Position numbers and translations under genes: made by a program | Shown here: piece after piece, positions 1 to 64,000 of the stretch | Layout of the letters: the number at the start of each line of letters is the position of its first letter | How positions within the stretch are numbered: the stretch's first letter is position 1 | Virus record (IMG/VR): IMGVR_UViG_3300020579_000012 | Span: 1 to 64,000 of that record | Origin: a virus | Direction: 5' to 3' (one strand) | Length of the DNA: 64,000 nt | The notes under the pieces: generated by a model | Seen by the model: the letters and a program-made list of their open reading frames with translations, nothing else | What the model was told of the DNA's origin: nothing | Databases searched by the model: none

Positions 1-150
1 CCGCGCAGGAAGGCACCGGGCAGGACGGCACCGCGCAGGTCGGCACCGCGCAGGTCGGCACCGCGCAGGTCGGCACCGCGCAGGTCGGCACCGCGCAGGT
101 CGGCACCGCGCAGGTCGGCACCGCGCAGGTCGGCACCGCGCAGGTCGGCA
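1..150. repeat. 15-bp tandem repeat CCGCGCAGGTCGGCA: 8 perfect copies (31-150) plus 2 degenerate copies (1-30). It is coding (minus-strand GADLR pentapeptides).
   Basis: Direct reading: identical 15-mers start at 31,46,61,76,91,106,121,136. Confidence 0.95.
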
Positions 151-248
151 CCGCTCTTGAGAGCGGCCAGAACGCACAGCTTGAGTGAGCCGAACTCGCC
201 CTTGAACTTGATTGATCCATCCCACCGTGACTTGATTTCAAATTTCAT
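1..248 (-). CDS. pentapeptide-repeat protein, N-terminal part (continues past the left edge)
   Basis: ATG at 248 follows AAGGATAGG. Translates [43 protein letters not shown]..., the A(D/N)LXX signature. Absent from the ORF track because no stop lies in the window. Confidence 0.8.
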
Positions 249-359
249 TTGGTCCTATCCTTTCGAGTCTAGTGCGACCAACAAAAGAGCAGCCAGCAGC
301 GGCCATCCTTAATCCGCACTTCATACAGGCTGTTGCCGATGGTTATGTGCATTAGTTCT

Positions 360-551
360 TTAGTACGTTGCTTTTCCTTCGACCACAAATGTCAGCCCCC
401 ACTTCTTACAGAAGATCCTAGCCTTGCTCTCATCAACGATACGACTGTTCGTGATGCGTGCGCTACGGTTGTGCCGAAAGATGTTCCGAGAAAAAGACCA
501 ACTGATTTCATAGTCGCCGTCACCAATGTATCGACAATGTTTCATGACCAA
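360..551 (-). CDS. hypothetical protein
   Basis: 63-aa ORF co-directional with its neighbours. The competing plus-strand ORF 333..575 is less plausible in a minus-strand operon. Confidence 0.35.
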   Translation of the reverse strand: MVMKHCRYIGDGDYEISWSFSRNIFRHNRSARITNSRIVDESKARIFCKKWGLTFVVEGKATY

Positions 552-557
552 TCTTAT

Positions 558-827
558 CTACGAAACCTTCCATAGTAGTTCGTCCGGACCTCCACCTCTC
601 GTCACTTGGATTGGCGGAAACTCTCCGTTGAGCCCGACAGAGTATGCTCCTAGTGTCTTGATGAGGTAGATGAACCTATGCATCTCCTTCTTGGACGGAA
701 GCTTCGTCATCCTGCACCAGCCGTCCTCGCGCTTGGTAAACCAGCCTTCCTCGACCAACTCAGAGAGAGCATCCTCCCCGGTCAGGCTCATCGCGGTTCT
801 CATCTCATCACCTTCAAAGTTCAGCAC
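558..827 (-). CDS. hypothetical protein
   Basis: ORF track, 89 aa; small overlap with the upstream gene end. Confidence 0.5.
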   Translation of the reverse strand: MLNFEGDEMRTAMSLTGEDALSELVEEGWFTKREDGWCRMTKLPSKKEMHRFIYLIKTLGAYSVGLNGEFPPIQVTRGGGPDELLWKVS

Positions 828-1263
828 AGATCGGTCCGATCCCGGCAGCGATCGAGGACGGAGTTGTTAGAACGCGGTTGCAGCGGATGCAGTGCCCCTC
901 CTGATGGATCCGGAAGCCCTTCTCGGCCCAAGACGAGAAGGCGCCGTCGAGTGCCAGGGTCCAGAGAAGGTCAGCAAACTGGATCCAGCGGTGGCCGTCG
1001 GAGCCGTTGGGGGCGCCGGGCTTGGCCTTTGACGCCCAGACATGGATCCCACGGTCGTCAACAAAGCCGAATCTCGTATAGCAGGACGGATCGTCGTTCT
1101 GGGAGCCCGTCAGGAGCGATACGACGCGCTTACCGGGCGCGAACTCGGCGTCCTGATCCTGGGTTTTGATCCAAAAAGTCCGATGTTCACCGGTCACGGT
1201 CGACTCGATCGTGTACCGGCCGTTGAAGAGCTTCGCGACAGGTTTCTCCATGACCATCTCCAT
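814..1263 (-). CDS. hypothetical protein with C-terminal zinc-ribbon (CIRCNRVLTTPSSIAAGIGPICA, DUF6011-like signature)
   Basis: ATG at 1263 follows AAGAAGGAGGATACG. The CxxC...S..AGIGP.C motif is recalled from DUF6011 phage proteins. Confidence 0.55.
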   Translation of the reverse strand: MEMVMEKPVAKLFNGRYTIESTVTGEHRTFWIKTQDQDAEFAPGKRVVSLLTGSQNDDPSCYTRFGFVDDRGIHVWASKAKPGAPNGSDGHRWIQFADLLWTLALDGAFSSWAEKGFRIHQEGHCIRCNRVLTTPSSIAAGIGPICAEL

Positions 1264-1298
1264 CGTATCCTCCTTCTTTGAAGTCGTCGTGTACACGA

Positions 1299-1880
1299 TC
1301 AGTTCGCCAGCTCAAATGGCCCCTCGCAGAGGCCACAGATGATCGGCCCGGCTTCGAAAAGCTTCGCCGAGCCGCGAATGATCCGGCCGCACTCGCATTC
1401 GCCCTTGAGCTGACGGTTCTTCTGGGTCGCCTGAATGACGAGGTGGCCGCCGGGCCACGTCGGCAGGGCGGGGAGGAACTCCGTCTGGATCCGCTTCGCG
1501 AGCTCTGGCGAGGCCTTCGTCGCCGTCCAAGGCTTCAGGAGGCCAACCCGGGCCGCAAGCCTGGAGAACTGCTTCCGGTGGCCGCAGCCCATCGGCAGAG
1601 CCGCGTGGACCATCTCGTGCAGGAGGGTCTCGACAAGCTCTAGAGGCTCGCGCAGCATCGGCGAGATCAGGATGACCCGGCCGCCCTCGATCGCGCCGTC
1701 GGCCGAACCGCCCTTGTAGTGGCACTCGCCGATACGGCGCCGGTTCGCCGACGTGCCGCCTTTCGCCGGGAAGGACCAGGAGAGCGCGACCTGCTCAGGC
1801 GCCTCCTTCAGGAGCTTCCTCCGGAGGAGCGCGTATGCCGCCCGGAGCCACGCCTCACGGTTGATCTTGGTCGTCTTCAC
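1299..1880 (-). CDS. SprT-like zinc metalloprotease-domain protein with C-terminal zinc ribbon
   Basis: HEMVH (HExxH) motif followed by CECG...CGLC. Confidence 0.55.
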   Translation of the reverse strand: MKTTKINREAWLRAAYALLRRKLLKEAPEQVALSWSFPAKGGTSANRRRIGECHYKGGSADGAIEGGRVILISPMLREPLELVETLLHEMVHAALPMGCGHRKQFSRLAARVGLLKPWTATKASPELAKRIQTEFLPALPTWPGGHLVIQATQKNRQLKGECECGRIIRGSAKLFEAGPIICGLCEGPFELAN

Positions 1881-1889
1881 TGGATCCTC

Positions 1890-2078
1890 CTAGCAGCACT
1901 CGGGACAGACGCACTCGCCACCGTGCCCACGGGAGAGGGCCTGCCCGAAACAGTTGTACGGCTGGCCGCAGCGTCCACACTCGGTATCGTAGTTGTCCAG
2001 CTCCACACGGGCCCCACAGAGGCAGCGAATGACCTCGACCTTGCCAGTCTCCTGGTCGCGGACGATTACATTGTCCAT
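1890..2078 (-). CDS. small Cys-rich zinc-ribbon protein
   Basis: 62 aa with 10 Cys (CLCG...CGRCG...CVCPECC). Confidence 0.55.
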   Translation of the reverse strand: MDNVIVRDQETGKVEVIRCLCGARVELDNYDTECGRCGQPYNCFGQALSRGHGGECVCPECC

Positions 2079-2255
2079 ATCCGTCTCCTTCTTCGATCTA
2101 CAAGAGTATATCAGGATACTGTACAGTAGTCAAGAAGGAAATGCACAGAATTAGCAAAGAGTGCAGACGCCGGAGAAGGCCCCCTGGAAGGCCCTGGAAC
2201 GCGCCAGGGCCCCCCAGCGGGTAGGAAGGGGTGTGGAGCCTGGGTCCTGGGGGAA

Positions 2256-2528
2256 TCAGGCTCCGGACTGCTTAGGAACGAACAGAGGTCCAACCAAAGG
2301 TCTCCACTCGCAGGTCGATCGCCTCTCAAGACTCTTGGAAGTGGACGGCGTCGATCGGCAGGCCGCGCAGGGGATCCCGTCGAACCGGGTTCCAAGACCG
2401 TTCAGAATTACGACCCGCATAGCCTTGACGTCTTCAGGGCCACCCTCGACGACGGCGTCCAGGAGCGAGACCGAACCGCTCGTCGTGCAGGCCACCGGGA
2501 TGTCTCCGTAAATAAAAACGACCTTCAC
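2256..2528 (-). CDS. hypothetical protein
   Basis: ORF track; ATGA overlap with the stop of 2525..2884. The C-terminal third looks low-complexity. Confidence 0.4.
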   Translation of the reverse strand: MKVVFIYGDIPVACTTSGSVSLLDAVVEGGPEDVKAMRVVILNGLGTRFDGIPCAACRSTPSTSKSLERRSTCEWRPLVGPLFVPKQSGA

Positions 2529-2884
2529 AGCTTCGCGAGCTCCTGTCCGGTGACTTTCTTCATGGTCAGCGTTTCCTGGATCGAGACCTCCAGGATCTCG
2601 ACATTCTCGAACTCCTCGGCGCCGAAGTGCTCCTTGACTCGACGAAGGAGCGCGTCGGGATTCCCGGCCGTGACCGGATTCCCGGCTTCATCGGTCAGCG
2701 GATCGTCCGTCGACTCGGTTTTCGTGACGTCGAACTTCTGCGTGCCGGTGCCGATGTAGGCGCCATTGTCATCCTTCAGGAGTTCCTTCCCGTCCGGCCC
2801 CACCAGGAGCGGCTTCCCCGACGTGTTCAGGACCGGCGTCCGAAATGTCGACTTCTTTTTCACGACTGCTGTGAACCGTGGCAT
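2525..2884 (-). CDS. hypothetical protein
   Basis: ATG at 2884 follows AGAAGGAGATCTCAG. Confidence 0.6.
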   Translation of the reverse strand: MPRFTAVVKKKSTFRTPVLNTSGKPLLVGPDGKELLKDDNGAYIGTGTQKFDVTKTESTDDPLTDEAGNPVTAGNPDALLRRVKEHFGAEEFENVEILEVSIQETLTMKKVTGQELAKL

Positions 2885-3152
2885 CTGAGATCTCCTTCTT
2901 CTTCTCTACGGCGTTTAACCGGTGCTTGACAGCGATTGCCTCGCCGTTGAACACGGCAATCGGCCTGCGGGCGATGACCATGGTCTCGACGACTTCCGGA
3001 CCGCGCGACTTCGCCTCCGCCAGCAGCATCGCCCGATTCTTGCTGACGAAGACTCCGCCGTTTCCGTGCTCCTCGACGCGCTTCCAGCCGTCGATCGCGG
3101 AGATCCAGACCTCGTACTGCTCGGACTCCTCGGGTTTTCCTTTCTTTCCCAT
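2769..3152 (-). CDS. hypothetical protein
   Basis: ORF track, 127 aa. Its last 116 nt overlap 2525..2884, so the 3' end is uncertain. Confidence 0.45.
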   Translation of the reverse strand: MGKKGKPEESEQYEVWISAIDGWKRVEEHGNGGVFVSKNRAMLLAEAKSRGPEVVETMVIARRPIAVFNGEAIAVKHRLNAVEKKKEISDATVHSSREKEVDISDAGPEHVGEAAPGGAGREGTPEG

Positions 3153-3155
3153 GAC

Positions 3156-3488
3156 CTACTCCACACCAGGACGACGCCGGAGGTTCCCGCCGCGGCCGAA
3201 AGGCCCCTGCGTGATAGGACGCTCGGCAGCGCCCGTGCCGTCCTCTGGCTGCTCGACCGGCTCCTCTTGCTGCTCGAGGTTCGGCGGCTGAATCGCCTCC
3301 GGATCCGGAGAGAACTCCGTTACCGGAATCCAGACCATTCCCTTCGCATTCTCGGTGTCCCAGGACGAAAACAGGGCCTCGTCGCCATGTTTCCGGTAGG
3401 CCAGAATCGAACCGTCCTCTGGTTTCTCCGGATCAGTGATCCGCTGCCCAGGCAGCGCCGTCATCAGGACCGTAAGCCCGCTCTCCAT
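3156..3488 (-). CDS. hypothetical acidic/Pro-rich protein
   Basis: ATG at 3488 follows GAGGAGGATTTGACG. Confidence 0.5.
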   Translation of the reverse strand: MESGLTVLMTALPGQRITDPEKPEDGSILAYRKHGDEALFSSWDTENAKGMVWIPVTEFSPDPEAIQPPNLEQQEEPVEQPEDGTGAAERPITQGPFGRGGNLRRRPGVE

Positions 3489-3582
3489 CGTCAAATCCTC
3501 CTCAGTCGTGTATACTAAAAGTACAAGAAATCTTCCCTATCTCTCGCGGGGCGCCGGGAACCGTTCACCCGGCGCCCCTAAC

Positions 3583-4080
3583 TTATCCGCAGTCGTGGCT
3601 CTTCAAGCACTTCATGCAGAGCGGTGTATCGCAGGAGATGCAGCGTGACGCCGCGTTCTTCCTGCAGCCACAGAGGACGGTCTGAGCGAGCTTGTGCTGC
3701 TCTGGCGGCTGCGGCGCCTGCAGTCCGAGCACGTCTCCCATCTGCTTGATTGCGTCCGGGACGTTCAGAGGGCCCGGCGCTTTGATGCTGATATTCCGCT
3801 TCCGAGGTTGCTGTCCGGGGATCTGCTCGTCGACGGTCAGGTGGTACTGCGACTGAAGTGTTTGACCCATCATCAGCGGTCGAATCCGCGCCCGAATCGG
3901 ATCGTCGTGGAGTTGGACGCAGTCGAGGCACATGCAGAGCGGGCAGATCTTCTGTGCGTAGGCGCCGGTCCGTTTATCCTGAACGTAGACCATCTTCTGA
4001 CCTTCATGGTGGGCGTTCATGCAGACCTGACAGGTCATAACGACCCGCTCGCCGAAGCTGCCACGGCCAAATTCGTTCAT
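3583..4080 (-). CDS. Cys/His-rich protein with two B-box-like zinc-binding segments
   Basis: CQVCMNAHHEG...CPLCMCLDCVQLHD and CGCRKNAASRCISCDTPLCMKCLKSHDC. ATGA overlap with the ATPase gene stop. Confidence 0.55.
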   Translation of the reverse strand: MNEFGRGSFGERVVMTCQVCMNAHHEGQKMVYVQDKRTGAYAQKICPLCMCLDCVQLHDDPIRARIRPLMMGQTLQSQYHLTVDEQIPGQQPRKRNISIKAPGPLNVPDAIKQMGDVLGLQAPQPPEQHKLAQTVLCGCRKNAASRCISCDTPLCMKCLKSHDCG

Positions 4081-5483
4081 CCATTCACCTTCCGTAGGAC
4101 GATTTCCTTGCCGTTATCCTCAGCAAGGCCGTTCCGAAGGATCCAACCGATGTAGTCGTACGAGGTCGTCCGAGCGACCCCAGCGACCGTCGCGAGCTGT
4201 TGGCGCGTCGCCGAGCCGGTCTCGAGCAGATGCTCCAGCATCGTCTTCATGCCGACCTTCGGCGCCTTCTGGAGCCACTTCGAGAATACCCCCGGATTCG
4301 ACGGTTTGTTTCCCGACGACGTCGAGAGCTGCTCGAACAGGCCGCGGAGCGCGTCGTACTGCGGCCGGAGGGACTCCCGGACGGCGGCGAGGCGGCGCTG
4401 GGCGTCCTGGTCGGACCGGCGCATAGTCGCGAGCTGCTCATGTAGATCCTGGAACTTCGACCTCAGATCCTCATTCTCCTTCTGGAGCCGGTCGAACTCG
4501 GCGGCACGGACAAGCGAGTGCTTCGACGGATCAGGTTCACGGACAATGCGACCTCGTCGAGGAGTCTCCGGCACGGAGACGACAGTCCGAGAGAGTTCCT
4601 TCCGAAGCTTCTCAATGAAATTCGTTGAATCCCCGAGCTGAACCTCGCCGGGCCGGATCTTCAGCCGCTTCATCTCGCGCGGATGGAGCGTATGCCGTTT
4701 CCGAAATATGAACTTCTCGAGACGGTCCTCGCCGGGGTTCCAGTACCACGCCTCGCCAGGAGCGAGGGATCCGAGCTCGTCGAAGCACTTCGAGACCTGC
4801 TCGTCGATCCCCTTCGACTCGATCCATTCCCGGACGGTCTCTCTATCCTTCCGGTGCGTCATGCCCATGACAATCAGTCCTTCGCACTGCGATAGGACAT
4901 CCTTGTCGATCGTAGCGGCACGCTGACTTGCGACAACGACGCCGTATCCAAAGTTTCCGCCGACGATCGCGAGCTTCGAGACGGCGGCCTTGCAGACTTC
5001 CATCTGCGGGCCCCTGGCCTTCTGAGGGATTAGGACTTGCGCCTCCTCGAAAAATAGGACACGAGGGATCTCAGGTTTCGCCCGCATTAGGCGTCCAGCA
5101 AAAGCCGTCATGAAGTGTCGAATCGTCCCAAGCGACTCGAAGGCAATGTCAATCACAGCGCAGATCGGTGTCGCAAGAAGCGCTTCTGCGAGTCTCTCGC
5201 CGGAGTCCTTCTCGAACGGGATATCTCCGTATGTCCCGCCGATCACAGCAACATTCAGTTCACTTGGACTGCCGTCCGGCTTGACCCGAAGACCGTACAG
5301 ATTGTTTGCCGGATCGGTCGCAATCCATGGGCGCCCCGCATACCAGAGCTCCTCCAGGATCACACCTAGGCCGTAGGTCTTACCCTTCTTTGATTGAGCA
5401 AGCATCGCGAGCTTGACGTCGCTCAAATCTTCGGGTAGTCCGAACGGCTTTCCGCTCGGAATTAGCGTACCGATGTGCAACAT
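4077..5483 (-). CDS. FtsK/HerA-superfamily (DUF87-like) P-loop ATPase with C-terminal coiled coil and wHTH-like domain
   Basis: Walker A AQSKKGKTYG, IATDPANNLYG, Walker B-like VLFFEEAQ, VVVASQRAATIDKDVLSQCE. C-terminal TRQQLATVAGVARTTSYDYIGWIL. Confidence 0.75.
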   Translation of the reverse strand: MLHIGTLIPSGKPFGLPEDLSDVKLAMLAQSKKGKTYGLGVILEELWYAGRPWIATDPANNLYGLRVKPDGSPSELNVAVIGGTYGDIPFEKDSGERLAEALLATPICAVIDIAFESLGTIRHFMTAFAGRLMRAKPEIPRVLFFEEAQVLIPQKARGPQMEVCKAAVSKLAIVGGNFGYGVVVASQRAATIDKDVLSQCEGLIVMGMTHRKDRETVREWIESKGIDEQVSKCFDELGSLAPGEAWYWNPGEDRLEKFIFRKRHTLHPREMKRLKIRPGEVQLGDSTNFIEKLRKELSRTVVSVPETPRRGRIVREPDPSKHSLVRAAEFDRLQKENEDLRSKFQDLHEQLATMRRSDQDAQRRLAAVRESLRPQYDALRGLFEQLSTSSGNKPSNPGVFSKWLQKAPKVGMKTMLEHLLETGSATRQQLATVAGVARTTSYDYIGWILRNGLAEDNGKEIVLRKVNG

Positions 5484-5520
5484 TCCTCTGCTCCTTCTTC
5501 TTCTCCCCTGGTCGCGAAAA

Positions 5521-6072
5521 CTACAGTTCCTTCATCAGGTACTCGAAGAGTTTCTGCTTGGTTTCAAAGACGAGCTGCTCGTGGCGCGGCTCGATGTACT
5601 GCGGTACAGGCTCGTCGGAGACGACCTGATCGATCTGCCTGGATACTCCAGGGAACATGACCCGAAAGGCCTCCCTGATTTGAGCTCGATCCTCATCGTC
5701 CTTCCAGGACTCGCCTGCACCCTTGTCGTTGATCGCCCGAATCACCGCGCCGAAGCCATCGATCATCTTGTCGATAATCTCGTCCGGATCCTGGCCGACA
5801 AACGGGCTCGTCTGACGCTCAACGACACGAGGCTTCGGCTGCTCCGGGTTCGTCGTTAGTGTCAGCATGTAGCCATTCTCAAGCTTCTGAATATCGATGA
5901 CGACGGATGGAGCTTTGCTTGAGAATGCCGGACTTAGGTACGCGCCCATGCCACCTGGGTAATCTCCACGCATAAGTTTCTCCTTCTCCTTCTTCTCGGC
6001 AAGCTTAATGACCCTACGAACTTCTTCTTCAGGTGTCATCGGCACAGTAGTTCCATAGTATGCAGAATGCAT
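5521..6072 (-). CDS. hypothetical protein
   Basis: ORF track, 183 aa; no recognisable motif. Confidence 0.6.
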   Translation of the reverse strand: MHSAYYGTTVPMTPEEEVRRVIKLAEKKEKEKLMRGDYPGGMGAYLSPAFSSKAPSVVIDIQKLENGYMLTLTTNPEQPKPRVVERQTSPFVGQDPDEIIDKMIDGFGAVIRAINDKGAGESWKDDEDRAQIREAFRVMFPGVSRQIDQVVSDEPVPQYIEPRHEQLVFETKQKLFEYLMKEL

Positions 6073-6252
6073 TCACAATGGTCCAGTCCTTTTAGTCCTC
6101 TGTCGAATTAATAAAATCAAAGATGTCGAGGTGACAACGTCGACATCTGAAAAGCCTCCGTATTTTTAACTTCCCATCCTCTTGGTATTCGAGGTTGTAG
6201 CGAAACCACTCGTGATCCATAATCCAGCACCAGATCCTCCGAAGAGTCACGT

Positions 6253-6585
6253 TTACTCTTCCTCTGACGATTCCTTCGACTCCTTCGGCCGAAAGTCGCT
6301 GTGTCGCCTCTGACGTCCGTTGTACTTCCGACGCCACTTCTTCGCGTCCATGAACGTGACGACGACACGGTCCTCCGGACTGCAAACAGCGATCATAGCG
6401 ACCCCGAAGACCTTGATCTCATAAAGGGTTCGACCGAAGTTCGTCTTAACGACCTTCGCTTCGAGGGAGTCCAGCGTCTTTGAGATCTCCGCCTCGGCCT
6501 TCATATCCATCAGCAGGCCGATTCTCTTTGCTATCCGAGCCCGCGCGTGCGGAGAGAACCTCCAACCTTTCGCTTTCAAAGTCAT
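6253..6585 (-). CDS. hypothetical protein, DUF4258-like (possible RNase-toxin fold)
   Basis: ATG at 6585. WRFSPHARARIAKRIG ... TLYEIKVFGVAMIAVCSPEDRVVVTFMD resembles the DUF4258 pattern from memory. Confidence 0.4.
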   Translation of the reverse strand: MTLKAKGWRFSPHARARIAKRIGLLMDMKAEAEISKTLDSLEAKVVKTNFGRTLYEIKVFGVAMIAVCSPEDRVVVTFMDAKKWRRKYNGRQRRHSDFRPKESKESSEEE

Positions 6586-6596
6586 CGTGTACACGG

Positions 6597-6848
6597 TCAG
6601 AATGGAATGTCCTCGTCCATCTCCGCCTGAGAGTAGACGAGCTGCTTCCTACCGACCATCCCCCACACTCCGCGACCCTTCCATCGCCTCTCGAAAGCCG
6701 GGAAGACGTTCGACGGTATCGAACAGAAGTCGAACGTCCCGATCGGGTTCCAGCAGCCTATTACCTCGACGCCAAGCTTCTCGAGCTCCGCCCGGTCGGA
6801 CTCCTTCGCGCCGATCCAACCCTTGTAGACTAGGATTTCTTTAGGCAT
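6597..6848 (-). CDS. hypothetical protein
   Basis: ATG at 6848 (MPKEILVYKGW...) overlaps the upstream stop. Confidence 0.5.
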   Translation of the reverse strand: MPKEILVYKGWIGAKESDRAELEKLGVEVIGCWNPIGTFDFCSIPSNVFPAFERRWKGRGVWGMVGRKQLVYSQAEMDEDIPF

Positions 6849-7158
6849 CTGAAAATTTAAGAGTGAACTTCCCAAGTACAATGAACTGATCCAGCACGCC
6901 AAACTTTGTCTCTATGGCGTACGCGGCGCCAACAGGAACCGCAGCCGTATCGTTCGGCGGCGTCAGAAAACCGCGGCAGATCACTCGACGGTCTGACGAT
7001 AGAAAAGCAAGGTCGAATGGCTCCGGCACATTCCGGGAGTGGAAATAACCTCCCACAGGCGGTCCAACGAAGACGTAGATCGTGTCGTCTGGAATCCGCG
7101 GTAGACCTTGAAGCCCGAGCGCTTTCTCCTCCGGAGTCAGTAGCACTTTTACATTCAT
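6841..7158 (-). CDS. DUF192-family protein
   Basis: LLTPEEKALGLQG...DDTIYVF...FHSRNVPEPFDLAFL...AYAIETKFG matches the DUF192 pattern from memory. Confidence 0.6.
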   Translation of the reverse strand: MNVKVLLTPEEKALGLQGLPRIPDDTIYVFVGPPVGGYFHSRNVPEPFDLAFLSSDRRVICRGFLTPPNDTAAVPVGAAYAIETKFGVLDQFIVLGKFTLKFSDA

Positions 7159-7271
7159 GATAGTTTGTCTCCGCCAAGTTTTCCGAACGCCGTGATCGAC
7201 AGAAATGATATCACGCCGGAGACTACGCCGATGAAGGCGAGCGCTAACAGGACTGGGGACAACAGGATCAT
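7155..7271 (-). CDS. small single-pass membrane protein (38 aa)
   Basis: Own translation: MILLSPVLLALAFIGVVSGVISFLSITAFGKLGGDKLS. ATGA overlap with the next gene. Below the ORF-track cutoff. Confidence 0.35.
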   Translation of the reverse strand: MILLSPVLLALAFIGVVSGVISFLSITAFGKLGGDKLS

Positions 7272-7360
7272 GGTCACTGTGAAACGCACGAAAACCTTCC
7301 TACCGATCGCAACTAAGATCGAAATACGACGTAGATAGCCATGCCTTTAAGGAGCATACC

Positions 7361-7525
7361 ATGGTCGGCCGTGGATTTTTAATCATCTCAGCTCTGCTAT
7401 TTTTCTTCGCAGCGATCGGAGTCACGATGATTCCGCATCCAGAGTCATGGGCATTCGTCGCGCTGGCGCTCGGAATGGTAGCTGGAAACTGGTCTCCATT
7501 CTCCTGGCCTAAGAGAGGTCCGTAG
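7361..7525 (+). CDS. small two-TM membrane protein (54 aa) on the opposite strand
   Basis: AAGGAG lies 6 nt upstream of the ATG. MVGRGFLIISALLFFFAAIGVTMIPHPESWAFVALALGMVAGNWSPFSWPKRGP. Competes with minus ORF 7300..7530. Confidence 0.35.
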   Translation: MVGRGFLIISALLFFFAAIGVTMIPHPESWAFVALALGMVAGNWSPFSWPKRGP

Positions 7526-7526
7526 G

Positions 7527-7757
7527 TCATTTCTGCGCTGCCTTACGTACCTGTAAAGCCTGAAACTCGACATCTCCGATATCGGAACGCTTGACCCAGA
7601 CGAACAGGCGATGGTCTGGATCATAGAGGAGCAGCTCGTCCAGGTTTGCTGGGTACGTGACGCCTTCGGTAATTCCTGATCCGACTACTCGGAAGTGTTC
7701 AGCTCTCTCGTACGGACAGCAGCCACCGAGAAGAAGTAGAAGGACTAGTTTCTTCAT
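7527..7757 (-). CDS. lipoprotein
   Basis: MKKLVLLLLLGGC signal peptide with a lipobox. Confidence 0.7.
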   Translation of the reverse strand: MKKLVLLLLLGGCCPYERAEHFRVVGSGITEGVTYPANLDELLLYDPDHRLFVWVKRSDIGDVEFQALQVRKAAQK

Positions 7758-7788
7758 ATTCGCACTCTTTACCTCTTCTGTACTAATC

Positions 7789-8076
7789 CTACTTTTCGAG
7801 AACCGCCAGGATTGCCCCTTCGATCAAGATCACATACTCCTGACCTTCGATCTTCACGTCTCCAATAAACTGCTCCGAGAAAAGGACCGTGTCCCCCTTC
7901 TTCACGCGAGGCTCAATCAGACGACCGGACTGAAACGCGCCTGGGCCGACGCCTTCCACGATACCACGATTCACCTTCTCCCGAGCCGCGTCAGGAATCA
8001 GAATGCCGCCGGGCGTCTTTTCGTCAGCCTTGAGTCTGCGGACAACAATGTGGTCTGCCGTCGGGTTGATCTTCAT
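7789..8076 (-). CDS. groES: co-chaperonin GroES (Cpn10)
   Basis: MKINPTADHIVVRRLKADEKTPGGILIPD...GIVEGVGPG...KKGDTVLF aligns with bacterial GroES. AGGAGG lies 5 nt upstream of the ATG at 8076. Confidence 0.9.
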   Translation of the reverse strand: MKINPTADHIVVRRLKADEKTPGGILIPDAAREKVNRGIVEGVGPGAFQSGRLIEPRVKKGDTVLFSEQFIGDVKIEGQEYVILIEGAILAVLEK

Positions 8077-8141
8077 AAGTCCTCCTATATTGCCTCGCGC
8101 CAAAATAGCGCGTTTAGCACTCAACACCTTTTCTGTGCCAA

Positions 8142-8789
8142 CTACCAAGGAGGGGAGCCCCACCGGAACTCCATCCCCATAAGCATCACCTTCACGACGG
8201 ACGGGCCCTTCAGGTTGACGAGTGGCATTTCCGCTTCGACGCGGAAGGACTCAGTCGAGTCCAGCTCGAGCGGCTCGCCTTTGTCGGAAACTACGCCCCT
8301 GGCATAGTGCGTCCAGATACCCTCCAGGTTGAACCTCTTCAGGCAGTCCCCGACCTGTTCGTTGAAGACGTTCCACTTGTTGACCTCGGTCTCGATCTTG
8401 TAAGCCTCGTCGATCGCGTGCATCGCCAGTCCATCGGTAACGTACAGCACCGGAGAGAAGACCGACAGGGGACTCTCCTGCATTGTTACGTTGCCTCCGA
8501 AGATGAGCCGTAGCTTCAGATTTTTCAGGATCGTGAGAACATCGCTCTTGTCGTAGACCTGCTCGAGGGAGACGCCCCAGTAGTAGATCCGGAACGCCCT
8601 GGGAGTCCCGAGCATCCCGGAGCAGGTCATGTTCGTGTGAACTCCACGCTCCTTCCACTCCCCATCGGGAAAGTGAAGGTTATCGAACAGGTTGACGCTC
8701 CCGTCTCCAAGCCCGTGCGACTTCAGTCGAAGCGTGTCGAAGAGGACGTCTTTGTACCACTTCGCGTTGGGATGATAGTCTCTAGGCAT
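8142..8789 (-). CDS. hypothetical beta-rich protein
   Basis: ORF track, 215 aa, with alternating hydrophobic beta-like segments (AFRIYYWGVSL, LKLRLIFGG, VVKVMLMGMEF). Confidence 0.6.
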   Translation of the reverse strand: MPRDYHPNAKWYKDVLFDTLRLKSHGLGDGSVNLFDNLHFPDGEWKERGVHTNMTCSGMLGTPRAFRIYYWGVSLEQVYDKSDVLTILKNLKLRLIFGGNVTMQESPLSVFSPVLYVTDGLAMHAIDEAYKIETEVNKWNVFNEQVGDCLKRFNLEGIWTHYARGVVSDKGEPLELDSTESFRVEAEMPLVNLKGPSVVKVMLMGMEFRWGSPPW

Positions 8790-8807
8790 TCTTTACCTCT
8801 TCTGTGC

Positions 8808-9173
8808 CTACATCACTCTAGGCGGTTGAAGCATCTGCGTGTGGGCGAATCCGGGATATCTCCCGATTCGGGTCAATGATCTAGCCAGCTCAAACGCCTT
8901 TCTCGCTCTCTCGATCGCCGCCAATACTTCATCGCCAGTCGAGCAGATAACGAGCCTTGTCTCTGGAATGTGGGATCCGTCCAGTTCGCTCGCTACCTCT
9001 TCTTCGATCCTTCGCTTCAGATCGTCAGAAAGGTCTCCGGTCTCGACCTTCTTAAATCTTCCCTGACCAGGAGCTTGACGACGAAAGTCCTGCTTTACGG
9101 GCTCGGTGAATCTGACGGCGAATACACCCGGCTTGTCGGTCGCCAGAATGGTTACGAACTCCAGATCTCTCAT
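8808..9173 (-). CDS. hypothetical protein
   Basis: ATG at 9173 follows GGAGGATAAA (MRDLEFVTIL...). Confidence 0.55.
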   Translation of the reverse strand: MRDLEFVTILATDKPGVFAVRFTEPVKQDFRRQAPGQGRFKKVETGDLSDDLKRRIEEEVASELDGSHIPETRLVICSTGDEVLAAIERARKAFELARSLTRIGRYPGFAHTQMLQPPRVM

Positions 9174-9191
9174 TTTATCCTCCATTGGCAC

Positions 9192-9359
9192 TCAATCTGC
9201 CTTTTGTGCATGACTACCGTTGGATCTGTGATTGCCGAATACCATCTCGTGCGCCCAGTCGATGAAGAAACCGCCCGCTCTGTACCAACGGCGCTTCGCG
9301 TAGTCCAGCCAAGCGCGGTCGATAGCGTCGACCCATTCTTGCCGACCCTCTGAAGTCAT
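9192..9359 (-). CDS. small hypothetical protein (55 aa)
   Basis: Own translation: MTSEGRQEWVDAIDRAWLDYAKRRWYRAGGFFIDWAHEMVFGN... It fills the gap between neighbouring genes. Confidence 0.35.
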   Translation of the reverse strand: MTSEGRQEWVDAIDRAWLDYAKRRWYRAGGFFIDWAHEMVFGNHRSNGSHAQKAD

Positions 9360-9553
9360 GAATCACGACTCCTTCTTGGCATCAGAGCAATAAATACGGA
9401 TGGAAGGCCCATCAGAACTCCAAGTGCAAGAGCGTCGGGATTGTCCCGTACAGCGCCCTGGAGCCAAGTAAATAGAATCAAGCCGATCCCGATCCGCGCC
9501 AGAAGCGCGACGAGACAGCTTAGACCGAGCGGCTCTTCCGTATTCTCTTTCAC
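9356..9553 (-). CDS. small two-TM membrane protein
   Basis: ORF track; LSCLVALLARIGIGLILFTW and ALALGVLMGLPSVFIALM. Confidence 0.55.
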   Translation of the reverse strand: MKENTEEPLGLSCLVALLARIGIGLILFTWLQGAVRDNPDALALGVLMGLPSVFIALMPRRSRDS

Positions 9554-9565
9554 GTTATAGCTATT

Positions 9566-9658
9566 TCAGCAATCGCAGCAGTAGCAGCAGCCTTCGCACC
9601 GCTCACAATGCTCCTCGGCCATCGCCCCGCACTCAGGACAAAGGAATCGAATAATCAT
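9566..9658 (-). CDS. 30-aa Cys-rich mini-protein
   Basis: Own translation: MIIRFLCPECGAMAEEHCERCEGCCYCCDC (10 Cys). Confidence 0.3.
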   Translation of the reverse strand: MIIRFLCPECGAMAEEHCERCEGCCYCCDC

Positions 9659-9675
9659 TGTGTTCTACCATGCAC

Positions 9676-9858
9676 TCAATTCGGCTTCTGTGCCAACCCG
9701 TGTTTAGCGAGTAAGTGATCCTTAATGACCATAACGTCCAGAAAATTCAACTCCTCACCGAGGAGGCCACGAGCCTCCATCCTTACTAAAATCGCACCGC
9801 AGACGGCACATCTGTAGCAGAACACACCGTCAACGAGGTCTTTATTAATGGCTTCCAT
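9676..9858 (-). CDS. small zinc-ribbon protein
   Basis: ATG at 9858 (MEAINKDLVDGVFCYRCAVCG...). Confidence 0.45.
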   Translation of the reverse strand: MEAINKDLVDGVFCYRCAVCGAILVRMEARGLLGEELNFLDVMVIKDHLLAKHGLAQKPN

Positions 9859-9890
9859 TTCTACAGTGGCACTCAATAGGTCTAGTGTGC

Positions 9891-10064
9891 CTATCGCTTT
9901 CCGACCTTACTCTTCATGATTGAACCGAGAAGTTTCAGAGTTTCTTCAATTGTTGTTCGAACGGCTTCCTTCGACACGACGCGATCCTCATCGGTATCGT
10001 CGCACGTCCTGCTCTCAGTCCAGCTAACGATGAATCCACCATCTGCTGGTGAGACTCGAATCAT
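9891..10064 (-). CDS. small hypothetical protein
   Basis: ATG at 10064 (MIRVSPADGGFIVSW...). Confidence 0.4.
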   Translation of the reverse strand: MIRVSPADGGFIVSWTESRTCDDTDEDRVVSKEAVRTTIEETLKLLGSIMKSKVGKR

Positions 10065-10123
10065 GTTTGCAATGCGCAATGGATTTCTCCTAATGAAAAA
10101 AGTTCGCCTTCTCAAAATCACAG

Positions 10124-10579
10124 CTATCTCAACCACTGTCGAATTCCTAGATCTCGTTCCCACTCTACGGTCCACCTACCAAGCCTATCTGCCTCCGTTA
10201 CAAGCAACTTCACGACTCGCTCAAGTTCAACCGCCATTGCATCGGCAGCTACCTGGGCAACTTTCGCACCCTTACCGTCACCACGCTTCTTACATCTGTT
10301 CGCGTCGTACTGAGCATTATTCCACTCGTTTTCAAGAGACAGGAATAGACGCTCCAGAGATTCAAGGGAAACTTTCGGAGGGTTACTTAGACTTTTGGAG
10401 AGCCCCCTTCTAATCTCTGCGTATGTCCAAACGAGAGCCTTTGCGATGGCTGCGTATGATTTTCTGGTGGCGTCGGCTATTTCAGGATACCGCGCAGACA
10501 AAAGCAGTCGATCTGCTGCATTGGAGAGCATTCTTGAGTAATGCCGGACATCGGAGTACAGGGATTTAGAGGTTCTCAT
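10124..10579 (-). CDS. hypothetical helical protein
   Basis: ORF track, 151 aa. Confidence 0.6.
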   Translation of the reverse strand: MRTSKSLYSDVRHYSRMLSNAADRLLLSARYPEIADATRKSYAAIAKALVWTYAEIRRGLSKSLSNPPKVSLESLERLFLSLENEWNNAQYDANRCKKRGDGKGAKVAQVAADAMAVELERVVKLLVTEADRLGRWTVEWERDLGIRQWLR

Positions 10580-10768
10580 AAAATTCTCAGAATCCTTCGA
10601 GCTGCGGCGAGTCCCATTGACGTGCTGAACTGTCTAAGGTGCAGTACGAGAGATAGGACGTCGCCGCAGTTCGTAAGACTCATATCGCACAGCACCTTAG
10701 ACAGCATTCAGTATAAGCACTGAACGTACCTCTGTCAAGCTGTTCTGCACTCAACAATGCTTCTGTGC

Positions 10769-11209
10769 TTACAGCCCGTCGTCCCAGACGCCACCCCACC
10801 GATCGCGACGATGACGTAGTTGAGCCTTGGTTATGCCTCTCCCTTTCTCGAGGAGCGTAACAGTTCCATGGGCCGGGATGCGAACGACCGCTGACGGCCA
10901 TCCGGCCGTGAAGATCTCAAGACCGTCATCCATCGTCCGAACACCAAGCGCCAGGAGATCGATCGTCGACCCAATCGGACTCGTCTGCCGGAAGCTGTCA
11001 CCGGCCTGGATTCTGTTTGGATGGTAATCCATCGGCAGGTAGCACTCGCAGCTATTGATGGCGCATGAGCACTTCGCACGATCCTCGTACTCCCTCTGCG
11101 CCTTGATCTGGTCCGACAGGCGTAGGGCGGTCTCCTTACGCTTCGGCTCCTCCTGGAGGACATCCCGAACGAACGTCTCAAGATCTTCGTCGGTGATGAA
11201 TCTGCTCAT
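10769..11209 (-). CDS. hypothetical protein
   Basis: ORF track, 146 aa. Confidence 0.6.
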   Translation of the reverse strand: MSRFITDEDLETFVRDVLQEEPKRKETALRLSDQIKAQREYEDRAKCSCAINSCECYLPMDYHPNRIQAGDSFRQTSPIGSTIDLLALGVRTMDDGLEIFTAGWPSAVVRIPAHGTVTLLEKGRGITKAQLRHRRDRWGGVWDDGL

Positions 11210-11222
11210 ATCCCCTCCCTAG

Positions 11223-11447
11223 CTACTTCCGGATCAGCAGGTAGACGTCCCACTCGGCGCCAGCGCCGCCCTGTTCGCCGCCACAGCACATGGCGTCGGC
11301 CGCGATCCCGATGATCTCGCCACCGATCTTTCCGGCCTGGATCAGCGCGTTCGCCTTCGCCTCCTCGGCGCTCGCATGCGAGGTGCCGACCGCGACATCG
11401 TAGGTCCAGCGAGGCCACCAGAGCAGTTTCCTGAGCCACCAGAACAT
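11223..11447 (-). CDS. hypothetical protein, Trp-rich N-terminus
   Basis: ORF track, 74 aa; AGGAGG upstream of the ATG. Confidence 0.5.
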   Translation of the reverse strand: MFWWLRKLLWWPRWTYDVAVGTSHASAEEAKANALIQAGKIGGEIIGIAADAMCCGGEQGGAGAEWDVYLLIRK

Positions 11448-11459
11448 AGAGCCTCCTAT

Positions 11460-11864
11460 TTATAAATTACAGCAAAGATTCTTGCAGTCCGGCGGAGAGA
11501 ATTCTCCGGTCGGCTTTCCGCGCGAAACCTCGACGTCGGTCCAACGATGGAAAACTCGACATTCCGTGATGAGCCAGTGCTTGTGCTTATCGAGACCAAT
11601 CCTCTTCCCGCACTCTAAGCAGACCGTCGATCCCGGAACACCCTGCTTGAAATAATGCCGTTCGCCTTTCTCAAGATGCTTTCTACATGGGTGACACTGA
11701 TTCATCGTCTGTGGAACGTGCTCGGCAATGCGACCGGCTGCCTCCTCGCACCATGGGCATAGAAATGTTTCGATAGGACTCCAGGTGTGGTGTTTCCCGA
11801 CGCACTCCACCATCGCGTAGGTGCCGTTCGTCTCGACGTAAAAGTCCCCGAGCTTGAATCTCAT
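11460..11864 (-). CDS. Cys/His-rich zinc-binding protein
   Basis: ORF track; CPWC, CHPC and CLECG motifs. Confidence 0.6.
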   Translation of the reverse strand: MRFKLGDFYVETNGTYAMVECVGKHHTWSPIETFLCPWCEEAAGRIAEHVPQTMNQCHPCRKHLEKGERHYFKQGVPGSTVCLECGKRIGLDKHKHWLITECRVFHRWTDVEVSRGKPTGEFSPPDCKNLCCNL

Positions 11865-12208
11865 GAAATCGGCTCTAGAAGGGTGATGACGCGGTATTTA
11901 CCACGCTTCAGGCTCTCATTCCCCATAACCCCACGAAGCTGTATCCAATTGCTACCGAGCCTGAAATCACAGTTGAAGCTATTTGGGCTGTCACTGTACT
12001 CTTCGATCGTCCCGACAAGTACATTCGAATACCGATCGAATACCTTCTCTGGAACTTGCTTCGCGAGATTGACAAGTGATTGGATCTCTGACTGGCACTG
12101 CGATACTCTAACCTTCGCGTCGTCGGCTGCCTGCCGCGTCGACTTCACGACGGCCTCGAGATCCTTGACGCCCTGGGCGATGATCGCCTCGATGCTCTTC
12201 TGAAACAC
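11861..12208 (-). CDS. hypothetical protein
   Basis: GTG at 12208 follows AAGGAGGGTTACC. The longer track ORF would run through the upstream regulatory motif. Confidence 0.5.
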   Translation of the reverse strand: MFQKSIEAIIAQGVKDLEAVVKSTRQAADDAKVRVSQCQSEIQSLVNLAKQVPEKVFDRYSNVLVGTIEEYSDSPNSFNCDFRLGSNWIQLRGVMGNESLKRGKYRVITLLEPIS

Positions 12209-12258
12209 GGTAACCCTCCTTCTTCTTCTCCAAGCACACTTCGAGCTTTCTGTGCAGG

Positions 12259-12486
12259 CTACTTCTTCTCCATCCAGGCCGACAGCTCTGTCACGCAATC
12301 CCCACAAAGGTCCTTCCGTTGGAAGGATACCTCGCCCTCCCGGACGAGCGGCGCCAGGATCGAAGCTCCACGCTTCACGGACGAGTCCAACGGATCTGGC
12401 TTCTCAAGGGCCTTGCTCTCGGCGAACTCCTTAAGACATCTGTCACAGTCGTACTTCGTGACCCGGCCGAGCTGCCGACTGCTCAT
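12259..12486 (-). CDS. small zinc-ribbon protein
   Basis: CDRC ... CGDC; 75 aa. Confidence 0.55.
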   Translation of the reverse strand: MSSRQLGRVTKYDCDRCLKEFAESKALEKPDPLDSSVKRGASILAPLVREGEVSFQRKDLCGDCVTELSAWMEKK

Positions 12487-12827
12487 CGGTTCCTCCTCTC
12501 GATTCCTCGCCGGACGCGCTTCGCCTCGCGCTCGGCGCCGCGCTCCGTGTAAGGGCCAGTAATCTTTGTCGCCTCGAGATGCTTATCGAGGACAATCACG
12601 GAGAAGTAGCGAGGCTCCTTAAAGCGACAGGAACCATGCTTCCGCTCATCGTGCGGACAGACCAGCGGAACGACGACGACCGCGGCCGACTTGATCGCGG
12701 CCCGCATAAGCGGATCCCGGCGTTTCGTCTTCTGGAAACAACTACGACATATCGGACCGAGCTTCTCGTTCTCAACGAGCAGAAGACACTCGCAGGAAAA
12801 GCAATAGGACTCCTCGACTTTTTTCAT
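12483..12827 (-). CDS. Cys-rich hypothetical protein
   Basis: ATG at 12827 (MKKVEESYCFSCEC...); ATGA overlap with the integrase stop. Confidence 0.5.
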   Translation of the reverse strand: MKKVEESYCFSCECLLLVENEKLGPICRSCFQKTKRRDPLMRAAIKSAAVVVVPLVCPHDERKHGSCRFKEPRYFSVIVLDKHLEATKITGPYTERGAEREAKRVRRGIERRNR

Positions 12828-13609
12828 CTCCGAAGCTTCTCGAAAGTGTTTACGACCTTCTCTTCCCTTGTATGAACGTAGATCTTCGCCAACTCGATCG
12901 AAGACCAACGAAGTTGAGACCTAACGTAGTTAAAGTCAGCTCCAGCAGCGATTAGCCTACTGGCACGGGTATGTCGAAGGATATGGATCAGACCAAATCG
13001 GTCTGGCTTTACGATATCTAAAATCCTTTCGAAGATGCTCTGAAGCGTCCTCTTTGGAATCTTAAAAAGTAGATCATTCGGACCAAACTGCTTCACCCAT
13101 GTACGCAACTCGTTCGTAAAATCGCTCTTATTGTCAAGATCGACTGGTAGAAGAGGGTGCCCTGACTTCTTAAGAGTTGGAATCCAAAGGCTCGAAAATG
13201 GACCTTTCTTCCAGTCGACGTATTTCGTACGCATTAGCAATGCTTCGCCACAGCGGCATCCAGTTTCAAGGATAAATCTGATCGTAATTCCAGCCGGATT
13301 CTCAATCTTCTTTGTTTCAGCAAGAACCTCCTTGTACTCCTCGTCGCTAAGATATTTAGTTGAGTCGATTACCGCGTTCGACGACGAAAGAGTTGAGCCC
13401 TTCGAATACTTCGATCTACAGCAACCTTCTAAGCATGTGATGAACTTGTCACGACGCCCAGCAGACTTCATTATTTTCTGTTTACAGACGTGATTTGGTG
13501 ATGTGCAGACCTTCGCTCGATCTCCGATATTGTACCGGGCCATGAATGATTTCCCACAAATGAAGCAGGTCGAAGGAATCCGGTACTCTGACTTTTCCTT
13601 TTTTTTCAT
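12824..13609 (-). CDS. tyrosine recombinase/integrase with N-terminal Cys-rich extension
   Basis: ETGCRCGEAL (Arg), HILRHTRAS (HxxR) and LAKIYVHT (Tyr) catalytic signature. Confidence 0.85.
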   Translation of the reverse strand: MKKKEKSEYRIPSTCFICGKSFMARYNIGDRAKVCTSPNHVCKQKIMKSAGRRDKFITCLEGCCRSKYSKGSTLSSSNAVIDSTKYLSDEEYKEVLAETKKIENPAGITIRFILETGCRCGEALLMRTKYVDWKKGPFSSLWIPTLKKSGHPLLPVDLDNKSDFTNELRTWVKQFGPNDLLFKIPKRTLQSIFERILDIVKPDRFGLIHILRHTRASRLIAAGADFNYVRSQLRWSSIELAKIYVHTREEKVVNTFEKLRR

Positions 13610-14259
13610 TTTTTGTGCTCTCGAACGTAGAAGCCGTAATCCTGTCGCTTCCCGTCGATGTAGGCAAGCTTTGCACAGGCAAGATTGACACAGTAGTTAA
13701 AGGAGACTTGATCTCGCTTCGATCCTGACGAAATCTCATCCCACCAGAGCTCGTTGAAGCGTCGGACCGTATCGTTGTGCCTCCGGATTAGGATATTCGT
13801 CTCTCCTAAACCTGCCGCTGCTGGGTATCCGGCCTTTCTTAGTTTTGTCAAATGATTGACCATCACCAACGGATCTTCCTTCCCTGCGAGAACCGCCGCA
13901 TTGCCGCCGATATAAACGCAGTCGATTGTCTGGTGACGAAAGAGCGCAATGTCGTTGTCCGATGTGTACTTCTCAACGAGCGCGCGCAGATCTACGTCGA
14001 CAGCGTCGATCGCACCGTCTATCCAAACAACGAGTCGATAGTCTTGTACTGGACTGGCGTGGGACATGACCTTATATAGCCTCGCGTTGCGCGTCAAATC
14101 CTTGAGTACAGTCGGAAGGATAACCACCTTCGCCCGGCTCGGCACCCTCTTTGGGTAGGAATCCGTAAGAAAAAATACGTCGATATCTTCCCCGAATTCC
14201 GGCTCGACGTACGGATCATAATCTCCAAAAATCCCAGTGTACACGGCAATTTTTTCCAT
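13606..14259 (-). CDS. DUF616-type putative glycosyltransferase
   Basis: N-terminal AVYTGIFGDYDPYVEP signature recalled from DUF616. Confidence 0.6.
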   Translation of the reverse strand: MEKIAVYTGIFGDYDPYVEPEFGEDIDVFFLTDSYPKRVPSRAKVVILPTVLKDLTRNARLYKVMSHASPVQDYRLVVWIDGAIDAVDVDLRALVEKYTSDNDIALFRHQTIDCVYIGGNAAVLAGKEDPLVMVNHLTKLRKAGYPAAAGLGETNILIRRHNDTVRRFNELWWDEISSGSKRDQVSFNYCVNLACAKLAYIDGKRQDYGFYVREHKK

Positions 14260-14261
14260 GA

Positions 14262-14810
14262 TTATCGCGGCGGTAAAGGGTTGATCTTCGAAAGAGATTC
14301 GTACGACAGCAACTCACCGGCACGTCGACGCGCTTTCAAAAGCACGCCCGGCATATTTGGAACATCCTGATCGAGCGTCAGGATCTCCATGTCAACGAAG
14401 ATCTCACGGAAATGATCCAGCGTGAATCGCCAGTGGTCCTCCGGATACGGGTGATACGGGAACCCAGGCGAACGGGTTGTGACGATTAGGAGGCCACCAA
14501 CCTTCACGACGGCCTTCATCTGGTCTGTAGCCCTTTGCCAAGACTTGACGTGTTCAAGCATCTCCGTCGAGATGACAACGTCAAACTTTTCCATCCCAAA
14601 CTCCTGGACGAGCCAGTCGACGCTCACGACCCGGTCGACGCACGGACCCATCTGAAAGTCGATGCCCATGTACGAGGCTGGTTTCAACGGCTCAAGGACT
14701 TCTCGTGGAGTCCCGTTGACGTTGTAGCTGCCGACCTCCAGGACGCTCTTGCCGGAGATCTCGTCAGACTTGATCGAACGCTTCAAAAAGTCGATAACCG
14801 ACGGATGCAT
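14262..14810 (-). CDS. class I SAM-dependent methyltransferase
   Basis: Motif I VLEVGSYNVNG, VISTEMLEHV, GGLLIVTT. Confidence 0.8.
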   Translation of the reverse strand: MHPSVIDFLKRSIKSDEISGKSVLEVGSYNVNGTPREVLEPLKPASYMGIDFQMGPCVDRVVSVDWLVQEFGMEKFDVVISTEMLEHVKSWQRATDQMKAVVKVGGLLIVTTRSPGFPYHPYPEDHWRFTLDHFREIFVDMEILTLDQDVPNMPGVLLKARRRAGELLSYESLSKINPLPPR

Positions 14811-14871
14811 GTTCTTTCCCCTTCTTCAACTGGGATTATACCTTCAAACCCTAAATCTGCACACTATATTT

Positions 14872-15192
14872 CTACTGTGCAGCTCGAACTAAGACAAGAA
14901 GATCTCTCAGGATCACCGACTCCTCGAACTGCTGGCAGTCGATAAGTCTCTGACGGTACTCTTCCGCTTTCTTAACTAAAGCGCCGACCTTGACTTCTGC
15001 AACACGTTTATCGGGCTTCTTATTCTTTGCGCATGTCTCGCAGAAGATGTAGACCCGTCCAATTGCCCGAAGATCGTTAAGGAGTTCGACTTCGCACCCC
15101 TCGCAGCAGAAGATATTTCGTTCACCGCAGTTTCCACACCTTGAACTTGCAGTTCCTTTTTTGTGGCAGGAAGCCATGACGCATTCAAGCAT
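14872..15192 (-). CDS. Cys-rich zinc-finger protein
   Basis: CGNCG, CCEGC and CETC motifs. Confidence 0.6.
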   Translation of the reverse strand: MLECVMASCHKKGTASSRCGNCGERNIFCCEGCEVELLNDLRAIGRVYIFCETCAKNKKPDKRVAEVKVGALVKKAEEYRQRLIDCQQFEESVILRDLLVLVRAAQ

Positions 15193-15198
15193 CGTAAA

Positions 15199-15636
15199 TC
15201 ACCTGCAAGCGGCTACTACAGTATCGTGAAGTTCGACTAACCCGAGCATCTGCTGGTAACTATGAACCCACTCAACCATCCGACGCATCAGGCCGAAGTC
15301 CTCGCCCTTGGCGTACAAGCCAATAATCTTAACACCACGCGCCCAAGCCATCCCGAGCTCTGCCGAGGCATCCTTACCGGACGGACCGATGTACAGCACG
15401 CAGTCTGAATTCATAGCGCCGTTCGTGTCGTAGTCGAAAGAGGACTTCCCTCGCTCCGACCAGACCCAATCATCAAACGGCATCGGCTTCCCGTCCTTCG
15501 TCGCTTCGTGCCCTTTCTGCTCGCCGTGATTGTTCTCGACGAACGACAATACCTCATGCCCTCGATCGCGAAGCATGGACGTAAGCATCTCGACGGCATG
15601 CTGGTGCTTCCAGGATGCTGCGATGTAGATCTTCAT
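15199..15636 (-). CDS. nucleoside 2-deoxyribosyltransferase-like protein
   Basis: MKIYIAASW start and ...GKDASAELGMAWARGVKIIGLY resemble the NDT/Rcl family pattern. Confidence 0.55.
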   Translation of the reverse strand: MKIYIAASWKHQHAVEMLTSMLRDRGHEVLSFVENNHGEQKGHEATKDGKPMPFDDWVWSERGKSSFDYDTNGAMNSDCVLYIGPSGKDASAELGMAWARGVKIIGLYAKGEDFGLMRRMVEWVHSYQQMLGLVELHDTVVAACR

Positions 15637-15775
15637 TTATCCTCCTTCTTACTAATGCACAGATCCTACCTTCGGTGCCGACGGCTTCTAGAAGCACATA
15701 GGATCGTCCAAACGAGAACTCCAATAGCAAACCCGAGCGCTTCTAGAAGGAATATCGGCAGTTCGATCGTCACGG

Positions 15776-15970
15776 TCAGTCTTCCTTCTTGCCGAAAAGC
15801 GCCTTGATCGCCTTGACAGCAATCCCGGCGACGTTTCCCTGATTCTTGTCTGCTCCGTGGTCAGCCGCCTTCTGGATGAGCTCCATGAGGTCGGCCTTCA
15901 TTTTTTCAGGCGCCGAGCCTCCGTACTTCGTAACGAAGGCGTCGATATGCGTGAACAGCTCCTTAAGCAT
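15776..15970 (-). CDS. small hypothetical protein
   Basis: ORF track, 64 aa. Confidence 0.5.
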   Translation of the reverse strand: MLKELFTHIDAFVTKYGGSAPEKMKADLMELIQKAADHGADKNQGNVAGIAVKAIKALFGKKED

Positions 15971-16178
15971 CTTTTCCCCTTTCAGTTGGTATACGGTTCG
16001 CCTTTGAAACGGAGCGACAGGTAAGGACTACTGGAATAAATAAGATCAGTCCGACCGACGCCCCTAGCCACCCCCCTGGCCTCTGATCGGACGCCCAGCA
16101 AAAAGCGAACAGAGCGACTGCTGTTATCCACCCGGGGTGGTTCTTTGCTCCATCCAACCATTCTCTCACTGATGTCAT
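15963..16178 (-). CDS. small two-TM membrane protein
   Basis: ORF track; WITAVALFAFCWA and LGASVGLILFIPVVL. Confidence 0.55.
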   Translation of the reverse strand: MTSVREWLDGAKNHPGWITAVALFAFCWASDQRPGGWLGASVGLILFIPVVLTCRSVSKANRIPTERGKDA

Positions 16179-16417
16179 TCCTTTCGCTCTCCACTAGAAG
16201 CATCTCCGTTGATCGTACCCCCAAACTTCAAGCGAATCGGAGGACCACCATCGAAAAGATAGACCCCATCTTCGGGAACAACGAAAACTTTACATTTTTG
16301 ATGACACGGACATTCGCACAAAACAAACCCGTCGGGAGCTCCATCTGGAGCATTTTTAGGACTGACAGCCCATCCGTCACAACTTTCATGAAATCCGCAC
16401 TAGCACTTAAAGGTCAT
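16175..16417 (-). pseudogene. 81-codon reading frame interrupted by an in-frame TAG at codon 6 (16400-16402)
   Basis: ATGA-coupled at both ends. MTFKC*CGFHESCDGWAVSPKNAPDGAPDGFVLCECPCHQKCKVFVVPEDGVYLFDGGPPIRLKFGG... Confidence 0.3.
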
Positions 16418-16635
16418 GGCTTTATATATCCGCTGGAAGTATTTGCGCTTTTCGATGCCAGAATAAGCATCAGGTCGCGGTCATAGCTGAGAACCTGCTC
16501 GGCCAAGTCCTGGAGTAGGATCAACTCCAGGATCTCGGCATCCGTCATTGGGTCGTTCGTCTCCCACTTCTTGAGGATGAGTTCCTGGCGACGGTCGTTC
16601 GCCGCGTCCCACCATTTCAACTTCACCGTTGTCAT
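16414..16635 (-). CDS. hypothetical protein
   Basis: ORF track, 73 aa. Confidence 0.55.
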   Translation of the reverse strand: MTTVKLKWWDAANDRRQELILKKWETNDPMTDAEILELILLQDLAEQVLSYDRDLMLILASKSANTSSGYIKP

Positions 16636-16800
16636 CTACGCCTCCACCCATTTCCCGTTCTCGCATCTCCGCTTCAGGTGCCCGGCCTCGTCCCGAGGTT
16701 CCGTCATCGGCTTCGGGTTCGACTTCCTGCCTTTGGTGGCCCAGAAATAGACATGGATCACATTTCCGATCCACCACTTAACAGGGTTCATGAATGTCAT
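16636..16800 (-). CDS. small hypothetical protein (54 aa)
   Basis: Own translation: MTFMNPVKWWIGNVIHVYFWATKGRKSNPKP... ATGA overlap upstream; TAG followed directly by ATG downstream. Confidence 0.35.
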   Translation of the reverse strand: MTFMNPVKWWIGNVIHVYFWATKGRKSNPKPMTEPRDEAGHLKRRCENGKWVEA

Positions 16801-16982
16801 GATTTGGCTCTCGTAATTCTTAGGTCGCCCATCTCGAACTCTGCCGCCTCTAGCGCCTTGTTCAGCGCCTTCAACTCGGCCTCGCCGTAGGCTTCAACCT
16901 GCCCCTCGTCGAGAGACTCCGCGAAGTTGAGCGCCGCGATCCAGACCTTTTCGAGTAGCTTCACCTGATCGGATGGATTCAT
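16797..16982 (-). CDS. small acidic hypothetical protein
   Basis: ORF track, 61 aa. Confidence 0.5.
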   Translation of the reverse strand: MNPSDQVKLLEKVWIAALNFAESLDEGQVEAYGEAELKALNKALEAAEFEMGDLRITRAKS

Positions 16983-17003
16983 ATACGGTTCTCCAGGTAG
17001 CTC

Positions 17004-17153
17004 TTAGAAGAAATCCCTTCCCGCCGTGCAGGAGTACACGTCCCGCACGTCATCCCACTGGGCTTTGAGGAAGTCGTACTCCTCCAGGTCCACCGCCTCC
17101 GTTGCAGCATAGTCCAGGGCGATCATCCAGAGGAGCATGTCGTCTTTCGTCAT
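17004..17153 (-). CDS. small acidic hypothetical protein (49 aa), weak paralogue of 16797..16982
   Basis: Own translation: MTKDDMLLWMIALDYAATEAVDLEEYDFLKAQW... Compare KVWIAALNFAESLDEGQVEAY in 16797..16982. Confidence 0.3.
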   Translation of the reverse strand: MTKDDMLLWMIALDYAATEAVDLEEYDFLKAQWDDVRDVYSCTAGRDFF

Positions 17154-17158
17154 AGCGT

Positions 17159-17332
17159 TCATTTGTCCAGATCAGGAACTCTACGCCCCCTGAGCGCCAG
17201 CATCAGGCGGGCACTACCCCGGTCCCAATTCTTCTGGTCGTGCGGCGACATCTTCTCGTAAGGCACAAGCATCGCCCGCTTCGCCCTCTTGATGCCGCGT
17301 TCCAGTCTCTTCTTCTTCCCAGCCTCACTCAT
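17159..17332 (-). CDS. small basic protein
   Basis: ATG at 17332 (MSEAGKKKRLERGIKRAKRAM...). Confidence 0.4.
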   Translation of the reverse strand: MSEAGKKKRLERGIKRAKRAMLVPYEKMSPHDQKNWDRGSARLMLALRGRRVPDLDK

Positions 17333-17366
17333 TCTGTGCTCCCTTTTGCAATCGTTCCTACTCGCC

Positions 17367-17570
17367 TTATTCGGAATTACGTACCATCGGAAGATCGTCC
17401 AATGGGACTGACTTATGATTCTCCCACTGGATCGAATGCCACACCCCGTCACCATGAAGTATGGCGTAGTGCGGCGGATCATGGGGCCTCGATCCTTGAC
17501 ACCAAACGAACGCCTCTCCACTCCACGTCCCTTCGACCTTGTACACCGAGACGCACCTTTCGTTCAGCAC
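17367..17570 (-). CDS. hypothetical protein
   Basis: ORF track, 67 aa (non-ATG start). Confidence 0.4.
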   Translation of the reverse strand: MLNERCVSVYKVEGTWSGEAFVWCQGSRPHDPPHYAILHGDGVWHSIQWENHKSVPLDDLPMVRNSE

Positions 17571-17786
17571 TCAATACCTCCTCCGCGTCATCGGTGCCTC
17601 GGCCTTCTTCGTACACACGAAGCAGTATTCAACGGAAATGAACTTCACCATCGTCTCTGTAAAGGTCGGCACCAGAAACCTAAAGCCCGTAATTCCCTTC
17701 GCCTTCAGGCCGTAGTCGCAGGAAGAGTTAATGGTCGCTATCGCTTTCAACTCTACTCCGCAGCCATCGCACTTCGTAATCTGCAT
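17571..17786 (-). CDS. small zinc-ribbon protein
   Basis: ATG at 17786 follows AGAGGTAAAG (MQITKCDGCG...CFVC). Confidence 0.55.
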   Translation of the reverse strand: MQITKCDGCGVELKAIATINSSCDYGLKAKGITGFRFLVPTFTETMVKFISVEYCFVCTKKAEAPMTRRRY

Positions 17787-17788
17787 CT

Positions 17789-18133
17789 TTACCTCTTCTG
17801 TGCCAACCCGTTCACGAAAGGAAGCGCCTTCTTCACGCACTCGAGATGCAGGCCGTTGTAGTCGCATACCTCGGGTGCATTTTGAGGAAGGATACGCATT
17901 GAAATGGCGGGTTCGATTCCCATCTCCATCGCAACCCAGCCAGAGCTGTCGTGGTAGACCCTGTAAGCCGTAGCCTTGACCGATTTCCCACAGTAGGCGC
18001 AACGCCATTGAGGGCATTCTCTGAGCGACTGAGCTGAGGCAACCGCTCTTTTAAGATCCGCTTCCGAAGGCTCCGCATGACAGCCATCGTGACTGCATTT
18101 TGAGACTTCGACCTGAACTCCGTTTATGATCAT
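17789..18133 (-). CDS. Cys/His-rich protein
   Basis: ORF track, 114 aa; GGAGGAAAT upstream of the ATG. Confidence 0.6.
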   Translation of the reverse strand: MIINGVQVEVSKCSHDGCHAEPSEADLKRAVASAQSLRECPQWRCAYCGKSVKATAYRVYHDSSGWVAMEMGIEPAISMRILPQNAPEVCDYNGLHLECVKKALPFVNGLAQKR

Positions 18134-18141
18134 ATTTCCTC

Positions 18142-18420
18142 CTACAGAGCCTTCTTCTTCCTGTCGTACTCTGGAACAAAGTCGTTCACGAGATCGTGCT
18201 GTAGCTTTTGGTCGTACTCAGGCGTCTTCGACGGCTTTGTGAAAGCTCCGCGCCACTCCTCGTCGACATATCCGAGAAAGGTGTGCGCTTCCGCTAGGAG
18301 GTACTCGAAGTTATTCTCGAGCTTCTTCTTCCGATTCGGATCCGTCTCCTCCCACCACGCCTGCCACGTCTTCTCCAGGGTATTGACCACGCGCCGTAGA
18401 TTGCTAATTGGCATTCCCAT
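18142..18420 (-). CDS. hypothetical protein
   Basis: ATG at 18420 follows GGAGGT. Confidence 0.5.
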   Translation of the reverse strand: MGMPISNLRRVVNTLEKTWQAWWEETDPNRKKKLENNFEYLLAEAHTFLGYVDEEWRGAFTKPSKTPEYDQKLQHDLVNDFVPEYDRKKKAL

Positions 18421-18474
18421 TCCCACAGATACCTCCACATCATTGCTAAGGTTCCTACTCACGAATCTTTAAGA

Positions 18475-18507
18475 GGAGCCCGTCAACGGGGGAACCCGCC
18501 GGGCTCC
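18475..18507 (-). terminator. GC-rich stem-loop (GGAGCCCG/CGGGCTCC) between genes
   Basis: 8-bp perfect stem read directly; no clear U-tract. Confidence 0.3.
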
Positions 18508-18563
18508 AAAGGAAGTTGGATATCAATATAAGCACTCATCTTTACTTCTATGCAAACCTAGAC

Positions 18564-19106
18564 TCAAGACTCTCCCCTCATCGTCTCTTCGTTCAGCTTC
18601 TTGACACTGATCTCTCCGCGCGCGAGCTGGCCGAGAAGATCTCCGCCATGCCGTACACCGTCGTCACGCTGACTCCTCAAGGCCGCCCGCACCGCTAAGT
18701 CTAGGCGATCGATCACCTTCCCGGTCGCTGCCGGACCCTTATAGACCAGCGCCTTTTCGTAGAACGTGGTGTAGTAGGTTCGCCCACGGGTCTCCGTAGG
18801 AAGCGGAGAAACGTCTTTAGCGTAGGCGTCCCGATGAGACTTCGACGGAGTCAAAACTCGTCTAGTCAATGCCTGAAACGCCTCAACCATCTCCTTCCTA
18901 ATCTCGTCATCACGAACGAAGAAGTGGGGCCAGTCTGGAACGAGCCGGAATAGAGCCTCTTCTTTACTCTCCTCTTTGTGGTCTGCGTCCATCTTGACGG
19001 CCCTGCCGAGCGAGAGAAGTTTCGCGCATTCGTCGCAAAGACGATCAGCATAGCGCCAACCCTTCTTTCCGCAACCGTGGCAGGGCTTATAAGTTCCGCC
19101 GCTCAT
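18564..19106 (-). CDS. hypothetical protein with N-terminal zinc ribbon
   Basis: ATG at 19106 (MSGGTYKPCHGCG...CDEC). Confidence 0.6.
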   Translation of the reverse strand: MSGGTYKPCHGCGKKGWRYADRLCDECAKLLSLGRAVKMDADHKEESKEEALFRLVPDWPHFFVRDDEIRKEMVEAFQALTRRVLTPSKSHRDAYAKDVSPLPTETRGRTYYTTFYEKALVYKGPAATGKVIDRLDLAVRAALRSQRDDGVRHGGDLLGQLARGEISVKKLNEETMRGES

Positions 19107-19216
19107 AAAGTCTCCGTGTACACGATCACTTCGCCTTGGAATGCTCACGGACCTTGACGAGAATCTTCTCGAGGCTCTCTGGCGTCGTCCGAATCATTGA
19201 GTAGTCGAGCCTCGTT

Positions 19217-19522
19217 TCACCGACCAGCCATACCTTTGGTTGGACCCTGTGCATCCGTTCCTCCTTCTTCTTCGATGCCATGCGCCTTTATAATCGCGCT
19301 CTCGACTGCAGGAATAACTGCCGCTGCGAGATCGCGCAGGATCCGCTCCTGAGCTGCGCTCGGACATTGCTCAGCAGCAGCGATCATGCCGTCTTTGAAG
19401 GCTGTCGAAACAATCCGAATCGTCGACATCAGCAGCGACTCGACGTCCCTCTCGAAAGACTCGGTCGACTTATCGCCGGTCGCCCGCTTCGCCCATCGGT
19501 CAAGGAATTCATCCTTCGTCAC
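19217..19522 (-). CDS. hypothetical protein
   Basis: ORF track, 101 aa. Confidence 0.55.
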   Translation of the reverse strand: MTKDEFLDRWAKRATGDKSTESFERDVESLLMSTIRIVSTAFKDGMIAAAEQCPSAAQERILRDLAAAVIPAVESAIIKAHGIEEEGGTDAQGPTKGMAGR

Positions 19523-19565
19523 GTCGCTACCCCTGTATAATTCATCCGGACACTTGCCCCTACTG

Positions 19566-19606
19566 GGGCGGGCCGCCGCTGGGGTGTTCCCGGCGACGGC
19601 CCGCCC
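19566..19606 (-). terminator. 10-bp GC stem-loop (GGGCGGGCCG/CGGCCCGCCC)
   Basis: Read directly; sits between the stop at 19611 and the next start at 19522. Confidence 0.35.
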
Positions 19607-19610
19607 TTCT

Positions 19611-20246
19611 CTAGCAGCCGGTCGCAGTTCCTTGAGACTTCCGATGTAACTCGAGAGCTGTCCGGAATGACTTCACTTCTGTCTCGTTGCGATTGAGCGA
19701 CGGGGACTTGAGCACGATCGCCTCAGCAAGGACCAGGAGACGCCCGAACGGCTTCGTAGCGAGCTTAGATTTTTCGTTGGCCTCTTTGATACGGATCTCT
19801 GCCAGCTCGACCGCCCGCTCGGACTCACGAGCGACGTCATGCGATCTCCCTGCGCGACGCTCGGACTTGTCGCGAGCGATCTGCATCGTCGTGAGAGTGT
19901 TCTGAAGCGTCACGGTCTTCTGTTCAGCGGAAGCCGTCCGGACGAGCAAAAGTTTCTCGTTCTCGGTGAACTTATCGAGCTGGCGCTTGTAGTCGACGAG
20001 TGCTCGGTCCTTCTGACCGACTTCCTTCCGGAGACCGTCGACCTGTCCCTGGAGCTCCTTATCGGTCCGGGCCATCTTCAGGCGGACGTTCTCGGCTTCG
20101 AGGCGGATCACCTGGGCGTTCTTCTCGCGAACGAGGGACTTCAAACTGAGAACCTCAGACTCGAAATCCGAGCTTCGTTTCGTAAGGTTCACGATCCGAA
20201 GCTCCAACGCGATCCGATCATCCGACTCCGTCAGCTCCAGGCCCAT
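19611..20246 (-). CDS. coiled-coil protein
   Basis: ATG at 20246 follows AGGAGA. Heptad-like, charged sequence throughout. Confidence 0.6.
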   Translation of the reverse strand: MGLELTESDDRIALELRIVNLTKRSSDFESEVLSLKSLVREKNAQVIRLEAENVRLKMARTDKELQGQVDGLRKEVGQKDRALVDYKRQLDKFTENEKLLLVRTASAEQKTVTLQNTLTTMQIARDKSERRAGRSHDVARESERAVELAEIRIKEANEKSKLATKPFGRLLVLAEAIVLKSPSLNRNETEVKSFRTALELHRKSQGTATGC

Positions 20247-20274
20247 TTCTCTGTCTCCTACCATCGAAAATTAC

Positions 20275-20391
20275 TTAGTACGCGATCATCCGAAACACTC
20301 GAACGGCGACACCAAGAACAGCACCCAGTAGAATGATCGTTGCGGAAACGATCAGAATACACTCGATCACGTCCCTCGTCTCCTTCCTCAT
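20275..20391 (-). CDS. small single-pass membrane protein (38 aa)
   Basis: ATG at 20391 (MRKETRDVIECILIVSATIILLGAVLGVAV...). Confidence 0.4.
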   Translation of the reverse strand: MRKETRDVIECILIVSATIILLGAVLGVAVRVFRMIAY

Positions 20392-20416
20392 CCTGCACTG
20401 AATCGTAGTACTGTGC

Positions 20417-20791
20417 TTACCTAAGATCGTACTTATCCTGCCACGCAGAGATTCTCTTCTCGTCCCGTACAAGCTCTCCCTGATGGACAGACCAGATTCC
20501 TTTTTGATCTACACAGTGCTCGCCCATCGCTTTACAACCTGAAGCGACACAAACCCACCTAGCGTCCTGGATATGGTGCTGATGCCGATAAAGGCACGAC
20601 TGGGAAGTGCAGTTGGCTCCCCAGCCTATACTGTGGCCGCAGTGGACGATATCCCGAAGTGCTACGTAGTGCTTCTTGTGGCGTCCAAAAGAGCATGGGT
20701 TTGAACGGATCACCATCGAAAGAAACATCACTGTGACGACACATATGACCACCACGACCGGGATCATCAAGGCGTATTCGAAATCGGTCAT
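20417..20791 (-). CDS. N-terminally anchored Cys/His-rich protein
   Basis: TM segment IPVVVVICVVTVMFLSMVI followed by many Cys and His residues. Confidence 0.55.
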   Translation of the reverse strand: MTDFEYALMIPVVVVICVVTVMFLSMVIRSNPCSFGRHKKHYVALRDIVHCGHSIGWGANCTSQSCLYRHQHHIQDARWVCVASGCKAMGEHCVDQKGIWSVHQGELVRDEKRISAWQDKYDLR

Positions 20792-21501
20792 TTGCTATTC
20801 TCAAGAGCTAGTTTTACGAGAGTTTCAACGGTGAATTTATCGTCGACAGCCCCGTAGTACAGGTCTTTCGGAATAACCTCCTCGCGGGTCAGACATGAGC
20901 TCTCTGTAGTCGAAAACTGCCAGCCAGGGTAGTCCTCGACACCGTAGACCTTGTTGTCGATCCGGCGCCAGTCCCGGCCGAAGAGGGCATCGTGCCGGAC
21001 CCAGAAGAAGGTCCCGGCCCAGCACCAGCCGCCGCGAAACGGCATGTCCGTCGGAAGGTGCGTCCAACGAAGGCAGCCGACCGTCCCGAAGCGTTCGAGG
21101 CGCCGATCGATCACACCAGGGAATAGCAGGTTTGCACGGTACAGAAGCTCCGTCCAGCGCCGGACCGGCTCACGGAAGAAATCGTTCTTCGTAACGCCCT
21201 TTGCGTGCGCATAGAAAGTCGCCTCGTCCGACCGCCTGGACTCAAGCATCCCGAGTCCCTCAAGGAAGTACGCAGTCTCGGCGAGTGCAGGATTATTCCG
21301 GCGGACCAGGATCTCGGCTTCGAGCGGCGAAAGCTTGTCGCGAAGCTCGGCCTCCGGAGCGGTCCGGTCGTCGAGCGCCAGGATGACAATCCGGCGACCG
21401 TTCCAGACGTGCCGGTACTCGCGCAGGCGATCGACGTGCCAGGGCCAAAGCGTCCCACGAATCGGATAGCAGTGGAATAGGAGGTTACGGGTCATCGTCA
21501 T
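20788..21501 (-). CDS. hypothetical protein (adjacent to the glycosyltransferase cluster)
   Basis: ORF track, 237 aa; no motif I can name. Confidence 0.6.
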   Translation of the reverse strand: MTMTRNLLFHCYPIRGTLWPWHVDRLREYRHVWNGRRIVILALDDRTAPEAELRDKLSPLEAEILVRRNNPALAETAYFLEGLGMLESRRSDEATFYAHAKGVTKNDFFREPVRRWTELLYRANLLFPGVIDRRLERFGTVGCLRWTHLPTDMPFRGGWCWAGTFFWVRHDALFGRDWRRIDNKVYGVEDYPGWQFSTTESSCLTREEVIPKDLYYGAVDDKFTVETLVKLALENSK

Positions 21502-21559
21502 TGCCAGTTTCCGAGGTCCTTCCGCATCTGCGCCAGCACGTACTCAACCCAGTCGGCGG

Positions 21560-22084
21560 TTATTTTTTTTTTTTTGAAATACGTCTATTCAACTGTTGCT
21601 GAATTCCGGTTGCCCAACGGATGTTGCCGGGTTCGTAGTTCCCGTTATTTTCGATCCTATCGATCGATACTTTAGAGGAAGGCTTCCTTCCGATCTCATT
21701 AACTAAGTCGTTAAAGAAATCATAAAAAGACCTCCTCCAGCGAGCACATACAGATATGCCGCGGCCTCCGTAGTTTTTGAAATTTGTGTGGTTTTTATTA
21801 TGGCACCTCTGAATCATTGCTTCCCAAGTTTGGTACTCAGGTTTGAATTCAGGTTTTCTAGACATTCCGTGAGTTCTATTTAAGAAACGCTCATCTCGAA
21901 TACATCCGCAAGATCTCGTTGGATGCCCAGACCTTGAAAGTGAACTTCCGTTCACATCAACTATCTTTCCGCAAAGGCATTTACATCTAAATCTTCTATC
22001 TCTGTTTCTGCCTTTAACGCCTATAAATTTAAGGACAGTTAATCTCCCAAATTTCTCTCTGACAGAAACGGATGCCGGTCTCAT
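21560..22084 (-). CDS. homing-endonuclease-like DNA-binding protein in an AT-rich island
   Basis: FGRLTVL...CKCLCG...SCGC, then YGGRGISVCARW...SIDRIENNGNYEPGNIRWAT. This pattern is common in phage HNH/AP2-like mobile genes. Visibly lower GC than the flanks. Confidence 0.6.
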   Translation of the reverse strand: MRPASVSVREKFGRLTVLKFIGVKGRNRDRRFRCKCLCGKIVDVNGSSLSRSGHPTRSCGCIRDERFLNRTHGMSRKPEFKPEYQTWEAMIQRCHNKNHTNFKNYGGRGISVCARWRRSFYDFFNDLVNEIGRKPSSKVSIDRIENNGNYEPGNIRWATGIQQQLNRRISKKKK

Positions 22085-22095
22085 CCTTTAAGTCT

Positions 22096-22878
22096 CTACT
22101 TTACAGAGGTAATCGAAAAAGATGAGACCTTCCAAGCACCGCCAGCAGCGACTACGAACAGGCGTCCGGATATCGAGACCTTAACGGCCGGGTGCAATGA
22201 CGCCTGCTTCCAGTCAACGTGATTCTTCGAGAAGTCTTTTCCATCCAGCTGCACGATCAGTGCTTCCCGGCGAACCATCAGCTTGACTGTTCTTGGTTTC
22301 CCTGACTTGAAGACACACCCATTCGCGTGCTCGCCCTCGCCTCCGCCGACAAGCGCGAGGCAGCTCTTCGTGCCGTCGTAGCAGTCGAAGTGGAAGGCGC
22401 AGAGACCGCCAGGAACGACGATGCCGACGTCGAAGTCCTTGTTTCCGGAGTCTCCGCGCTCGACGATGAGCGTCAGATCATACTCCTCAGGAAGAGGGCC
22501 GTAGTCAAACATCAGCGGTGCGCGCGTCGGCCAGGAGGCCGTTCCTACGAGGGTTCGTCCGACGAGCTTCCAGCCTTCGGCTTTCTGAACGTCCGCCTTC
22601 AAGAGCAGGTCGGTCGTCGCGGTCTGTTTTGTGGGGAAGGATATCGACGCCCCGGTCAGCGGTCCTGCAGCAGGAGCGGCTGGGTCCTCAGACGGTACCG
22701 ACAAACGCTCGACGTCTGCCTTGCGGACGCTGACGGTCCGACCGTCCTTTGTTTGGATAGAGTAGTTATCTCCGTCATCGGAGAGCGACTTCCAGGCGAG
22801 GCGCTTCCCGTCCCGGAGGAGCATCTCGTCGGCGGAACATGGGAGTGCTAACAGGAACGCGATCACAAAGAACCGCAT
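22096..22878 (-). CDS. secreted protein (signal peptide), beta-sandwich-like
   Basis: MRFFVIAFLLALPCSA signal peptide. The domain call is a guess only. Confidence 0.7.
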   Translation of the reverse strand: MRFFVIAFLLALPCSADEMLLRDGKRLAWKSLSDDGDNYSIQTKDGRTVSVRKADVERLSVPSEDPAAPAAGPLTGASISFPTKQTATTDLLLKADVQKAEGWKLVGRTLVGTASWPTRAPLMFDYGPLPEEYDLTLIVERGDSGNKDFDVGIVVPGGLCAFHFDCYDGTKSCLALVGGGEGEHANGCVFKSGKPRTVKLMVRREALIVQLDGKDFSKNHVDWKQASLHPAVKVSISGRLFVVAAGGAWKVSSFSITSVK

Positions 22879-23028
22879 AACGACCTCACTTTCTCTTTAG
22901 GACGTCCCAATACGGTGTTTTGCACTTGCCACATCTACGTGGATGAGGGTCTTTGGAATGCCAGACACAGCCCTTCCGTAGACACTTGTGCTCGTACAGC
23001 CTGATCGTGATTCTCATCATGCACCGTC

Positions 23029-23057
23029 AGTGTACACCATCAGTGTACACTTGTCAA
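23029..23057 (-). promoter_or_regulatory. sigma70-like promoter TTGACA-N17-TACACT overlapped by GTGTACAC palindromes
   Basis: Minus strand: TTGACAAGTGTACACTGATGGTGTACACT. Spacing counted by hand. Confidence 0.4.
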
Positions 23058-23064
23058 TGTAAAA

Positions 23065-23802
23065 TCACTGTACACCCATTTTCGAATAGACCGGATGCTT
23101 CCGGACATCCGCGCGCTCCTGGTCGGTCATGTCGTGCCACTGCTTCCAGCGACCCTCACGGACCTCGCGCCAGACACCGAATGCGGTGTCGTACTCGACC
23201 TTCTGGTCGAGCTCCTTCTTCTCGATCGCCTCAGCGGTCGAGGCGCTTCCGCGATGCCAGATCGGACAAGAGTGGACACGAACTGATCGGAGACAGAACG
23301 AATGCAGCGCACGGTGGATCGCATCCGAGTCAGACATGTAGAAGCGCATCCGCTCGTCGACCCCTCGCAACTTGTTCCAATAGTCTCGGCGAATCGCCGC
23401 AACGTAAAACTGGAGTTGGTCGGTCGTCAGACGGTCGTCGATCTGACGCTCATCGGAGATCTCACGCATAGCCTGTCGTGACGGCATCGGCTCCGAAGTC
23501 GGCGACGACCCGAACGGATCAGGCGTCGCGAAGGCAAGATCCGGATTCCGGTCGATCGCTTCGACGAGACGAAGGTCCCAGTCCGGACAAAGTGCAATGT
23601 CTGGGTTCATGATAACAATATAATCACCGCGTCCAGCCGCCGCGAGATCGTTCCAGAGTCTCGAGAGCGTCTTCGAATTACGACTGTTGTCAAAGTAATG
23701 GACTGCGGTTTTACAGGCGCTCATATTCGAGATGTCCTGACGGAGTCTTGGTAGGTACATGTCGGATCGGTACCCGACTAGAACAATGTCAACTTTCCTC
23801 AT
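23065..23802 (-). CDS. glycosyltransferase-like protein
   Basis: ATG at 23802 (MRKVDIVLVGYRS...IVIMNPD). GT-A-like start; weak call. Confidence 0.5.
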   Translation of the reverse strand: MRKVDIVLVGYRSDMYLPRLRQDISNMSACKTAVHYFDNSRNSKTLSRLWNDLAAAGRGDYIVIMNPDIALCPDWDLRLVEAIDRNPDLAFATPDPFGSSPTSEPMPSRQAMREISDERQIDDRLTTDQLQFYVAAIRRDYWNKLRGVDERMRFYMSDSDAIHRALHSFCLRSVRVHSCPIWHRGSASTAEAIEKKELDQKVEYDTAFGVWREVREGRWKQWHDMTDQERADVRKHPVYSKMGVQ

Positions 23803-23810
23803 AGCTTCCC

Positions 23811-24458
23811 TCAGTAGATATAAGCGATCACCTGATCTACCCAAATAAGAGCATCTTCCTTCTCCGGATAGAGATTTACAGTCGACTTTACATAGTCGAA
23901 ATCTCCGCTGTAATGGTTTCCGAAACGACCTACACGTCCAGGCACATTCGGTGCGACCAGCATAGGCGTTCCGACGTTCCCACACAGAATTTCTTTTGAT
24001 CGCCAGCAGTGTCCGTACGAATGCCTCGGAGAGCAGGCGAGCATCTTAAAGAGATGTGGACGGGTCGGGTTCTCAGAAACGACCTGACGGATACTGTCGA
24101 TTGCCCCTGGAGAATATGTGTCGTCGTCGTCCATTACGACGACATGGCTACCGAAAGCCTTCTCAAGGCCTACGTTTTTCTGGGCCTGTCCGACCATCTT
24201 AGTGACCGGTCCAACTGTGAATTTAGAATCGATCCAACGCCTGTAGAAATCGAGGATCTTCTCTGCTTCCGGAGACGGACCATCACTGATGACGAGCAGC
24301 TCATCGACATTCTTACGGAATCCGTTGTCGATGATGCTGCGGATCGTCTGCTGAAGCGTCGGACGTCCGACCGTCGGAACTATGATAGATAGCCTGATTT
24401 CGCTCAAGGCTGTACCTCGATCAATCTGTTTGTAATAAGTTCTGCGGTAATATCCCAT
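23811..24458 (-). CDS. family-2 (GT-A) glycosyltransferase
   Basis: LSIIVPTVGRP and VVMDDDDTY (DxD). An alternative TTG start at 24407 overlaps the upstream stop. Confidence 0.8.
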   Translation of the reverse strand: MGYYRRTYYKQIDRGTALSEIRLSIIVPTVGRPTLQQTIRSIIDNGFRKNVDELLVISDGPSPEAEKILDFYRRWIDSKFTVGPVTKMVGQAQKNVGLEKAFGSHVVVMDDDDTYSPGAIDSIRQVVSENPTRPHLFKMLACSPRHSYGHCWRSKEILCGNVGTPMLVAPNVPGRVGRFGNHYSGDFDYVKSTVNLYPEKEDALIWVDQVIAYIY

Positions 24459-26122
24459 GTCATCCGACTCATCCGCACCTGTAGTCGTTCCGTTCGCTCA
24501 CGAACCTCTCGACCTCCGGAGTGGACAGTTCTGATAAGCTCAGCGAGGGCACGCCGGGCTCTGGCACCATAGCGCGGCCAGTCCATGTCGACGTACCACG
24601 GAGAAACGGACTCCGCTTCCGGACACTTCGATATACCGTCTTTCTCAAACATCCAGGCATCCTCCCCGAGAACGTCTGGATTCGCACTGTTCCTAGGAAC
24701 GATGATAGGCTTACCGCAGGCCGCCCCTTCGTGGGATGGGAGCCCCCAGCCTTCACCAAGACTAGCCGATACGATAGCGTCCGACGACGAGTAGATCTCT
24801 GCCATCTGCGTATCCGTGAACTTCCCTTCAAGGATCCAGACGCGCGTCTTCAGATTTGCGAGCTTGTCGTGAATCCTAGACGACCAAGATCCAGGAGCGT
24901 GCGTCGTTGCGATCACGAAGTCGACGTCGGATTTCTTCGGAAACGCCAGTTCGATCGCCTCCGCGATAAACTCAAAATTCTTCCGGCGGGAAGGTAGTCC
25001 GACCGCCAGTGCAATCCAGCCGGACGGGGATCTGTAGTTTCCTCTTTTCGAGGTCGAGACGAGACGGCATTCAGGGAATGCTATTTTCTTCAAAGGTTTG
25101 AAAATTGCTGGATTTATTCCGAGCGGAACCACTCTTGTCGGGATCCGGACGCCGGAACCGACAAAGGCGCTCTTCCCCCAGTTCGTACACGTCCATAATT
25201 CCGAGTACCGAGAATTGATCTTCTCAACCATATCTCGGTGTACACGATCAGTCTCCATTAGCGTGTAGCAGATCGAGAATCGATCTTTCTGCGGCTCGTG
25301 ATCTGGCCCAAAAATCCTTAGGATCGGCGCTTTCGGGCCTATCAACGTCGACTGGAATGATTCGACTTTAGTTCTTGTGTACTCGTCAACGAGTATCGCC
25401 TCCTTGGAATCTGATTCGATCCGAACAGCCAAACTATTTGCTATCCGGAATAGGATCTCGCGATTAAGGCGACCGTATGATGCCCAGGATAGGAAGTGTC
25501 CTGACTGCAGAACCTCAGGAAAATTAGACTTTTTGTAGACATGCTTTAGAGCTGTAGATTCAACCGGCTTAGGTTTAGGAGGTTCATAGGTAACAGCTGG
25601 AAGCGACTGAACGCTTCCGAACCGCACGACCGCGTCGGATTCCGGGATGAACGACTCGGCGTGCCAGCGCCATGTCGGCGGCAGGAACAGGAAGGAGGTC
25701 TCCCGCGTCTCGGTCAGGGCGATACAGAGATTAACGTCCTCCTTGCCTGGATACGCGGCGTTCCGCTGGACCCAGCGGTCGAGTAGGCGCCGAGCACCCG
25801 TCGTCGGCCGGACGAGGATCGTCTCGAGCGAGACTACTCCGATCCCGTCGAACTGCCGAGGGGTCGTCGGCGTCGAGCCGATCCGGTCGACGTAGGCTGC
25901 GACGTCGAAGTCCTTCGAGCGCAGCCGCTCCAAGACCGGTGCGGTCCAGACGCGGGCCCCAGGCTGGACGAACAGGAACCCGTCCCGCTCGATCGTGAAG
26001 CGGCCGAGTGCGTCCAGGAACGCGTCAGCCGGGGACGGCCCGCGTGCGAGCGCGCAGATCGTGATGCCTTTCACGTGACCGACGAGCGGCGACGGGGCAC
26101 CCTTGAAGGTGACGACGATCAT
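24404..26122 (-). CDS. two-domain glycosyltransferase (C-terminal GT-B/GT4-like)
   Basis: GEGWGLPSHEGAACGKPIIVP (E-x7-E motif). Confidence 0.75.
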   Translation of the reverse strand: MIVVTFKGAPSPLVGHVKGITICALARGPSPADAFLDALGRFTIERDGFLFVQPGARVWTAPVLERLRSKDFDVAAYVDRIGSTPTTPRQFDGIGVVSLETILVRPTTGARRLLDRWVQRNAAYPGKEDVNLCIALTETRETSFLFLPPTWRWHAESFIPESDAVVRFGSVQSLPAVTYEPPKPKPVESTALKHVYKKSNFPEVLQSGHFLSWASYGRLNREILFRIANSLAVRIESDSKEAILVDEYTRTKVESFQSTLIGPKAPILRIFGPDHEPQKDRFSICYTLMETDRVHRDMVEKINSRYSELWTCTNWGKSAFVGSGVRIPTRVVPLGINPAIFKPLKKIAFPECRLVSTSKRGNYRSPSGWIALAVGLPSRRKNFEFIAEAIELAFPKKSDVDFVIATTHAPGSWSSRIHDKLANLKTRVWILEGKFTDTQMAEIYSSSDAIVSASLGEGWGLPSHEGAACGKPIIVPRNSANPDVLGEDAWMFEKDGISKCPEAESVSPWYVDMDWPRYGARARRALAELIRTVHSGGREVRERTERLQVRMSRMTWDITAELITNRLIEVQP

Positions 26123-26406
26123 CTGCTCCCTCGCTTATTCGATTTCGCTTTTGTCTTGTGCTTCCCGTTTCCATTCCTTGACACATCGATATCTGCCGTA
26201 TCGTAGATCGGCATAGTCGGCTTTAGAATTATTTGTTTTATCTTAACAGGCTCTCTTGAGAGTCGAGCTCCTTCACATTTCGCTTCGTGACTTAAACCAC
26301 AAGACCCTTCCCAGCCGAAGGATTGGTGAACGAGTTTGAAGCAGTACGGGCAATGTGAGATTGCATATTTCTCACATTCAGTGCAGACCTTCAATTCCGT
26401 TGACAT
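26119..26406 (-). CDS. Cys-rich zinc-finger protein with basic tail
   Basis: CTECEKYAISHCPYC... Confidence 0.55.
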   Translation of the reverse strand: MSTELKVCTECEKYAISHCPYCFKLVHQSFGWEGSCGLSHEAKCEGARLSREPVKIKQIILKPTMPIYDTADIDVSRNGNGKHKTKAKSNKRGSR

Positions 26407-26681
26407 CTAACCTCCAATTCGTGTGCAACGACCGACGCAAGGTCCTCGATGGTCTCCGGATGCGACGGGAGCGGAGCATCAAGTTCCAAAAGGATGTGGA
26501 TTAATTTTCCTTCGACCGGAAAGACGGCGGACTTGTTCCAGTCGAGCGGCCAGCCGGTGAACCGCTCGTTCGTATCAAGGTCCTGAAGACACCAGGAGCA
26601 GAGGAAGCAGACCGGCCTTCGAGCCAGCAGCAGCTCCCGAAGCGCCGAGGACATTTCTATTTGTCGAAGGACTTCGCCCAT
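26391..26681 (-). CDS. hypothetical protein
   Basis: ORF track, 96 aa. Confidence 0.5.
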   Translation of the reverse strand: MGEVLRQIEMSSALRELLLARRPVCFLCSWCLQDLDTNERFTGWPLDWNKSAVFPVEGKLIHILLELDAPLPSHPETIEDLASVVAHELEVRCQRN

Positions 26682-26899
26682 TTCTCCCTCGCTTCCGTCT
26701 CACGTGCAATGATCGTATCCTTGAGGCGACGAGCTTCCTCGATCTGAGGTGTCGTTGCCTCGCCATCGACGACCTTTCGAAGGAGCCTCGAGTACCTCGC
26801 CCGAATCCGGTCAAGCTCGGTCCAACCGCGATCACCGCGACGTCGCTGCGGCAACGGACCGAATATATCGGATGTCTTTTTACGTCCTGTTTCGCCCAT
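26657..26899 (-). CDS. hypothetical basic protein
   Basis: ATG at 26899 follows GAGGAGGTGTGAT. Confidence 0.55.
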   Translation of the reverse strand: MGETGRKKTSDIFGPLPQRRRGDRGWTELDRIRARYSRLLRKVVDGEATTPQIEEARRLKDTIIARETEAREKWAKSFDK

Positions 26900-26922
26900 A
26901 TCACACCTCCTCGTGTACACGA

Positions 26923-27162
26923 TCAGTTCTCATCCCGATCGATACCGTACTGGTCGCACATTTTATGGAGCGTGTCGAGCTGTCGTTGGGTCAACGGTCT
27001 CTTGTCGATCTGGAGTTGATCGAGAATGCTCTGAAGGAATCCAGCCTCCCAGGTATTCAGGTCATCCTCCATAACGTCGAGCGCCTTGGCGAGTGCGAGC
27101 TGGCGCTCCAACGTTTCGTTGAAAGCTCGGTCAATGTCGCCAAATGGATTCTCAGCGGACAC
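26923..27162 (-). CDS. hypothetical protein
   Basis: GTG at 27162 follows AGGAGGTGTTCG. Confidence 0.45.
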   Translation of the reverse strand: MSAENPFGDIDRAFNETLERQLALAKALDVMEDDLNTWEAGFLQSILDQLQIDKRPLTQRQLDTLHKMCDQYGIDRDEN

Positions 27163-27610
27163 CGAACACCTCCTGGATCTTAACGACGGCGTCGAGAGCC
27201 TCCTGGTAGACCGTGGTTCCTTCAAGCGCTTGCAGATCCAGGAGCGTTTGCAAACATGTTCCATTCCGACCAAAGCGGATCGGCGAGCGGGCGCCTGGAA
27301 CTTCCTTCACGATCGTCAGGCCGGAGGCTGTCAACATCTCCTCGGTCATGCATTCGAGGACAAGAAAAGCCTCGTTTCCGGAGAGTCCGGCCGGATAGAT
27401 ATCGCCGTTGTACTCACGAACTAGCGAGAGCCAGAGTGCCTTCTTCTCACAAAAAAGACTCTTCGGCTCACACGGGCAGACGCCGGACCAGTCCGAGCGA
27501 CAGCGGATTCCCTGACGCCAGAGGTTACCGAGGACCCCAGCACCCTTCATAAGGCGGGACGGGATCATAGCGCGTTGCTTAGCTGCGATAGTCTCTTGAA
27601 TCGAGCTCAT
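27152..27610 (-). CDS. hypothetical protein
   Basis: ORF track, 152 aa. Confidence 0.6.
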   Translation of the reverse strand: MSSIQETIAAKQRAMIPSRLMKGAGVLGNLWRQGIRCRSDWSGVCPCEPKSLFCEKKALWLSLVREYNGDIYPAGLSGNEAFLVLECMTEEMLTASGLTIVKEVPGARSPIRFGRNGTCLQTLLDLQALEGTTVYQEALDAVVKIQEVFGVR

Positions 27611-27649
27611 TTTCGTACCTCAAACGTATCTAACATTCGCATTTTGAGA

Positions 27650-27811
27650 CGGTGAATTTAGTGACGAAAGTGACAGACCAAACCTATTCTGCTCCACAAT
27701 TACACACACAGAAAAATATTCCTTTATCGCTACTCTACATAATATTTTTCAATACCCTAATTACCAGGGTAGAATAGGTTAGTTCTGTCACTTTAGTCAC
27801 CAATTGTCACT
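27650..27811. repeat. ~33-bp imperfect inverted repeats with GTGAC iterons flanking an ~80-bp AT-rich spacer; candidate replication origin
   Basis: 27658-27690 TTAGTGACGAAAGTGACAGACCAAACCTATTCT versus the reverse complement of 27771-27803, TTGGTGACTAAAGTGACAGAACTAACCTATTCT. Confidence 0.45.
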
Positions 27812-27829
27812 GAAAACATCATTTTTAGA

Positions 27830-30241
27830 TCAAAATTCAATATCAGCCTGTCGTTGGCTCGGTTGAATCGTTGGCTTACCGAACTGAGCTACCTCGTCAA
27901 GGGCGCCGGTCGGCGGGTGTCCATTTGACCACGTAAGACCTCCCCAGCCGCGTGCCTCACCGCGCCGGACCTCTCTAACATTCGCTCCTCGAAGCGTCTT
28001 GTTAAACTCGCGCGTTGACATCGGTTTTCTACCACCATCCTCAGACCAGATTTTGTACCGATCGTAGACAAGCGGTCCAGCCAGCCAGCCGTTGGAATCA
28101 TCACGGCAGCACTCCCGGAGGAAGTCATAAGCTGAGTTGCAGTCGCGTCTGTACTCCTCAAGCGCATTCTTTGAAGACCCAGGTATTGTGAATCGACCGC
28201 GAGTCACAAGGCGACTAAGACCATCGACAGCCCGGGACAGGAACGCCGATAGAAGTCCTGATTCTGAAACCAGCTTCTCTGAGTATTTTTTGATCTCGTT
28301 TGCGGTGTCACGGATCCGCTGATTGAATTCAACAAAGAGGAACCGGTCGAAATAAGCCGACGACCGATCCGTCGCCCTCGGCATCTGATTCGTTGCGAAG
28401 ACCATCCGGCAGAACGGCCGGAACCAGAAAGGCGCCTTCCCTTTCTCCTCAGCTTTGATCTGGTTACCGTCGGTGATCTGTTTGAATATTCCAGTGTTCT
28501 CAAGCGCCTTCGACTCAAGCTCGTCGTAGCAGTTCGCGAGCTTACCGATCAAAACCGAAGCCAGGAATCGTTCCTCGGTAAGGCTTTGAAGCGAGCAGTA
28601 CGCTATATTTCTTTCGCCGATAAGGTGTTCGACGAGCTCAAGGAACGTCGATTTTCCGTTGCCACCTTCTCCTACCATAACAAGACATTTCGTCATCGAA
28701 GCGTCTGGGATCATCATATGCCCGACGTATTCCTCTATCATGAGGATCGCATCTTCCGGAAGTATTGACTTAAAGAACTTGTCGAGCGTCTCGGACTTCG
28801 CGTTTGGATCCCAGGCGACCGGGATTTGGATCGTCGAAATGTATTTTGGGTCGTGCGGGGAAAGCTGTTTTGTTCTCCAGTCGAGCATTCCGTTTTTGAC
28901 GTTGATTAGAGTTTTTGCATGGAGATCGACTTCGTCGTACGGTCTCTTTGAGAGTTCCGTGATGAGCTCGACGACTTCGGTCAGGTGCTTATCCCGGAGA
29001 GACTTGCCCATCGCTTTCACGATCTCGCGACGCGCAAAGTCAGATCCACCGGGCTTGAAGACGCCGTCCTTGTAGAAGGACAGTCGAATACCTTTCCCGT
29101 CATCGCCTATCGGTGTTGCCAGGAAGCGCGTTTCGGACATGATATGCGCAGCCAGGAGCGCTGGAACAAGCTTTCCATTCTCGTCGAACCATGGGGGTCC
29201 GTCTGAAGGGCCTCTAAGCTCATCGTCCTTCCGGCGTTCCTTTCGATCATCCTTCTCTTCGGCACGCTTAATCTCTTCACGTGCCCAAATATCCTCGACT
29301 ATTTTCTCGATCTCGTCGTCCGGGAGCGGTGGACGATTCTTCTTGTTCCAGTCTGTTATTGCGTAGAGAGCGAGTTTTCTTGTTTTAAGTTTTGCGCAGT
29401 AGTGTCCAGCCATTGCAACGGCCGATAGATGTCGTCCGCCGTAAGGTCCGCCGGATTCATCGACACCATCTTTAATCTGCTCGATTTTAGGGTCACGGGA
29501 CGTCGTTGATATTTTTGCGCGGTCCTTCTCTTCCTGCTCGATCTCGAGGTCATCGACTGATTTCTTTAGGTCCGTGATTGAGAAGTCCTTGAAAACCTCT
29601 ATCGGGTAACGGTTCCAGGTCGCATCGACGATCTGGCACCATTTCGGATCTTTAGGATTCTTCAGGTTCATGAAACCCGGCATCCGAAGGATTCTGCGCG
29701 GGTCATGAATTGAATCAGAGATCTTAAAGTAGTCCATGATTCCTGCGCAGACTGGACGCGCTAGTTCTTTCGGATATGGCTTATCGAAGAGCCAGTAGGC
29801 GTGCATGCCGCGTCCGGACTCGAGGACGATTGATGGTTGAAGGTCTCTTGCTTTAAAGTCTGCGACCACTCCATCGAACTGCGCCCGCACGGCCTGCTCG
29901 TTTCCATGGAAATCAACATCGACCCAGGCGGCAACGTAGTGTGAAACATCGGCGTTCGTTCCGTGCTTCTTCGGTTTCCGGAATCGTGGATTGATGCAAT
30001 GATGAATATTTTCGACTTGAGTCCGGTTCATGTGATCGAGTTGTCGTTCGATCGTCGGCCAGTCGGAGAGGACTTGGGCGACCGTGTAGAACATTGCCCG
30101 CATCCGCTTAGCGTCGGGGTTCTCCTGCGTCGGTCGGTACTGGAGCAGATTGAACTCGACGAACCAGTCGCTCGGGGCGGACCCCCAGAGCTCCCGTATG
30201 AACTGCGTCGGAGTTACCTTCTCCGACGGTTGATCGATCAT
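27830..30241 (-). CDS. bifunctional AEP primase-polymerase / D5-like SF3 helicase
   Basis: WVDVDFHG and ESGRGMHAYW (AEP motifs). Walker A VGEGGNGKST in the C-terminal helicase. Confidence 0.9.
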   Translation of the reverse strand: MIDQPSEKVTPTQFIRELWGSAPSDWFVEFNLLQYRPTQENPDAKRMRAMFYTVAQVLSDWPTIERQLDHMNRTQVENIHHCINPRFRKPKKHGTNADVSHYVAAWVDVDFHGNEQAVRAQFDGVVADFKARDLQPSIVLESGRGMHAYWLFDKPYPKELARPVCAGIMDYFKISDSIHDPRRILRMPGFMNLKNPKDPKWCQIVDATWNRYPIEVFKDFSITDLKKSVDDLEIEQEEKDRAKISTTSRDPKIEQIKDGVDESGGPYGGRHLSAVAMAGHYCAKLKTRKLALYAITDWNKKNRPPLPDDEIEKIVEDIWAREEIKRAEEKDDRKERRKDDELRGPSDGPPWFDENGKLVPALLAAHIMSETRFLATPIGDDGKGIRLSFYKDGVFKPGGSDFARREIVKAMGKSLRDKHLTEVVELITELSKRPYDEVDLHAKTLINVKNGMLDWRTKQLSPHDPKYISTIQIPVAWDPNAKSETLDKFFKSILPEDAILMIEEYVGHMMIPDASMTKCLVMVGEGGNGKSTFLELVEHLIGERNIAYCSLQSLTEERFLASVLIGKLANCYDELESKALENTGIFKQITDGNQIKAEEKGKAPFWFRPFCRMVFATNQMPRATDRSSAYFDRFLFVEFNQRIRDTANEIKKYSEKLVSESGLLSAFLSRAVDGLSRLVTRGRFTIPGSSKNALEEYRRDCNSAYDFLRECCRDDSNGWLAGPLVYDRYKIWSEDGGRKPMSTREFNKTLRGANVREVRRGEARGWGGLTWSNGHPPTGALDEVAQFGKPTIQPSQRQADIEF

Positions 30242-30377
30242 CGGACCCCTCTACTCGCGTTCCCCGAACCCGCCATGTCTCTTCCTATCGCTGCCCTGGG
30301 AGCTTCGGAGGAACCTCCCAGGACAGCAGAGGAAGAGGACGGAGAGGTGGTCACGGCTCTCCGCCCCTGGAGGAACG

Positions 30378-31022
30378 CTAGAAGTCTGCCGGGCCCTTAC
30401 CGGCGGCCTGCGTGGACTTCTTCGAAGATTCAGCGGCGGGTTTTCCAGGCGCCGCAGTGAGCTTCTTCTGGTCTGGCTTCGCATCGCCTTTCGCCGCGCT
30501 CGCCTTTTCGTTCTTCGGTGGAGTCCAGGGGTTGATGTAGGCGATCCGGCTACGGATTCTACCGGATTTTTCAGGGTACTCCTCGTCGTAGACGACACCT
30601 TCGAAGGTCCTACCGGCCCATGGGATTGAGACGACCTCTCCCATATGGGTCAGGTCTCGTTCGAGGATTACTGAGAGGTCCCGTAGAATGTAAGGCAGGT
30701 TCTTTTTTGTGACCCAGAAGACATGTTCGAGAACTTGCCCCTTTGTGGTGTACGGCTCTTCGGTTTTTTCGTTCTTGACGGATTCGGGCTCAAGGACCTC
30801 GCAGAAGAGCTTAAAACCCTTCGTGCCGGACGGCGTCACGAAGATTTCGTGATCTGCGAGGACCTGTTCGGAGCTGTCGCGCTGCGTGATTTCCTGGGCG
30901 GTCAAGACGAACTTGTACGTATTTGGAGGGATACGCCCAGGAGTCGCTGCGGGACCTGCTTTCTCTGTTTTTTTGAAGTCCTCTTCGAACTCTCCGAATG
31001 GGTTGCTTGGATCGTGCGTCAT
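30378..31022 (-). CDS. hypothetical protein (possible ssDNA-binding protein, by position only)
   Basis: ORF track, 214 aa, with a Lys/Ala/Pro-rich tail. Confidence 0.55.
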   Translation of the reverse strand: MTHDPSNPFGEFEEDFKKTEKAGPAATPGRIPPNTYKFVLTAQEITQRDSSEQVLADHEIFVTPSGTKGFKLFCEVLEPESVKNEKTEEPYTTKGQVLEHVFWVTKKNLPYILRDLSVILERDLTHMGEVVSIPWAGRTFEGVVYDEEYPEKSGRIRSRIAYINPWTPPKNEKASAAKGDAKPDQKKLTAAPGKPAAESSKKSTQAAGKGPADF

Positions 31023-31083
31023 ACCTTCTCCTTCTTTCTTTGATCCGTACTGTCAACTATCCAGTCTCTCCAGAGCCAGGATA

Positions 31084-31821
31084 CTAATCGTATTCGAGAA
31101 CCTTCCTCCTAACCTCCTCTTCTGTGTCGCCTGTCGGGTTTTTGATGAAAACAGTTCCGGTAGGATCCCTGGCGACGTAAGCCCTTCCTGCGAGTACATT
31201 TCCGAACAGATCGTGCAGGAATTCGATCTGTGGTTTACGTAGATCTTTTGAAGACTCAACCCCGTAGGCAGCTCGGATCAAGGACTTGCCGTCGGCGGTC
31301 CTAAACGATTCGTGGTTGTGTTGGTTATTAGAACAATTCTGCCTTCGGCACATTTGATTGTCGTCCGGCCAGCTCATATTATTTGCTTTTGTCATGAGAA
31401 CTTTTATGTCTTCGAGCGTTGCTTCTGGTTGAGATTTATCGATGGGCGGACCACAGAAGAAGCGATTTATGTCTTTGATATTCTCTTCCGGTGTCGCTGG
31501 TGGCGGTAGCGGGTTGGATGGAGGGTCGCTTGGGGCATCTGTCGGCGGGGGGTCGTTCTTAATTGTGACTGACTTTTCAGCCTCGGTATGTATGGGCTCA
31601 AAGAGCTTACTGAATTCGCCAGCTTCGAACATATCCCGGATACTGAGTTTGTGCGGATTCTTATTTATTTTCCGATTCGCCTTTCTGCATGGACCGCACC
31701 TTTTTGGCATCCGATACCCAAGGGTGTCGGCAAACATTTTCTCTCGCGCGGTGATCTTGAATTCCTGTTGGCAGGCTGCGCAGACAGCTTTCTGGTCTTC
31801 GTAGACCTTACGTCCGCTCAT
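31084..31821 (-). CDS. protein with N-terminal zinc-ribbon (zf-trcl-like)
   Basis: CAACQQEFKITAREKMFADTLGYRMPKRCGPCRKA. Confidence 0.6.
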   Translation of the reverse strand: MSGRKVYEDQKAVCAACQQEFKITAREKMFADTLGYRMPKRCGPCRKANRKINKNPHKLSIRDMFEAGEFSKLFEPIHTEAEKSVTIKNDPPPTDAPSDPPSNPLPPPATPEENIKDINRFFCGPPIDKSQPEATLEDIKVLMTKANNMSWPDDNQMCRRQNCSNNQHNHESFRTADGKSLIRAAYGVESSKDLRKPQIEFLHDLFGNVLAGRAYVARDPTGTVFIKNPTGDTEEEVRRKVLEYD

Positions 31822-31826
31822 TTAAT

Positions 31827-32036
31827 CTAACCTTCCTTCTTCTCTTCCTTGGTGTATCGCTTCGTTGTGACAGAATTGGACACACCATCCGGACCGAGTT
31901 TTACTTTACACCGATCGCACGGAGCAGTCGTCACGCGGATCTTCGCGGCGTGCTCTCCTGGAGGCAGGCGCCGGTCTGATTCGAGACCGAGCGACCTGCC
32001 GCAGTATCCGCAGATGACGACCTTAGGGAGACTCAT
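31827..32036 (-). CDS. small zinc-ribbon protein
   Basis: CGYCG ... CDRC. Confidence 0.55.
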   Translation of the reverse strand: MSLPKVVICGYCGRSLGLESDRRLPPGEHAAKIRVTTAPCDRCKVKLGPDGVSNSVTTKRYTKEEKKEG

Positions 32037-33826
32037 TGACGTATCTCCTTTGGGGCGCCATTCCGGATTGCCTCATGGAACCAGTCCGGAAGCATCTTCG
32101 AGTTCTTCCAGAGGAATGACTCAAAACCCGCGTCCAGCAGATAGGTCGTTGCCCAGTCGTCGCGCGAGCGTACGGAGCGTCCGTAGGACTGCACGATCTT
32201 GAGGGCGCAGAGCCATGCGTACCACTGGGAATCCATGTCCATACGCTGTTTGATGACCCTGTCCTTCATATTGGGCCATGGCATTTTTGCGATCACCTGG
32301 AAGCGCGAGAGGTCACCTTTCAGGTCGAGACCTTCATGCATGGCGGGCGCGACGATGACGGAGTCTGTCCGGCGGGCGTGCTCGGCCAGCATTTCGTCCT
32401 TCGACTCGAAGTGCTCCTGGAACAGAAGCCGGTCGCCGTGCGGAGCAGGGATGTCATTGAAAAGGATCTTTGAGAGCGAGAAGGAGTGGCAGTGGATGAT
32501 TCCACGCTGCCCGCGGTGCCGTTCCAGGATCTCGATGACTTTTCGGACGAACTTCGGCTCGGTCGGATCCTTCGGGTTCTGCTCGCGCGTGAAGTATTTG
32601 AAACCGAAGTTTCCGCAGTAAGACTTGTGGATCAGCCGGTTCTCCACCGGGAAGTCGCATGGCGTCCGGATTAGCTCGACCTCGTCCATCGAGAGTCCGA
32701 GGTTCCGGGCCCAGACCTTGACGTCCAGGATCGTTGCCGACATGAAGCAGAGGCGATCGGCGTGACGGAACAGTAGATCCTGTGCGAAGTCCTTTGCGTA
32801 GAGTGGGCGGGCGACGATCTTCCGGCGCTCGTCGTCGGTCCTTTTGTCGTTGTACTTTACGACCTCCAGGATCCATTCGGTCTTCTCTAAGAAGGTCATG
32901 AAGTTCGAGAGCTTACCGTCCAACTCTCTGAGGGCGTCGATCTCAGCCGCGGACAGGTCCACGTCGTCGGAGTCCATTGAGCTTTCTGCTTCGCCTTCTG
33001 CGGCCTTCAGACGCCGCATGATGAGCGCGACGAGGTCGGTTTCTGCGAGCCATTCCAGAAACTCCGCCTTCGTCCTGATCTCACGGGTGATCTGGACACC
33101 GACCAGCGAGAGCGCCCACTCCGAGAGCTCCAGCGTCACGAATCCCATCAACTGAGATTCGCAGTTGTGCGCCTCGTCGACGATCATGAGGGCACGTTTC
33201 GGGAACCGCGAGATCCGCTTCTGGAAGAGGAAACTTGAGAAGTTGAAGAGCGAGATCGCTGCGTCGTGGCAGCGCTGAAGCTGCGCCCAGTACGGGCAGC
33301 GGTGGAAAGTTGCGGGGAGTGCAAGGCCGACCGCGGCTTGCATCGGCGAGATCTGCGCTGCGGAGGCATATTGATTAGCCTCGTCCGTGATGCACTCGCC
33401 GAGGATGCCTTTCGACCGGCGGCGGCAGACGCCGTCGCCAGCGTCCTGGCCATCTTCGGCAAGTTCGTGCGTGCAGGAGTAGTTCGACCGGCCCTTCAGC
33501 GTCTCGATGTCCGGTGCTGGGTAATCGGTGGCATACTGGTCCTGCAGGATCTTCTGAGAGGTCAGCATGAAGGTCGATTGTCCGTCCGACCGGAGGGCGT
33601 TCGCCAGGGTTTTGCAGGCGTCGGTCTTTCCGGCGCCGGTTGGTAGCTCTCCGACCACCACGCGCTTTCCCGCCGCGAAGGCCGCAGCGGCGCGCTCAAG
33701 GAAGTAAGTCTGTTGCGGGCGTGGAGTTTTCCCTGGTGTGAAGTGCCCGAGAAGCTGTTCCGCTGTGAATGACCAAGGCTTCACGTTTGAACTGGTTTGC
33801 GGTGGCGCGGCAGGCTTTGTGACCAC
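32033..33826 (-). CDS. DinG/XPD (Rad3)-family SF2 DNA helicase
   Basis: ELPTGAGKTD (motif I), MIVDEAHN (DEAH), QSYGRSVRSRDD (motif VI). Confidence 0.9.
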   Translation of the reverse strand: MVTKPAAPPQTSSNVKPWSFTAEQLLGHFTPGKTPRPQQTYFLERAAAAFAAGKRVVVGELPTGAGKTDACKTLANALRSDGQSTFMLTSQKILQDQYATDYPAPDIETLKGRSNYSCTHELAEDGQDAGDGVCRRRSKGILGECITDEANQYASAAQISPMQAAVGLALPATFHRCPYWAQLQRCHDAAISLFNFSSFLFQKRISRFPKRALMIVDEAHNCESQLMGFVTLELSEWALSLVGVQITREIRTKAEFLEWLAETDLVALIMRRLKAAEGEAESSMDSDDVDLSAAEIDALRELDGKLSNFMTFLEKTEWILEVVKYNDKRTDDERRKIVARPLYAKDFAQDLLFRHADRLCFMSATILDVKVWARNLGLSMDEVELIRTPCDFPVENRLIHKSYCGNFGFKYFTREQNPKDPTEPKFVRKVIEILERHRGQRGIIHCHSFSLSKILFNDIPAPHGDRLLFQEHFESKDEMLAEHARRTDSVIVAPAMHEGLDLKGDLSRFQVIAKMPWPNMKDRVIKQRMDMDSQWYAWLCALKIVQSYGRSVRSRDDWATTYLLDAGFESFLWKNSKMLPDWFHEAIRNGAPKEIRQ

Positions 33827-34101
33827 TGACTCCTCCTTCTTCTTTCCGCACCCGCCAGCGGTTCCTCCACCGCTTTCGGGCGTACTACCTAGAGCCTCTG
33901 AATCTTCGCGGCGGTCTTGGATCCGTCCGACAACCTCCCGGAACGGAAGGTGTGAACGCCCGAGCCGGGAGCGGACGAACCGTTACCCCGGCCGCGAAGG
34001 TTCAGAGACTCTACGACTACTCGGGCGTTCACGAAAGGAGTATAGCACGAGACGGAGCCCTGTCAATGTGAAAAAGAACGAATATTCAGATCGGAAAACG
34101 C

Positions 34102-34129
34102 TTGCCTTATTGGCCGGTGCTCATAATAA
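34102..34129 (+). promoter_or_regulatory. possible sigma70-like promoter TTGCCT-N16-TAATAA for the plus-strand module
   Basis: Read by eye in the divergent intergenic region; 12 nt before the ATG at 34142. Confidence 0.25.
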
Positions 34130-34141
34130 TAAGCACCATAG

Positions 34142-34396
34142 ATGGGTCGCCCACTTAAAGCAACACTGCCGATCAGTTTGAAGTGTCCTCTCAGCGGTGC
34201 GCTGATCGGTTCGAAAGCCTTCGACGAGCACTTTGCGAACGCCTATTCGGCGAAAAGCGGTCAGTCCGTCTACGTCCTCTGCTATCCACACGGCTTCCAG
34301 GGATTTATCAATAACCCTACTATCGTGGAGCTCGTCAATGCCGAAGCGGAAAAAGCTCGAGTCCGATCAGCCTCAGCCACTCCTCGACCCCACTGA
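34142..34396 (+). CDS. small hypothetical protein
   Basis: ORF track, 84 aa. The 3' end overlaps the next gene by 59 nt. Confidence 0.3.
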   Translation: MGRPLKATLPISLKCPLSGALIGSKAFDEHFANAYSAKSGQSVYVLCYPHGFQGFINNPTIVELVNAEAEKARVRSASATPRPH

Positions 34397-36395
34397 GGAC
34401 GCCTCCGTCGAGACGCAGACATTGCCGGAGCCAGACAACGGCCATCCCGAACAGATCGAGACGGTCGAGCCCGTTGAGCCGCCAGCGAAGGTTAAGTACT
34501 CGGCGGAAGGATCGCCACGTGCTGTTGCCGCCGCGGCCCGGAAGATTGCGAACGTCCAAGTAGCTCCGCTACCAATTCCATCCGATGATGTCGAACCGCC
34601 GGATGAGACCGATAACCTGCTTGCCGACGGTCACAATATGGTGATCGTTCAGCGTCAATTTCCGAAGTCCGTCGACATGGCGGACGGCTCGAAGCGTCGT
34701 TGCGCCGTCAAGCTTCCGGACCGCTATCAGTGCCCGACGACGCGCGAGGAGATCGAGAATGATGTCTTCGATCGGCATGGTGGGAAGAAGTACAAGTGTA
34801 CGATCCACCCGGCAACGACAAACGGTGAGTCGACGATTCTTGGCTTCTTTACGATCGAACATCCGGATCCGGAGGTCGAGCCGTACTTCGACGATGCACC
34901 TACCGCCGGGCAACAGGACCCTCGGGATACACGGACGATGGTTCATACAAGCGGTGGCGATCCGACCATGCACGAGACCGATGGACTCGCTAAGCTTCGT
35001 GCCGATGCTGAGCGACGTCTAGACCGCGCTCGTGTCCGAAAGGAGATGAAGGAGCTCGAGGCTGAGGCGAAGCGGCTCGAGGCTGAGATCGACGGGGACG
35101 GGAAACCGTCCGCTGCTTTACAGCCTACCGTAGAGTCCGACGAAGTGAAGAAGCTTCGTGCGGAACTCGCCGAGAAGGATCGCCTGCTTGCTAAAAAAGA
35201 AGTCAATGATCGTTTCGATAAGATTGAGAACGTCTTAGGAACAATCATGACGACGCTCGCGGCTCCAAAGCCCGTCGAGAAGTCCGGAGACAGCGAGTTA
35301 ATGAAGTTCATCACGAAGAAGATGGAAACAGACTCGACGCAGATCACGGCGCTTATGACTGCGCTCACGGCGAAGGCTCCGGCGCCGGTCCACTCCTCCG
35401 GAGACGACCTCGACAAGTTTCTGAGTCGGGCCGAGAAGTTGAAGGCGATTACCAGCAGCACTGATAGCAAAGGAGGTCGACTTTCGGAGATCGAGAATCG
35501 TTTGATAGACGTTGCCTGGGAGCGACTGCAGGGCGGCGATGGGGGCGACGAGACCGAGGACGTCGCAAAACTTGCCGTCAAGGAGTTCGCGCCGATCTTG
35601 AAGACCTTCGTCGAGCAGAAGATGAAGCAGGAGAGCGGTGCGAGCGGCGGAGCGCCGATCCCTCAGGAACGTCTCCAGCAGATCTACGCCGAGGCAGCTC
35701 AAGCCGCCGCAAAGAAAGTCACGGACGACCTTGCAGTCCAGGGTATTCAGCTTGCCCAGGGTGTCGACGGCCGATTGATTGCTATGACGGCGGTGAAGTC
35801 AGGACCGACAAAGTCGGTTGTTCCGCCACGACAGCACGCAGGTACAAAGGTCGTCGCCGAGCAGCGGACATCGTCAGGAGTCGTCAAGCAAGTTTCGATC
35901 AAACCGACAGACCTGACGAGCAAGACACAGCCGGAACCGCAGCCATCGGCGGAGCCGTCTAAGGAAGGAGGAGACGTGAAACAGGGAGAATTCCCGTTGC
36001 TCGGCGAGAACGGGGCGACTCTTAAGATTCCATTCCCGATCAGCCCCGGCGAGATGAAATATGACAGGAAGCGTGCCGTCGACTTCGTCCTAGCTGGAAT
36101 CCGATCGGAGATCCGGCAGCAGTTCCCGCAGAAGGCCGAGAACAATCAGCAGGTAGAGAGTTATGTTGCTTCAGACGCGATGGCCTACCTCGACGATGAG
36201 CTTCTCGATAGTCTTGAGGCGATCGACAACGGACCGCAGCTCGAGGCGCTTCTAATGCAGTCTGGCGGAGAAGCTTCGCAGATCAACGAGATCAAGAAGG
36301 CTGGTGAGGACGAGGTCGTTGCGAGCTTCTTGAGGCGTCTCATCAAGACGATTCAGACCGAGTGGATTAAAGAAAAGGCGAAGAACACGAAATAA
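34338..36395 (+). CDS. large acidic coiled-coil protein (scaffold or assembly candidate)
   Basis: ATG at 34338 (MPKRKKLESDQ...) with charged heptad stretches, e.g. KEMKELEAEAKRLEAEI. Confidence 0.65.
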   Translation: MPKRKKLESDQPQPLLDPTEDASVETQTLPEPDNGHPEQIETVEPVEPPAKVKYSAEGSPRAVAAAARKIANVQVAPLPIPSDDVEPPDETDNLLADGHNMVIVQRQFPKSVDMADGSKRRCAVKLPDRYQCPTTREEIENDVFDRHGGKKYKCTIHPATTNGESTILGFFTIEHPDPEVEPYFDDAPTAGQQDPRDTRTMVHTSGGDPTMHETDGLAKLRADAERRLDRARVRKEMKELEAEAKRLEAEIDGDGKPSAALQPTVESDEVKKLRAELAEKDRLLAKKEVNDRFDKIENVLGTIMTTLAAPKPVEKSGDSELMKFITKKMETDSTQITALMTALTAKAPAPVHSSGDDLDKFLSRAEKLKAITSSTDSKGGRLSEIENRLIDVAWERLQGGDGGDETEDVAKLAVKEFAPILKTFVEQKMKQESGASGGAPIPQERLQQIYAEAAQAAAKKVTDDLAVQGIQLAQGVDGRLIAMTAVKSGPTKSVVPPRQHAGTKVVAEQRTSSGVVKQVSIKPTDLTSKTQPEPQPSAEPSKEGGDVKQGEFPLLGENGATLKIPFPISPGEMKYDRKRAVDFVLAGIRSEIRQQFPQKAENNQQVESYVASDAMAYLDDELLDSLEAIDNGPQLEALLMQSGGEASQINEIKKAGEDEVVASFLRRLIKTIQTEWIKEKAKNTK

Positions 36396-36415
36396 CAATA
36401 AGGAGAGAGAATTCG

Positions 36416-36730
36416 ATGGCGCATCTCGAGAATATTCCAAGTCAGACTGTAATTCTTGACCAGATCGAGGACCTCTTTCGGCAGTCACTTGCCTTCAGTG
36501 GTCGGATCATCGGCGAGTTCTCGAAGTCTCATGGTTTTAGTGAATCTGAAACCAAGGACCTCATACTCGCAGCCGGTCCGCTTATCGCAACGGACTATTT
36601 GAAGCAGGTAACGGGTGTCGCACAGATCATCGAACGGGCAAACCAGAGTCAGATCGATGATATGGTGGACTCCATGGAGAAGATCCTCGTCGATATCCGC
36701 AAGAGGAACAAGCTGACAGACACGGCCTGA
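36416..36730 (+). CDS. hypothetical protein
   Basis: ORF track, 104 aa. Confidence 0.6.
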   Translation: MAHLENIPSQTVILDQIEDLFRQSLAFSGRIIGEFSKSHGFSESETKDLILAAGPLIATDYLKQVTGVAQIIERANQSQIDDMVDSMEKILVDIRKRNKLTDTA

Positions 36731-36759
36731 ACTGACCGTGTACACGGAGAATTTTCGAG

Positions 36760-37083
36760 ATGCCTCCTGATGAACAGGACGTCCAGATCCGCGCTCAGCG
36801 TGCGGCATTTATAAAGGCCTTTCAGGATATTTCCGTTGCGACGGCGAATCTTGCTGCGATCTCGAAGAAGCAGATCGAGCTCATGAACGCTATGATCGAC
36901 ACGGCGACTGGCCTAGCTGCTACGGTTATGGAACCGAAGGATGGTCTCCGAGATGTGATCGATGAGTTGATCGAAGAGATCAACGGGCTTCGGGGAGACA
37001 TTCGACTCATCGCGAAGGCAGGCGGCATGAACGGAGTGCTCGCGGCGCTCTTTTCCGGCGTGCGCGGACGGAAGGGTGGCTGA
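36760..37083 (+). CDS. hypothetical protein
   Basis: ORF track, 107 aa. Confidence 0.6.
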   Translation: MPPDEQDVQIRAQRAAFIKAFQDISVATANLAAISKKQIELMNAMIDTATGLAATVMEPKDGLRDVIDELIEEINGLRGDIRLIAKAGGMNGVLAALFSGVRGRKGG

Positions 37084-37085
37084 TG

Positions 37086-37235
37086 TGCGATTCTTTCGTT
37101 GGATCCGGCAGACGCTATGCGGCCTGCGTGGTCGTCATGATCCGCATACCGAAAATGTCGCCGCGCTTTGGGGGCGGACGCGCTGGTGCCGGGTCTGTCG
37201 GCGCTGTGGAAAGGTTCTCGAGATTTTATAATTCA
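37086..37235 (+). CDS. small zinc-ribbon protein (49 aa)
   Basis: Own translation from a GTG start: ...LCGLRGRHDPHTENVAALWGRTRWCRVCRRCGKVLEIL. Confidence 0.3.
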
Positions 37236-37365
37236 CATTTCGTTTGACAAACGGGTCTTCTTATCGCAAACTCTGACTTAGATGATTCGGCGGATCACCC
37301 GAACTGGGTGGACAAGCCGCGCGGCGTGAAGACGCTACGCGGCTTGCTTCGTTGAGAGACGAAAG

Positions 37366-37548
37366 ATGCCTGAGAGCAGCACGGTTGGTGGGGACCTTCG
37401 GTGTCCGGCCTGCGCGAACTGGATCCTGAGAGGATGGTTCGAGGGTGGGTTGAACCTGAAGTGCGGCAACAAGAGATGTGCCGCGCAGCTCCGAGTGGAG
37501 ATGCGATCCGGGAAGCCGACGATCACCGTGCTCTCGACAAAAAAGTAG
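37366..37548 (+). CDS. Com-like zinc-ribbon protein
   Basis: LRCPACANWILRGWFEGGLNLKCGNKRCAAQLRVEM resembles the Mu Com zinc-finger family. Confidence 0.5.
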   Translation: MPESSTVGGDLRCPACANWILRGWFEGGLNLKCGNKRCAAQLRVEMRSGKPTITVLSTKK

Positions 37549-37665
37549 GCGGATCGCCCGTCCTGGGCGGACAGCCTGGAGAAATCCAGGGAGCGCAATG
37601 CGCTGTTCGCTCGGTACAACCGAACGTAACCTGCACCTCCAGCTTAACTTAGTTCCTTCTTCTTC

Positions 37666-37699
37666 GAGGGGGCTCAGTTCCTCCATACTGAGCCCCCTC
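37666..37699 (+). promoter_or_regulatory. perfect 12-bp stem-loop GAGGGGGCTCAG/CTGAGCCCCCTC, 26 nt upstream of the 37726 start
   Basis: Read directly; 10-nt loop. Confidence 0.5.
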
Positions 37700-37725
37700 G
37701 CCCCATACACCGTCGGAGCCTCTCG

Positions 37726-39378
37726 ATGAGCAACACTGTCGAGAATCTCGATCGTGGCGTGTCAGGCACGTCGGCGACGCTCGACAAGATGCACCAGCTC
37801 GTCGCTCAGGGAAAACTCGACCCGACGTTTCAAAAGATTGCGACTTGGATCCGCGCATCCGTCTCACAGGATCGTCGTGGCAAGACCAAGGATACGGCCG
37901 ACGCGATCTTCGATTGGGTGAAGACGAGCGGGATCTTTCAGTCAGATCCATTTCAGATCGAGAAGATTGAAAGTCCGATCGAAGCGATGCGTCCGATCAT
38001 CCAGGCGCGTCAGGCAGGCACATATACGGGACCCGGTCTCTTTGTCGGTGACTGCGACACGTTTGCGATCATAACTGCGACACTTGGCGGCATTCTAGGT
38101 TTCCAGTACGCCTTCGAGACCGCGAAGGTCGACGCCTCTCGTCCGGACGAGTTTTCGCACGTCTGGACGGCACTACTTGTCGACAACGACTGGTACCCGC
38201 TCGACTCCTCGACTCCTGGCGCCTACCCAGGCTGGCGCCCTCCTGTCGCGCCGAATCTGCTGGCGCGTTGGCCGGAGCAACCGATCGAGAACTTCGTCAA
38301 GGGGTCCGTCATGAGCGCATTCAACCGCGGACTCGGCGATAACCAGACCTCACCGACTGCTGGAATTGACACAGCGTATCCGCAGGACTACATCGCCTAC
38401 GGTGTTCCGAAAGATTTTGGCGCTGGCCCTGGCGTGATTCCGCAAGCGAACTTCGATGATCTTCAACTTCTCCCGCCGCATGAGACGCAGATTCCGGACG
38501 CCGACATGCAGCCGGACATGCATCTGCTTAAGGCTGCGCCGCTACTAAACCCATCCGAACGGATCGAGTCGATCTCTGGATTCCCGACAAACGACCACGG
38601 AAACCCGTACTTCCAGAGCAAACCCGGCAACCCACGCTACAAGGTAGAAAACCAGTTTTACCCGCCCGGCTCGCGCTGGAACGGGCAGATGGGTCACGAC
38701 ATCGTCCGGTACGTTAAGACCGGGTCGTACGTGAAGGTCAAGAGTGCCGAGTCCCCAGAGAGACAAGTGAGGGCGAATATGGCTCAACCGATGATGGTTC
38801 GCAGGCGTATCATCATGTCGAACGGACGACAGATTCCGTTCGGTGCGATGGAGGGCCTCGGTCAGACTGATCCTGGTCTTGTCACGTCACTTGATCCGTC
38901 CGTCTCAGACCCGACAGCCACACCACCGGACACGTCGGGGATGGTTACGTCGCTTGGGCCGACTCCGGCTCCAGCTCCGACTCCAACTCCGGCTCCAGCA
39001 CCATCTTCGGCCTCCATCATGTCGACCGCCGTCACGTCGAATCAGCTTGCACCGACGCCGACTCCAGCCGCCTCATCGAGCCCGCAAGCCGCTGCCGCAG
39101 CATCCGCTGGAGGATCTGTCTGGTCGTCGATCTCATCTGCCTTCCAGGCTGCTGGAACGATCGCCCCGGCCGCGATGCAGTCATCGTTGATGCAGTCCGT
39201 TATCGCAGCGACGAACAAGCTTGCCGGGAAAACCGTTCTCGCACCCGGCGTCGTTCCATGGTACCTGAACCCGATCACGCTCTTCACGCTCGCCCTGATT
39301 GGTGGCGGCGGCTACTACATTCTGCACAAGAACCGTCCTGGGGGCTCCGGAACTCGCCGTCGCCGTCGGTACGCCTAA
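37726..39378 (+). CDS. transglutaminase-like cysteine-protease-fold protein with PAST-rich linker and C-terminal membrane anchor
   Basis: GDCDTFA (Cys), FSHVW (His), PLDSS (Asp). C-terminus LFTLALIGGGGYYILHKNRPGGSGTRRRRRYA. Confidence 0.6.
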   Translation: MSNTVENLDRGVSGTSATLDKMHQLVAQGKLDPTFQKIATWIRASVSQDRRGKTKDTADAIFDWVKTSGIFQSDPFQIEKIESPIEAMRPIIQARQAGTYTGPGLFVGDCDTFAIITATLGGILGFQYAFETAKVDASRPDEFSHVWTALLVDNDWYPLDSSTPGAYPGWRPPVAPNLLARWPEQPIENFVKGSVMSAFNRGLGDNQTSPTAGIDTAYPQDYIAYGVPKDFGAGPGVIPQANFDDLQLLPPHETQIPDADMQPDMHLLKAAPLLNPSERIESISGFPTNDHGNPYFQSKPGNPRYKVENQFYPPGSRWNGQMGHDIVRYVKTGSYVKVKSAESPERQVRANMAQPMMVRRRIIMSNGRQIPFGAMEGLGQTDPGLVTSLDPSVSDPTATPPDTSGMVTSLGPTPAPAPTPTPAPAPSSASIMSTAVTSNQLAPTPTPAASSSPQAAAAASAGGSVWSSISSAFQAAGTIAPAAMQSSLMQSVIAATNKLAGKTVLAPGVVPWYLNPITLFTLALIGGGGYYILHKNRPGGSGTRRRRRYA

Positions 39379-39382
39379 GTAA

Positions 39383-39652
39383 ATGTCTCAGATCATCTAC
39401 GTCCGGAGACCCGGCCTCGGCGACGTGACTTCATCGATCACGGACGCTGCGACCGCGTCTATGGCTCCCGTGATCGAGCAGATGCTCGTGAATGACGTTC
39501 TACCGATGGTTGTTGTCGGTATGGTTGCGGGAGCCGCCGTCGCCGCGTTCATCGGCACATGGTTTTCGCACAAGGCGATGCGTTCTGCAGGAGTTATCAG
39601 GAAGAATCCTGTCGCGCGGACGTACGTCTCGCTCCGACGGAGGCGTGCGTGA
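39383..39652 (+). CDS. small membrane protein with basic tail
   Basis: LPMVVVGMVAGAAVAAFIGTW ... IRKNPVARTYVSLRRRRA. Confidence 0.6.
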   Translation: MSQIIYVRRPGLGDVTSSITDAATASMAPVIEQMLVNDVLPMVVVGMVAGAAVAAFIGTWFSHKAMRSAGVIRKNPVARTYVSLRRRRA

Positions 39653-39675
39653 GCTGGCTGAATTTAAAATCAAGG

Positions 39676-42642
39676 ATGATGTCAGAGCTTCGGCGCTGGG
39701 CTCGAGGTATTACAGAGACCAGCGGCCCGGAGTTCAACTTCGACGCCGAGTCGGCAATCTGGTGGTTCGCAAACGACTACCACAGCGGCGGCGGCAGCGA
39801 GCTCTATCAGATCCTCTCGATGTCGAAACTCCGTCCCGGTCCGTCGCACCGTTCTGTCTCAGACGAGGGTGAGATCCCGGCGATGATGTACGAGGCTCTC
39901 GAGCAGAAGTTCATCCCGAAGGGTAAAGCTAAACGGAATCCTTCCCGTGTCCGAGCGAACAGTAACTACGCTCATCAGGACGCGAAGCTTTTCCAGATCG
40001 TCTACATCGGTCGATCGAAGTACCGAGCGATCGGACGGCTGCCAGACGGAATCATGCTCTGGAAGGGCTCAGGTCCGACGATTTATATGTTGATCGAGAA
40101 TGCCCAGGGCGAGTGGGGAACCGGTCGCTTCGACAACAAACTCTTCGCGCAGCCGGTCGCCCAGCAGTTCTCGCGTCTGCCGACAGAGACCAAGCGGTAC
40201 ATCATCACCCAGCAGAAACGCGGTTCGGCGATCACTCCGGGCGGCATCTGGAAGAACTCCGGAGGCTCCGTGCGGAAGAATATCTACACCTTTAACAATC
40301 CCGGCAACGCCCAGAAGATTCTCGCCGAGAACTTCATGCGCGGCGCGAACTCCGGCGTTGCATCGTCGATGTACATCCACGGGAACAGGATCTACTCGTA
40401 CGGCCCGCACTTCCCGATCGCGCAGCGGAACGACGACGGGACGATCCTGATCCGGCACCCGAGCAAGAAGGCGCCGTCAAAGACGACTGCGGGGCACATC
40501 TCCGCCGTCGTGAATGCTGCGCGTCAGGTCTACTCGCCCGACTCGATTCTGTATGACACGGCCGGGGAGCTTTCGGCTGAGGCGAAAGGTCCGGCGGCGT
40601 ACTCGAACCCAGGTGTCAGAAAAAACATCTACACGTTCAACAATCCGCGTGACTCCTCTGTCGAGTCCGCCGCTCGCGCGGTCGGTCTGTTCGTTGGAGT
40701 TTGGTCGCCTGGAGACGGACAGACACGATATCGCTTCTTCTCGAAGACAACGCGCGGTAGTCGGTATGCCGATTACCACGAGGGCGATGGCATCTACACG
40801 GCGCTCGGACGGAAGGACGCGCTGGCGTTCATTGCGGCATACGGGAAGGGCCGTGGAGCCAGGAGAAATCCAAAGACGTCGGTATATGTTATCGAAGGCT
40901 TCACACACCGTGGTCGACGCGGCAAAAGTCAACGGCGTGCGGAATTCAGGACGCCGTCTCTCACAGAGGCACGTGCGAGAGCGGAGCAGATATTCCAGGA
41001 GACCGGCGTTGTTGTTGCGATCACTCAGAGGAACCCACTGACACGCTCGGAGGCCGGATACCTGCTTCGGCATGCGAAGGCAGACGTCACCGAGGCAGCC
41101 GTCGCTCGCCGACATGGCCTGACCTACGAGCAGAAGTACGCCGTCGGACACGCCCGCGGGATCGGCTTCGCGGTCCAGGAGACAGGACCGAAGGCAGCGC
41201 GGAAGGCCTGGGTCGATCTCCATACGAGGTTGGATCGGGTCACTCGGAATCCGTGCTTGAATAATCCAACCTGCGCGAATCCGAGGCATCCGCACGGTCC
41301 TGTCGAGAACACAGCCTACGGACAGCGTCGTTCGTATGCCGACTTCGTCGCGCGGAAGCGTGCGGAGTACGGTGACAAGTTCGACGACTCGGATCTCGCG
41401 CCTCAGTTCATCCAGTACTACGAATCCGGCGCGCGGATCGAGGTCGAGTTCGTCTCGTCGACAACCGGTAAGCCGTACGAGACGAAGCGCGGTCGCGTCG
41501 GCGTGACGACCGGCTGGAAGCCTGTCTTTCTGCTCATGCTGACAACGAGAAGTATGGGTTCTCCGTACACGCTCGGGAAAAATGATCGTGTAGTCCGGTT
41601 CGTCCGGTCGAACCCTCTTACCGTCTCCGAAGACAGAGAGATCGAGCACGTCGCAAGACGTGAGAGGATCATAGGCGAGCAGATTCAGAGTCCCGGCAGC
41701 CGCGGGTATGCACTCGGTCACTCGGACGGAATGAACCACGTCCGGAGGAAGTACGGCCCTATTCGTCGCAACCCTCTCCTCCAGACGATCGGCCTGATGG
41801 CAAACCCGCCGGTCTCTGACCAGTGGAACAGGATGACGTCGCGCCAGCGACTCCATGCGCTCGAGTTCGTCGGCTACCCGACGGATTTCGCCAGTTCGAT
41901 GGCCCGGCGCCTCTGGATGACGCTTCCTGGGACTGCTCGCGAGCGCCTCGAGTCCGCTCGGCTCGACACGAGCTCGCGCGGGACGACCCGTCGGCGCGTC
42001 GCTGTGCCGGTCGGGGCGAATCCTCTGACACGGACAGAATCAGGTCAGATCCTTCGGGATGCGAGATTTGACGCCCGTTACGGATCGACATTTCAGGGTG
42101 GACACACTCGCTCATCCCGTGCCGGGATGGCCTGGGCGAAGGCGAAAGTCGTCCGTCAGTACGGACCGAAGAGCGCTCGTCGCGCTGCGAGTCGGATTGC
42201 CGATAAAGCTCGGACTGTGGCGCGGACGGCGATGTCGAACCCCGGTGTCCGCTTCCCGAAGCCCGGCACGAAGTTGACCGTTGCACAAGCCTTCGAGCTC
42301 GCGCGCCGGATCGGCGATCGGGCCCTGATCGAGCAGTGCCGGAAGGCGCTGAAGCTCCAGAAGGCCGCCAACAAGGACGTCAAGTGTGTCATCTGGAAGA
42401 CCTTTCCGATGGGCTCGAAAGGACAAATCGACTCGGTGATCGCCCTGACGCACTACGGCGACTCGCCGGAGACGATGTACCGGCCGCCGCCAGGATCGAA
42501 GAAGGGCAACCACATGTACCGTCACAACTGGGGCGAGAAGGGCGGCAAGCAGACCGTCCCGCTGCTCGCCTCGGCGGACGGGAAGATGCTGCTGATGCCG
42601 CTTGAAGGTAAGAAGGTCGCTTCCGATTGGCTGAGGCATTGA
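39676..42642 (+). CDS. 988-aa basic multi-repeat protein (internal or core virion protein candidate)
   Basis: ATG ATG at 39676. VRKNIYTFNNP occurs twice, NPLT(R/V)(S/T)E modules three times, and there are many [RKS]NP motifs. Confidence 0.7.
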   Translation: MMSELRRWARGITETSGPEFNFDAESAIWWFANDYHSGGGSELYQILSMSKLRPGPSHRSVSDEGEIPAMMYEALEQKFIPKGKAKRNPSRVRANSNYAHQDAKLFQIVYIGRSKYRAIGRLPDGIMLWKGSGPTIYMLIENAQGEWGTGRFDNKLFAQPVAQQFSRLPTETKRYIITQQKRGSAITPGGIWKNSGGSVRKNIYTFNNPGNAQKILAENFMRGANSGVASSMYIHGNRIYSYGPHFPIAQRNDDGTILIRHPSKKAPSKTTAGHISAVVNAARQVYSPDSILYDTAGELSAEAKGPAAYSNPGVRKNIYTFNNPRDSSVESAARAVGLFVGVWSPGDGQTRYRFFSKTTRGSRYADYHEGDGIYTALGRKDALAFIAAYGKGRGARRNPKTSVYVIEGFTHRGRRGKSQRRAEFRTPSLTEARARAEQIFQETGVVVAITQRNPLTRSEAGYLLRHAKADVTEAAVARRHGLTYEQKYAVGHARGIGFAVQETGPKAARKAWVDLHTRLDRVTRNPCLNNPTCANPRHPHGPVENTAYGQRRSYADFVARKRAEYGDKFDDSDLAPQFIQYYESGARIEVEFVSSTTGKPYETKRGRVGVTTGWKPVFLLMLTTRSMGSPYTLGKNDRVVRFVRSNPLTVSEDREIEHVARRERIIGEQIQSPGSRGYALGHSDGMNHVRRKYGPIRRNPLLQTIGLMANPPVSDQWNRMTSRQRLHALEFVGYPTDFASSMARRLWMTLPGTARERLESARLDTSSRGTTRRRVAVPVGANPLTRTESGQILRDARFDARYGSTFQGGHTRSSRAGMAWAKAKVVRQYGPKSARRAASRIADKARTVARTAMSNPGVRFPKPGTKLTVAQAFELARRIGDRALIEQCRKALKLQKAANKDVKCVIWKTFPMGSKGQIDSVIALTHYGDSPETMYRPPPGSKKGNHMYRHNWGEKGGKQTVPLLASADGKMLLMPLEGKKVASDWLRH

Positions 42643-42652
42643 GGGTGAGATC

Positions 42653-43762
42653 ATGATCGGAGCACTTGTATTTGCGAACCCCGGGCGGCCTGTCGCCGCA
42701 CGGCGGAGACGTTCACGTTCCAGAACCGCCCGCGCGACGGGCAAGGAGATCAGGATGGCACGCACTCGTACGCGCCGTCGGGCAGGGCGGCGTAGGAATG
42801 CCAAAGGGCATTTCATGAAGACACGCCGGTCGTCCCGGCGTCGGAACCCCAGCGGTCACATCAAGGTAGGCCGCCGCTGGAGGAAGATCACGAAGTTCGC
42901 CACGCGCCGCAAGCGCGGCAAGCGTCGCGGACAGATTCGTGGGTTTCACTTTCCGAAGCGGTATCGCCGGTCGCGTCGGCGCGTCCACCGGAACCCGGTG
43001 GTCGTGTCGAATCCGCGTCGGAGCCGTCGTCGGGCCCGCCGGAATCCGTACCGTCGGAGCTATCGGCACGCGCGCCGGAACCCGGCCGTGTCGATGCGTC
43101 TGTCGAACGATCCGATCGCGGCGATCAAGAATGCGCTGATGTCGGCGTTCTCGATGGACACCGCAGAGACGCTGTTCCAGATGGGCCTCGGCTTCGGCGG
43201 TGCGATGTCTATGAGCAAGTGGCTGTACGTTCAGCCCTGGATGCCCGCCACGGCCACGACGGCGCCGTTCGTGCAGGTCGGGTCGACGCTGTTGTCGACC
43301 GCGCTGTTGACCGGTGCGTCGGTTCTGCTCAAGAATCCGAAGTTGACGGCCCGGGTCCTGACCGGCGGTCTCTTCGCAACGCTTTGGCAGGGGCTCTCTC
43401 TGGCGGTTGCCGGAACCCCGGTCCAGCAGTTCATTCCGACCCTCTCCGGTTCGCCGGAGACCGATGCCTTCCGGAAGGCGATCGAGGCGGAGGTCCTCAA
43501 GGAGCTCAAGGGTGGCGGCGTCCACGGCTACCTGCGTGCGGCGGGTTCCGAGGGGATGTCGACCTACCTGCAGCCTGCCGGGATCGCGTACCTCAAGCCC
43601 GCGGGCAGCGAGGCGTACCTGACCCAGGTGAACACCGAGCGTGCGAACGCCGGGATGGGCGCCTATTTGACCCAGGTCAATTCCGAGATGGCGAATGCCG
43701 GAGTCGGACACGACCAGGGCGACGACGAGTTCTCCCGTCGGGGCATGTCGGAGAGGTTCTAG
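42653..43762 (+). CDS. arginine-rich (protamine-like) N-terminal domain fused to a hydrophobic C-terminal half
   Basis: RRRRSRSRTARATG...RTRTRRRAGRRRN...RRSRRRVHRNP... Confidence 0.7.
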   Translation: MIGALVFANPGRPVAARRRRSRSRTARATGKEIRMARTRTRRRAGRRRNAKGHFMKTRRSSRRRNPSGHIKVGRRWRKITKFATRRKRGKRRGQIRGFHFPKRYRRSRRRVHRNPVVVSNPRRSRRRARRNPYRRSYRHARRNPAVSMRLSNDPIAAIKNALMSAFSMDTAETLFQMGLGFGGAMSMSKWLYVQPWMPATATTAPFVQVGSTLLSTALLTGASVLLKNPKLTARVLTGGLFATLWQGLSLAVAGTPVQQFIPTLSGSPETDAFRKAIEAEVLKELKGGGVHGYLRAAGSEGMSTYLQPAGIAYLKPAGSEAYLTQVNTERANAGMGAYLTQVNSEMANAGVGHDQGDDEFSRRGMSERF

Positions 43763-43781
43763 ATCAGAGCGATCGAAGGGA

Positions 43782-43846
43782 GCACCGGGGACGTGAGTCT
43801 CCGGTGCCTCCCCGAGGGGTGTCCAGAACGGACGCCCCTCGGGGAG
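43782..43846 (+). terminator. twin GC-rich hairpins (second has a 12-bp perfect stem, CTCCCCGAGGGG/CCCCTCGGGGAG)
   Basis: Read directly, after the stop at 43762; no U-tract. Confidence 0.4.
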
Positions 43847-43936
43847 CCGGGCCAGAACGCCAGCCCGTCCCGCGGTATTTTGTGGACGAAAGTCCCGGCC
43901 GATGCGGAAGTGGCGTGAGATCGAAAGGTGGAAGCC

Positions 43937-44599
43937 ATGAATATGGGACAGGCGGCGGCAGCCGCGGCGGCGGATCCCGCCAGCCAGGGAGTGACGGTCG
44001 TTCAACCGTACTACAAGATCACGCAGGGCGTTCCTGCGGCGATCGTGCGGTCGTACAAGCAGCCCTTGTACGACTCCGAGATCATCCTGGCGTCGGCGCC
44101 GCAGCGTGAGTTCACGCTGTACCAGAAGCCCGTCGGCCAGACGCTCAACGACGGTGTGACCGTGAAGACGTTCTTGTACTCGAACCAGACCCAGGCGGGC
44201 TCCCTCGGGACTCCCCTGAGTTTCGACGTATTCGGGTATAACTGCCGCATCTGGGGCAGCCCGGCGTCCAAGCTCCTGTCGATCGGCAACTACACCCTGG
44301 TCGAAGCCGCGGGCGTCGCCCAGGTCGTTTTCGGACAGGACACGACCTTCCTGACGATCCCGATCGAGGACGTGCCGTCCGGCGTCGACACCGAAGGTCA
44401 GGCCGTGACCGATGCTCCGCACATCGGCTGGGGCGTGAGCGACAACATCTACCGGTTCGATATCGGTGGACGTGCGCTCCACATCAACGCGACAGAGCCG
44501 TATTCCGTCAAGATCTCCTGGCCGAGCGGGCTGACCGGCACGACCGGCAACCTGCTCTTCCGCTGGTTCATGAGGGGCATCCTCTACAAGGGCGTCTAG
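43937..44599 (+). CDS. beta-rich structural protein, capsid candidate (jelly-roll-like)
   Basis: ATG at 43937 follows AAGGTGGA. Beta-strand-like segments; flanked by the strongest hairpins in the window. Confidence 0.55.
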   Translation: MNMGQAAAAAAADPASQGVTVVQPYYKITQGVPAAIVRSYKQPLYDSEIILASAPQREFTLYQKPVGQTLNDGVTVKTFLYSNQTQAGSLGTPLSFDVFGYNCRIWGSPASKLLSIGNYTLVEAAGVAQVVFGQDTTFLTIPIEDVPSGVDTEGQAVTDAPHIGWGVSDNIYRFDIGGRALHINATEPYSVKISWPSGLTGTTGNLLFRWFMRGILYKGV

Positions 44600-44626
44600 A
44601 GCGCCTTTGGCATCGAGTGTAACTTC

Positions 44627-44649
44627 GCGTGCCCCGAAGAGGGGCACGC
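44627..44649 (+). terminator. 9-bp perfect stem-loop GCGTGCCCC-GAAGA-GGGGCACGC
   Basis: Read directly; 28 nt after the stop at 44599. Confidence 0.45.
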
Positions 44650-44731
44650 CTTGATGGACTCGACGAACTAGAATAGCGCCCGCACTGTGCGCGGTCCGCT
44701 TCCCTGCTGAGTAGCTCGGAAGGAGACGACG

Positions 44732-45673
44732 ATGAGTTGGGGTCAGGTACCGACATTCCTCCGCGACAAGGACACCGGCCAGATCTACATGAACCCAGCG
44801 AAGGACTGGGTTCAACCGTTCGAGCTGACGGTCTCGAAGCCGAACCAGATCATCCACCTCGCAGCAGGAGAGAGTCGTGGGGTCTTTCCGCTCACGGCCC
44901 AGTACGACGGGCCGATCGAGGTTTTCTATGTCAAAGCGAACGTCTATGCTCCGGCCGAGGACCCGACACAGCCGGGCGCGCTCCTTCAGACGTACGATAT
45001 CGATTTCCTGCTGGAGCATCCTGGAAAGCGGATTCAGTTCTCGAACAGGATCGTTCCGCTCCTGGCCCTATCCGGGAACGCTGCGCAGCCGTACGTCCTG
45101 CCGGAGACGATCTTTGTTCCGCCGGTCCAGTCGCTCAATCTGACACTCGTAAACAACGATCTTGTGAACGCCGTCTTCGTTGAGTTTGTTCTTGGCGGGA
45201 TCAAGTTCTATCCGAATCAGGCGCCCGCCGGTCAGATCAAGGACGAGGTTTGGAAGTACGTCGATCGGCGTGAGCGGACCTATTGCTACTTTCAGACGAC
45301 TGACGAGCCGGTCGTTCTGACGGCGCTCCAGGAGACCATGTTCTTCATGACGATCCCGGACAACTCGGACTTTGAGTGCTTCAAGCTCTCGCAGCAGTCG
45401 ACCGACGTCTTTCGCTGTTTGATTCGAGATGGTCAGAATGACCGGGCTCTAACCGGTGATCGGATCCACCGGGACCTGCTGTTCGGAGGTCACGCACAGA
45501 TGCCACTAGGAGCACAGTTCCTTGGCTCCGGTGGGATCTGGCCCGCTCGGTGGGCGTCATCCTGGCTGATTCGACGATCGACGAAAGTCCAGCTCGACCT
45601 GTCGGACATCTCGGACGCTTCGAACACGATCAAGGTCGTCTTCGCGGGGAGAAAGATCTCGTATGTCAGCTAA
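44732..45673 (+). CDS. beta-rich structural protein, major capsid candidate (two jelly-roll-like halves)
   Basis: 313 aa. Two halves each end in long beta-like runs (VEFVLGGIKFY; NTIKVVFAGRKISY). No HK97-like features seen. Confidence 0.5.
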   Translation: MSWGQVPTFLRDKDTGQIYMNPAKDWVQPFELTVSKPNQIIHLAAGESRGVFPLTAQYDGPIEVFYVKANVYAPAEDPTQPGALLQTYDIDFLLEHPGKRIQFSNRIVPLLALSGNAAQPYVLPETIFVPPVQSLNLTLVNNDLVNAVFVEFVLGGIKFYPNQAPAGQIKDEVWKYVDRRERTYCYFQTTDEPVVLTALQETMFFMTIPDNSDFECFKLSQQSTDVFRCLIRDGQNDRALTGDRIHRDLLFGGHAQMPLGAQFLGSGGIWPARWASSWLIRRSTKVQLDLSDISDASNTIKVVFAGRKISYVS

Positions 45674-46400
45674 GAGGCCGCCGGGACGTCCTCCGGGACG
45701 CCCGCCGGGCCCCCCTCGCCCGCCGCGTGGCGGTGGCATGGGCGGTCCCGATCACGAGGAGTACCAATACGAGGGCTGGCGTGACGCCGGACAGGGCGAG
45801 CCGCGTCCGAACGACGTCGTCTTTGATCCTAACTGTCCGCCGCAGCCGGACCCGTGCGCAAAGCCGCGAGTTTGCTTCGTCAAGTTTCCGGCCTTCAATC
45901 AGCCACCTTGGTTCTCGAAACCGCTGATTAAAGTTCGCTCGTCGCTCGTGATTCCGGCGGGACAGATTGCGCTGATATTCGACCGTGAGATTCCTGATCG
46001 GCAGCGTGCAGTCTCGTCGTTTCTTGGGATCGACGTTGCACCGATTGCGCCGCTACTTAACTCTCAGCTTGAGTTCTGGTTTCAGCTCGGCCAGAAGGGT
46101 ATCGCTGCGCCATCCTCAAACGTCATCCCTGTCTGGGACGATCAGAATCCGACAAGCTACGGGACATCTCACGCGATCCAGTCTGGCCGAACGACCGTCT
46201 GGCCCGGTGTTGGAACACCTCTAAACTTTCAAGAAGTTGGCCTGCAGTTCGGTCTGCGTGGCCGCTGTCAGTTTCAAGGGCTTATCGAGAACAAGTCTGG
46301 CGTCGCGATTACGGTCCGCGGTGTCTTCGGCTACTACTACTACTGGGCGTCCGCAAAGGGCGGAGCGTCCGAGTGGGAGTCCGGCGACTTCGAGGCCTAG
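45663..46400 (+). CDS. structural protein with RPPG-repeat N-terminus and beta-rich C-terminal domain (penton or minor capsid candidate)
   Basis: MSAKRPPGRPPGRPPGPPRPPRGGG..., ...VAITVRGVFGYYYYW. Confidence 0.5.
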   Translation: MSAKRPPGRPPGRPPGPPRPPRGGGMGGPDHEEYQYEGWRDAGQGEPRPNDVVFDPNCPPQPDPCAKPRVCFVKFPAFNQPPWFSKPLIKVRSSLVIPAGQIALIFDREIPDRQRAVSSFLGIDVAPIAPLLNSQLEFWFQLGQKGIAAPSSNVIPVWDDQNPTSYGTSHAIQSGRTTVWPGVGTPLNFQEVGLQFGLRGRCQFQGLIENKSGVAITVRGVFGYYYYWASAKGGASEWESGDFEA

Positions 46401-46421
46401 AGGTTTCGAGAAGGAGACACG

Positions 46422-46829
46422 ATGCCCGCGCCACTAAATCCGAACCTCTGGCCCTCAGTCCTGCACGACGAGAACGGGATCCCGATCGGCCCACTGAACC
46501 CGCTGCCTGTTACGGGCGGTGGCGGTGGCGGCGGTGCTGCGAACCGTCCGGCCTTCGTGACCGGTCAGGTCAATGTCCCGGTTCCGGGAACCGCCGCGCA
46601 GCTTCCGGCGCAGGCGATTCCGGACGGTTTCACGATCTTCATCCGCGCGAAGGTCACGAACACCGGGAACATCTACATCGGGAACTCTGCACCGAACGCC
46701 CAGAATCATCTTGTCGCTTTCATCCTGGAGCCAGGCGCCTTCCTCGAGTACGGCATCACGAACGGCGATCTCGTCTTTCTGGACGCGGACGACGCGAACG
46801 ACGGCGTCATGTGGACCTCCGAGGTATAG
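46422..46829 (+). CDS. small beta-sandwich-like structural protein
   Basis: ORF track, 135 aa; G7 tract then FTIFIRAKVTNTGNIYIGN... Confidence 0.55.
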   Translation: MPAPLNPNLWPSVLHDENGIPIGPLNPLPVTGGGGGGGAANRPAFVTGQVNVPVPGTAAQLPAQAIPDGFTIFIRAKVTNTGNIYIGNSAPNAQNHLVAFILEPGAFLEYGITNGDLVFLDADDANDGVMWTSEV

Positions 46830-46832
46830 ACC

Positions 46833-47732
46833 ATGGCAAGCGGTGGAATTGGAAATCAGTCCCCGGCGTCACTCTTCCAGGCACGTCTGGACACGACGGA
46901 CGGCGTCAATAATCTCCTGACCCTGAAACAGTACCAGGGAAACAAAGTCGTCGTTTCCGGAGTGACGGTCGTGATTCCCGGAGGCGGTCTGACCGTCTCG
47001 GTAGCTGCGAACCTGATCGACCCGGCCGGAGCGGACTTCGGCTCTCCCGGCGTCGCCAGCACGCTATACTATGTCTACATCTCGAACGCAAGGTCTCCAT
47101 TTGCGCCGTCGTCGATCCGGCTCTGCGCGACCGCACCGACCCTGGTGAACGGTGTCAAGTACCTCGGTGCCGCCGGGAACGCGCTCAACTGGCGCTTCGT
47201 CGGCTGGGTCTTCCTGAACGCCACGCCGCAGTTCGAGTCCTCACTGACGGGAAGACTCATCGTCAACTACTACAACCGGCTGCTCCTGAAGCTATTCACC
47301 TGTCCCGGATATGTCGACGACAACGCGGCCACCCTATACCTGTGTAACAATACGGTATGGGATCAGATCTCGAAGGGGACTGTAACGGGCGGCGTCGACA
47401 GCCGCGTGACCTACATCGCCAACGGCGAGGATGCTCAGTCATTCAAGATCGCCGGATCCGCGGACAATACTGTAGGCCGTCCGGGACTTATTGGGCTTGG
47501 TATCGACACACCGAACACCTCAAAAGTAGAGGCGATCCTGGATAATCCAACCGCAGGGGATATCTCGATCCATGAGACATACGAAGATGTGGGCGTTGAA
47601 GGCCACCACACTGCCGACCTTCTTGGCATGCAGACTGCCGTGAATCCGATGAACGTCTTCGCGGACGACGTCCGGAACGGCGGCACGAAAGACCCATTTT
47701 TGACTTACCTCACGGGAACGCTGTTCGCGTAA
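46833..47732 (+). CDS. fibre or spike-like protein
   Basis: MASGG N-terminus. STLYYVYISN...WRFVGWVF pattern as in phage fibre proteins, from memory. Confidence 0.5.
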   Translation: MASGGIGNQSPASLFQARLDTTDGVNNLLTLKQYQGNKVVVSGVTVVIPGGGLTVSVAANLIDPAGADFGSPGVASTLYYVYISNARSPFAPSSIRLCATAPTLVNGVKYLGAAGNALNWRFVGWVFLNATPQFESSLTGRLIVNYYNRLLLKLFTCPGYVDDNAATLYLCNNTVWDQISKGTVTGGVDSRVTYIANGEDAQSFKIAGSADNTVGRPGLIGLGIDTPNTSKVEAILDNPTAGDISIHETYEDVGVEGHHTADLLGMQTAVNPMNVFADDVRNGGTKDPFLTYLTGTLFA

Positions 47733-47736
47733 CGAT

Positions 47737-48405
47737 ATGGCGAGCGGCGGCGGCCCCGGCGGGGGCGGAGGCCCCGGAGGGTCTGGAGGCGGTATCAAGC
47801 ACTATTGCGAAGTCCGATTGGACGCGACCATGGCCCTGCTGGGCGCCACCCGGTACATGGTACCCTGGACCCATGTCGTCTACGACGAGAGCGGGATCTA
47901 CTCGATCGTCGTCGATCCGTCTCCTCCGGCAAACTGGAATCCGGACGGCCGGTACGGTGCGTTCGATATCCCGGAGGACGGATCATGGACCCTCTGGTGT
48001 CAGGCCTATCAGCAGACATCGGGAAGCACGGAACACGGTCTGAACTTTCTGAGAGATATTCCTGCGGTTCAGCACTCTCCGACAGCACTTCCCGGAGACC
48101 ACGCGCGGGGAGAATGGCTCCTACTCCAGAACCCGGTATCTCCGGACGCTACGAACCAGCCGATGACGTCCATCTACAAGGGTGCGCTGTTTAAGGGTGA
48201 TCGAATCTACTGCGAGGTGCAATCCGCGGACCCTTTCTACCTTCTGTACAACGATCCCGCAATACCTCCTCCGGGCTGGGGTGGCACCGTTCAGGACTGG
48301 ATCAATGCCCAGGCGATCCGGCCGAAGGAGCAGTACGTTTACCCGAGGATGGTGGCGTACATGGATGGCCCGTTGCCGCCACTCTTGGATAAGATTCTGA
48401 GCTGA
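47737..48405 (+). CDS. Gly-rich-N-terminus structural protein (C1q/TNF-like beta domain guess)
   Basis: MASGGGPGGGGGPGGSGGG... Confidence 0.5.
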   Translation: MASGGGPGGGGGPGGSGGGIKHYCEVRLDATMALLGATRYMVPWTHVVYDESGIYSIVVDPSPPANWNPDGRYGAFDIPEDGSWTLWCQAYQQTSGSTEHGLNFLRDIPAVQHSPTALPGDHARGEWLLLQNPVSPDATNQPMTSIYKGALFKGDRIYCEVQSADPFYLLYNDPAIPPPGWGGTVQDWINAQAIRPKEQYVYPRMVAYMDGPLPPLLDKILS

Positions 48406-48415
48406 ATGGAACTCT

Positions 48416-48805
48416 ATGGCTAAAGGCGGAGGTCCTGGTGGCGGCTCCGGTTCGAAACAAGCCGGAAACGTAATCGACGTAACTGGAACCAGCACCGATA
48501 TCAACACCACTGTATTCGATGTTGTTCAGGCTCGAGGGCTGGTCGGCATTGGAGCAATCAAGAATACGGGCGCCAATAGCATTACGATCATCGAGACCGT
48601 CACCGACAAGTTCGGCGTCACGACGCCTGTGCCGACGGACATCCCGGCCGGAGACCAGTACATCCTGAATCCGCAGTCCAGTTTCAACGATGAGATCACG
48701 AACTCCTGGCCCCCATATACGGAGTACAAACTGGAGGTTCAGAGCACGACCGCCGGTCAGCCGAGCACCTTCGAGTTGCACTACATCGATGTTTCACCGT
48801 CCTGA
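48416..48805 (+). CDS. small structural protein with Gly-rich N-terminus
   Basis: MAKGGGPGGGSGSK... Confidence 0.55.
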   Translation: MAKGGGPGGGSGSKQAGNVIDVTGTSTDINTTVFDVVQARGLVGIGAIKNTGANSITIIETVTDKFGVTTPVPTDIPAGDQYILNPQSSFNDEITNSWPPYTEYKLEVQSTTAGQPSTFELHYIDVSPS

Positions 48806-48841
48806 TGAACATGAACTTCTTACTTGTAGCGTGGTGTCCTA

Positions 48842-49240
48842 ATGGCCGCGGTTAAGAGAGAGAAGACCGGGCTCTCGGCAGAGTTCGCGGACACGCTTCC
48901 GACGTACGCATTCACGTGGCCCGGGCCGAATAACCTGAACACTACGAGCAATGCGGACACTCCGAGATTGATCGGGAAGAACAATTTCGTATCTCGTGCG
49001 GCCGGTCAGGTCGTCGTCGCTCCGGTCGGTGCCGCGATCACGGTGGATCTTCAGATCGGTCTCCGGTCGACAGGTGTCTTGGCGGCGGCCTTCGCGACCG
49101 TCACCATTCCGGACGGAGCTTTGACGGTGGATTTCGGATTCGCTGCGGTCGAGATCGACAGCGCGCACTTTCTTGCGGCGAACATCACGCAGGTCGGCTC
49201 CGGAACACCCGGGAAGAACATGACCATTCAGGTGTTCTGA
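48842..49240 (+). CDS. small beta-rich structural protein
   Basis: ORF track, 132 aa. Confidence 0.55.
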   Translation: MAAVKREKTGLSAEFADTLPTYAFTWPGPNNLNTTSNADTPRLIGKNNFVSRAAGQVVVAPVGAAITVDLQIGLRSTGVLAAAFATVTIPDGALTVDFGFAAVEIDSAHFLAANITQVGSGTPGKNMTIQVF

Positions 49241-49241
49241 G

Positions 49242-49955
49242 ATGGGAAACTTCACCAGTCCCGGCGGAACGCTCGTCTGCGAGATCTGGGCTGACGGCGG
49301 AATCGGACAGACATGGGGGTCAGCATCCGGAAAGGGCGGCGGGGGTGGCAGCTACGCGAGGGTGGAGCTTGTGACAGCTCCCGGAGACATACTGCAATTC
49401 CTCGACACTGGTGCTGGTGGCATAACTAAACTCACCGTAGCAGCAGTAATCAAGGCGTCAGCAGGGAATGGAGGTGCTGGTGCTGGGGGTGGAGGAGTTG
49501 CTACCGTCGGCGACGTGCTTTATAACGGCGGAAGTGGAGCCAATGCCTCGGATGTCAACGGTTTCAATGATGACGGAGGCGGCGGAGGAGGACCTGCTCT
49601 AAGAGATACCAATGGCGTTAGCACGCCTACTACCACAAGTATTCTTGGCGGTGTAACGTCGCCTGGGAATTTTGGTGGAGAAGGCGGTGGGAGATTTTCT
49701 AGCGCTCCTCAGCCTCCTGAAAGTGGGAGCTCTCCAGGAGGCGGCGGAGGCGGTGCAGGGAATGGAAATCCTAGCCCTGGCGGTAGTAGTGGTGGCTATG
49801 CGGTTGCTGTCTGGACTTTGGCAAACTGGAATGGGAATCCGCAGGTTGGTGGGACTCTTCCTGTTTCAGGCGCAAGTCCATTATATACCGAAGGGGCGCC
49901 TCAACCGGCTCCTCCGGCCTTGGATCCGACGCAGCGAGCGGCATTTGTGATGTGA
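49242..49955 (+). CDS. glycine-rich domain protein
   Basis: Multiple GGGGG tracts; VCEIWADGGIGQ...GKGGGGGSYA pattern of phage Gly-rich proteins. Confidence 0.6.
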   Translation: MGNFTSPGGTLVCEIWADGGIGQTWGSASGKGGGGGSYARVELVTAPGDILQFLDTGAGGITKLTVAAVIKASAGNGGAGAGGGGVATVGDVLYNGGSGANASDVNGFNDDGGGGGGPALRDTNGVSTPTTTSILGGVTSPGNFGGEGGGRFSSAPQPPESGSSPGGGGGGAGNGNPSPGGSSGGYAVAVWTLANWNGNPQVGGTLPVSGASPLYTEGAPQPAPPALDPTQRAAFVM

Positions 49956-50011
49956 GTTCGCTCTTTGAAGATGTACTATATGATTATAAATGACCGGGGC
50001 TAGGAGGATGG

Positions 50012-50275
50012 GTGAACCTTCTATTGGCGGCGCTTTCAGCGACGAACGTTGATCCACCGGCCGGAACGTTCAGTCAGGCGTCCTGGGCGATTATTGTCGT
50101 GCTCGGGGCTGCACTTATGGCGGTTAGTGGTTTTGCCGTCAAGTGGTTGACGAAGATGTATGACGATTTAAAGGCGTGCAATGCGGCTCGTGCAGCTCAG
50201 GAGGAGGACATTCTCGGGCTGCTGAAAGTGCTGAGGCTTCAGATGGAACAGTCTAGAGGAGGTAGACCACGATGA
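50012..50275 (+). CDS. small membrane protein
   Basis: GTG start; TM segment WAIIVVLGAALMAVSGFAV. Confidence 0.45.
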   Translation: MNLLLAALSATNVDPPAGTFSQASWAIIVVLGAALMAVSGFAVKWLTKMYDDLKACNAARAAQEEDILGLLKVLRLQMEQSRGGRPR

Positions 50276-50502
50276 CTGTACGGAGCATGAGCACAGCGAA
50301 GTTCCTGTGTCACAAAGCTCACATTGCTCGTGAGGAGCTGACGCTTGAGGCCCAAAAATTGTTCGACTTATACAACGATCCGAATGTCGCACCAGAGCAA
50401 AAGGAGATCGCACGGCAGCAGCTTGACGAGGCGATCGAAAAGCTCGAAAAGAAGGTGACGACCAGGAGACTTCCTGACCAGAAGAAGGAAGATACACCCT
50501 GA
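50272..50502 (+). CDS. small hypothetical protein
   Basis: ORF track, 76 aa; ATGA overlap. Confidence 0.5.
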   Translation: MTVRSMSTAKFLCHKAHIAREELTLEAQKLFDLYNDPNVAPEQKEIARQQLDEAIEKLEKKVTTRRLPDQKKEDTP

Positions 50503-50511
50503 AGCACTTGA

Positions 50512-50538
50512 AACCGCCCGACCCCTAGCCGGGCGGTT
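50512..50538 (+). terminator. stem-loop AACCGCCCG/CGGGCGGTT followed by TTCT
   Basis: Read directly, 10 nt after the stop at 50502. Confidence 0.45.
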
Positions 50539-50607
50539 CTGATCCGGCGATCGGTGATTACTGATGGAAAGCCCGGGGCGGGCGGGAATATTTAGAGGAG
50601 GGTTCAA

Positions 50608-51180
50608 ATGGCGGACGAAGCGGCGGCAGCGACCTCGGCGACGGCGGTGAAGCCGGGCTGGCAGACGACGGAGTTCTGGCTTCATTTGATCGCCACATTA
50701 GCTGGTGCAGTAATGGCGAGCGGTCTTCCGAGTAACAGTAAGATCGTGCAGGTTGCGGGCATGGCGACCTCTTTGATCTCTGTGCTCGGTTATACGACGA
50801 GTCGCACGATGGTCAAGAATGCGGCGCAGGCTTTTTTGATCGGAATCCTCCTGATGGGGGCTGGCTGCAAGACCATTGACGCAAAGACGCTGGCGGACTT
50901 TCAGACCGGCGAGGCACTAATCCTGAAGGACATGGCGAAGTACATCGCCGCGGATGTTGCGGCTGGGAAAACCCCGACGATCACCCAGGCCGCCCTCGAC
51001 GCGCATATGATAAAGATCAAGGCGGATGTTACGAGCGTCGATCCGACGGAGGAGCAGGCGATCATGGCTCAGTTCCAAGCCTATATTGCTAGTGACTCGA
51101 AGATGTCCGCTGGAACGCTCCGGGCATGGAACGGAGAAGTCAGCGGACATTTGGCTCTATTCACGTCGGTTCATCGGTAG
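50608..51180 (+). CDS. multi-pass membrane protein (holin-like N-terminal half?)
   Basis: GWQTTEFWLHLIATLAGAVMA plus two further TM segments. Confidence 0.55.
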   Translation: MADEAAAATSATAVKPGWQTTEFWLHLIATLAGAVMASGLPSNSKIVQVAGMATSLISVLGYTTSRTMVKNAAQAFLIGILLMGAGCKTIDAKTLADFQTGEALILKDMAKYIAADVAAGKTPTITQAALDAHMIKIKADVTSVDPTEEQAIMAQFQAYIASDSKMSAGTLRAWNGEVSGHLALFTSVHR

Positions 51181-51206
51181 ACCCTGAAAGAGAAAGAGAG
51201 AGTCCT

Positions 51207-51614
51207 ATGGTAGACCAAATTCCTCCGACCCCTGTACCGGCTCCTACCCCCGCACCCGCCGGGCTAGACTGGTCCGCGATTGGCTCATCGATCCTAGCCG
51301 ATGCGAAGGCCGCCCTCGGTGCGGCGGCGACCGGTTTCCTTACCACGCATCCGAACGCTCTGGCCTTTCTGGAGAATTCGAGTATCGAAGCGGCTAAGTC
51401 CCTCGTCCTGTACGCCATCACCTCTGACCCGGATGCGAAGGCAGATCTGAAGCTTCAGGTTGACCTCTGGCGACAGGGGATCAAGGAAGAGGCGGAGTCC
51501 ATCGTCAAGGACATTCTGGACGAAGCGCCTTCGGTGTTCATGACCATTGTTGAGGACATCGGGCGGATCGCCATGGGCCTCGCGCCGGTCCTGTTGAAGG
51601 CCATTCCGATCTGA
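51207..51614 (+). CDS. hypothetical protein, Pro-rich N-terminus
   Basis: ATG at 51207 (MVDQIPPTPVPAPTPAPAG...). Confidence 0.55.
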   Translation: MVDQIPPTPVPAPTPAPAGLDWSAIGSSILADAKAALGAAATGFLTTHPNALAFLENSSIEAAKSLVLYAITSDPDAKADLKLQVDLWRQGIKEEAESIVKDILDEAPSVFMTIVEDIGRIAMGLAPVLLKAIPI

Positions 51615-51630
51615 CGAAACGGAGAATCCG

Positions 51631-52773
51631 ATGCAAGTTTACGCGCCCCCCGGCCCAGGTCTTGGAAGCCAGGAGGTTTCTGCCTTTCAGCGCCTTTCGC
51701 CCAGGTCTAGGGCACTTGTTGCGGATGAGTTTCGGAGCCCGGAGTCGCACGAGGCGATCCGATGGGTCCTCCAGCAGCGAGATCCGGAGGCCGCGTTAGC
51801 CGATGCGATTTCCGAGAATGTTCATCAGGCGTCCAGAGACGCTGCGTCTGGTGTTGGGCTTGGTGACGGACTTGGACGGAGCTTCTTTAAGAGACTTGCG
51901 AGGTTGCACCGAAAGATCTTCAACGTCTTCAAGAAGGTCGATCCGGGGCTTCATGCGCTGACAAAGAAGAAGCACAGTGGCTCAGCGGCGGTTCCGTACG
52001 CAGCGGCGACCGCCTCGGCACCAGCGCCGACGCCGCCTCCTGTCGATTCTGGATCTTCGGCGGCCCCTGGGATGTACAACATGCCTGCACCGATTGTGCC
52101 TACTCCTTCAGCTTCACAGCCGTCTCCATCTTCGTCGATGTACAATATGCCATCTCCGCAGGTGCCGGTCAACTATGTCCAGGAGCAGCCGCCGACGGAT
52201 CCATCTGCTTCCGCTCCTCCTACGTTCGATCCGTCGACGATGACACAGGTTGCTGCTCCCGCAACTCCTGTAGCTCCTGTTCCAGCAGCAGCATCGCCTT
52301 CTACACCCGTTGCTGCTTCGTCGTATACGACCGGCACGGACGAGACGGCCGGGCTCCCGTCGGCAACAGGTTACACGCTGACCGTTGAGGGCCAAACGAT
52401 CACGAACTATCCGGTTGACATCACGCAGATCTCGTCACTCGTCCAGTCTGGCACGCAGCCCGGAGACCGCTTCGAGATTCTAGCAGATGGAGTTGGGACC
52501 GGGCTCCGGGTCCGGACGACCACAGGTTTCATTTCGATCCCAGATTCTATGCGTGCGCAGGTTCAGGCAATGCCGAAGGGTCAAGTTCTCGCTCTCTTAA
52601 CGCAGGCCGCGGCGAATGTTGCGGCGTCTGGAGTCCCGATGCCGACACCGCTTCCGGCGACGCCGCCACCGAGCGCAGCACCGGCCTCGGACGGTGGTGG
52701 AATAGTCTGGCTACTCGGCGCTGGCGGTGTTGTGGCAGCTCTAGCGGTCGCTGGTGGAGGGAAGCGTCGGTGA
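51631..52773 (+). CDS. PAST-rich protein with C-terminal membrane anchor
   Basis: C-terminus GGIVWLLGAGGVVAALAVAGGGKRR. Confidence 0.7.
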   Translation: MQVYAPPGPGLGSQEVSAFQRLSPRSRALVADEFRSPESHEAIRWVLQQRDPEAALADAISENVHQASRDAASGVGLGDGLGRSFFKRLARLHRKIFNVFKKVDPGLHALTKKKHSGSAAVPYAAATASAPAPTPPPVDSGSSAAPGMYNMPAPIVPTPSASQPSPSSSMYNMPSPQVPVNYVQEQPPTDPSASAPPTFDPSTMTQVAAPATPVAPVPAAASPSTPVAASSYTTGTDETAGLPSATGYTLTVEGQTITNYPVDITQISSLVQSGTQPGDRFEILADGVGTGLRVRTTTGFISIPDSMRAQVQAMPKGQVLALLTQAAANVAASGVPMPTPLPATPPPSAAPASDGGGIVWLLGAGGVVAALAVAGGGKRR

Positions 52774-54107
52774 GCGTCCGCTACATCAAACGTCCGACGG
52801 TTACGTACATCCGGCGACCCGGCCTTGGAGGATTCGCTCCTCCGTCAGATCCGACCGCCGGATTGCCGGGTGGCGGTCCGATCTCATATCCAGGAGGCCC
52901 TGTAAATCAAACTTATACAGGACCTCAGAATCAATTCCGTTATCTTGCCGACGGAACTGCCCAGCAGCTTATTTTTCCTAAGTATTTCAGTGGAACAAAT
53001 GCTGGATCGTGGCAAAACGTAACCGACATAAGTAGCGTAGCTTTCGAGGGTATGAAGTGGTACGTCGATGGGATCTACTTCATTTATAGTGCAACAGACC
53101 CTCAATCTGGAGCGAGGAATCCTGGATGGCATCTAAGCCTTCCAGGTGCGCAGGAGATCTACTCGCGCGCCAATGCTATGAGATCTTCAGGGAATATAAT
53201 CTATGCGCCGCTCCCTCCCGGCGTAGACCAGACGACCATTGTTAGTCCGAGCAACAACACATGGAGTACTCCTCCGGATTCTATCAATGTTGATTACATA
53301 ACTGCGAAGCAGGCGGCGAGTCAGAACGTCCGCAGCAACACCTATCGGATCTACGATCCGTTCACTTGGCAGGGGTATCAGGCTCTTCCTGATGGTTTCA
53401 TGGAGCCGGTTGACGGAGGTGTCTGGGTCCTCGCTTCCGACAACGTGCTCGATGCTGTTCAGCAGAAGTTCGGAATTTTTGCGGATCCATGGTACTGGCT
53501 GGTTGCGACGCACCCGACGACCGGTCAGGAGCGGCTCTTTCTCGTGAATCGTGGACCGAATATCAGTAACATCTTCACGCGACTCGGAAAGACAGGTCCC
53601 ATGGTGATCTCGATCCTCGGGACTGTGCTTGCACCGTTTACGCTTGGCATCTCGGCCGCCGTCGCCGCGGTCGCTGACACGGCCATCGCGATCGAACAGA
53701 AGAAGGCAGCAGCAGCAGCCGCAGCCGCGGCCAATCAGCACCAAGCCGACGTTCTTCAGCAGCAGGTTAACGACCAGACGGTCCAGGTCACTGCGCAGGC
53801 CGACTCCGTCTATCAGGCGAACCAGACAGCATTCCTGGCGGCCGGGTACACGCAGGCCATCTGGAATGGGCTCACGCTCGATCAGAAAACCGCCCTTCTC
53901 CAGCAGGCCGCCGCCGGACAGCTCCAGCCAACCCCAGCCGCGGTTGCCGTGGCTCAGCAGACCCAGCAGACCGTCGCCAATGCCATCCAGAGCGCTACAG
54001 TAAACGCGGCGCTAGGTACGCAACAGCCGACGTCATCCGGCGGCGTCTGGCTCCTGTTGCTCGGCGGTGGAGCTGCACTGGCGTTTGCCGGGGGTGGAAA
54101 GAAGTAG
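52770..54107 (+). CDS. protein with C-terminal membrane anchor
   Basis: C-terminus GGVWLLLLGGGAALAFAGGGKK; N-terminus VTYIRRPGLGG. Confidence 0.7.
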   Translation: MSVRYIKRPTVTYIRRPGLGGFAPPSDPTAGLPGGGPISYPGGPVNQTYTGPQNQFRYLADGTAQQLIFPKYFSGTNAGSWQNVTDISSVAFEGMKWYVDGIYFIYSATDPQSGARNPGWHLSLPGAQEIYSRANAMRSSGNIIYAPLPPGVDQTTIVSPSNNTWSTPPDSINVDYITAKQAASQNVRSNTYRIYDPFTWQGYQALPDGFMEPVDGGVWVLASDNVLDAVQQKFGIFADPWYWLVATHPTTGQERLFLVNRGPNISNIFTRLGKTGPMVISILGTVLAPFTLGISAAVAAVADTAIAIEQKKAAAAAAAAANQHQADVLQQQVNDQTVQVTAQADSVYQANQTAFLAAGYTQAIWNGLTLDQKTALLQQAAAGQLQPTPAAVAVAQQTQQTVANAIQSATVNAALGTQQPTSSGGVWLLLLGGGAALAFAGGGKK

Positions 54108-54109
54108 CC

Positions 54110-54712
54110 ATGGACCCAGACGTCACCTACGCCCGGGCCCTCGCGACCGCCTTTGCGGCGGACATAGACAATCCGTCAATCGCCGGGGTGATCCAACGTG
54201 GTGGCCTTACGCAGGACCAGTTTACGTCGATTGTTTATCGGGACATTCAGCGGGGCCTTACCGGAGCACCTGGACCAGCTCTTTTTCCGTCTGTTCGGGC
54301 TTTTGCACGTCAGGTTGTTGGTATTACAGCGATAAAGCAGGCGAGGAGCTACGGACTCTCGCAGGCCTCTTCTGACATCGGCGGGGCCGCCGGTTTAGTC
54401 GGCGCTATTGCTGGAGCTGTTGGTGCGATTTGGAGTACGAAGATCAACACCGACTCCCAGAAGAATCTTGCAAAGATCCAGGCAAACGAGGCGCAGATCA
54501 CTCAGAACTCCCAGACACTTGCTGCGCAGTCTGCATTGATCCAGAATGCGACAGCGAACGGCGTACTCCTCTCTCCGGCGGGAGGTGTGACTCCTGTGAC
54601 CGCGATAGGTCCGTCGGGGACTCTGACCGCCGTTAGTGGTCTTCCGGTTCTGGCGATCGGAACGGCGCTCGCAGCGATGGTGTTCGGTGGCTACTTCTTC
54701 GCAAAAGGATGA
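54110..54712 (+). CDS. protein with C-terminal membrane anchor
   Basis: C-terminus LPVLAIGTALAAMVFGGYFFAKG. Confidence 0.65.
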   Translation: MDPDVTYARALATAFAADIDNPSIAGVIQRGGLTQDQFTSIVYRDIQRGLTGAPGPALFPSVRAFARQVVGITAIKQARSYGLSQASSDIGGAAGLVGAIAGAVGAIWSTKINTDSQKNLAKIQANEAQITQNSQTLAAQSALIQNATANGVLLSPAGGVTPVTAIGPSGTLTAVSGLPVLAIGTALAAMVFGGYFFAKG

Positions 54713-54716
54713 TTCT

Positions 54717-55574
54717 ATGAGAAACCTGCAGCACGGCGTTAGAGTCCGCGTCGTCCAGACGCCGTTGGTTATGTACGTCAACGAGGCGACCTGGATCCCC
54801 AGCGGCATGCATGGCTACGGCGACGAGGGCTGGCGGAGCGGCATGTCCGCCTACCCGGTCGTCGATGACGACTCCGCCGCGATCGAGCCGCTCGTCTCGA
54901 AGCTCATGGTGAATGGGTTACCGGAGGCACAGGCAAGGGCAATCGTTCAGGCCGCCGTAGGGCGTGTCCGGTCGGTTGGAGGCGGTATGGGCGCCTCGTT
55001 GATGGTTGAGAAGGCTACCGCTCTCGACGCGGTCTTCCAGGGTCTCTTAGTCAGGGGTATCCCTGCCGATCGAGCCCGTATTCTCGTCAACCGGGCTGCC
55101 ATGCGTCGTGCCGGTCTGTCCGGTATGGGCCAGAGCGCGACCGTCGACGCTGCAGTCCTGCAGAAGGCGAGCGATACGCAGACCCAGCACCAAGCTTTAA
55201 TTGCCCAGTACGCCGCGGCGACAGACCCCACTTCGCAACTGGATATCCGGAACCAGATTGATGCTCTGTATTCCGACTGGACGACCTACGCGGTCGGCGT
55301 CGAGAATGGTCAGCCTCCGTACCAGTGGAATCTGGCCGACCCGACCGCGGCAATCCTTTCGTCGATCCGAAATGACATCGCGAATACGCTGTCCCTGATC
55401 GATGCCGGGAAGGCTCAGCTCGCGCTCCAAAAGAACATCGTGACCTCCTGGTCGCAGTCTTCGCCGAATATGACCATGCCGACGATATCACCAGGCGATG
55501 TCCCCTGGTACGTCTGGGCGGGTGGCGGTGTGGTTGGCCTGACAGCACTCAGCAAGTTATTCGGGAAGAAGTGA
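54717..55574 (+). CDS. protein with C-terminal membrane anchor
   Basis: ATG at 54717; C-terminus VPWYVWAGGGVVGLTALSKLFGKK. Confidence 0.65.
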   Translation: MRNLQHGVRVRVVQTPLVMYVNEATWIPSGMHGYGDEGWRSGMSAYPVVDDDSAAIEPLVSKLMVNGLPEAQARAIVQAAVGRVRSVGGGMGASLMVEKATALDAVFQGLLVRGIPADRARILVNRAAMRRAGLSGMGQSATVDAAVLQKASDTQTQHQALIAQYAAATDPTSQLDIRNQIDALYSDWTTYAVGVENGQPPYQWNLADPTAAILSSIRNDIANTLSLIDAGKAQLALQKNIVTSWSQSSPNMTMPTISPGDVPWYVWAGGGVVGLTALSKLFGKK

Positions 55575-55651
55575 CATTACGTTTCCTGCACAGTAGAATA
55601 GTTCAGCCGCGGCATGGTGCTTCGGCGGGGTGAAGAAGAAGGAGAGGGGTT

Positions 55652-56980
55652 ATGCCTCAGAAACCGCAGCTCATCGACATGATCCGGACGGTCCCGGAAG
55701 TCGCCGTGCGACTTTGGGCGGGCGGAGTCCCGCGCCCGTCCGACGATGGCGTCCGGATCGAGTTCGAGGGCCACATGCCGGTATTTCATGCGGACATCTA
55801 CCAGCAGGCCGACAAAGTCGCTCGGATCCTGGCGATCCGCTGGGGCAGTCGCAAGCTCCGGTCGATGACGGACCTTTTGGATCTCCGGCACGCCGCTGAG
55901 GATGTTTTCATCGAAAATCTCTTCCATCGAGAGGACACACCGAAAGTCCTCTTTGTTCCGGCTGGTGAGACCGCCTCCGGCTTCTACCGTGCGATGATCC
56001 CGGCAGATCTGATGAATGAGGGCGGCCGGATCATCTCCCATTGGACGAGTCGCCCGGATGTTGCGAAGGCACTTCGCTACGACGTCCTTTGGATCCAGCT
56101 CATCACGGCGCCGATTCTGATCGAGATCGCCCGTCAGGCGCAGGCGAGCGGCGTCCGGATCGTCTACGACATCGACGACAACCTGTCTGCGATTCCAGAC
56201 GAGAATCAAGCAAAGAACGTCTACGGGACTCCGGAAAAGCAGGCGGAGATCCGGGCGATGATCGATTTGGCGGATCTCGTCACAGTCTCGACGGCACCGC
56301 TCGGGCGGGTCATTGCCGCTCGGCACCCTGGCAAACGGGTCGTCGTCCTTCCGAATATGGTGACGGCGAACGTTGCTCCGCGTCGGCATACACCGAATCC
56401 TGGCTTTGTTCGGATACTCTGGGCCGGAACGCCGACACATAAGCGGGACCTCGCGATCGTTGCACCCGCACTCCGGGAGCTGCTCCGGGAGCGGAACGGA
56501 AATGTTCGCTTTACGCTCTTCGGCGAGCGCGTCCCGGAGGCCCTGGCGGACTGCCAACAGTGGATCGACCTTAAGAAGCCGGTCGACTTTCAGGACTACC
56601 ACGACGAGCTTGCCGAGCTCGCCGCGGACTTTGGGATCGTCCCGCTCGAGGCGAATGCCTTTAACGAATCGAAGTCCGGCTTGAAGGGTCTCGAGTACGC
56701 CTCCGCGGGCTACCCGATGCTCTGTTCTCCGGCCGCTGAGTACCCGGACATGGTCCGGGACGGATTCCCGTCCGCACTCGTTGCCGATGGCGACTGGCTT
56801 CCCGCGCTCCGGTACATGGTCGATCTGACGGCCAAGGAACGCGATATCATGGGGAAGGCTTGCATTGACTGGGCCACCCGGAACCGCTGCATGGGGACGA
56901 ACCATGCAGACCAGTGGGCCGACGTTGTCCATGATCTTCTCGGGAAGCCGACGAAGGCGGAACTGAAGCTGGTGAGTTGA
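55652..56980 (+). CDS. GT-B type glycosyltransferase
   Basis: RILWAGTPTH...FNESKSGLKGLEYASAGYPMLCS signature. Confidence 0.7.
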   Translation: MPQKPQLIDMIRTVPEVAVRLWAGGVPRPSDDGVRIEFEGHMPVFHADIYQQADKVARILAIRWGSRKLRSMTDLLDLRHAAEDVFIENLFHREDTPKVLFVPAGETASGFYRAMIPADLMNEGGRIISHWTSRPDVAKALRYDVLWIQLITAPILIEIARQAQASGVRIVYDIDDNLSAIPDENQAKNVYGTPEKQAEIRAMIDLADLVTVSTAPLGRVIAARHPGKRVVVLPNMVTANVAPRRHTPNPGFVRILWAGTPTHKRDLAIVAPALRELLRERNGNVRFTLFGERVPEALADCQQWIDLKKPVDFQDYHDELAELAADFGIVPLEANAFNESKSGLKGLEYASAGYPMLCSPAAEYPDMVRDGFPSALVADGDWLPALRYMVDLTAKERDIMGKACIDWATRNRCMGTNHADQWADVVHDLLGKPTKAELKLVS

Positions 56981-57246
56981 TGGCGCGACTTGATGCAGCG
57001 ATCGATGTGGCGACGGAGTACGCCTACCACCTCTACAAGGTGGACGGCGTTCCACAGGCTCAGGCCATCACGATCGGTGCGGCGGCGGTCGTCCGGGCAG
57101 CTCGTGCGAATCCGTTAAAGTTCGTCACGCCGAGAGCACAGCCACAGCCGGAGTCCGCACTTGGTTGGTCCGGACAGGCACTCTCACTGGTTGGTTCATC
57201 TCTCTCGGTAATCGGTTTGATTAAAACACTTTTCGGTGGAGGATAG
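56977..57246 (+). CDS. small protein with C-terminal membrane anchor
   Basis: C-terminus GWSGQALSLVGSSLSVIGLIKTLFGGG. Confidence 0.55.
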   Translation: MMARLDAAIDVATEYAYHLYKVDGVPQAQAITIGAAAVVRAARANPLKFVTPRAQPQPESALGWSGQALSLVGSSLSVIGLIKTLFGGG

Positions 57247-57250
57247 AAAG

Positions 57251-57661
57251 ATGTCGAAGGGAATCCGACGCTCCGGTCCAGGAAAATGTAACACGATCCT
57301 AGACTCGGTCATCTACCAGATGATCGGAGAGGGCATGGGCGACGAGTCTTGCGGGGATGTTTCCGAGGTTGGATTCGCTGCCGAGAAGATCTCTCTCGGT
57401 AGGGATGCTATCAAGGAGGCTGAGAGAATTGCCGCGGAAGACGACGGTCTGACCGACGAGGAAGTCGATATGATAAAAGACTCCGTCGGGGCGATCATGG
57501 TCGAGAACGACCAAGGATTCGTCACTGTCGACTACTACGAAAATGAGAAGGAATTCGAGAAGGACTGGGAGGAAATCCAGGACGACGCTTCCCCTGAAGA
57601 CGAGGAAGAAGAGGAAGAGGAATCTGAAGAGGAAGACGCCGAGACCGAGGAGGCTGAATAG
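57251..57661 (+). CDS. highly acidic protein with poly-Glu tail
   Basis: ATG at 57251; ends ...DDASPEDEEEEEEESEEEDAETEEAE. Confidence 0.65.
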   Translation: MSKGIRRSGPGKCNTILDSVIYQMIGEGMGDESCGDVSEVGFAAEKISLGRDAIKEAERIAAEDDGLTDEEVDMIKDSVGAIMVENDQGFVTVDYYENEKEFEKDWEEIQDDASPEDEEEEEEESEEEDAETEEAE

Positions 57662-57663
57662 CC

Positions 57664-58113
57664 ATGTCGCTGACAACCGAACAGTACAGGACCTTGGCAG
57701 ACGTCCAGCGCAACCTCGTCCGACGTGGGGTGAGTCCGGTAGCCGCAGGGCAGGCGATCCTCCGTGCCGTCGACCGGGTGGCGCCGGGTGGCATGGGCTC
57801 GTGTGGTCCGGACTGCTGCTGCTGCCGTGGCAGTGGCGTCGGACAGACTACTCTTGCGCCCCTCTCGACGACGACCGGCGGGCTGGCGCCAACGACGGCC
57901 AGTCCCGTAGCCGGAGCCCCTCCGATCATCTCGACGATCGACGCGGCAGGGAATAATCCGTCCGTTGCGGCAATGCGGGACCTCGTCGGGAAGTGGTCTT
58001 GGGTGATTCCGGTTGGCGGTCTATTGATGTCCGCGAAGTCGAAGTTCACGGACTGGCGGGCCTCGAAGACGGATCCGGCGTATGCTGCTTCGAAGAGTCT
58101 GAGGAGCCGGTGA
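57664..58113 (+). CDS. hypothetical protein (CCCC cluster, PAST-rich middle)
   Basis: ORF track, 149 aa. Confidence 0.6.
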   Translation: MSLTTEQYRTLADVQRNLVRRGVSPVAAGQAILRAVDRVAPGGMGSCGPDCCCCRGSGVGQTTLAPLSTTTGGLAPTTASPVAGAPPIISTIDAAGNNPSVAAMRDLVGKWSWVIPVGGLLMSAKSKFTDWRASKTDPAYAASKSLRSR

Positions 58114-58340
58114 AGCTGCTGAAAGCCTTCAGGTTTCTTCATAAGAAGAAACCGTGTTTTCGATGCGGCGGGAACGCGACAGTCGGGTATATGTCGATCG
58201 ACTACTGCGTGATCTGCCGTGAAGTCGTGATGAGAATGATGCCGATCGTCGGGTTTGGCGGGATGTTCGGGTTTCCGGGGGCGACCGGATACTTGGAGTT
58301 CCCGAATTTGGAGAAGATCCAGGAGAAGAAGGAGAACTGA
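58110..58340 (+). CDS. small zinc-ribbon protein
   Basis: GTG at 58110 (GTGA overlap); CFRCG ... CVIC. Confidence 0.45.
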   Translation: MKLLKAFRFLHKKKPCFRCGGNATVGYMSIDYCVICREVVMRMMPIVGFGGMFGFPGATGYLEFPNLEKIQEKKEN

Positions 58341-58341
58341 C

Positions 58342-58656
58342 ATGGGAGACGCGCCGTACATCATCATCAAGAACCGTCCCGGGTCCGGGGCCTTTAAGCG
58401 GTCGATCAGAACCCCTCGTTTCTGGCAGCACAACGAGACCGGGAACGTGGTCGAGATCGTCCGAGTTCAGGAGGTCGACGGGAGCTGGCTCAGGTACATC
58501 TTCATCGATCCGACTGTTCCCGGCGTGCAGCTTTCCATGCCGTTCAAGACCCGGGAGAATCCGTACCAGCCACCCGGCCGATCGACGCCGCTGATGGAGC
58601 CTGGTTTTGAGGACCAGTACCACGTTTACAAGGACCAGCAGAGCACGCGGGTCTAG
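58342..58656 (+). CDS. hypothetical protein
   Basis: ATG at 58342 (MGDAPYIIIKNRPGSG...). Confidence 0.55.
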   Translation: MGDAPYIIIKNRPGSGAFKRSIRTPRFWQHNETGNVVEIVRVQEVDGSWLRYIFIDPTVPGVQLSMPFKTRENPYQPPGRSTPLMEPGFEDQYHVYKDQQSTRV

Positions 58657-58658
58657 TT

Positions 58659-59168
58659 ATGGATGAACTCAATAAACCACAAAAGGTCCGGCCGATTGTA
58701 TTTCCGGACATCCTGTCTCCCGAGGAGCTCGACCGGGAGATCCGTCGCGTCTGGAAGATCTGTATCGCCGCGTCTGTCTCGGTTCCGCTCCTGGCGTGCG
58801 TCGTCGTGGCACTCCTGTTCTTCGGCGTCACGGACCTAAAGACCGTCGGACTGATCGCCTACCCGATAACGGCGATCGTTCTGATGACGTTCGGGCTCGC
58901 CTTCGTGATCCCGGCGACACTGACCAGCATCCGCCGCGTTTCGGCTACGGTCCGGATGGCCTATACAGGGCTACAGACGAACCAGCAGACGACGGAGTCG
59001 ATAAAGGCCTTTCTCGAGGAGGCTCGGCCGATCGTCGATGTCATGAAGAATCAGATCCAGGACGGTTTCCTTGAGAAAATCGAGGGACACTTGAAGACGA
59101 TCGCCGAGCGCGTCAAGCGCGACACGACGCCGTTGCCGACAGGTCGCCGACCCTCGATCGAGGCCTAA
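58659..59168 (+). CDS. two-TM membrane protein
   Basis: ICIAASVSVPLLACVVVALLFFGV and LIAYPITAIVLMTFGLAFVI. Confidence 0.65.
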   Translation: MDELNKPQKVRPIVFPDILSPEELDREIRRVWKICIAASVSVPLLACVVVALLFFGVTDLKTVGLIAYPITAIVLMTFGLAFVIPATLTSIRRVSATVRMAYTGLQTNQQTTESIKAFLEEARPIVDVMKNQIQDGFLEKIEGHLKTIAERVKRDTTPLPTGRRPSIEA

Positions 59169-59177
59169 CGGAAAAAT

Positions 59178-59612
59178 ATGGCAGGCGGCGGAGGCAGCGG
59201 GACGATTTACCTGAGAGGCTCTACCTATCAATGCTGCGGCAGCATATCCCAAAATAAAGACGTGGTGACGATCCGGAAGGGCCAGCCAGTTGCCGTTCAC
59301 TCGAGCGGAGTCGGAGTCGTCCTGGCCGGTGCCGCTCTCAACGGGATGTACGCTGTTGGACTAGCGAAGGAAGACATTGCGGTAGGCGCGAGCGGACCGA
59401 TCGCAGACTTCGGCGACTTCCAGATGTCCGACTGGACACCCGTCGTCGGTTCGCCGTCCCTGGCGGCGAAGGCAACGTACTTCCTAAGTGACGTGGTAGG
59501 CCAGCTCTCGACAGTTTCTCCGTCATCCCCTGGAGACGTCAGTCAGATTGTTCTGCGTGAGATAGCTCCGGACACTGCGTCGCTACGAATAGAATCTCCG
59601 ATTTTGATCTGA
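59178..59612 (+). CDS. structural protein, paralogue of 59621..60097
   Basis: MAGGGGSG N-terminus; C-terminus ...LRIESPILI. Confidence 0.6.
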   Translation: MAGGGGSGTIYLRGSTYQCCGSISQNKDVVTIRKGQPVAVHSSGVGVVLAGAALNGMYAVGLAKEDIAVGASGPIADFGDFQMSDWTPVVGSPSLAAKATYFLSDVVGQLSTVSPSSPGDVSQIVLREIAPDTASLRIESPILI

Positions 59613-59620
59613 GGTGATCC

Positions 59621-60097
59621 TTGGCACTCAGAAAACCGCTCGTCTTCAACGGCGGCATCCAGCAGCTCCAGAGTGGAGACACCCTGGATGCCGCACGGTC
59701 CGATTCATCCGGTCTGATCCAGACGAACGACAACGTCGGCGCAATGATCGCCGGACAGGTCGTATACAACGACGCGAACGACGGCGTCAAGAGCGCGAAG
59801 GCTGACGCCAGCGCGACGAAGGACGTCGTCGGTCTGATGCTCGACACTCCGGCGGCGGCCGGAACCGGCTTCGTCGCTATGAGCGGACCGGTCACGTTGA
59901 CGACCGCGCAATGGGATGCGGTCTTCGGGACGTCCGGAGGACTGACAAAGGGAACTCGCTACTACCTGTCGGCAACATCCGCCGGTCAGGGTCAGGCTGG
60001 TGCCCCAACCACCGTGGGACAGTATGTCGTCGAACTCGGTATCGCCATTTCGACGACCGAGCTGATGCTTGCGATCAGGAGCCCGATCCTCCTTTGA
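59621..60097 (+). CDS. structural protein, paralogue of 59178..59612
   Basis: C-terminus ...LAIRSPILL; shared G.pV...VG(L)...G.....G.v layout. Confidence 0.6.
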   Translation: MALRKPLVFNGGIQQLQSGDTLDAARSDSSGLIQTNDNVGAMIAGQVVYNDANDGVKSAKADASATKDVVGLMLDTPAAAGTGFVAMSGPVTLTTAQWDAVFGTSGGLTKGTRYYLSATSAGQGQAGAPTTVGQYVVELGIAISTTELMLAIRSPILL

Positions 60098-60315
60098 GCG
60101 ACAAGAAGCCTCTTGTCCTGGGGACCGATCCGTCGAGCGGTGCGGTTCAGATGCAGCAGATTCAGCCGTGCGATCAGGTTAACCCGGCCTCGCTCCCGTT
60201 CGATCGGGAGACGAATTTGCGTAGGCTCTTTCGTGTCCTGATTCGAGATCTGATGAGCATTGGATTCCCTGTGTCTCAGGAATTGATCGACGAAGCCTCT
60301 AAGCAAGGATACTGA
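60094..60315 (+). CDS. small hypothetical protein
   Basis: TTG start in a TTGA overlap. LSDKKPLVLG... echoes MALRKPLVFNG of the preceding gene. Confidence 0.4.
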   Translation: MSDKKPLVLGTDPSSGAVQMQQIQPCDQVNPASLPFDRETNLRRLFRVLIRDLMSIGFPVSQELIDEASKQGY

Positions 60316-60316
60316 C

Positions 60317-61081
60317 ATGGCAAACTTCACAGCGATCGTACGAGGGATAGCGCAGCGCGTCCTCGCGATCACATCGCCGACCCCGGACGGAACGGAGACA
60401 CCGAACGGAGTCCGTACTGGGAGATTCAACGAACTATTCTCGCTGAATCTCTGGGCAAAACAGCACGGCCTCGCGGACGAGGAGTCGTCCTTTGTGATGT
60501 CCGGAACGCTCGGCACCGGAGTCGCAACGATCGCTGCGCTCACGGGGCTTGTCGATACATCTCCTTTTATCATTGCGAAGAATATTGCTGATCCGTCAAC
60601 CGGGATCCGGTCCTATCTCGACCTCTTGAAGCTCATCTGCACGGTGGCCGGGACAGCAGGGACGGCGCTTCGATACGGGGTCAAAGTCGGACCGAGTCGA
60701 CAAGACCCGACCGGAATGGACGCTGCATTCAACCCGACTCTGGCGGCACCGACCGGCGTTCCACAAAACGTCCAGGCGTCCAGCCAGAGGCAGTCGATCC
60801 TGCGCGTCTATGCCGGGGCGCTCGTTGCACCGGCCGCTCAGGGCGGTACGCGCCAGCTTGGGGGAGGTCTCCTGAAGAGCGCAATCCCCGTCGCCAACGA
60901 CCAATACATCATCAACTTCGGCGGAATCGATCCGGCCGCGCCTGCAACCCAGGTCGATAGGAACGACGCGCATCCTTCGGTGGTAATCCCTCCCGGCTAC
61001 TCCGCGTTCATACACATTTGGCTCCCCTCGCAGTCTGCGGCCTCGAGCTACGAGATTCAACTCCATCATCACGAAAGATAG
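60317..61081 (+). CDS. beta-rich structural protein
   Basis: ORF track, 254 aa. Confidence 0.6.
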   Translation: MANFTAIVRGIAQRVLAITSPTPDGTETPNGVRTGRFNELFSLNLWAKQHGLADEESSFVMSGTLGTGVATIAALTGLVDTSPFIIAKNIADPSTGIRSYLDLLKLICTVAGTAGTALRYGVKVGPSRQDPTGMDAAFNPTLAAPTGVPQNVQASSQRQSILRVYAGALVAPAAQGGTRQLGGGLLKSAIPVANDQYIINFGGIDPAAPATQVDRNDAHPSVVIPPGYSAFIHIWLPSQSAASSYEIQLHHHER

Positions 61082-61084
61082 ATC

Positions 61085-61483
61085 GTGACCAGAGTCGAAG
61101 TCCTCTTCGATCTCATCCGGACACAGGCGTCGCTCCGGTTCCCCTGGATCGCCCAGGTCAAGGTGAAGTTCTGTCCGATGGCCGACCGGGATCACGGGAT
61201 GAAATGGCGCCAGTTCGCCCATACAAATCATCGCGTGTACACGGTCTGTTTCGCGAAGGCGGCCGAGATCGAACTCTTCGACGAGGAGGTCCTCGGGATG
61301 TCGGCGCACGAGCTGGGGCATATCGTCGGGAAGCGTCTTCGATACCCGGAGCACTCGCGGCCGACGACGACGAAGAGGACCCCCAAGGCCGTCCAGGACG
61401 AGGCCGACAGGATCGCCCAGGAGGTCCTTGGGTTCGACGGCCTTCACTACAACCACCGGACGCTCCAGGAGCTTAGAGGATAG
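61085..61483 (+). CDS. small HExxH zinc metalloprotease-like protein
   Basis: MSAHELGHIVG motif; GTG start. Confidence 0.5.
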   Translation: MTRVEVLFDLIRTQASLRFPWIAQVKVKFCPMADRDHGMKWRQFAHTNHRVYTVCFAKAAEIELFDEEVLGMSAHELGHIVGKRLRYPEHSRPTTTKRTPKAVQDEADRIAQEVLGFDGLHYNHRTLQELRG

Positions 61484-61700
61484 TCTCCTCCGGCGTGTCC
61501 GGCAACGTGAAGGCGACCGTCATCTGGAACTCATAGATCAGCCGTTTGGCCGCGTCAATCGAGACGAGCTTCCAATAAAACGGGTCTCCGCGCTCGTCCC
61601 GGAACTGCAGGCAGGCGACGATCTCGTCGTCGGAGATCTGGATCCTGAGCGGACAATTGGAGCCCTTGATCGCATAGACCTTCAAGCGCCCAACCCCCAC
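61473..61700 (-). CDS. hypothetical protein
   Basis: ORF track, 75 aa; convergent with the late module. Confidence 0.45.
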   Translation of the reverse strand: MGVGRLKVYAIKGSNCPLRIQISDDEIVACLQFRDERGDPFYWKLVSIDAAKRLIYEFQMTVAFTLPDTPEETIL

Positions 61701-61735
61701 CCGGTCGCGCCTGCTATTTTATACGATCTCCAGGT

Positions 61736-61975
61736 CTAGCGCCAGATGCAGCGGCACCAGTCATGCTCGCCCTGATGATGGTTGCAGAGCCCGTAGATCT
61801 CCACCTTGCAGACGACGCACTTCTTGCAGTCCGAGCTCGAGACGGCGTTCCTCGCGATCGAGTACCTTCTCAGGATGGAGAATCTTGAGCGCGTCACGGT
61901 GAAAAGGGCCGCCAGCATGAACATTCCAAAGGATACCCCGAACGTCGCCTTCCAGTGGACCAGGATGCTCGTCAT
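61736..61975 (-). CDS. N-terminally anchored Cys-rich protein
   Basis: TM segment FGVSFGMFMLAALFTV, then CKKCVVC...CNHH...CRC. Confidence 0.5.
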   Translation of the reverse strand: MTSILVHWKATFGVSFGMFMLAALFTVTRSRFSILRRYSIARNAVSSSDCKKCVVCKVEIYGLCNHHQGEHDWCRCIWR

Positions 61976-62020
61976 GGCTCTCTCTCCTGCAGTACGGCAC
62001 TTTATAACAGTTCTGTGCAG

Positions 62021-62206
62021 CTACCCGGAACGGACCTTGTTCTTGTGGGACTTGAGCTCCTGCTTTGTCCTGTTCTGTCGACCGTGCCGTCCATGGTCCT
62101 TCGAGCTGCTTTGAGCCTTGTAGTCCCTATCCAACCTCTCGCAGAGATCGTCGCAGAAACGTCGATCGCCCAGGATTACTTCTCCGCACCAGAAGCAGGT
62201 TTTCAT
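62021..62206 (-). CDS. small zinc-ribbon protein with basic tail
   Basis: CFWCG...CDDLC. Confidence 0.5.
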   Translation of the reverse strand: MKTCFWCGEVILGDRRFCDDLCERLDRDYKAQSSSKDHGRHGRQNRTKQELKSHKNKVRSG

Positions 62207-62228
62207 GTATTATTTTACACAAAGAAGA

Positions 62229-62411
62229 TTACAGGGAGAGAGGCTTTCGCCCATGGATCTTCTTAAAGAGATCCTCGTACACCTTCCTTGCCTTCGGTCC
62301 GCTGACGAAGCACTTACCGCCGCCAGCTATGAACCCTCGACGCCCCTTCTTCCTTGGGGCGAGAAGTGAAAGGCTCACGTAGTACGCCTTGTCTCGATGC
62401 GCCTTGTCCAT
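62229..62411 (-). CDS. small basic protein
   Basis: ATG at 62411 (MDKAHRDKAYYV...). Confidence 0.35.
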   Translation of the reverse strand: MDKAHRDKAYYVSLSLLAPRKKGRRGFIAGGGKCFVSGPKARKVYEDLFKKIHGRKPLSL

Positions 62412-62419
62412 GAAACCCC

Positions 62420-62662
62420 CTAATAGAGGTCTTCGCTCATCAGAACAGTATAGAGCTTCGGAACCTGCCCAGCCTCGAACGCCACCTTTGCTGCTTCCTT
62501 CCTGTCTAAGAACTTTCCGCATTCGGTGACGAATCCCTGGGTCCCCCTGACCGGGGCGGCCTTGCGACCGAGCTCGTCGATGATTTTTTGAATCACGTCG
62601 TGGTGCCTACGGCCGGTCCAGACGACGCCACCGTGTATGATGGCGGCCTCTTTGATCCTCAT
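62420..62662 (-). CDS. conserved-looking small phage protein
   Basis: AAIIHGGVVWTGRRHHDV...QGFVTECGKFLDRKEAAKVA...SEDLY; family not named. Confidence 0.55.
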   Translation of the reverse strand: MRIKEAAIIHGGVVWTGRRHHDVIQKIIDELGRKAAPVRGTQGFVTECGKFLDRKEAAKVAFEAGQVPKLYTVLMSEDLY

Positions 62663-62692
62663 TTATCTTCCGCAGAGAAGATTACGTAGGGA

Positions 62693-62959
62693 TTAACATC
62701 TCTCAGCGTTCTCGTGAAGCACGCTCCTTGATGAGAATTCGTCATTTTTCATCGCCGTGAAGTGCTCCTTATTCACCCAGTACAGCTTTTGGTCAGCCTC
62801 GCAAATCACGAGCAGGTAGGTCTTATGTGAGAACCACGTATCCTTGACCCAGACGCCAAGAGCCCGGACTGGAGCGTCGGTGATCGGAGCGGCCTCAAGA
62901 TCATCGAAGTTGATCCTGAATACATTGCCCTTGATCGGTTCCTGAAACATCGAGACCAT
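62693..62959 (-). CDS. hypothetical protein
   Basis: ORF track, 88 aa. Confidence 0.55.
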   Translation of the reverse strand: MVSMFQEPIKGNVFRINFDDLEAAPITDAPVRALGVWVKDTWFSHKTYLLVICEADQKLYWVNKEHFTAMKNDEFSSRSVLHENAERC

Positions 62960-62976
62960 ATTCTCTCCTGAGAAGA

Positions 62977-63198
62977 TTACGTAGGGAGACTCCCCATAAA
63001 CTTCCTGGCGTCCTCTAGCGTATGGAGCCTATGAAGCTCTCCACTTAGAGGATGCTCGACCTCTACCACAATTGAGTTCCAAGCGAGCGTCCTATCTGAT
63101 CCGATGCGGTCGCCTTCGGCTTTATATTTGAATTGAAGTCCAGCCGCATGTAGCAGGCTCGCTATGGTGACCGCAACCTCATCAGCATCCATAATCAT
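62977..63198 (-). CDS. hypothetical protein
   Basis: ORF track, 73 aa. Confidence 0.5.
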   Translation of the reverse strand: MIMDADEVAVTIASLLHAAGLQFKYKAEGDRIGSDRTLAWNSIVVEVEHPLSGELHRLHTLEDARKFMGSLPT

Positions 63199-63419
63199 AA
63201 TCTTATTCCGAACCGTCTTGCGTACTCGTCTTTGAGCGCCGAAAGGCGGTCCTCTGCGATCTTAATCTCCGTCTCCAGTCGCGACTTATTGATTCGACCT
63301 TGGACCCGATAGCACTCAGGATTTCCACAAAGAATCCACTTCGCATAATACGGCTTCGCGTGGTCAGGCTCGTATTCGAACCTGCAGCCACAGTCCATCG
63401 GGATCTCAACGATCGCCAT
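63195..63419 (-). CDS. small Cys-containing protein
   Basis: ORF track, 74 aa; CGC...CGNPEC. Confidence 0.5.
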   Translation of the reverse strand: MAIVEIPMDCGCRFEYEPDHAKPYYAKWILCGNPECYRVQGRINKSRLETEIKIAEDRLSALKDEYARRFGIRL

Positions 63420-63592
63420 TAGTATCCACGTTCTTTCAGGTGCTTATCGACGGCATTGCTTACGGTATCAAGTAGCACCTTTCGGCAAGATTCGCATACC
63501 TCCGTATGCTTATTGAAGGTCTTTGCTTCTCTACTTGTGATTTTAGCACCAACCATCTTGAACAATTTCTTTTTGAACTGCTCGCAGGTCAT
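63419..63592 (-). CDS. zf-HC2 (anti-sigma-factor-type zinc finger)-like small protein
   Basis: ATG at 63592: MTCEQFKKKLFKMVGAKITSREAKTFNKHTEVCESCRKVL (C...H...C..C). Confidence 0.45.
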   Translation of the reverse strand: MTCEQFKKKLFKMVGAKITSREAKTFNKHTEVCESCRKVLLDTVSNAVDKHLKERGY

Positions 63593-63678
63593 AATCTTCT
63601 TCCACAATGAAACCGGGTTTATCGGGCCTTTCCCCGGTAAGCGGGTTCCAACTGGCACCCAACCCGCGATAGCCTTTC

Positions 63679-64000
63679 TTATTTAGCCGTCACCTCTTCT
63701 GCGGCCCGCCAGTCCGCTTCCCTATCGCCAAGCCGCCGATCCATCCTCTGGCACGTTTCCGGCTCAAGGTGGGCGTCATTCACGATCCGGAAGTAAAACT
63801 CGTTCCACCACTCTCTGATAGTTTGATCGGGATGTTTGTATCCCAGAATCTCAGCAGCGTGCATCAGGTGCAGTTGGAAGTGATGCGGGAGTTCGTCTAC
63901 CGAGCGAAAATACTCATTGGCGTATGAGTCTAGCTGATCGTATCCACTCAACCCAGATCCATCCGGCGGCCTTGGTATCGGGCCCGTAAAGGACCCCCCT
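63679..64000 (-). CDS. hypothetical protein (frame stays open to the right edge; possibly partial)
   Basis: ORF track plus own check: no in-frame stop between 63951 and 64000. Confidence 0.5.
   Translation of the reverse strand, partial: GGSFTGPIPRPPDGSGLSGYDQLDSYANEYFRSVDELPHHFQLHLMHAAEILGYKHPDQTIREWWNEFYFRIVNDAHLEPETCQRMDRRLGDREADWRAAEEVTAK

Follow-up and report, generated by a model that had tools for sequence, protein, structure and literature searches.

The window analysed here, a stretch of 64,000 nt, probably derives from a circular dsDNA virus of a prokaryote, best explained as a tailless, membrane-lined phage with a jelly-roll capsid and HerA/FtsK-type packaging, whose late (morphogenesis) operon occupies 34338-61483. 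The window represents 93% of the circular genome, with 4.8 kb lying outside it; an element said in the first-pass annotation to exceed 64 kb closes as a circle at ~68.8 kb, and permuted public assemblies measure 68.4-68.8 kb. Assemblies mostly break within a 15-bp tandem array, a candidate origin or packaging signal that continues over the circle junction for ~265 nt (~28 copies altogether by TRF), and one permuted assembly reads through it. The longest contigs of the family are 64-75 kb, none being above 75 kb, and sizes so tightly bounded are expected for a fixed capsid volume. Outside the late operon, the relevant features are:

1-154, unstranded: 15-bp tandem array crossing the circle junction (TRF on the window and on L004)
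4077-5483, minus strand: 468-aa HerA/FtsK-superfamily ATPase with a coiled coil and a C-terminal HTH (PDB, Pfam, NCBIfam, hhalign)
12824-13609, minus strand: tyrosine recombinase (Pfam Phage_integrase, 2e-13)
27830-30241, minus strand: D5-like primase-helicase of the replication module (Pfam DUF5906, D5_N, PriCT_1 and Pox_D5; phrog_864, 3e-88)

The D5-like primase-helicase, GroES and glycosylation genes (several glycosyltransferases) that had been recognized from the sequence are all real, and weak homologues of the primase-helicase adjoin the late module in distant relatives. The tyrosine recombinase hints that the virus may integrate or resolve dimers; scans of genomes and metagenomes revealed no integrated copy.

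The late block extends over 27 kb of the plus strand and holds 34-35 mechanical ORFs; identical public contigs have 37 called genes there, and ~40 co-directional genes had been counted originally. Its features are:

34338-36395, plus strand: first late gene, 685-aa acidic coiled-coil protein without a family match, conserved in position
37726-39378, plus strand: 550-aa transglutaminase/papain-like Cys-His-Asp protein (homology to gp34 of Salisaeta phage SSIP-1)
39383-39652, plus strand: 89-aa single-pass membrane protein (hydrophobic residues 30-48; tail RKNP...RRRRA)
39649-42642, plus strand: 997-aa basic protein with internal repeats and recurrent [RK]NP (composition, PHROGs)
42653-43762, plus strand: 369-aa protein with 150 Arg-rich N-terminal residues and RRNP repeats (composition, conservation)
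43780-43850, plus strand: two adjacent G+C-rich hairpins with 11-bp and 17-bp stems (folding)
43937-44599, plus strand: 220-aa single jelly-roll capsid protein candidate (AF2 model, Foldseek, conservation)
44732-45673, plus strand: 313-aa major capsid protein candidate of double jelly-roll type (AF2 model, Foldseek, homologues)
45738-46400, plus strand: 220-aa protein, third in the conserved capsid block (synteny)
46422-49955, plus strand: variable block of six small, poorly conserved proteins
50012-55574, plus strand: membrane-protein-rich block (hydrophobic C-terminal segments and tails)
55652-56980, plus strand: GT4-type glycosyltransferase (Pfam Glyco_trans_1_4, 5e-7; phrog_7162, 3e-35)
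56980-61483, plus strand: distal late genes (sequences, hydrophobic segments)

Of 34 late genes, 22 (65%) have a Shine-Dalgarno motif ahead of them, versus a background of 14%, which points to a prokaryotic host. This usage, together with operon-style start/stop overlaps of 4 bp, a bacterial-type GroES, the tyrosine recombinase, replication genes that strongly match phage families, and the lack of VLTF3, DNA polymerase and RNA polymerase families among the proteins scanned, makes a small relative of eukaryotic giant viruses or polinton-like viruses the least credible origin considered, even though a D5 helicase, an FtsK/HerA ATPase, a double-jelly-roll capsid protein and a penton are common to Nucleocytoviricota and mriyaviruses and Foldseek matches include Hyperionvirus, Terrestrivirus and Pithovirus proteins.

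The first-pass annotation saw no tailed-phage hallmarks in the late module and named a terminase, portal or HK97 capsid as evidence to the contrary. All late ORFs were scanned with Pfam, and with PHROGs all except an 84-aa and a 60-aa ORF, the alternative-frame ORF 59911-60315 and one called gene of 76 aa at about 58.1 kb (L004 10527-10757); among the scanned late ORFs no terminase, portal, HK97, tape-measure, sheath, tube or baseplate family was found. The only named matches were to glycosyltransferases (55652-56980), besides a few PHROGs of unknown function. Terminase, portal and HK97 families were likewise missing among the scanned ORFs of the window and the largest ORFs of the 4.8-kb remainder of the circle, early ORFs being covered from ~180 aa upwards and those of the remainder with the exception of several small ones. 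A tailed phage of the HK97 lineage, too diverged for its terminase, portal, capsid and tail genes to be recognized by sequence, is conceivable, as the ATPase matches phrog_2666, annotated 'terminase large subunit' (E 3.6e-9), and as folds were predicted for 43937-44599 and 44732-45673, most late proteins being judged by sequence alone. However, this ATPase is of HerA type, with neither a nuclease domain nor a Pfam terminase match, and no portal-sized protein, the 685-aa first late protein being judged by sequence, matches a portal family. The two late proteins that rank next to the single jelly roll in conservation, each with a strong ribosome-binding site ahead of its gene, are jelly rolls or proteins without a match and not HK97 folds. 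A hidden tailed phage is therefore extremely unlikely.

The 4077-5483 product had been singled out as the only packaging-type NTPase, of FtsK/HerA kind, and its identity was confirmed by several comparisons. It matches PDB HerA at 5.6e-6 as a single sequence and at 2.8e-23 as a profile, and STIV B204 at 2e-5; Pfam DUF87 is found in 21 of 40 family members and HerA_C in 15 of 40, while the NCBIfam matches are HerA models. In hhalign, the profile matches the packaging ATPases of P23-77 (96.4%), PRD1 (P9, 95.0%) and PM2 (P9, 87.1%), with which the protein is homologous. A Walker-A pattern search gave plausible sites only in this ATPase and the D5 helicase, a pattern that misses a third ATPase, the XPD-type helicase at 32033-33826. 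The protein is the sole candidate for a genome-packaging motor.

The ATPase gene lies in an opposite-strand block distant from the capsid genes, and its product is nearer to cellular and defence HerA proteins than to A32/P9-type ATPases. Its family is very large and also occurs in unrelated elements; no homologue was found in SSIP-1. The one other genome in which it was seen together with the capsid gene is a 70.9-kb contig carrying a 72%-identical ATPase copy and an 89%-identical capsid gene.

Two adjacent beta-rich proteins had been proposed as capsid components, a reading made dependent on a jelly-roll fold within 43937-45673, and confident jelly-roll models were obtained for both. The 313-aa protein (AF2 pLDDT 87.7, pTM 0.85) consists of two colinear eight-strand halves with a helix between them. 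The halves are detectably homologous to each other (hhalign P 7.7e-5), and the two barrels would probably be packed side by side. Its Foldseek matches at probability 1.0 include PHM, a DUF2961 protein (4kq7), alphaFFase1 (7v1v), 8ic8, the phiCjT23 capsid and chain A (390 residues) of the PR772 virion model, which we read as capsid protein P3. Against a viral capsid role, TM-scores to solved viral double-jelly-roll capsid proteins are only 0.35-0.42, and cellular double-jelly-roll enzymes score no worse; sequence profiles of this and the neighbouring capsid protein also found nothing in PDB, PRD1, PM2 or P23-77. In BFVD, the top match is I1ZBI0 (TM 0.57/0.68), a viral protein of 256 aa that by its length is probably SSIP-1 gp47, a structural protein and the only SSIP-1 CDS product of that size. 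The gene has a strong Shine-Dalgarno site (GAAGGAG), and homologues of the protein, 42-88% identical, form 101 clusters on contigs reaching 75 kb.

These equal scores for cellular and viral folds could also be taken to mean that the two-barrel protein is a cellular-type enzyme (glycosidase or monooxygenase-like) of a plasmid-like or mobile element, a view compatible with the several glycosyltransferases and with the failure of genome and metagenome scans to reveal an integrated or host-linked copy. We consider this very unlikely. No conjugation, partition or plasmid replication family occurs among the proteins scanned, and the best structural match of the protein is viral. Its gene stands beside one for a virus-type single jelly roll, has both the strongest hairpin and a strong ribosome-binding site on its 5' side, and belongs to a conserved block with Arg-rich proteins of DNA-condensing type. 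The tightly bounded genome size of 64-75 kb, the homology of another late protein to an SSIP-1 virion protein and the presence of the contigs in IMG/VR also speak for a virus.

The neighbouring 220-aa protein (43937-44599) was modelled as a single viral jelly roll (pLDDT 80, pTM 0.74). In the PDB, the SPV1 virion model 6oj0_A ranks first (E 7e-4, probability 1.0), ahead of the capsid proteins of picorna-, noda-, circo- and bromoviruses. With 78 homologue clusters and 47-96% identity it is the most conserved late protein, and it would serve either at the vertices, as penton protein, or as a second major capsid protein. Immediately 3' of the 313-aa gene there is always the 45738-46400 gene (27-89% identity), whose product had no match in Pfam or PHROGs and may be a vertex or minor capsid protein. 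A seven-gene block is kept in synteny down to 42% capsid-protein identity. The region 43763-43900 upstream folds at -85.4 kcal/mol (z = -7.3) and includes the most stable 50-nt segment of the window (43801-43850, -44.6 kcal/mol). No T-run was found at the hairpin pair in a terminator scan, and the pair may act as a terminator or mRNA-stabilising element. Hairpins had been said to bracket both capsid genes: the strongest does stand upstream of the first, but between the two there is a weaker 9-bp stem, and nothing comparable follows the second.

Possibly, the same kind of virus builds its shell from two major capsid proteins, as in sphaerolipoviruses, P23-77 and, as published, SSIP-1, with the single-barrel protein and a stacked two-barrel 313-aa protein forming pseudo-hexamers. 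The small-then-large order of adjacent genes is that of P23-77 VP16 and VP17, the high conservation of the 220-aa protein is expected of a major shell component, and the third conserved protein (45738-46400) would be available as penton. The literature places SSIP-1 with two-capsid-protein viruses, and the nearest SSIP-1 matches are the adjacent gp46 (first for the 220-aa profile) and gp47 (second for the 313-aa profile), neither being significant. On the other hand, neither model has P23-77 VP16/VP17 or haloarchaeal capsid proteins among its best 50 Foldseek matches, in which side-by-side double jelly rolls (PHM, DUF2961 and the PR772 chain) are present, and hhalign against VP16 and VP17 yields nothing. 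The halves of the 313-aa protein share one topology and are homologous, and sphaerolipoviruses have their ATPase gene upstream of the capsid genes, which is not the case here. [quoted passage not shown]

The 685-aa protein, which also heads the module in distant relatives, is a candidate scaffolding or assembly protein; its profile matches SSIP-1 ORF33 weakly (E 3.6e-4, with high composition bias). The 37726-39378 product, reported earlier as a membrane-anchored protein of transglutaminase/cysteine-protease fold, aligns with the C/H/D residues of SSIP-1 virion protein gp34 (BLASTP E 3e-10; profile E 8e-8). It falls below Pfam detection itself, while gp34 matches Transglut_core at 9e-7. This protein (41-78% identity among relatives) further carries a linker rich in Pro, Ala and Ser, an RRRRR tail and a membrane anchor at its C-terminus, and may be a virion enzyme, either wall-degrading at entry or a maturation protease. 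The small 39383-39652 protein ends in a basic tail and is conserved in closer relatives. Core-like Arg-rich proteins had been noted next to it, and the 997-aa and 369-aa proteins indeed contain 16% and 20% Arg+Lys, with five [RK]NP motifs each against 0.37 and 0.13 expected. The former, matching only PHROGs 8217 and 7247 of unknown function, keeps its gene position but not its length, which ranges over 630-1376 aa among relatives and is 789 aa in one genome of 99% identity, and might be a core or size-determining protein. The latter has a hydrophobic C-terminal half, is found in all relatives (37-87% identity) and might bridge DNA to membrane or shell.

Downstream of the capsid block, the 46422-49955 genes are weakly conserved or missing even in close relatives, whereas their flanking genes are conserved. 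Several of the products have Gly-rich N-termini (MASGG, MAKGGG), none has a Pfam or PHROGs match, and they are candidate spikes or receptor-binding proteins. The 50012-55574 block, conserved in closer relatives, encodes four successive tail-anchored proteins (380, 445, 200 and 285 aa) with G-rich helices and terminal K/R tails; without Pfam or PHROGs matches, these are candidate virion-membrane proteins. The distal genes encode a tail-anchored 88-aa protein, an acidic, a two-helix membrane, a 254-aa and a 132-aa HExxH protein as well as two paralogues ending in SPILI and SPILL, with no informative match in Pfam or PHROGs. Altogether, at least eight proteins have a single terminal hydrophobic segment followed by a basic tail, where at least seven had been counted before.

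An internal membrane is suggested by these tail-anchored proteins and by the homology of one of them to an SSIP-1 virion protein. As the membrane is deduced from sequence features, and as Pfam and PHROGs revealed neither lipid-related enzymes nor known membrane-scaffolding families in the late ORFs, the anchored proteins could instead act in the host membrane, at assembly sites or in lysis or superinfection exclusion, or make up an outer envelope. This is rather unlikely, since all prokaryotic dsDNA viruses with double or vertical single jelly rolls in the literature covered, including SSIP-1, possess an internal membrane, and since the anchors carry K/R tails and are encoded in the late operon near the capsid genes, one in the homologue of a virion protein. 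The resemblance to an internal-membrane, jelly-roll-capsid virus claimed at the outset thus gains support from the jelly-roll models and the missing tailed-phage families, with the membrane as its inferred part.

For the favoured tailless phage, whose particle shape, lipid content, capsomer geometry, protein roles and packaging route we infer from genes, the particle would be an icosahedron whose capsomers, trimeric and pseudo-hexagonal like those of PRD1 P3 and PM2 P2, most likely consist of the 313-aa protein. Vertices would be built by the single jelly-roll protein, possibly with the 45738-46400 product. A lipid vesicle under the shell would bear the many tail-anchored proteins, whose K/R-rich C-terminal tails, together with the Arg-rich 39649-43762 proteins, would face the DNA and condense it. 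The transglutaminase-like enzyme, anchored in the membrane, would travel in the virion, and the variable Gly-tailed proteins (46422-49955) would be spikes setting host range. As in PRD1, the 4077-5483 ATPase may pump DNA through one vertex into a preformed, membrane-lined procapsid.

The genome is best read as belonging to a new, deeply branching lineage of tailless phages with jelly-roll capsids, represented by more than 100 capsid-protein clusters on metagenomic contigs (the longest mostly 64-75 kb) and with contigs of the family in IMG/VR. No description was found among the deposited phage genomes or literature searched, nor any report of a larger genome of this tailless kind in prokaryotes. 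The undescribed status proposed earlier agrees with these searches, but its unusual size needs correction: relatives had been put at ~10-20 kb, and SSIP-1, the only detectable cultured relative of this deep branch, has 44 kb, so that the excess is ~1.6-fold and not 3- to 6-fold. [quoted passage not shown] Distant as it is, its transglutaminase-like virion protein gp34 is homologous to the 37726-39378 product, and ORF33 lies immediately upstream of gp34 just as the 685-aa gene lies upstream of the transglutaminase-like gene here.

The candidate particle-building genes of this virus form one plus-strand run (34338-61483), which the first-pass annotation had described as about 40 co-directional genes without tailed-phage hallmarks, including at least seven proteins with a single hydrophobic anchor as well as arginine-rich core-like proteins. 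This description was largely borne out, as 34-35 ORFs lie in the interval (37 called genes in identical contigs), at least eight late proteins end in a C-terminal hydrophobic segment followed by a K/R-rich tail, and Arg+Lys accounts for 16% and 20% of the products of 39649-42642 and 42653-43762, respectively. A glycosyltransferase was the sole Pfam match across all late ORFs, and PHROGs, searched with nearly all of them, added a few families of unknown function to the same glycosyltransferase. No terminase Pfam family matched among the ORFs scanned, and portal, HK97-fold capsid and tail families had no match in the late ORFs scanned, the larger early ORFs or the three largest called genes of the 4.8 kb lying outside the window. 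Terminase families were likewise without a match in those three genes. Folds were predicted for two proteins, and for the remaining ones the tailed-phage negative refers to sequence searches. One syntenic core is kept down to 42% capsid-protein identity, in this order:

34338-36395, plus strand: 685-aa protein
37726-39378, plus strand: 550-aa transglutaminase-like protein
39649-42642, plus strand: large basic protein
42653-43762, plus strand: Arg-rich 369-aa protein
43937-44599, plus strand: 220-aa protein, predicted single jelly roll
44732-45673, plus strand: 313-aa protein, predicted double jelly roll
45738-46400, plus strand: product closing the core

The 313-aa protein, the candidate major capsid protein, has 101 homologue clusters (42-88% identity, 300-328 aa), and the longest contigs of these homologues cluster at 64-75 kb. 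Its AlphaFold2 model, based on a 65-sequence alignment (pLDDT 87.7, pTM 0.85), has two colinear eight-strand halves with a linker helix and a short helix at the same place in each half, so that one polypeptide would form two jelly-roll barrels, as in Bamfordvirae-type viruses. Alignment with hhalign matched residues 38-159 to residues 191-309 (P 7.7e-5, 109 columns) with colinear strands, and this strand-for-strand correspondence indicates that the two halves are homologous. Similarity between the halves at the sequence level is unusual for double-jelly-roll capsid proteins.

Foldseek matches of the 313-aa model in the PDB with probabilities of 0.99-1.0 include the phiCjT23 capsid, one STIV virion model chain and a 390-residue chain of the PR772 virion model (chain A), which is interpreted as capsid protein P3. 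Also in this range are PHM, DUF2961 (4kq7), alphaFFase1 (7v1v) and the arabinofuranosidase 8ic8, which we take to be a set of cellular double-jelly-roll proteins. TM-scores to PDB entries were modest (0.35-0.47), and the highest belonged to this cellular set; the 313-aa gene, however, sits in a viral morphogenesis operon, and family and PDB searches found no catalytic family or signal of such enzymes in its product. In BFVD, the best global match was I1ZBI0, a 256-aa viral protein (TM 0.57/0.68, E 2e-7), followed by giant-virus proteins. Sequence and profile searches of the 313-aa and 220-aa proteins against the PDB gave noise only, and hhalign comparison of the capsid profiles with PRD1 P3, P31 and P5, PM2 P2 and P1, and P23-77 VP16 and VP17 gave nothing.

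The adjacent 220-aa protein (78 clusters) shows the highest conservation of any late protein and is modelled as a single jelly roll (pLDDT 80). A jelly-roll fold was thus predicted by AlphaFold2 for both of the neighbouring beta-rich proteins for which it had been proposed. In the PDB, the 220-aa model came closest to the SPV1 virion model (E 7e-4, prob 1.0), and capsid proteins of small viruses made up many of the next matches; the predicted fold is a viral-type single jelly roll, and the protein could occupy either the vertices, as a penton of the Bamfordvirae type, or the facets of the shell. The shell could consist of double-jelly-roll trimers with single jelly-roll pentons, the trimers forming pseudo-hexamers in which the two barrels would stand side by side and perpendicular to the shell. 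This arrangement is favoured, indirectly, by the identity of the matching PDB entries and by the lack of VP16, VP17 or haloarchaeal capsid proteins among the best matches. A second candidate is the scheme with two capsid proteins that was published for P23-77 and is also assigned in the literature to the cultured Salisaeta phage SSIP-1. The order of the genes, small (220-aa) before large (313-aa), and the very high conservation of the 220-aa protein favour this scheme, whereas neither VP16/VP17 nor the haloarchaeal capsid proteins are among the best 50 Foldseek PDB matches of either model.

The two capsid genes had also been described as bracketed by the strongest hairpins of the window, which stood for the upstream side: the most stable 50-nt fold of the whole window (43801-43850) lies immediately 5' of the first capsid gene, but only a 9-bp stem separates the two genes and nothing comparable follows downstream. 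This ranking comes from a sliding-window fold, and an inverted-repeat search gave short palindromes only. A consensus terminator scan showed no enrichment and missed the big hairpins because they are without T-runs. The second most stable local hairpin (19561-19610, -41.4 kcal/mol, 11+7-bp G+C stem) lies between minus-strand genes.

Several further features of the late proteins were observed. Both Arg-rich proteins (39649-42642 and 42653-43762) contain the tripeptide [RK]-N-P five times, against 0.1-0.4 expected (0/2000 shuffles); it is found again within the basic tail of an 89-aa membrane protein (39383-39652), and NP dipeptides are kept in relatives. The motif could mark sites of protease cleavage or act in DNA binding in the manner of an AT-hook. 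The large basic protein has 997 aa in the window and 789 aa in an otherwise ~99%-identical genome (locus L002, 2368-4737), with an intervening segment that is just 84% identical between the two, and relatives have versions of 630-1376 aa. Among relatives, the block 46422-49955 is hypervariable, as would be expected for host-recognition proteins. Four small, poorly conserved late proteins starting at 46833, 47737, 48416 and 59178 have similar Gly-rich N-termini (MASGG..., MASGGGPGGGGG..., MAKGGGPGGG... and MAGGGGSG...), which may represent a shared flexible anchor of interchangeable spike proteins. The C-termini of the 59178-59612 and 59621-60097 products read SPILI and SPILL. The tail anchors of 51631-55574, 37726-39378 and 56980-57246 consist of Trp or Val-Pro-Trp-Tyr, a Gly/Ala/Leu-rich helix and then GGGK(K/R) or an Arg run, a pattern closer to a sorting signal than to a generic transmembrane helix. 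The last late gene (61085-61483) encodes a 132-aa protein with a HELGH (HExxH) zinc-protease motif and no family match, which could be a lysis or processing enzyme.

The window is organized in three strand blocks, minus from ~800 to 33826, plus from 34338 to 61483 and a short minus block from 61736 to 64000, and GC skew tracks the coding strand. Family scans of the first block recovered the D5-like primase-helicase, GroES and glycosyltransferases already listed by the first-pass annotation, along with further genes:

4077-5483, minus strand: HerA-type ATPase
32033-33826, minus strand: XPD-like helicase
Minus-strand block: D5-type primase-helicase (phrog_864, 3e-88)
Minus-strand block: GroES (Pfam Cpn10, 6e-24)
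Minus-strand block: SprT-like protein
Minus-strand block: tyrosine recombinase
Minus-strand block: several glycosyltransferases and one methyltransferase

Small Cys-rich proteins with CxxC pairs (zinc-ribbon-like) are unusually abundant in the early block, and no function was assigned to those at 3583-4080, 11460-11864, 12259-12908, 14872-15192, 17789-18133, 26119-26406 and 31084-32036. In the gap between the divergent blocks (34039-34130), the minus strand has a sigma-70-like site close to consensus (TTGACA, 16 nt, TATACT, with TG; 11/12 positions) and the plus strand a weaker one; such sites are no more frequent around this gap than in shuffled sequence. Scans of the window for tRNAs and with Rfam gave no matches.

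[quoted passage not shown] A Walker-A pattern that misses the XPD-type helicase gave plausible sites in this ATPase and the D5 helicase only. The ATPase matched PDB HerA (5.6e-6 as a single sequence, 2.8e-23 for a 40-sequence profile), STIV B204 (2e-5) and HerA models in NCBIfam, and its family members match Pfam DUF87 and HerA_C, by which it is assigned to the HerA type. Over the whole ATPase core, hhalign gave probabilities of 96.4% with the P23-77 ATPase, 95.0% with PRD1 P9 and 87.1% with PM2 P9, all genome-packaging ATPases. The only terminase-labelled match, of the core to phrog_2666 ('terminase large subunit'), was rejected; since the core aligns with HerA and the packaging ATPases, the label reflects a shared P-loop core and not a terminase. 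The ATPase gene lies on the strand opposite to the capsid genes and at least 27 kb away from them. Both genes were found together in one other genome (one shared contig in pattern scans), and further ATPase relatives are on short or unrelated contigs. The ATPase family itself is very large and unannotated (6,180 representatives at E <= 1e-3, many of ~590 aa, some with a C-terminal HTH). It is also found on unrelated virus-like contigs (loci L016, L018 and L021-L023), in one of which (L016) the gene adjoins an N6/N4 DNA methyltransferase.

The genome is a circle of ~68.8 kb. Public contigs of 68,367-69,060 bp carry identical capsid genes, an ENA contig continues past window position 64000 for 4,821 bases and then re-enters the window at positions 1-45, and one Logan assembly of the same genome begins at about window position 37,282 and is circularly permuted relative to the others. 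An intergenic tandem array of ~28 copies of a 15-bp unit (CCGCGCAGGTCGGCA) crosses the circle junction, covering window positions 1-154 and continuing into positions 1-310 of L004, the public contig that carries the 4.8 kb. This array is the break point of most public assemblies and could comprise origin iterons or a packaging signal. The 4.8 kb itself contains small genes only (longest ORF <= 404 aa), among them a 375-aa zinc-ribbon protein and an HNH-like ORF recognized by eye. The latter (L004 2002-2502) has an HNH-endonuclease-like motif and overlaps called genes on the same strand.

Shine-Dalgarno-like motifs (GGAG, GAGG or AGGA) precede 22 of the 34 late genes against a 14% background, and several starts overlap the preceding stop by 4 bp, which together indicate a prokaryotic host; the presence of GroES would favour a bacterial one. 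The single match in a GTDB scan was an entirely viral 14-kb contig binned with an acidobacterial Thermoanaerobaculia MAG, and another contig of the family is filed under a Thermoplasmata MAG. Eight related contigs were found in IMG/VR and 28 loci in JGI metagenomes, and no prophage junction was seen in these, since none of the loci lies on a contig longer than 72.7 kb. Overall, more than 100 capsid-protein clusters at 90% identity are spread over JGI, ENA, NCBI and Logan assemblies. A set of 50,697 phage records, searched by megablast and tblastn with the module, the capsid protein and the transglutaminase-like protein, yielded no match, and no description of such viruses was found in the phage record collection or in the literature searched, whose coverage is incomplete.

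Taken together, the results are consistent with a tailless icosahedral virus that has a shell of jelly-roll proteins and a HerA/FtsK motor for DNA packaging. The shell is probably membrane-lined, as indicated indirectly by the eight or more tail-anchored late proteins and by the homology of one late protein to a virion protein of SSIP-1. A more far-reaching reading, which we regard as unlikely, is that the family represents an undescribed class-level lineage of jelly-roll-capsid viruses of prokaryotes, whose one cultured outlier would be SSIP-1, and that it grew to 64-75 kb separately from the giant viruses of eukaryotes. The sequence similarity between the two jelly rolls of the 313-aa protein would then mark it as a fusion of single jelly-roll genes that is comparatively recent or has evolved slowly, next to a single jelly-roll capsid gene that was kept, and the virus would be a living intermediate between two-gene (Helvetiavirae) and fused (Bamfordvirae) capsids. 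The internal similarity of the capsid protein bears on the origin of the double jelly roll. A 2024 account gives comparatively short genomes of < 50 kbp for Preplasmiviricota, which include the tailless double jelly-roll phages, and the largest cultured example found is SSIP-1 with 44 kb; with the present widespread family at 64-75 kb, this size ceiling rises by half. Marker-based phage annotation misses such a family: every candidate virion or membrane protein is without a match in Pfam and PHROGs, so these genomes are likely unclassified or mis-binned. With its Arg-rich core proteins, membrane-anchored papain-like enzyme, HerA-type motor with HTH, GroES and glycosyltransferases, it offers a bacterial-scale model for the scale-up of jelly-roll capsids.

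Compared with known systems, the virus shares with Tectiviridae and Corticoviridae (PRD1, PR772, PM2; class Tectiliviricetes) a two-jelly-roll capsid protein (Foldseek prob 0.99 to PR772 chain A) with a single jelly-roll partner, a late operon rich in small membrane proteins and, in the case of PM2, a circular genome. Its genome is 4.5 to 7 times larger, however, and the capsid proteins have no sequence similarity. At twice the length and with a C-terminal HTH, the ATPase stands closer to HerA proper, and its gene is not a neighbour of the capsid gene. In addition, no protein-primed DNA polymerase was found, replication would proceed via the D5 primase-helicase, and Arg-rich core-type proteins and virus-encoded glycosyltransferases are present.

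Sphaerolipovirus-type viruses (P23-77, IN93, SH1, HHIV-2, HCIV-1; kingdom Helvetiavirae) resemble it in the adjacent small and large capsid genes, here the 220-aa gene followed by the 313-aa gene as VP16 and VP17 in P23-77, in a large protein with two beta-barrels, in a homologous ATPase (hhalign 96%) and in an internal membrane, which in the window virus is predicted from its genes. Against this stand the mutually homologous and colinear barrels of the 313-aa protein, a genome of ~68.8 kb instead of 17-31 kb, and hhalign probabilities of < 1% to VP16/VP17 or VP4/VP7, neither pair being among the best 50 Foldseek PDB matches of either model. Moreover, the ATPase gene is not just upstream of the capsid genes, whereas in P23-77 only two small ORFs lie between the ATPase and VP16. 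Nucleocytoviricota and mriyaviruses also combine a double-jelly-roll capsid protein with a single jelly-roll partner, a D5-like primase-helicase, an FtsK/HerA-superfamily ATPase, glycosyltransferases and a genome of tens of kb. In the window virus, translation signals and operon structure are prokaryotic, and the proteins scanned matched no family of VLTF3, DNA polymerase or RNA polymerase. Of the characteristic replication set only the D5-like helicase is shared, and membership is not claimed.

[quoted passage not shown] The membrane-anchored transglutaminase/cysteine-protease-fold protein of the first-pass annotation (37726-39378) is homologous to the SSIP-1 virion protein gp34 (BLASTP 3e-10; profile 8e-8), a Pfam transglutaminase-core protein, and the catalytic Cys, His and Asp align between the two. 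At database scale this match is borderline, as tblastn against all phage records gave nothing at E <= 1e-3. The 685-aa protein has a weak profile match to SSIP-1 ORF33 (3.6e-4). In profile comparisons, gp46 was the top-ranked SSIP-1 protein for the 220-aa protein and gp47 the second for the 313-aa protein, both without significance, and no further homologues of SSIP-1 virion proteins were found. Judged by its length alone, I1ZBI0, the best structural match of the 313-aa model, is probably gp47, the only 256-aa CDS of SSIP-1. No gp47 homologue was found among 5.8 billion proteins, hence no profile, and the link is therefore at the level of the fold. SSIP-1 ORF13 was rejected as a counterpart of the ATPase, being an integrase. 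SSIP-1 differs from the window virus in its size (44 kb versus 69 kb), in capsid proteins without detectable sequence similarity, in the lack of a HerA-type ATPase homologue and in its source, a halophile isolate as opposed to a metagenomic family (one ATPase-family relative is on a contig labelled farmland). Both are circular dsDNA viruses with genomes large for tailless phages, and their late genes have a similar order of a coiled-coil ORF, a transglutaminase-like protein, a very large protein, a protein of ~210 aa and then a two-barrel protein of ~256 aa in SSIP-1. The capsid principle is already known, and what is new is the absence of a sequence-level tie to named families, the accessory machinery and the much larger genome.

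Follow-up and report, generated by a model that had tools for sequence, protein, structure and literature searches.

The adenovirus core precursors pVII, pre-mu/pX and pTP are Arg-rich, DNA-condensing proteins that carry a non-basic leader and are cut at a short consensus, (M/I/L)XGG↓X or (M/I/L)XGX↓G (arrows mark the scissile bond), by AVP, a cysteine protease of the virion that is papain-like in the wider sense, with a very short basic peptide as one of the products. In phages, the T4 IPI-III proteins, with gp21, and the phiKZ inner-body proteins, with gp175, are basic or cargo proteins that are packaged with the DNA and trimmed before or during packaging; the prohead protease motifs are (L/I)xE↓ and (S/A/G)xE↓, and the enzymes are herpesvirus-assemblin-like serine proteases. 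The polyproteins of RNA viruses and retroviruses have a beads-on-a-string layout with spacer peptides, and a virus protease cuts them at junctions that share a short conserved motif.

A further comparison is offered by the polyvalent proteins of phages and conjugative elements, which the relevant passages of Iyer, Burroughs, Anand, de Souza and Aravind (2017; PMC5512222) describe as very large, fast-rearranging, multi-domain proteins predicted to be delivered with the genome. According to the same passages, their domains also occur alone, and release by peptidases has been proposed.

Here we describe four consecutive genes, p0 to p3 (Table 1), in a 64,000-nucleotide window (positions 1 to 64,000 of IMG/VR virus record IMGVR_UViG_3300020579_000012). 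They would make up a late operon, conserved and translationally coupled, of an uncultured virus of ~69 kb, for which we looked for cultured relatives and proteomes and found none. The p2 protein follows the same logic as the polyvalent proteins and lies in a late/structural operon. It differs from them in that their hallmark domains (MuF, zincin-like MPTase, ARTs, ParB-like and others) were not found and Pfam gave no matches, in that its modules are smaller (55-135 aa) and more numerous, and in that the candidate peptidase is not embedded but encoded apart, as the transglutaminase-fold protein p0. A fixed dipeptide at each seam is not mentioned in those passages of PMC5512222 that deal with linkers and processing. 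As with the phage head internal proteins, a virus protease is here proposed to cut basic or cargo proteins at a simple motif; the motif, however, is Asn-Pro (NP) rather than (L/I)xE↓ or (S/A/G)xE↓, and no prohead-type protease, HK97-type capsid, portal or terminase was detected within the window. The resemblance to adenovirus is one of analogy only: NP is not the AVP consensus, p3 has no sequence or fold-level match to pVII or mu, AVP belongs to clan CE whereas p0 is transglutaminase-like, and nothing in adenovirus is like the mosaic p2. Unlike the RNA-virus and retrovirus polyproteins, those described here belong to a DNA virus of prokaryotes, and their modules are accessory and interchangeable instead of a fixed replication or structural set.

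Table 1. Coordinates of the p0-p3 genes and their features in the window
Feature	Position	Strand	Description
p0	37726..39378	+	550 aa; candidate processing enzyme
p0 Cys110	38053-38055		transglutaminase-like Cys-His-Asp domain, aa ~10-195
p0 His145	38158-38160		same domain
p0 Asp160	38203-38205		same domain
p1	39383..39652	+	89 aa; small membrane protein, one hydrophobic helix, then IRK-NP-VARTYVSLRRRRA
p1 NP (IRKNPV)	39605-39610		single NP
p2 Shine-Dalgarno GGAGG	39639-39643		6 nt upstream of GTG
p2	39649..42642	+	997 aa; basic, pI 10.4, mosaic protein
p2 variable part	39649..42240	+	divided at the N-P bond into modules, aa 1-97, 98-217, 218-320, 333-407, 408-462, 463-534, 545-655, 656-708, 720-791, 792-864, and mini-segments, aa 321-332 (PGVRKNIYTFNN), 535-539 and 540-544 (Cys), 709-719 (PLLQTIGLMAN)
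p2 NP sites 1-7 (Asn codon first base)	39937, 40297, 40606, 40642, 40867, 41032, 41248	+	
p2 NP sites 8-14 (Asn codon first base)	41263, 41278, 41611, 41770, 41803, 42019, 42238	+	
p2 VRKNIYTFNNP, two copies	40270-40302, 40615-40647		
p2 module, ~aa 561-650	41329..41598	+	matches phrog_8217 (9.2e-10)
p2 constant C-terminal domain	42241..42642	+	133 aa; PGVRFPKPGTK...YGDSPETMY.PP.GSKKG.HMYRH.W...DWLRH; no NP inside
p3	42653..43762	+	369 aa; pI 12; conserved leader MIGALVFA-NP, Arg-rich region aa 10-143, hydrophobic/amphipathic half aa 144-369
p3 NP codon starts	42677, 42845, 42992, 43010, 43043, 43079	+	
p3 extra NP	43334		non-conserved
Second candidate protease	61085-61483		

NP is specifically enriched in p2, p3 and their homologues

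A first-pass annotation of this DNA had pointed to a recurrent (R/K/S)-N-P motif in p1, p2 and p3 as a possible processing site, and all of the motifs that it listed are present, including IRKNPV in p1 and six in p3, where a seventh, LKNPKL, had been missed. We compared the number of NP dipeptides with that expected from composition and observed 14 in p2 against 2.18 expected, and 7 in p3 against 0.68, an excess over the p1/p2/p3 region of 6-10 times chance. The pattern is non-random, as none of 20,000 residue shuffles of either protein reached the observed count. Pro follows 35% of the Asn residues in p2 and 50% of those in p3, while the remaining ~80 ORFs of the window show no NP enrichment. 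The motif is likewise kept in homologues: 84 proteins of the p2 family hold 915 NP dipeptides (136 expected) and 57 p3 homologues hold 267 (26 expected), a ratio of 10.3. In the p2 family, NP is the sole X-Pro pair that is enriched (ratio 6.7), the ratios for SP (0.99), DP (1.07), GP (0.95) and TP all lying between 0.8 and 1.07. The lack of enrichment of the other turn-forming pairs points to recognition of a specific sequence and away from a generic linker. The fixed residues are N and P alone; the preceding residue is commonly S, N, R, A or K, and is thus looser than R/K/S.

NP positions are conserved in p1 and p3

The p1 orthologues in loci L001, L005 and L006 retain one (R/S)NP, placed after the helix and ahead of the basic tail; it is absent from that of L003, and that of L004 differs. 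The description of p3 as protamine-like holds for its Arg-rich N-terminal half, where NP occurs within RR-NP-xR contexts at fixed spacing. In an alignment of 57 p3 homologues, NP occupies five fixed columns (54/55, 52/52, 45/48, 31/49 and 53/54) and is likewise held at the leader (8/8). In L005 and L006 the leader is encoded too, ahead of the start that the gene callers picked. The divergent L004 orthologue of p3 retains the NP pattern.

p2 is a mosaic of modules with NP at the seams

The first-pass annotation had rightly recognised a large p2 gene but had begun it at an ATG (39676), giving 988 aa. A GTG that overlaps the p1 stop and is preceded by a Shine-Dalgarno sequence is the better start. 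The protein is identical to one (P0001) carried on a 68,831-bp contig, and it behaves as a polyprotein of independent modules, as had been suggested. Segment lengths in the p2 family are bimodal (3-17 and 55-135 aa), and NP-to-NP spacing is as well (5-15 and 50-120 aa), which fits modules with spacers. At least 68 module clusters are found across 37 p2 homologues, in which the order of modules is not constant but reshuffled, and nearly every p2 module has a net positive charge. Two p2-family modules have stand-alone homologues in unrelated phages. The module at ~aa 561-650 is related to small stand-alone proteins of tailed phages, with ~36% identity to gp136 (103 aa) of Mycobacterium phage Kostya and to 21 other cluster-mates. 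A different module, in the homologue P0026, has matches among hypothetical proteins of Burkholderia phage BcepSauron and Agrobacterium phage JP1. The constant C-terminal domain has 63 cluster representatives among 1.84 billion proteins and invariably ends the proteins in which it occurs; these are 133-1248 aa long and NP-rich throughout (441 observed, 63 expected).

Location of the motif at module boundaries, also proposed earlier, is borne out by BLAST breakpoints between p2 homologues, 56-59% of which fall within 5 residues of an NP, compared with 15% of random points; starts are most frequent on the N of NP and ends on the P. In 36 mosaic homologues, N708-P709 is invariant and N320/P321, N407/P408, N719/P720, N791/P792 and N864/P865 are at least 90% conserved, while the flanking residues vary; NP columns count among the few that do not. 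An AlphaFold model of p2 consists of confident small domains with low-confidence linkers between them that hold the NPs: all 14 are in coil, 12 of them in segments with pLDDT <50 (over residues 583-719 the low confidence reflects a shallow alignment and not necessarily disorder), and the next helix or strand begins 2-10 residues after the NP. A module at the protein N-terminus keeps its NP after a 2-12 residue leader in 23 of the 84 proteins and elsewhere sometimes drops it, so the dipeptide is a property of the seam rather than of the fold. Nor is it strictly required, since some orthologous seams read NNG, NNS or NNGP in place of NNP.

This pattern is as expected of polyprotein cutting sites, with a candidate cysteine protease encoded just upstream. 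It is unlikely, though far from implausible, that NP is instead uncleaved punctuation. On this reading an Asx-Pro turn would stiffen and insulate the linkers of a beads-on-a-string protein and, in the Arg-rich parts of p3 and p1, would help basic stretches to bind and condense DNA, much as the SPKK/SPXX turns do in sperm histones and protamine-like proteins. Local motifs of the Asx-Pro and (S/T)P-x-x turn type are well established, and the position of NP shortly before domain starts, the regular RR-NP-xR contexts of p3 and the strongly basic character of all three proteins are consistent with such a role. A purely structural need, however, would tolerate SP, DP, GP and TP, which are not enriched, and, despite their location in low-confidence linkers, N and P vary no more than core residues do. 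Moreover, the helix cap in the model is a residue other than the NP Asn (T465, T794, D335), and neither the conserved hydrophobic 9-residue leader of p3 nor the short conserved NP-flanked spacers are explained. The DNA-condensing repeat raised in the first-pass annotation can be kept as an alternative for p3, but it leaves NP at every p2 seam unexplained.

p0 is a transglutaminase-fold protein and a candidate processing enzyme

Two candidate proteases had been suggested. The one at 61085-61483 has no family matches, but p0 is a credible candidate, having a transglutaminase/papain-like fold and the invariant triad Cys110-His145-Asp160. It has 101 homologues. Across 33 diverse members, D109-C110-D111, S144-H145 and D160 show no variation, and 7 of the 33 match Pfam Transglut_core (best 1.7e-8); the L004 orthologue is assigned to PF01841. 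AlphaFold predicts the domain with a pLDDT of ~90, and the best Foldseek matches are the putative cysteine protease 3isr (1.6e-4), TglA, transglutaminase 2, PNGase and factor XIIIa. The rest of p0 is a long, low-confidence Pro/Ala/Thr-rich linker followed by a C-terminal hydrophobic helix (aa 516-535) and an RRRRRYA tail, making p0 a membrane-anchored protein with a basic tail. Should this tail and that of p1 lie on the same side of the membrane, the NP of p1 would be on the side opposite the catalytic domain. Together with NP-rich p2 and NP-rich p3, p0 is found in 6/6 loci examined, including the 25-30% identical L004 lineage.

We tentatively propose that NP is recognised and cut, so that p1, p2 and p3 are processed into small basic proteins. 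In this model, p2 would be a cargo polyprotein, a string of small, mostly basic, independently folding modules exchanged over evolution, and its constant C-terminal domain probably steers incorporation into the particle. NP, in the flexible linker just before each module, would be the signal for a site-specific endopeptidase, most likely p0, whose gene is immediately upstream. Processing would free the p2 modules, each as a protein of 6-15 kDa, along with short spacers such as PGVRKNIYTFNN, remove the 9-residue leader of p3, convert the Arg-rich region of p3 into protamine-like peptides that are either attached to or freed from the membrane-associated C-terminal half, and clip the basic tail of p1, with the proteins presumably present in the virion. 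A role of the p2 modules in host takeover or anti-defence is likely, because the modules turn over and have stand-alone homologues among small early phage genes.

Many proteases disfavour Pro adjoining the scissile bond, and we know of no characterised protease of the transglutaminase fold with Asn-Pro specificity. Enzymes of this fold are not always proteases: they may also cross-link, or act as deamidases or amidases, and the p0 matches include TG2, FXIIIa and PNGase. NP might be the target of a non-proteolytic p0 reaction, although we consider this improbable: either Asn deamidation or a transamidation that cross-links the proteins with one another, with the capsid or with the membrane, by analogy with the Lys-Asn isopeptide bonds of HK97 capsids and Gram-positive pili. 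Enzymes that act on side-chain amides are among the nearest structural relatives of p0, and sequence-specific conservation of Asn in exposed linkers fits any enzyme-recognition model. However, the known transglutaminases use Gln, to our knowledge, and not Asn; cross-linking fails to explain sites at module seams and at the p3 leader, and module exchange and the stand-alone homologues suggest that the modules act as separate entities.

Cleavage at NP could also occur with no protease at all, the Asn side chain attacking its own peptide bond as in asparagine peptide lyases. The scissile pair is exactly Asn-Pro in reovirus mu1 (Asn42↓Pro43) and in FlhB/YscU (N↓PTH), and self-cleavage of this kind is common in virus capsid maturation. 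Papers on the T3SS proteins FlhB/HrcU mention Asn-Pro. Autocatalysis is nonetheless decidedly improbable here. Known cases, such as mu1 and FlhB/YscU/EscU, have a single site in a strained, folded context with additional conserved residues, whereas the proteins described here have 7-21 sites each in what are modelled as flexible linkers, with only N and P conserved and NPTH in 0/915 p2-family sites. In unstructured peptides, spontaneous cleavage at Asn-Pro is slow, on a scale of weeks to months.

NP is conserved in the protein and not in the DNA

VRKNIYTFNNP occurs twice in p2, as had been noted, and nearly all synonymous sites differ between the two copies, which is saturation. Both Asn codons and all four Pro codons occur at NP, and the base biases that flank it are codon-context effects seen genome-wide. 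These observations agree with the earlier view that conservation is at the protein level. Very improbable, and already largely refuted by the codon data and by the presence of the 2A core NPGP in only 1/915 NP sites, is the reading that NP linkers promote DNA-level module shuffling as recombination boxes (compare the glycine-rich motifs of T-even adhesins) or act in translation by pausing or by 2A-like skipping, the latter not known to us on bacterial ribosomes, even though modules are shuffled with breakpoints on NP and many are flanked by short conserved spacers (VRKNIFTFNNP, NPLLQTVxLANP). The second module family recognised in the first-pass annotation was also found, as three NPLT.(S/T)E modules in p2.

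Enrichment of Asn-Pro in p2 and p3

The dipeptide Asn-Pro (NP) is strongly over-represented in two adjacent late proteins of this virus, the 997-residue basic protein p2 and the 369-residue arginine-rich protein p3. We counted 14 NP pairs in p2, against 2.18 expected from composition, and 7 in p3, against 0.68, and none of 20,000 shuffles reached the observed count for either protein. The other ORFs of the window have no such excess, and this whole-proteome comparison, together with the shuffles, rules out chance or composition as its cause. The excess is a trait of both families: NP occurs 475 times against 73 expected among 37 homologues of p2, 441 times against 63 among 48 more remote proteins related to p2 through the C-terminal domain alone, and 267 times against 26 among 57 homologues of p3. 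NP is also the outlier of a dipeptide scan, with a ratio of 6.7 for the p2 family and an even higher 10.3 for that of p3. The ratios for DP, SP, GP and TP are 0.8-1.1 in the p2 family, and Asn-X pairs other than NP are depleted.

The first-pass annotation had described an [R/K/S]-N-P motif, conserved in the protein and not in the DNA, and all of the motifs that it listed were found. Its prefix proved too narrow, because only N and P are fixed and S, N, R, A or K may precede them; L, G, P or R follows. Its placing of the conservation at the protein level is borne out. NP sites draw on either Asn codon and on every Pro codon, and the two copies of VRKNIYTFNNP in p2 differ at almost every synonymous position, indicating that selection acts on the peptide. 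Across all ORFs of the window, 64% of codons end in G when the next codon starts with A, and AAT is used in half of Asn-Pro pairs versus 36% of other Asn codons. At NP, the preceding G and the higher share of AAT are codon-context effects of the whole genome. A DNA-level repeat or recombination box is ruled out by the free codon choice at NP, these genome-wide flanking biases and the diverged synonymous sites in the repeated linkers.

Mosaic architecture of p2

The homologues of p2 range from 561 to 1213 aa and combine high local identity with low coverage, and are therefore mosaics. Cutting them between N and P yields a bimodal set of pieces (overall median 72 aa), namely spacers of 3-17 aa, such as PG.VRKNIFTFNN, PLLQTV.LAN and pentapeptides with Cys, and modules of 55-135 aa, which form at least 68 clusters among the 37 proteins. 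Module order varies, such that a module that is N-terminal in one virus lies near the C-terminus in another. In an all-against-all BLAST comparison, internal starts of alignments lie within 5 residues of NP in 59% of cases and ends in 56%, compared with 15% of random positions, and the commonest start is N and the commonest end is P. The last third of p2 is constant and consists of a PP.S.QW module, a PLTR.E module and a 133-aa terminal domain; this domain has 63 cluster representatives among 1.84 billion proteins, always at the extreme C-terminus. The pI of p2 is 10.4, with a net positive charge on nearly every module.

Two modules have stand-alone relatives, which belong to unrelated tailed phages. 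Residues ~561-650 of p2 match the 103-aa Kostya gp136 and its cluster-mates in Mycobacterium phages, and a module of the homologue P0026 matches hypothetical proteins of the Burkholderia phage BcepSauron and Agrobacterium phage JP1. Pfam returned nothing for p2 at E ≤ 0.1 or for six homologues at E ≤ 0.01, and PHROGs matched the modules and C-terminal domain to two families only, both of no assigned function. Likewise, nothing significant emerged for p2 from PDB sequence searches or from Foldseek searches of PDB and BFVD.

We examined the surroundings of NP in an AlphaFold model of p2 built on a 36-sequence alignment, which has low global confidence (pTM 0.32) and contains eight well-predicted small domains. 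All 14 NP sites lie in coil, 12 of them where pLDDT is <50, as it is for 37% of the chain (binomial probability ~3e-4); in the stretch 583-719 the low confidence arises because the alignment is shallow. A helix or strand resumes 2-10 residues beyond the Pro. In the case of a helix, another residue (T465, T794, D335) provides the cap, and the model therefore rules out the reading of NP as simply a helix N-cap. In the multiple alignment N708-P709 is invariant and five further NP pairs are at least 90% conserved, ranking among its few conserved columns. A short conserved motif thus lies at every junction between independently folding units, as in protease-cut polyproteins. Taken together, the data show that selection on the protein strongly maintains NP in exposed linkers, exactly where modules with separate evolutionary histories meet.

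Some spacers recur. The 11-residue VRKNI(F/Y)xFNNP (40270-40302 and 40615-40647) has NP on both sides and appears 1-3 times per protein in the family (P0002-P0036), with saturated synonymous divergence; in a second, NPLLQTVxLANP, the first NP is invariant. Such spacers could serve a protease as docking sites, be released as peptides or act as cofactors. At 41248-41283 (NPCLNNPTCANPRHPH), three NP within 12 residues are interleaved with Cys and followed by His-x-His, and relatives have NPxxCxNPxxRGDKL or NPCSNPVCNNPRHGH at this position. The cluster may form a small knuckle that binds metal at a seam.

The p3 and p1 proteins

The p3 protein begins with a conserved leader, MIGALVFA-NP-G, followed by an arginine-rich stretch with NP at five fixed alignment columns (54/55, 52/52, 45/48, 31/49 and 53/54 sequences) and a hydrophobic C-terminal half. 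This plan is kept in the divergent L004 lineage, which is 25-30% identical. In many relatives gene callers placed the p3 start at an internal MAR(S/T) codon. The leader MIGALVFANPGR is still encoded in frame upstream of the called start (L005, 12764-12856; L006, 13643-13754), and public annotations of the p3 family are therefore probably N-terminally truncated. The 89-aa membrane protein p1 has one helix, and in 4 of 6 loci a single (R/K/S)NP separates this helix from an RRRR tail.

Gene order and the candidate enzyme p0

The window covers most of the genome of an uncultured virus; a contig of 68,831 bp encodes a protein identical to p2, and contigs of relatives span 57-73 kb. The left half carries replication genes on the minus strand, and a late block runs on the plus strand from ~34.2 kb (34233) to ~61.5 kb (61483). 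Here p2 sits within a conserved late operon, flanked by genes of membrane-type proteins, and the order p0-p1-p2-p3 is kept in every related locus examined (L001, L003-L006). Coupling is tight, in that the p2 GTG, which GGAGG precedes by 6 nt, overlaps the p1 stop (GTGA), and 10 nt separate the p2 stop from the p3 start. NP is common to three co-transcribed basic proteins that adjoin the gene of a Cys-His-Asp enzyme, p0. In related loci, methyltransferases sit between a 700-aa protein and p0.

Features of the window and of p2
Feature	Position	Strand	Remarks
GT4-family glycosyltransferase	24404-26122	-	
D5-type primase-helicase	27830-30241	-	replication genes of left half
DEAD/Helicase_C_2 helicase	32033-33826	-	replication genes of left half
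p0	37726-39378	+	four-gene set p0-p1-p2-p3
p1	39383-39652	+	four-gene set p0-p1-p2-p3
p2	start GTG 39649	+	four-gene set p0-p1-p2-p3
p3	42653-43762	+	four-gene set p0-p1-p2-p3
Beta-rich protein, 223 aa	43928-44599	+	directly after p3
Beta-rich protein, 313 aa	44732-45673	+	follows 223-aa protein downstream of p3
Proteins starting with Gly-rich runs	46422, 46833, 47737, 48416, 59178	+	
Proteins ending in hydrophobic helix and basic tail	37726-39378, 51631-52773, 52770-54107, 54636-55574	+	at least four
GT4-family glycosyltransferase	55652-56980	+	
Well-predicted small domains of p2	aa 1-93, 218-305, 335-403, 410-462, 463-535, 720-773, 792-861, 866-940		AlphaFold
NP-spanning stretches			VRKNIYTFNNPGNA, RRNPLLQT, ALVFANPGRP

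The 550-aa p0 has 101 homologues, and among 33 diverse members D109-C110-D111, S144-H145 and D160 are invariant. Pfam Transglut_core (PF01841) matches 7 of the 33 (best 1.7e-8), and the L004 orthologue carries it too; the window's own p0 has no match to this model at E ≤ 0.1, and its profile gave only spurious matches to PDB sequences. The fold assignment comes from Pfam searches with family members and from Foldseek, in which the modelled N-terminal domain (pLDDT ~90) matches the putative cysteine protease 3isr (1.6e-4), TglA, transglutaminases, factor XIIIa and PNGase. We therefore place p0 in the transglutaminase-like superfamily (PF01841), with a Cys-His-Asp triad, C110/H145/D160, on a papain-like core fold. 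With its intact triad p0 is a candidate peptidase; its fold also houses non-proteolytic enzymes. Its C-terminus is a hydrophobic helix followed by RRRRR, and p0 itself is no more than weakly NP-enriched (155 against 114). The other protease proposed in the first-pass annotation (61085-61483) matched no Pfam or PHROG family.

Interpretation of the NP sites

The observations behind the first-pass annotation are thus confirmed and extended, and its interpretation, processing of a polyprotein with an adenovirus-like trait, is supported in part only. The simplest mechanism is site-specific proteolysis of precursors at NP, which we favor tentatively, at somewhat less than even confidence. In its fullest form, a dedicated Asn-Pro-specific endopeptidase of transglutaminase fold would mature the particle interior. 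One precursor would be a protamine-like core protein, diced as adenovirus does with pVII and mu, and the other a cassette polyprotein whose interchangeable modules would be freed and delivered together as small proteins for host takeover or anti-defence. That a prokaryotic virus lineage, which may be non-tailed and contain a membrane, has this complete arrangement is doubtful.

An uncleaved NP acting as a turn or in DNA binding fits p3 and leaves unexplained why NP alone among turn formers is used and why it sits at the seams in p2; we consider it unlikely. It is quite improbable that p0 carries out a non-proteolytic reaction, of which its fold is capable in other enzymes. Asparagine peptide lyases that cut between Asn and Pro, such as FlhB/YscU at NPTH and reovirus mu1, have a conserved context in a folded turn. 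Here only N and P are conserved, NPTH occurs at 0 of 915 NP sites, which rules out the FlhB type, and the sites lie in low-confidence coil of the p2 model, so that Asn-Pro autocleavage of any kind is slightly more improbable still. A DNA-level or translational role is largely excluded, the former by the codon evidence and 2A-like ribosome skipping, whose core is D(V/I)ExNPG-P (skipping at the hyphen), by the presence of NPGP at only 1 of the 915 sites.

Turning to proteolysis at NP and its known counterparts, the adenovirus protease adenain, of clan CE, cleaves at (M/I/L)XGG-X or (M/I/L)XGX-G (at the hyphen). In adenovirus a virion cysteine protease cuts Arg-rich DNA-condensing precursors, whose non-basic leader is removable. 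In p3 the conserved leader MIGALVFA-NP precedes the Arg-rich region, which makes it a candidate precursor of this sort. The motif here is NP with variable flanks and the p0 fold matches transglutaminase-like proteins, not adenain. Because motif, protease clan and proteins all differ, the parallel is functional only.

The closest known concept to p2 is the polyvalent protein of phages and conjugative elements, which the available part of the account by Iyer et al. (2017, PMC5512222) describes as having many domains, also found separately, in variable architecture, with hub domains that include MuF/SPP1 gp7, zincin-like MPTase, ART, and DNA-binding and nuclease domains. Like these, p2 joins modules from a repertoire of at least 68 clusters (37 homologues) in changing order, with stand-alone relatives in Mycobacterium, Burkholderia and Agrobacterium phages. 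Measured against that part of the account, p2 differs in having none of the hallmark hub domains in Pfam or PDB/BFVD fold searches, much smaller cassettes, a fixed junction dipeptide and a candidate peptidase, p0, that is separate from it. Polyvalent proteins are also packaged in the virion and carried into the host; for p2, what bears on this is the place of its gene in the late operon. No description of an NP-delimited phage polyprotein was found in the literature searched.

If NP is a cleavage signal, p0 and its substrates would be a new protease-substrate pair with a short portable recognition site, a potential tool, and a widespread uncharacterised branch of viral transglutaminase-like proteins would gain a function. 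Dozens of small accessory proteins would then be carried as swappable cassettes within one gene, and a catalogue of at least 68 modules, their boundaries legible in sequence, would be at hand as candidates for host takeover or anti-defence. Among prokaryotic viruses, p3 would be a rare case of a processed, protamine-like protein that condenses the genome. Should the endopeptidase be Asn-Pro-specific as proposed, it would represent a new protease specificity and a new organisation of phage accessory genes, and adenovirus core maturation would have a prokaryotic counterpart. Even without cleavage, a strict seam-marking dipeptide helps to parse dark-matter virus proteins.

Particle type and possible host

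Searches of the late block with Pfam and PHROGs recognised no terminase, portal, HK97-type capsid or tail gene. The block encodes several proteins that end in a hydrophobic helix and basic tail and others that start with Gly-rich runs, and the virion may be membrane-containing and non-tailed. The two beta-rich proteins downstream of p3 show conserved length and order throughout the related loci (alignments A3 and A4) and are possible small (223 aa) and large (313 aa) capsid proteins; the profile of the 313-aa candidate had no match in PDB.

No cultured relatives were found in the phage collection searched. Among the relatives, one alone carries an organism label pointing to a host: its 14-kb contig is part of a MAG of Thermoanaerobaculia (Acidobacteriota). 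One p0 homologue is labelled as from a Thermoplasmata archaeon MAG. These labels (L007, JBOGJN010000436.1, and P0079/P0147) probably reflect free virus contigs caught in binning. The genome also encodes two GT4-family glycosyltransferases, with matches that include a 'GT4-conflict' model.
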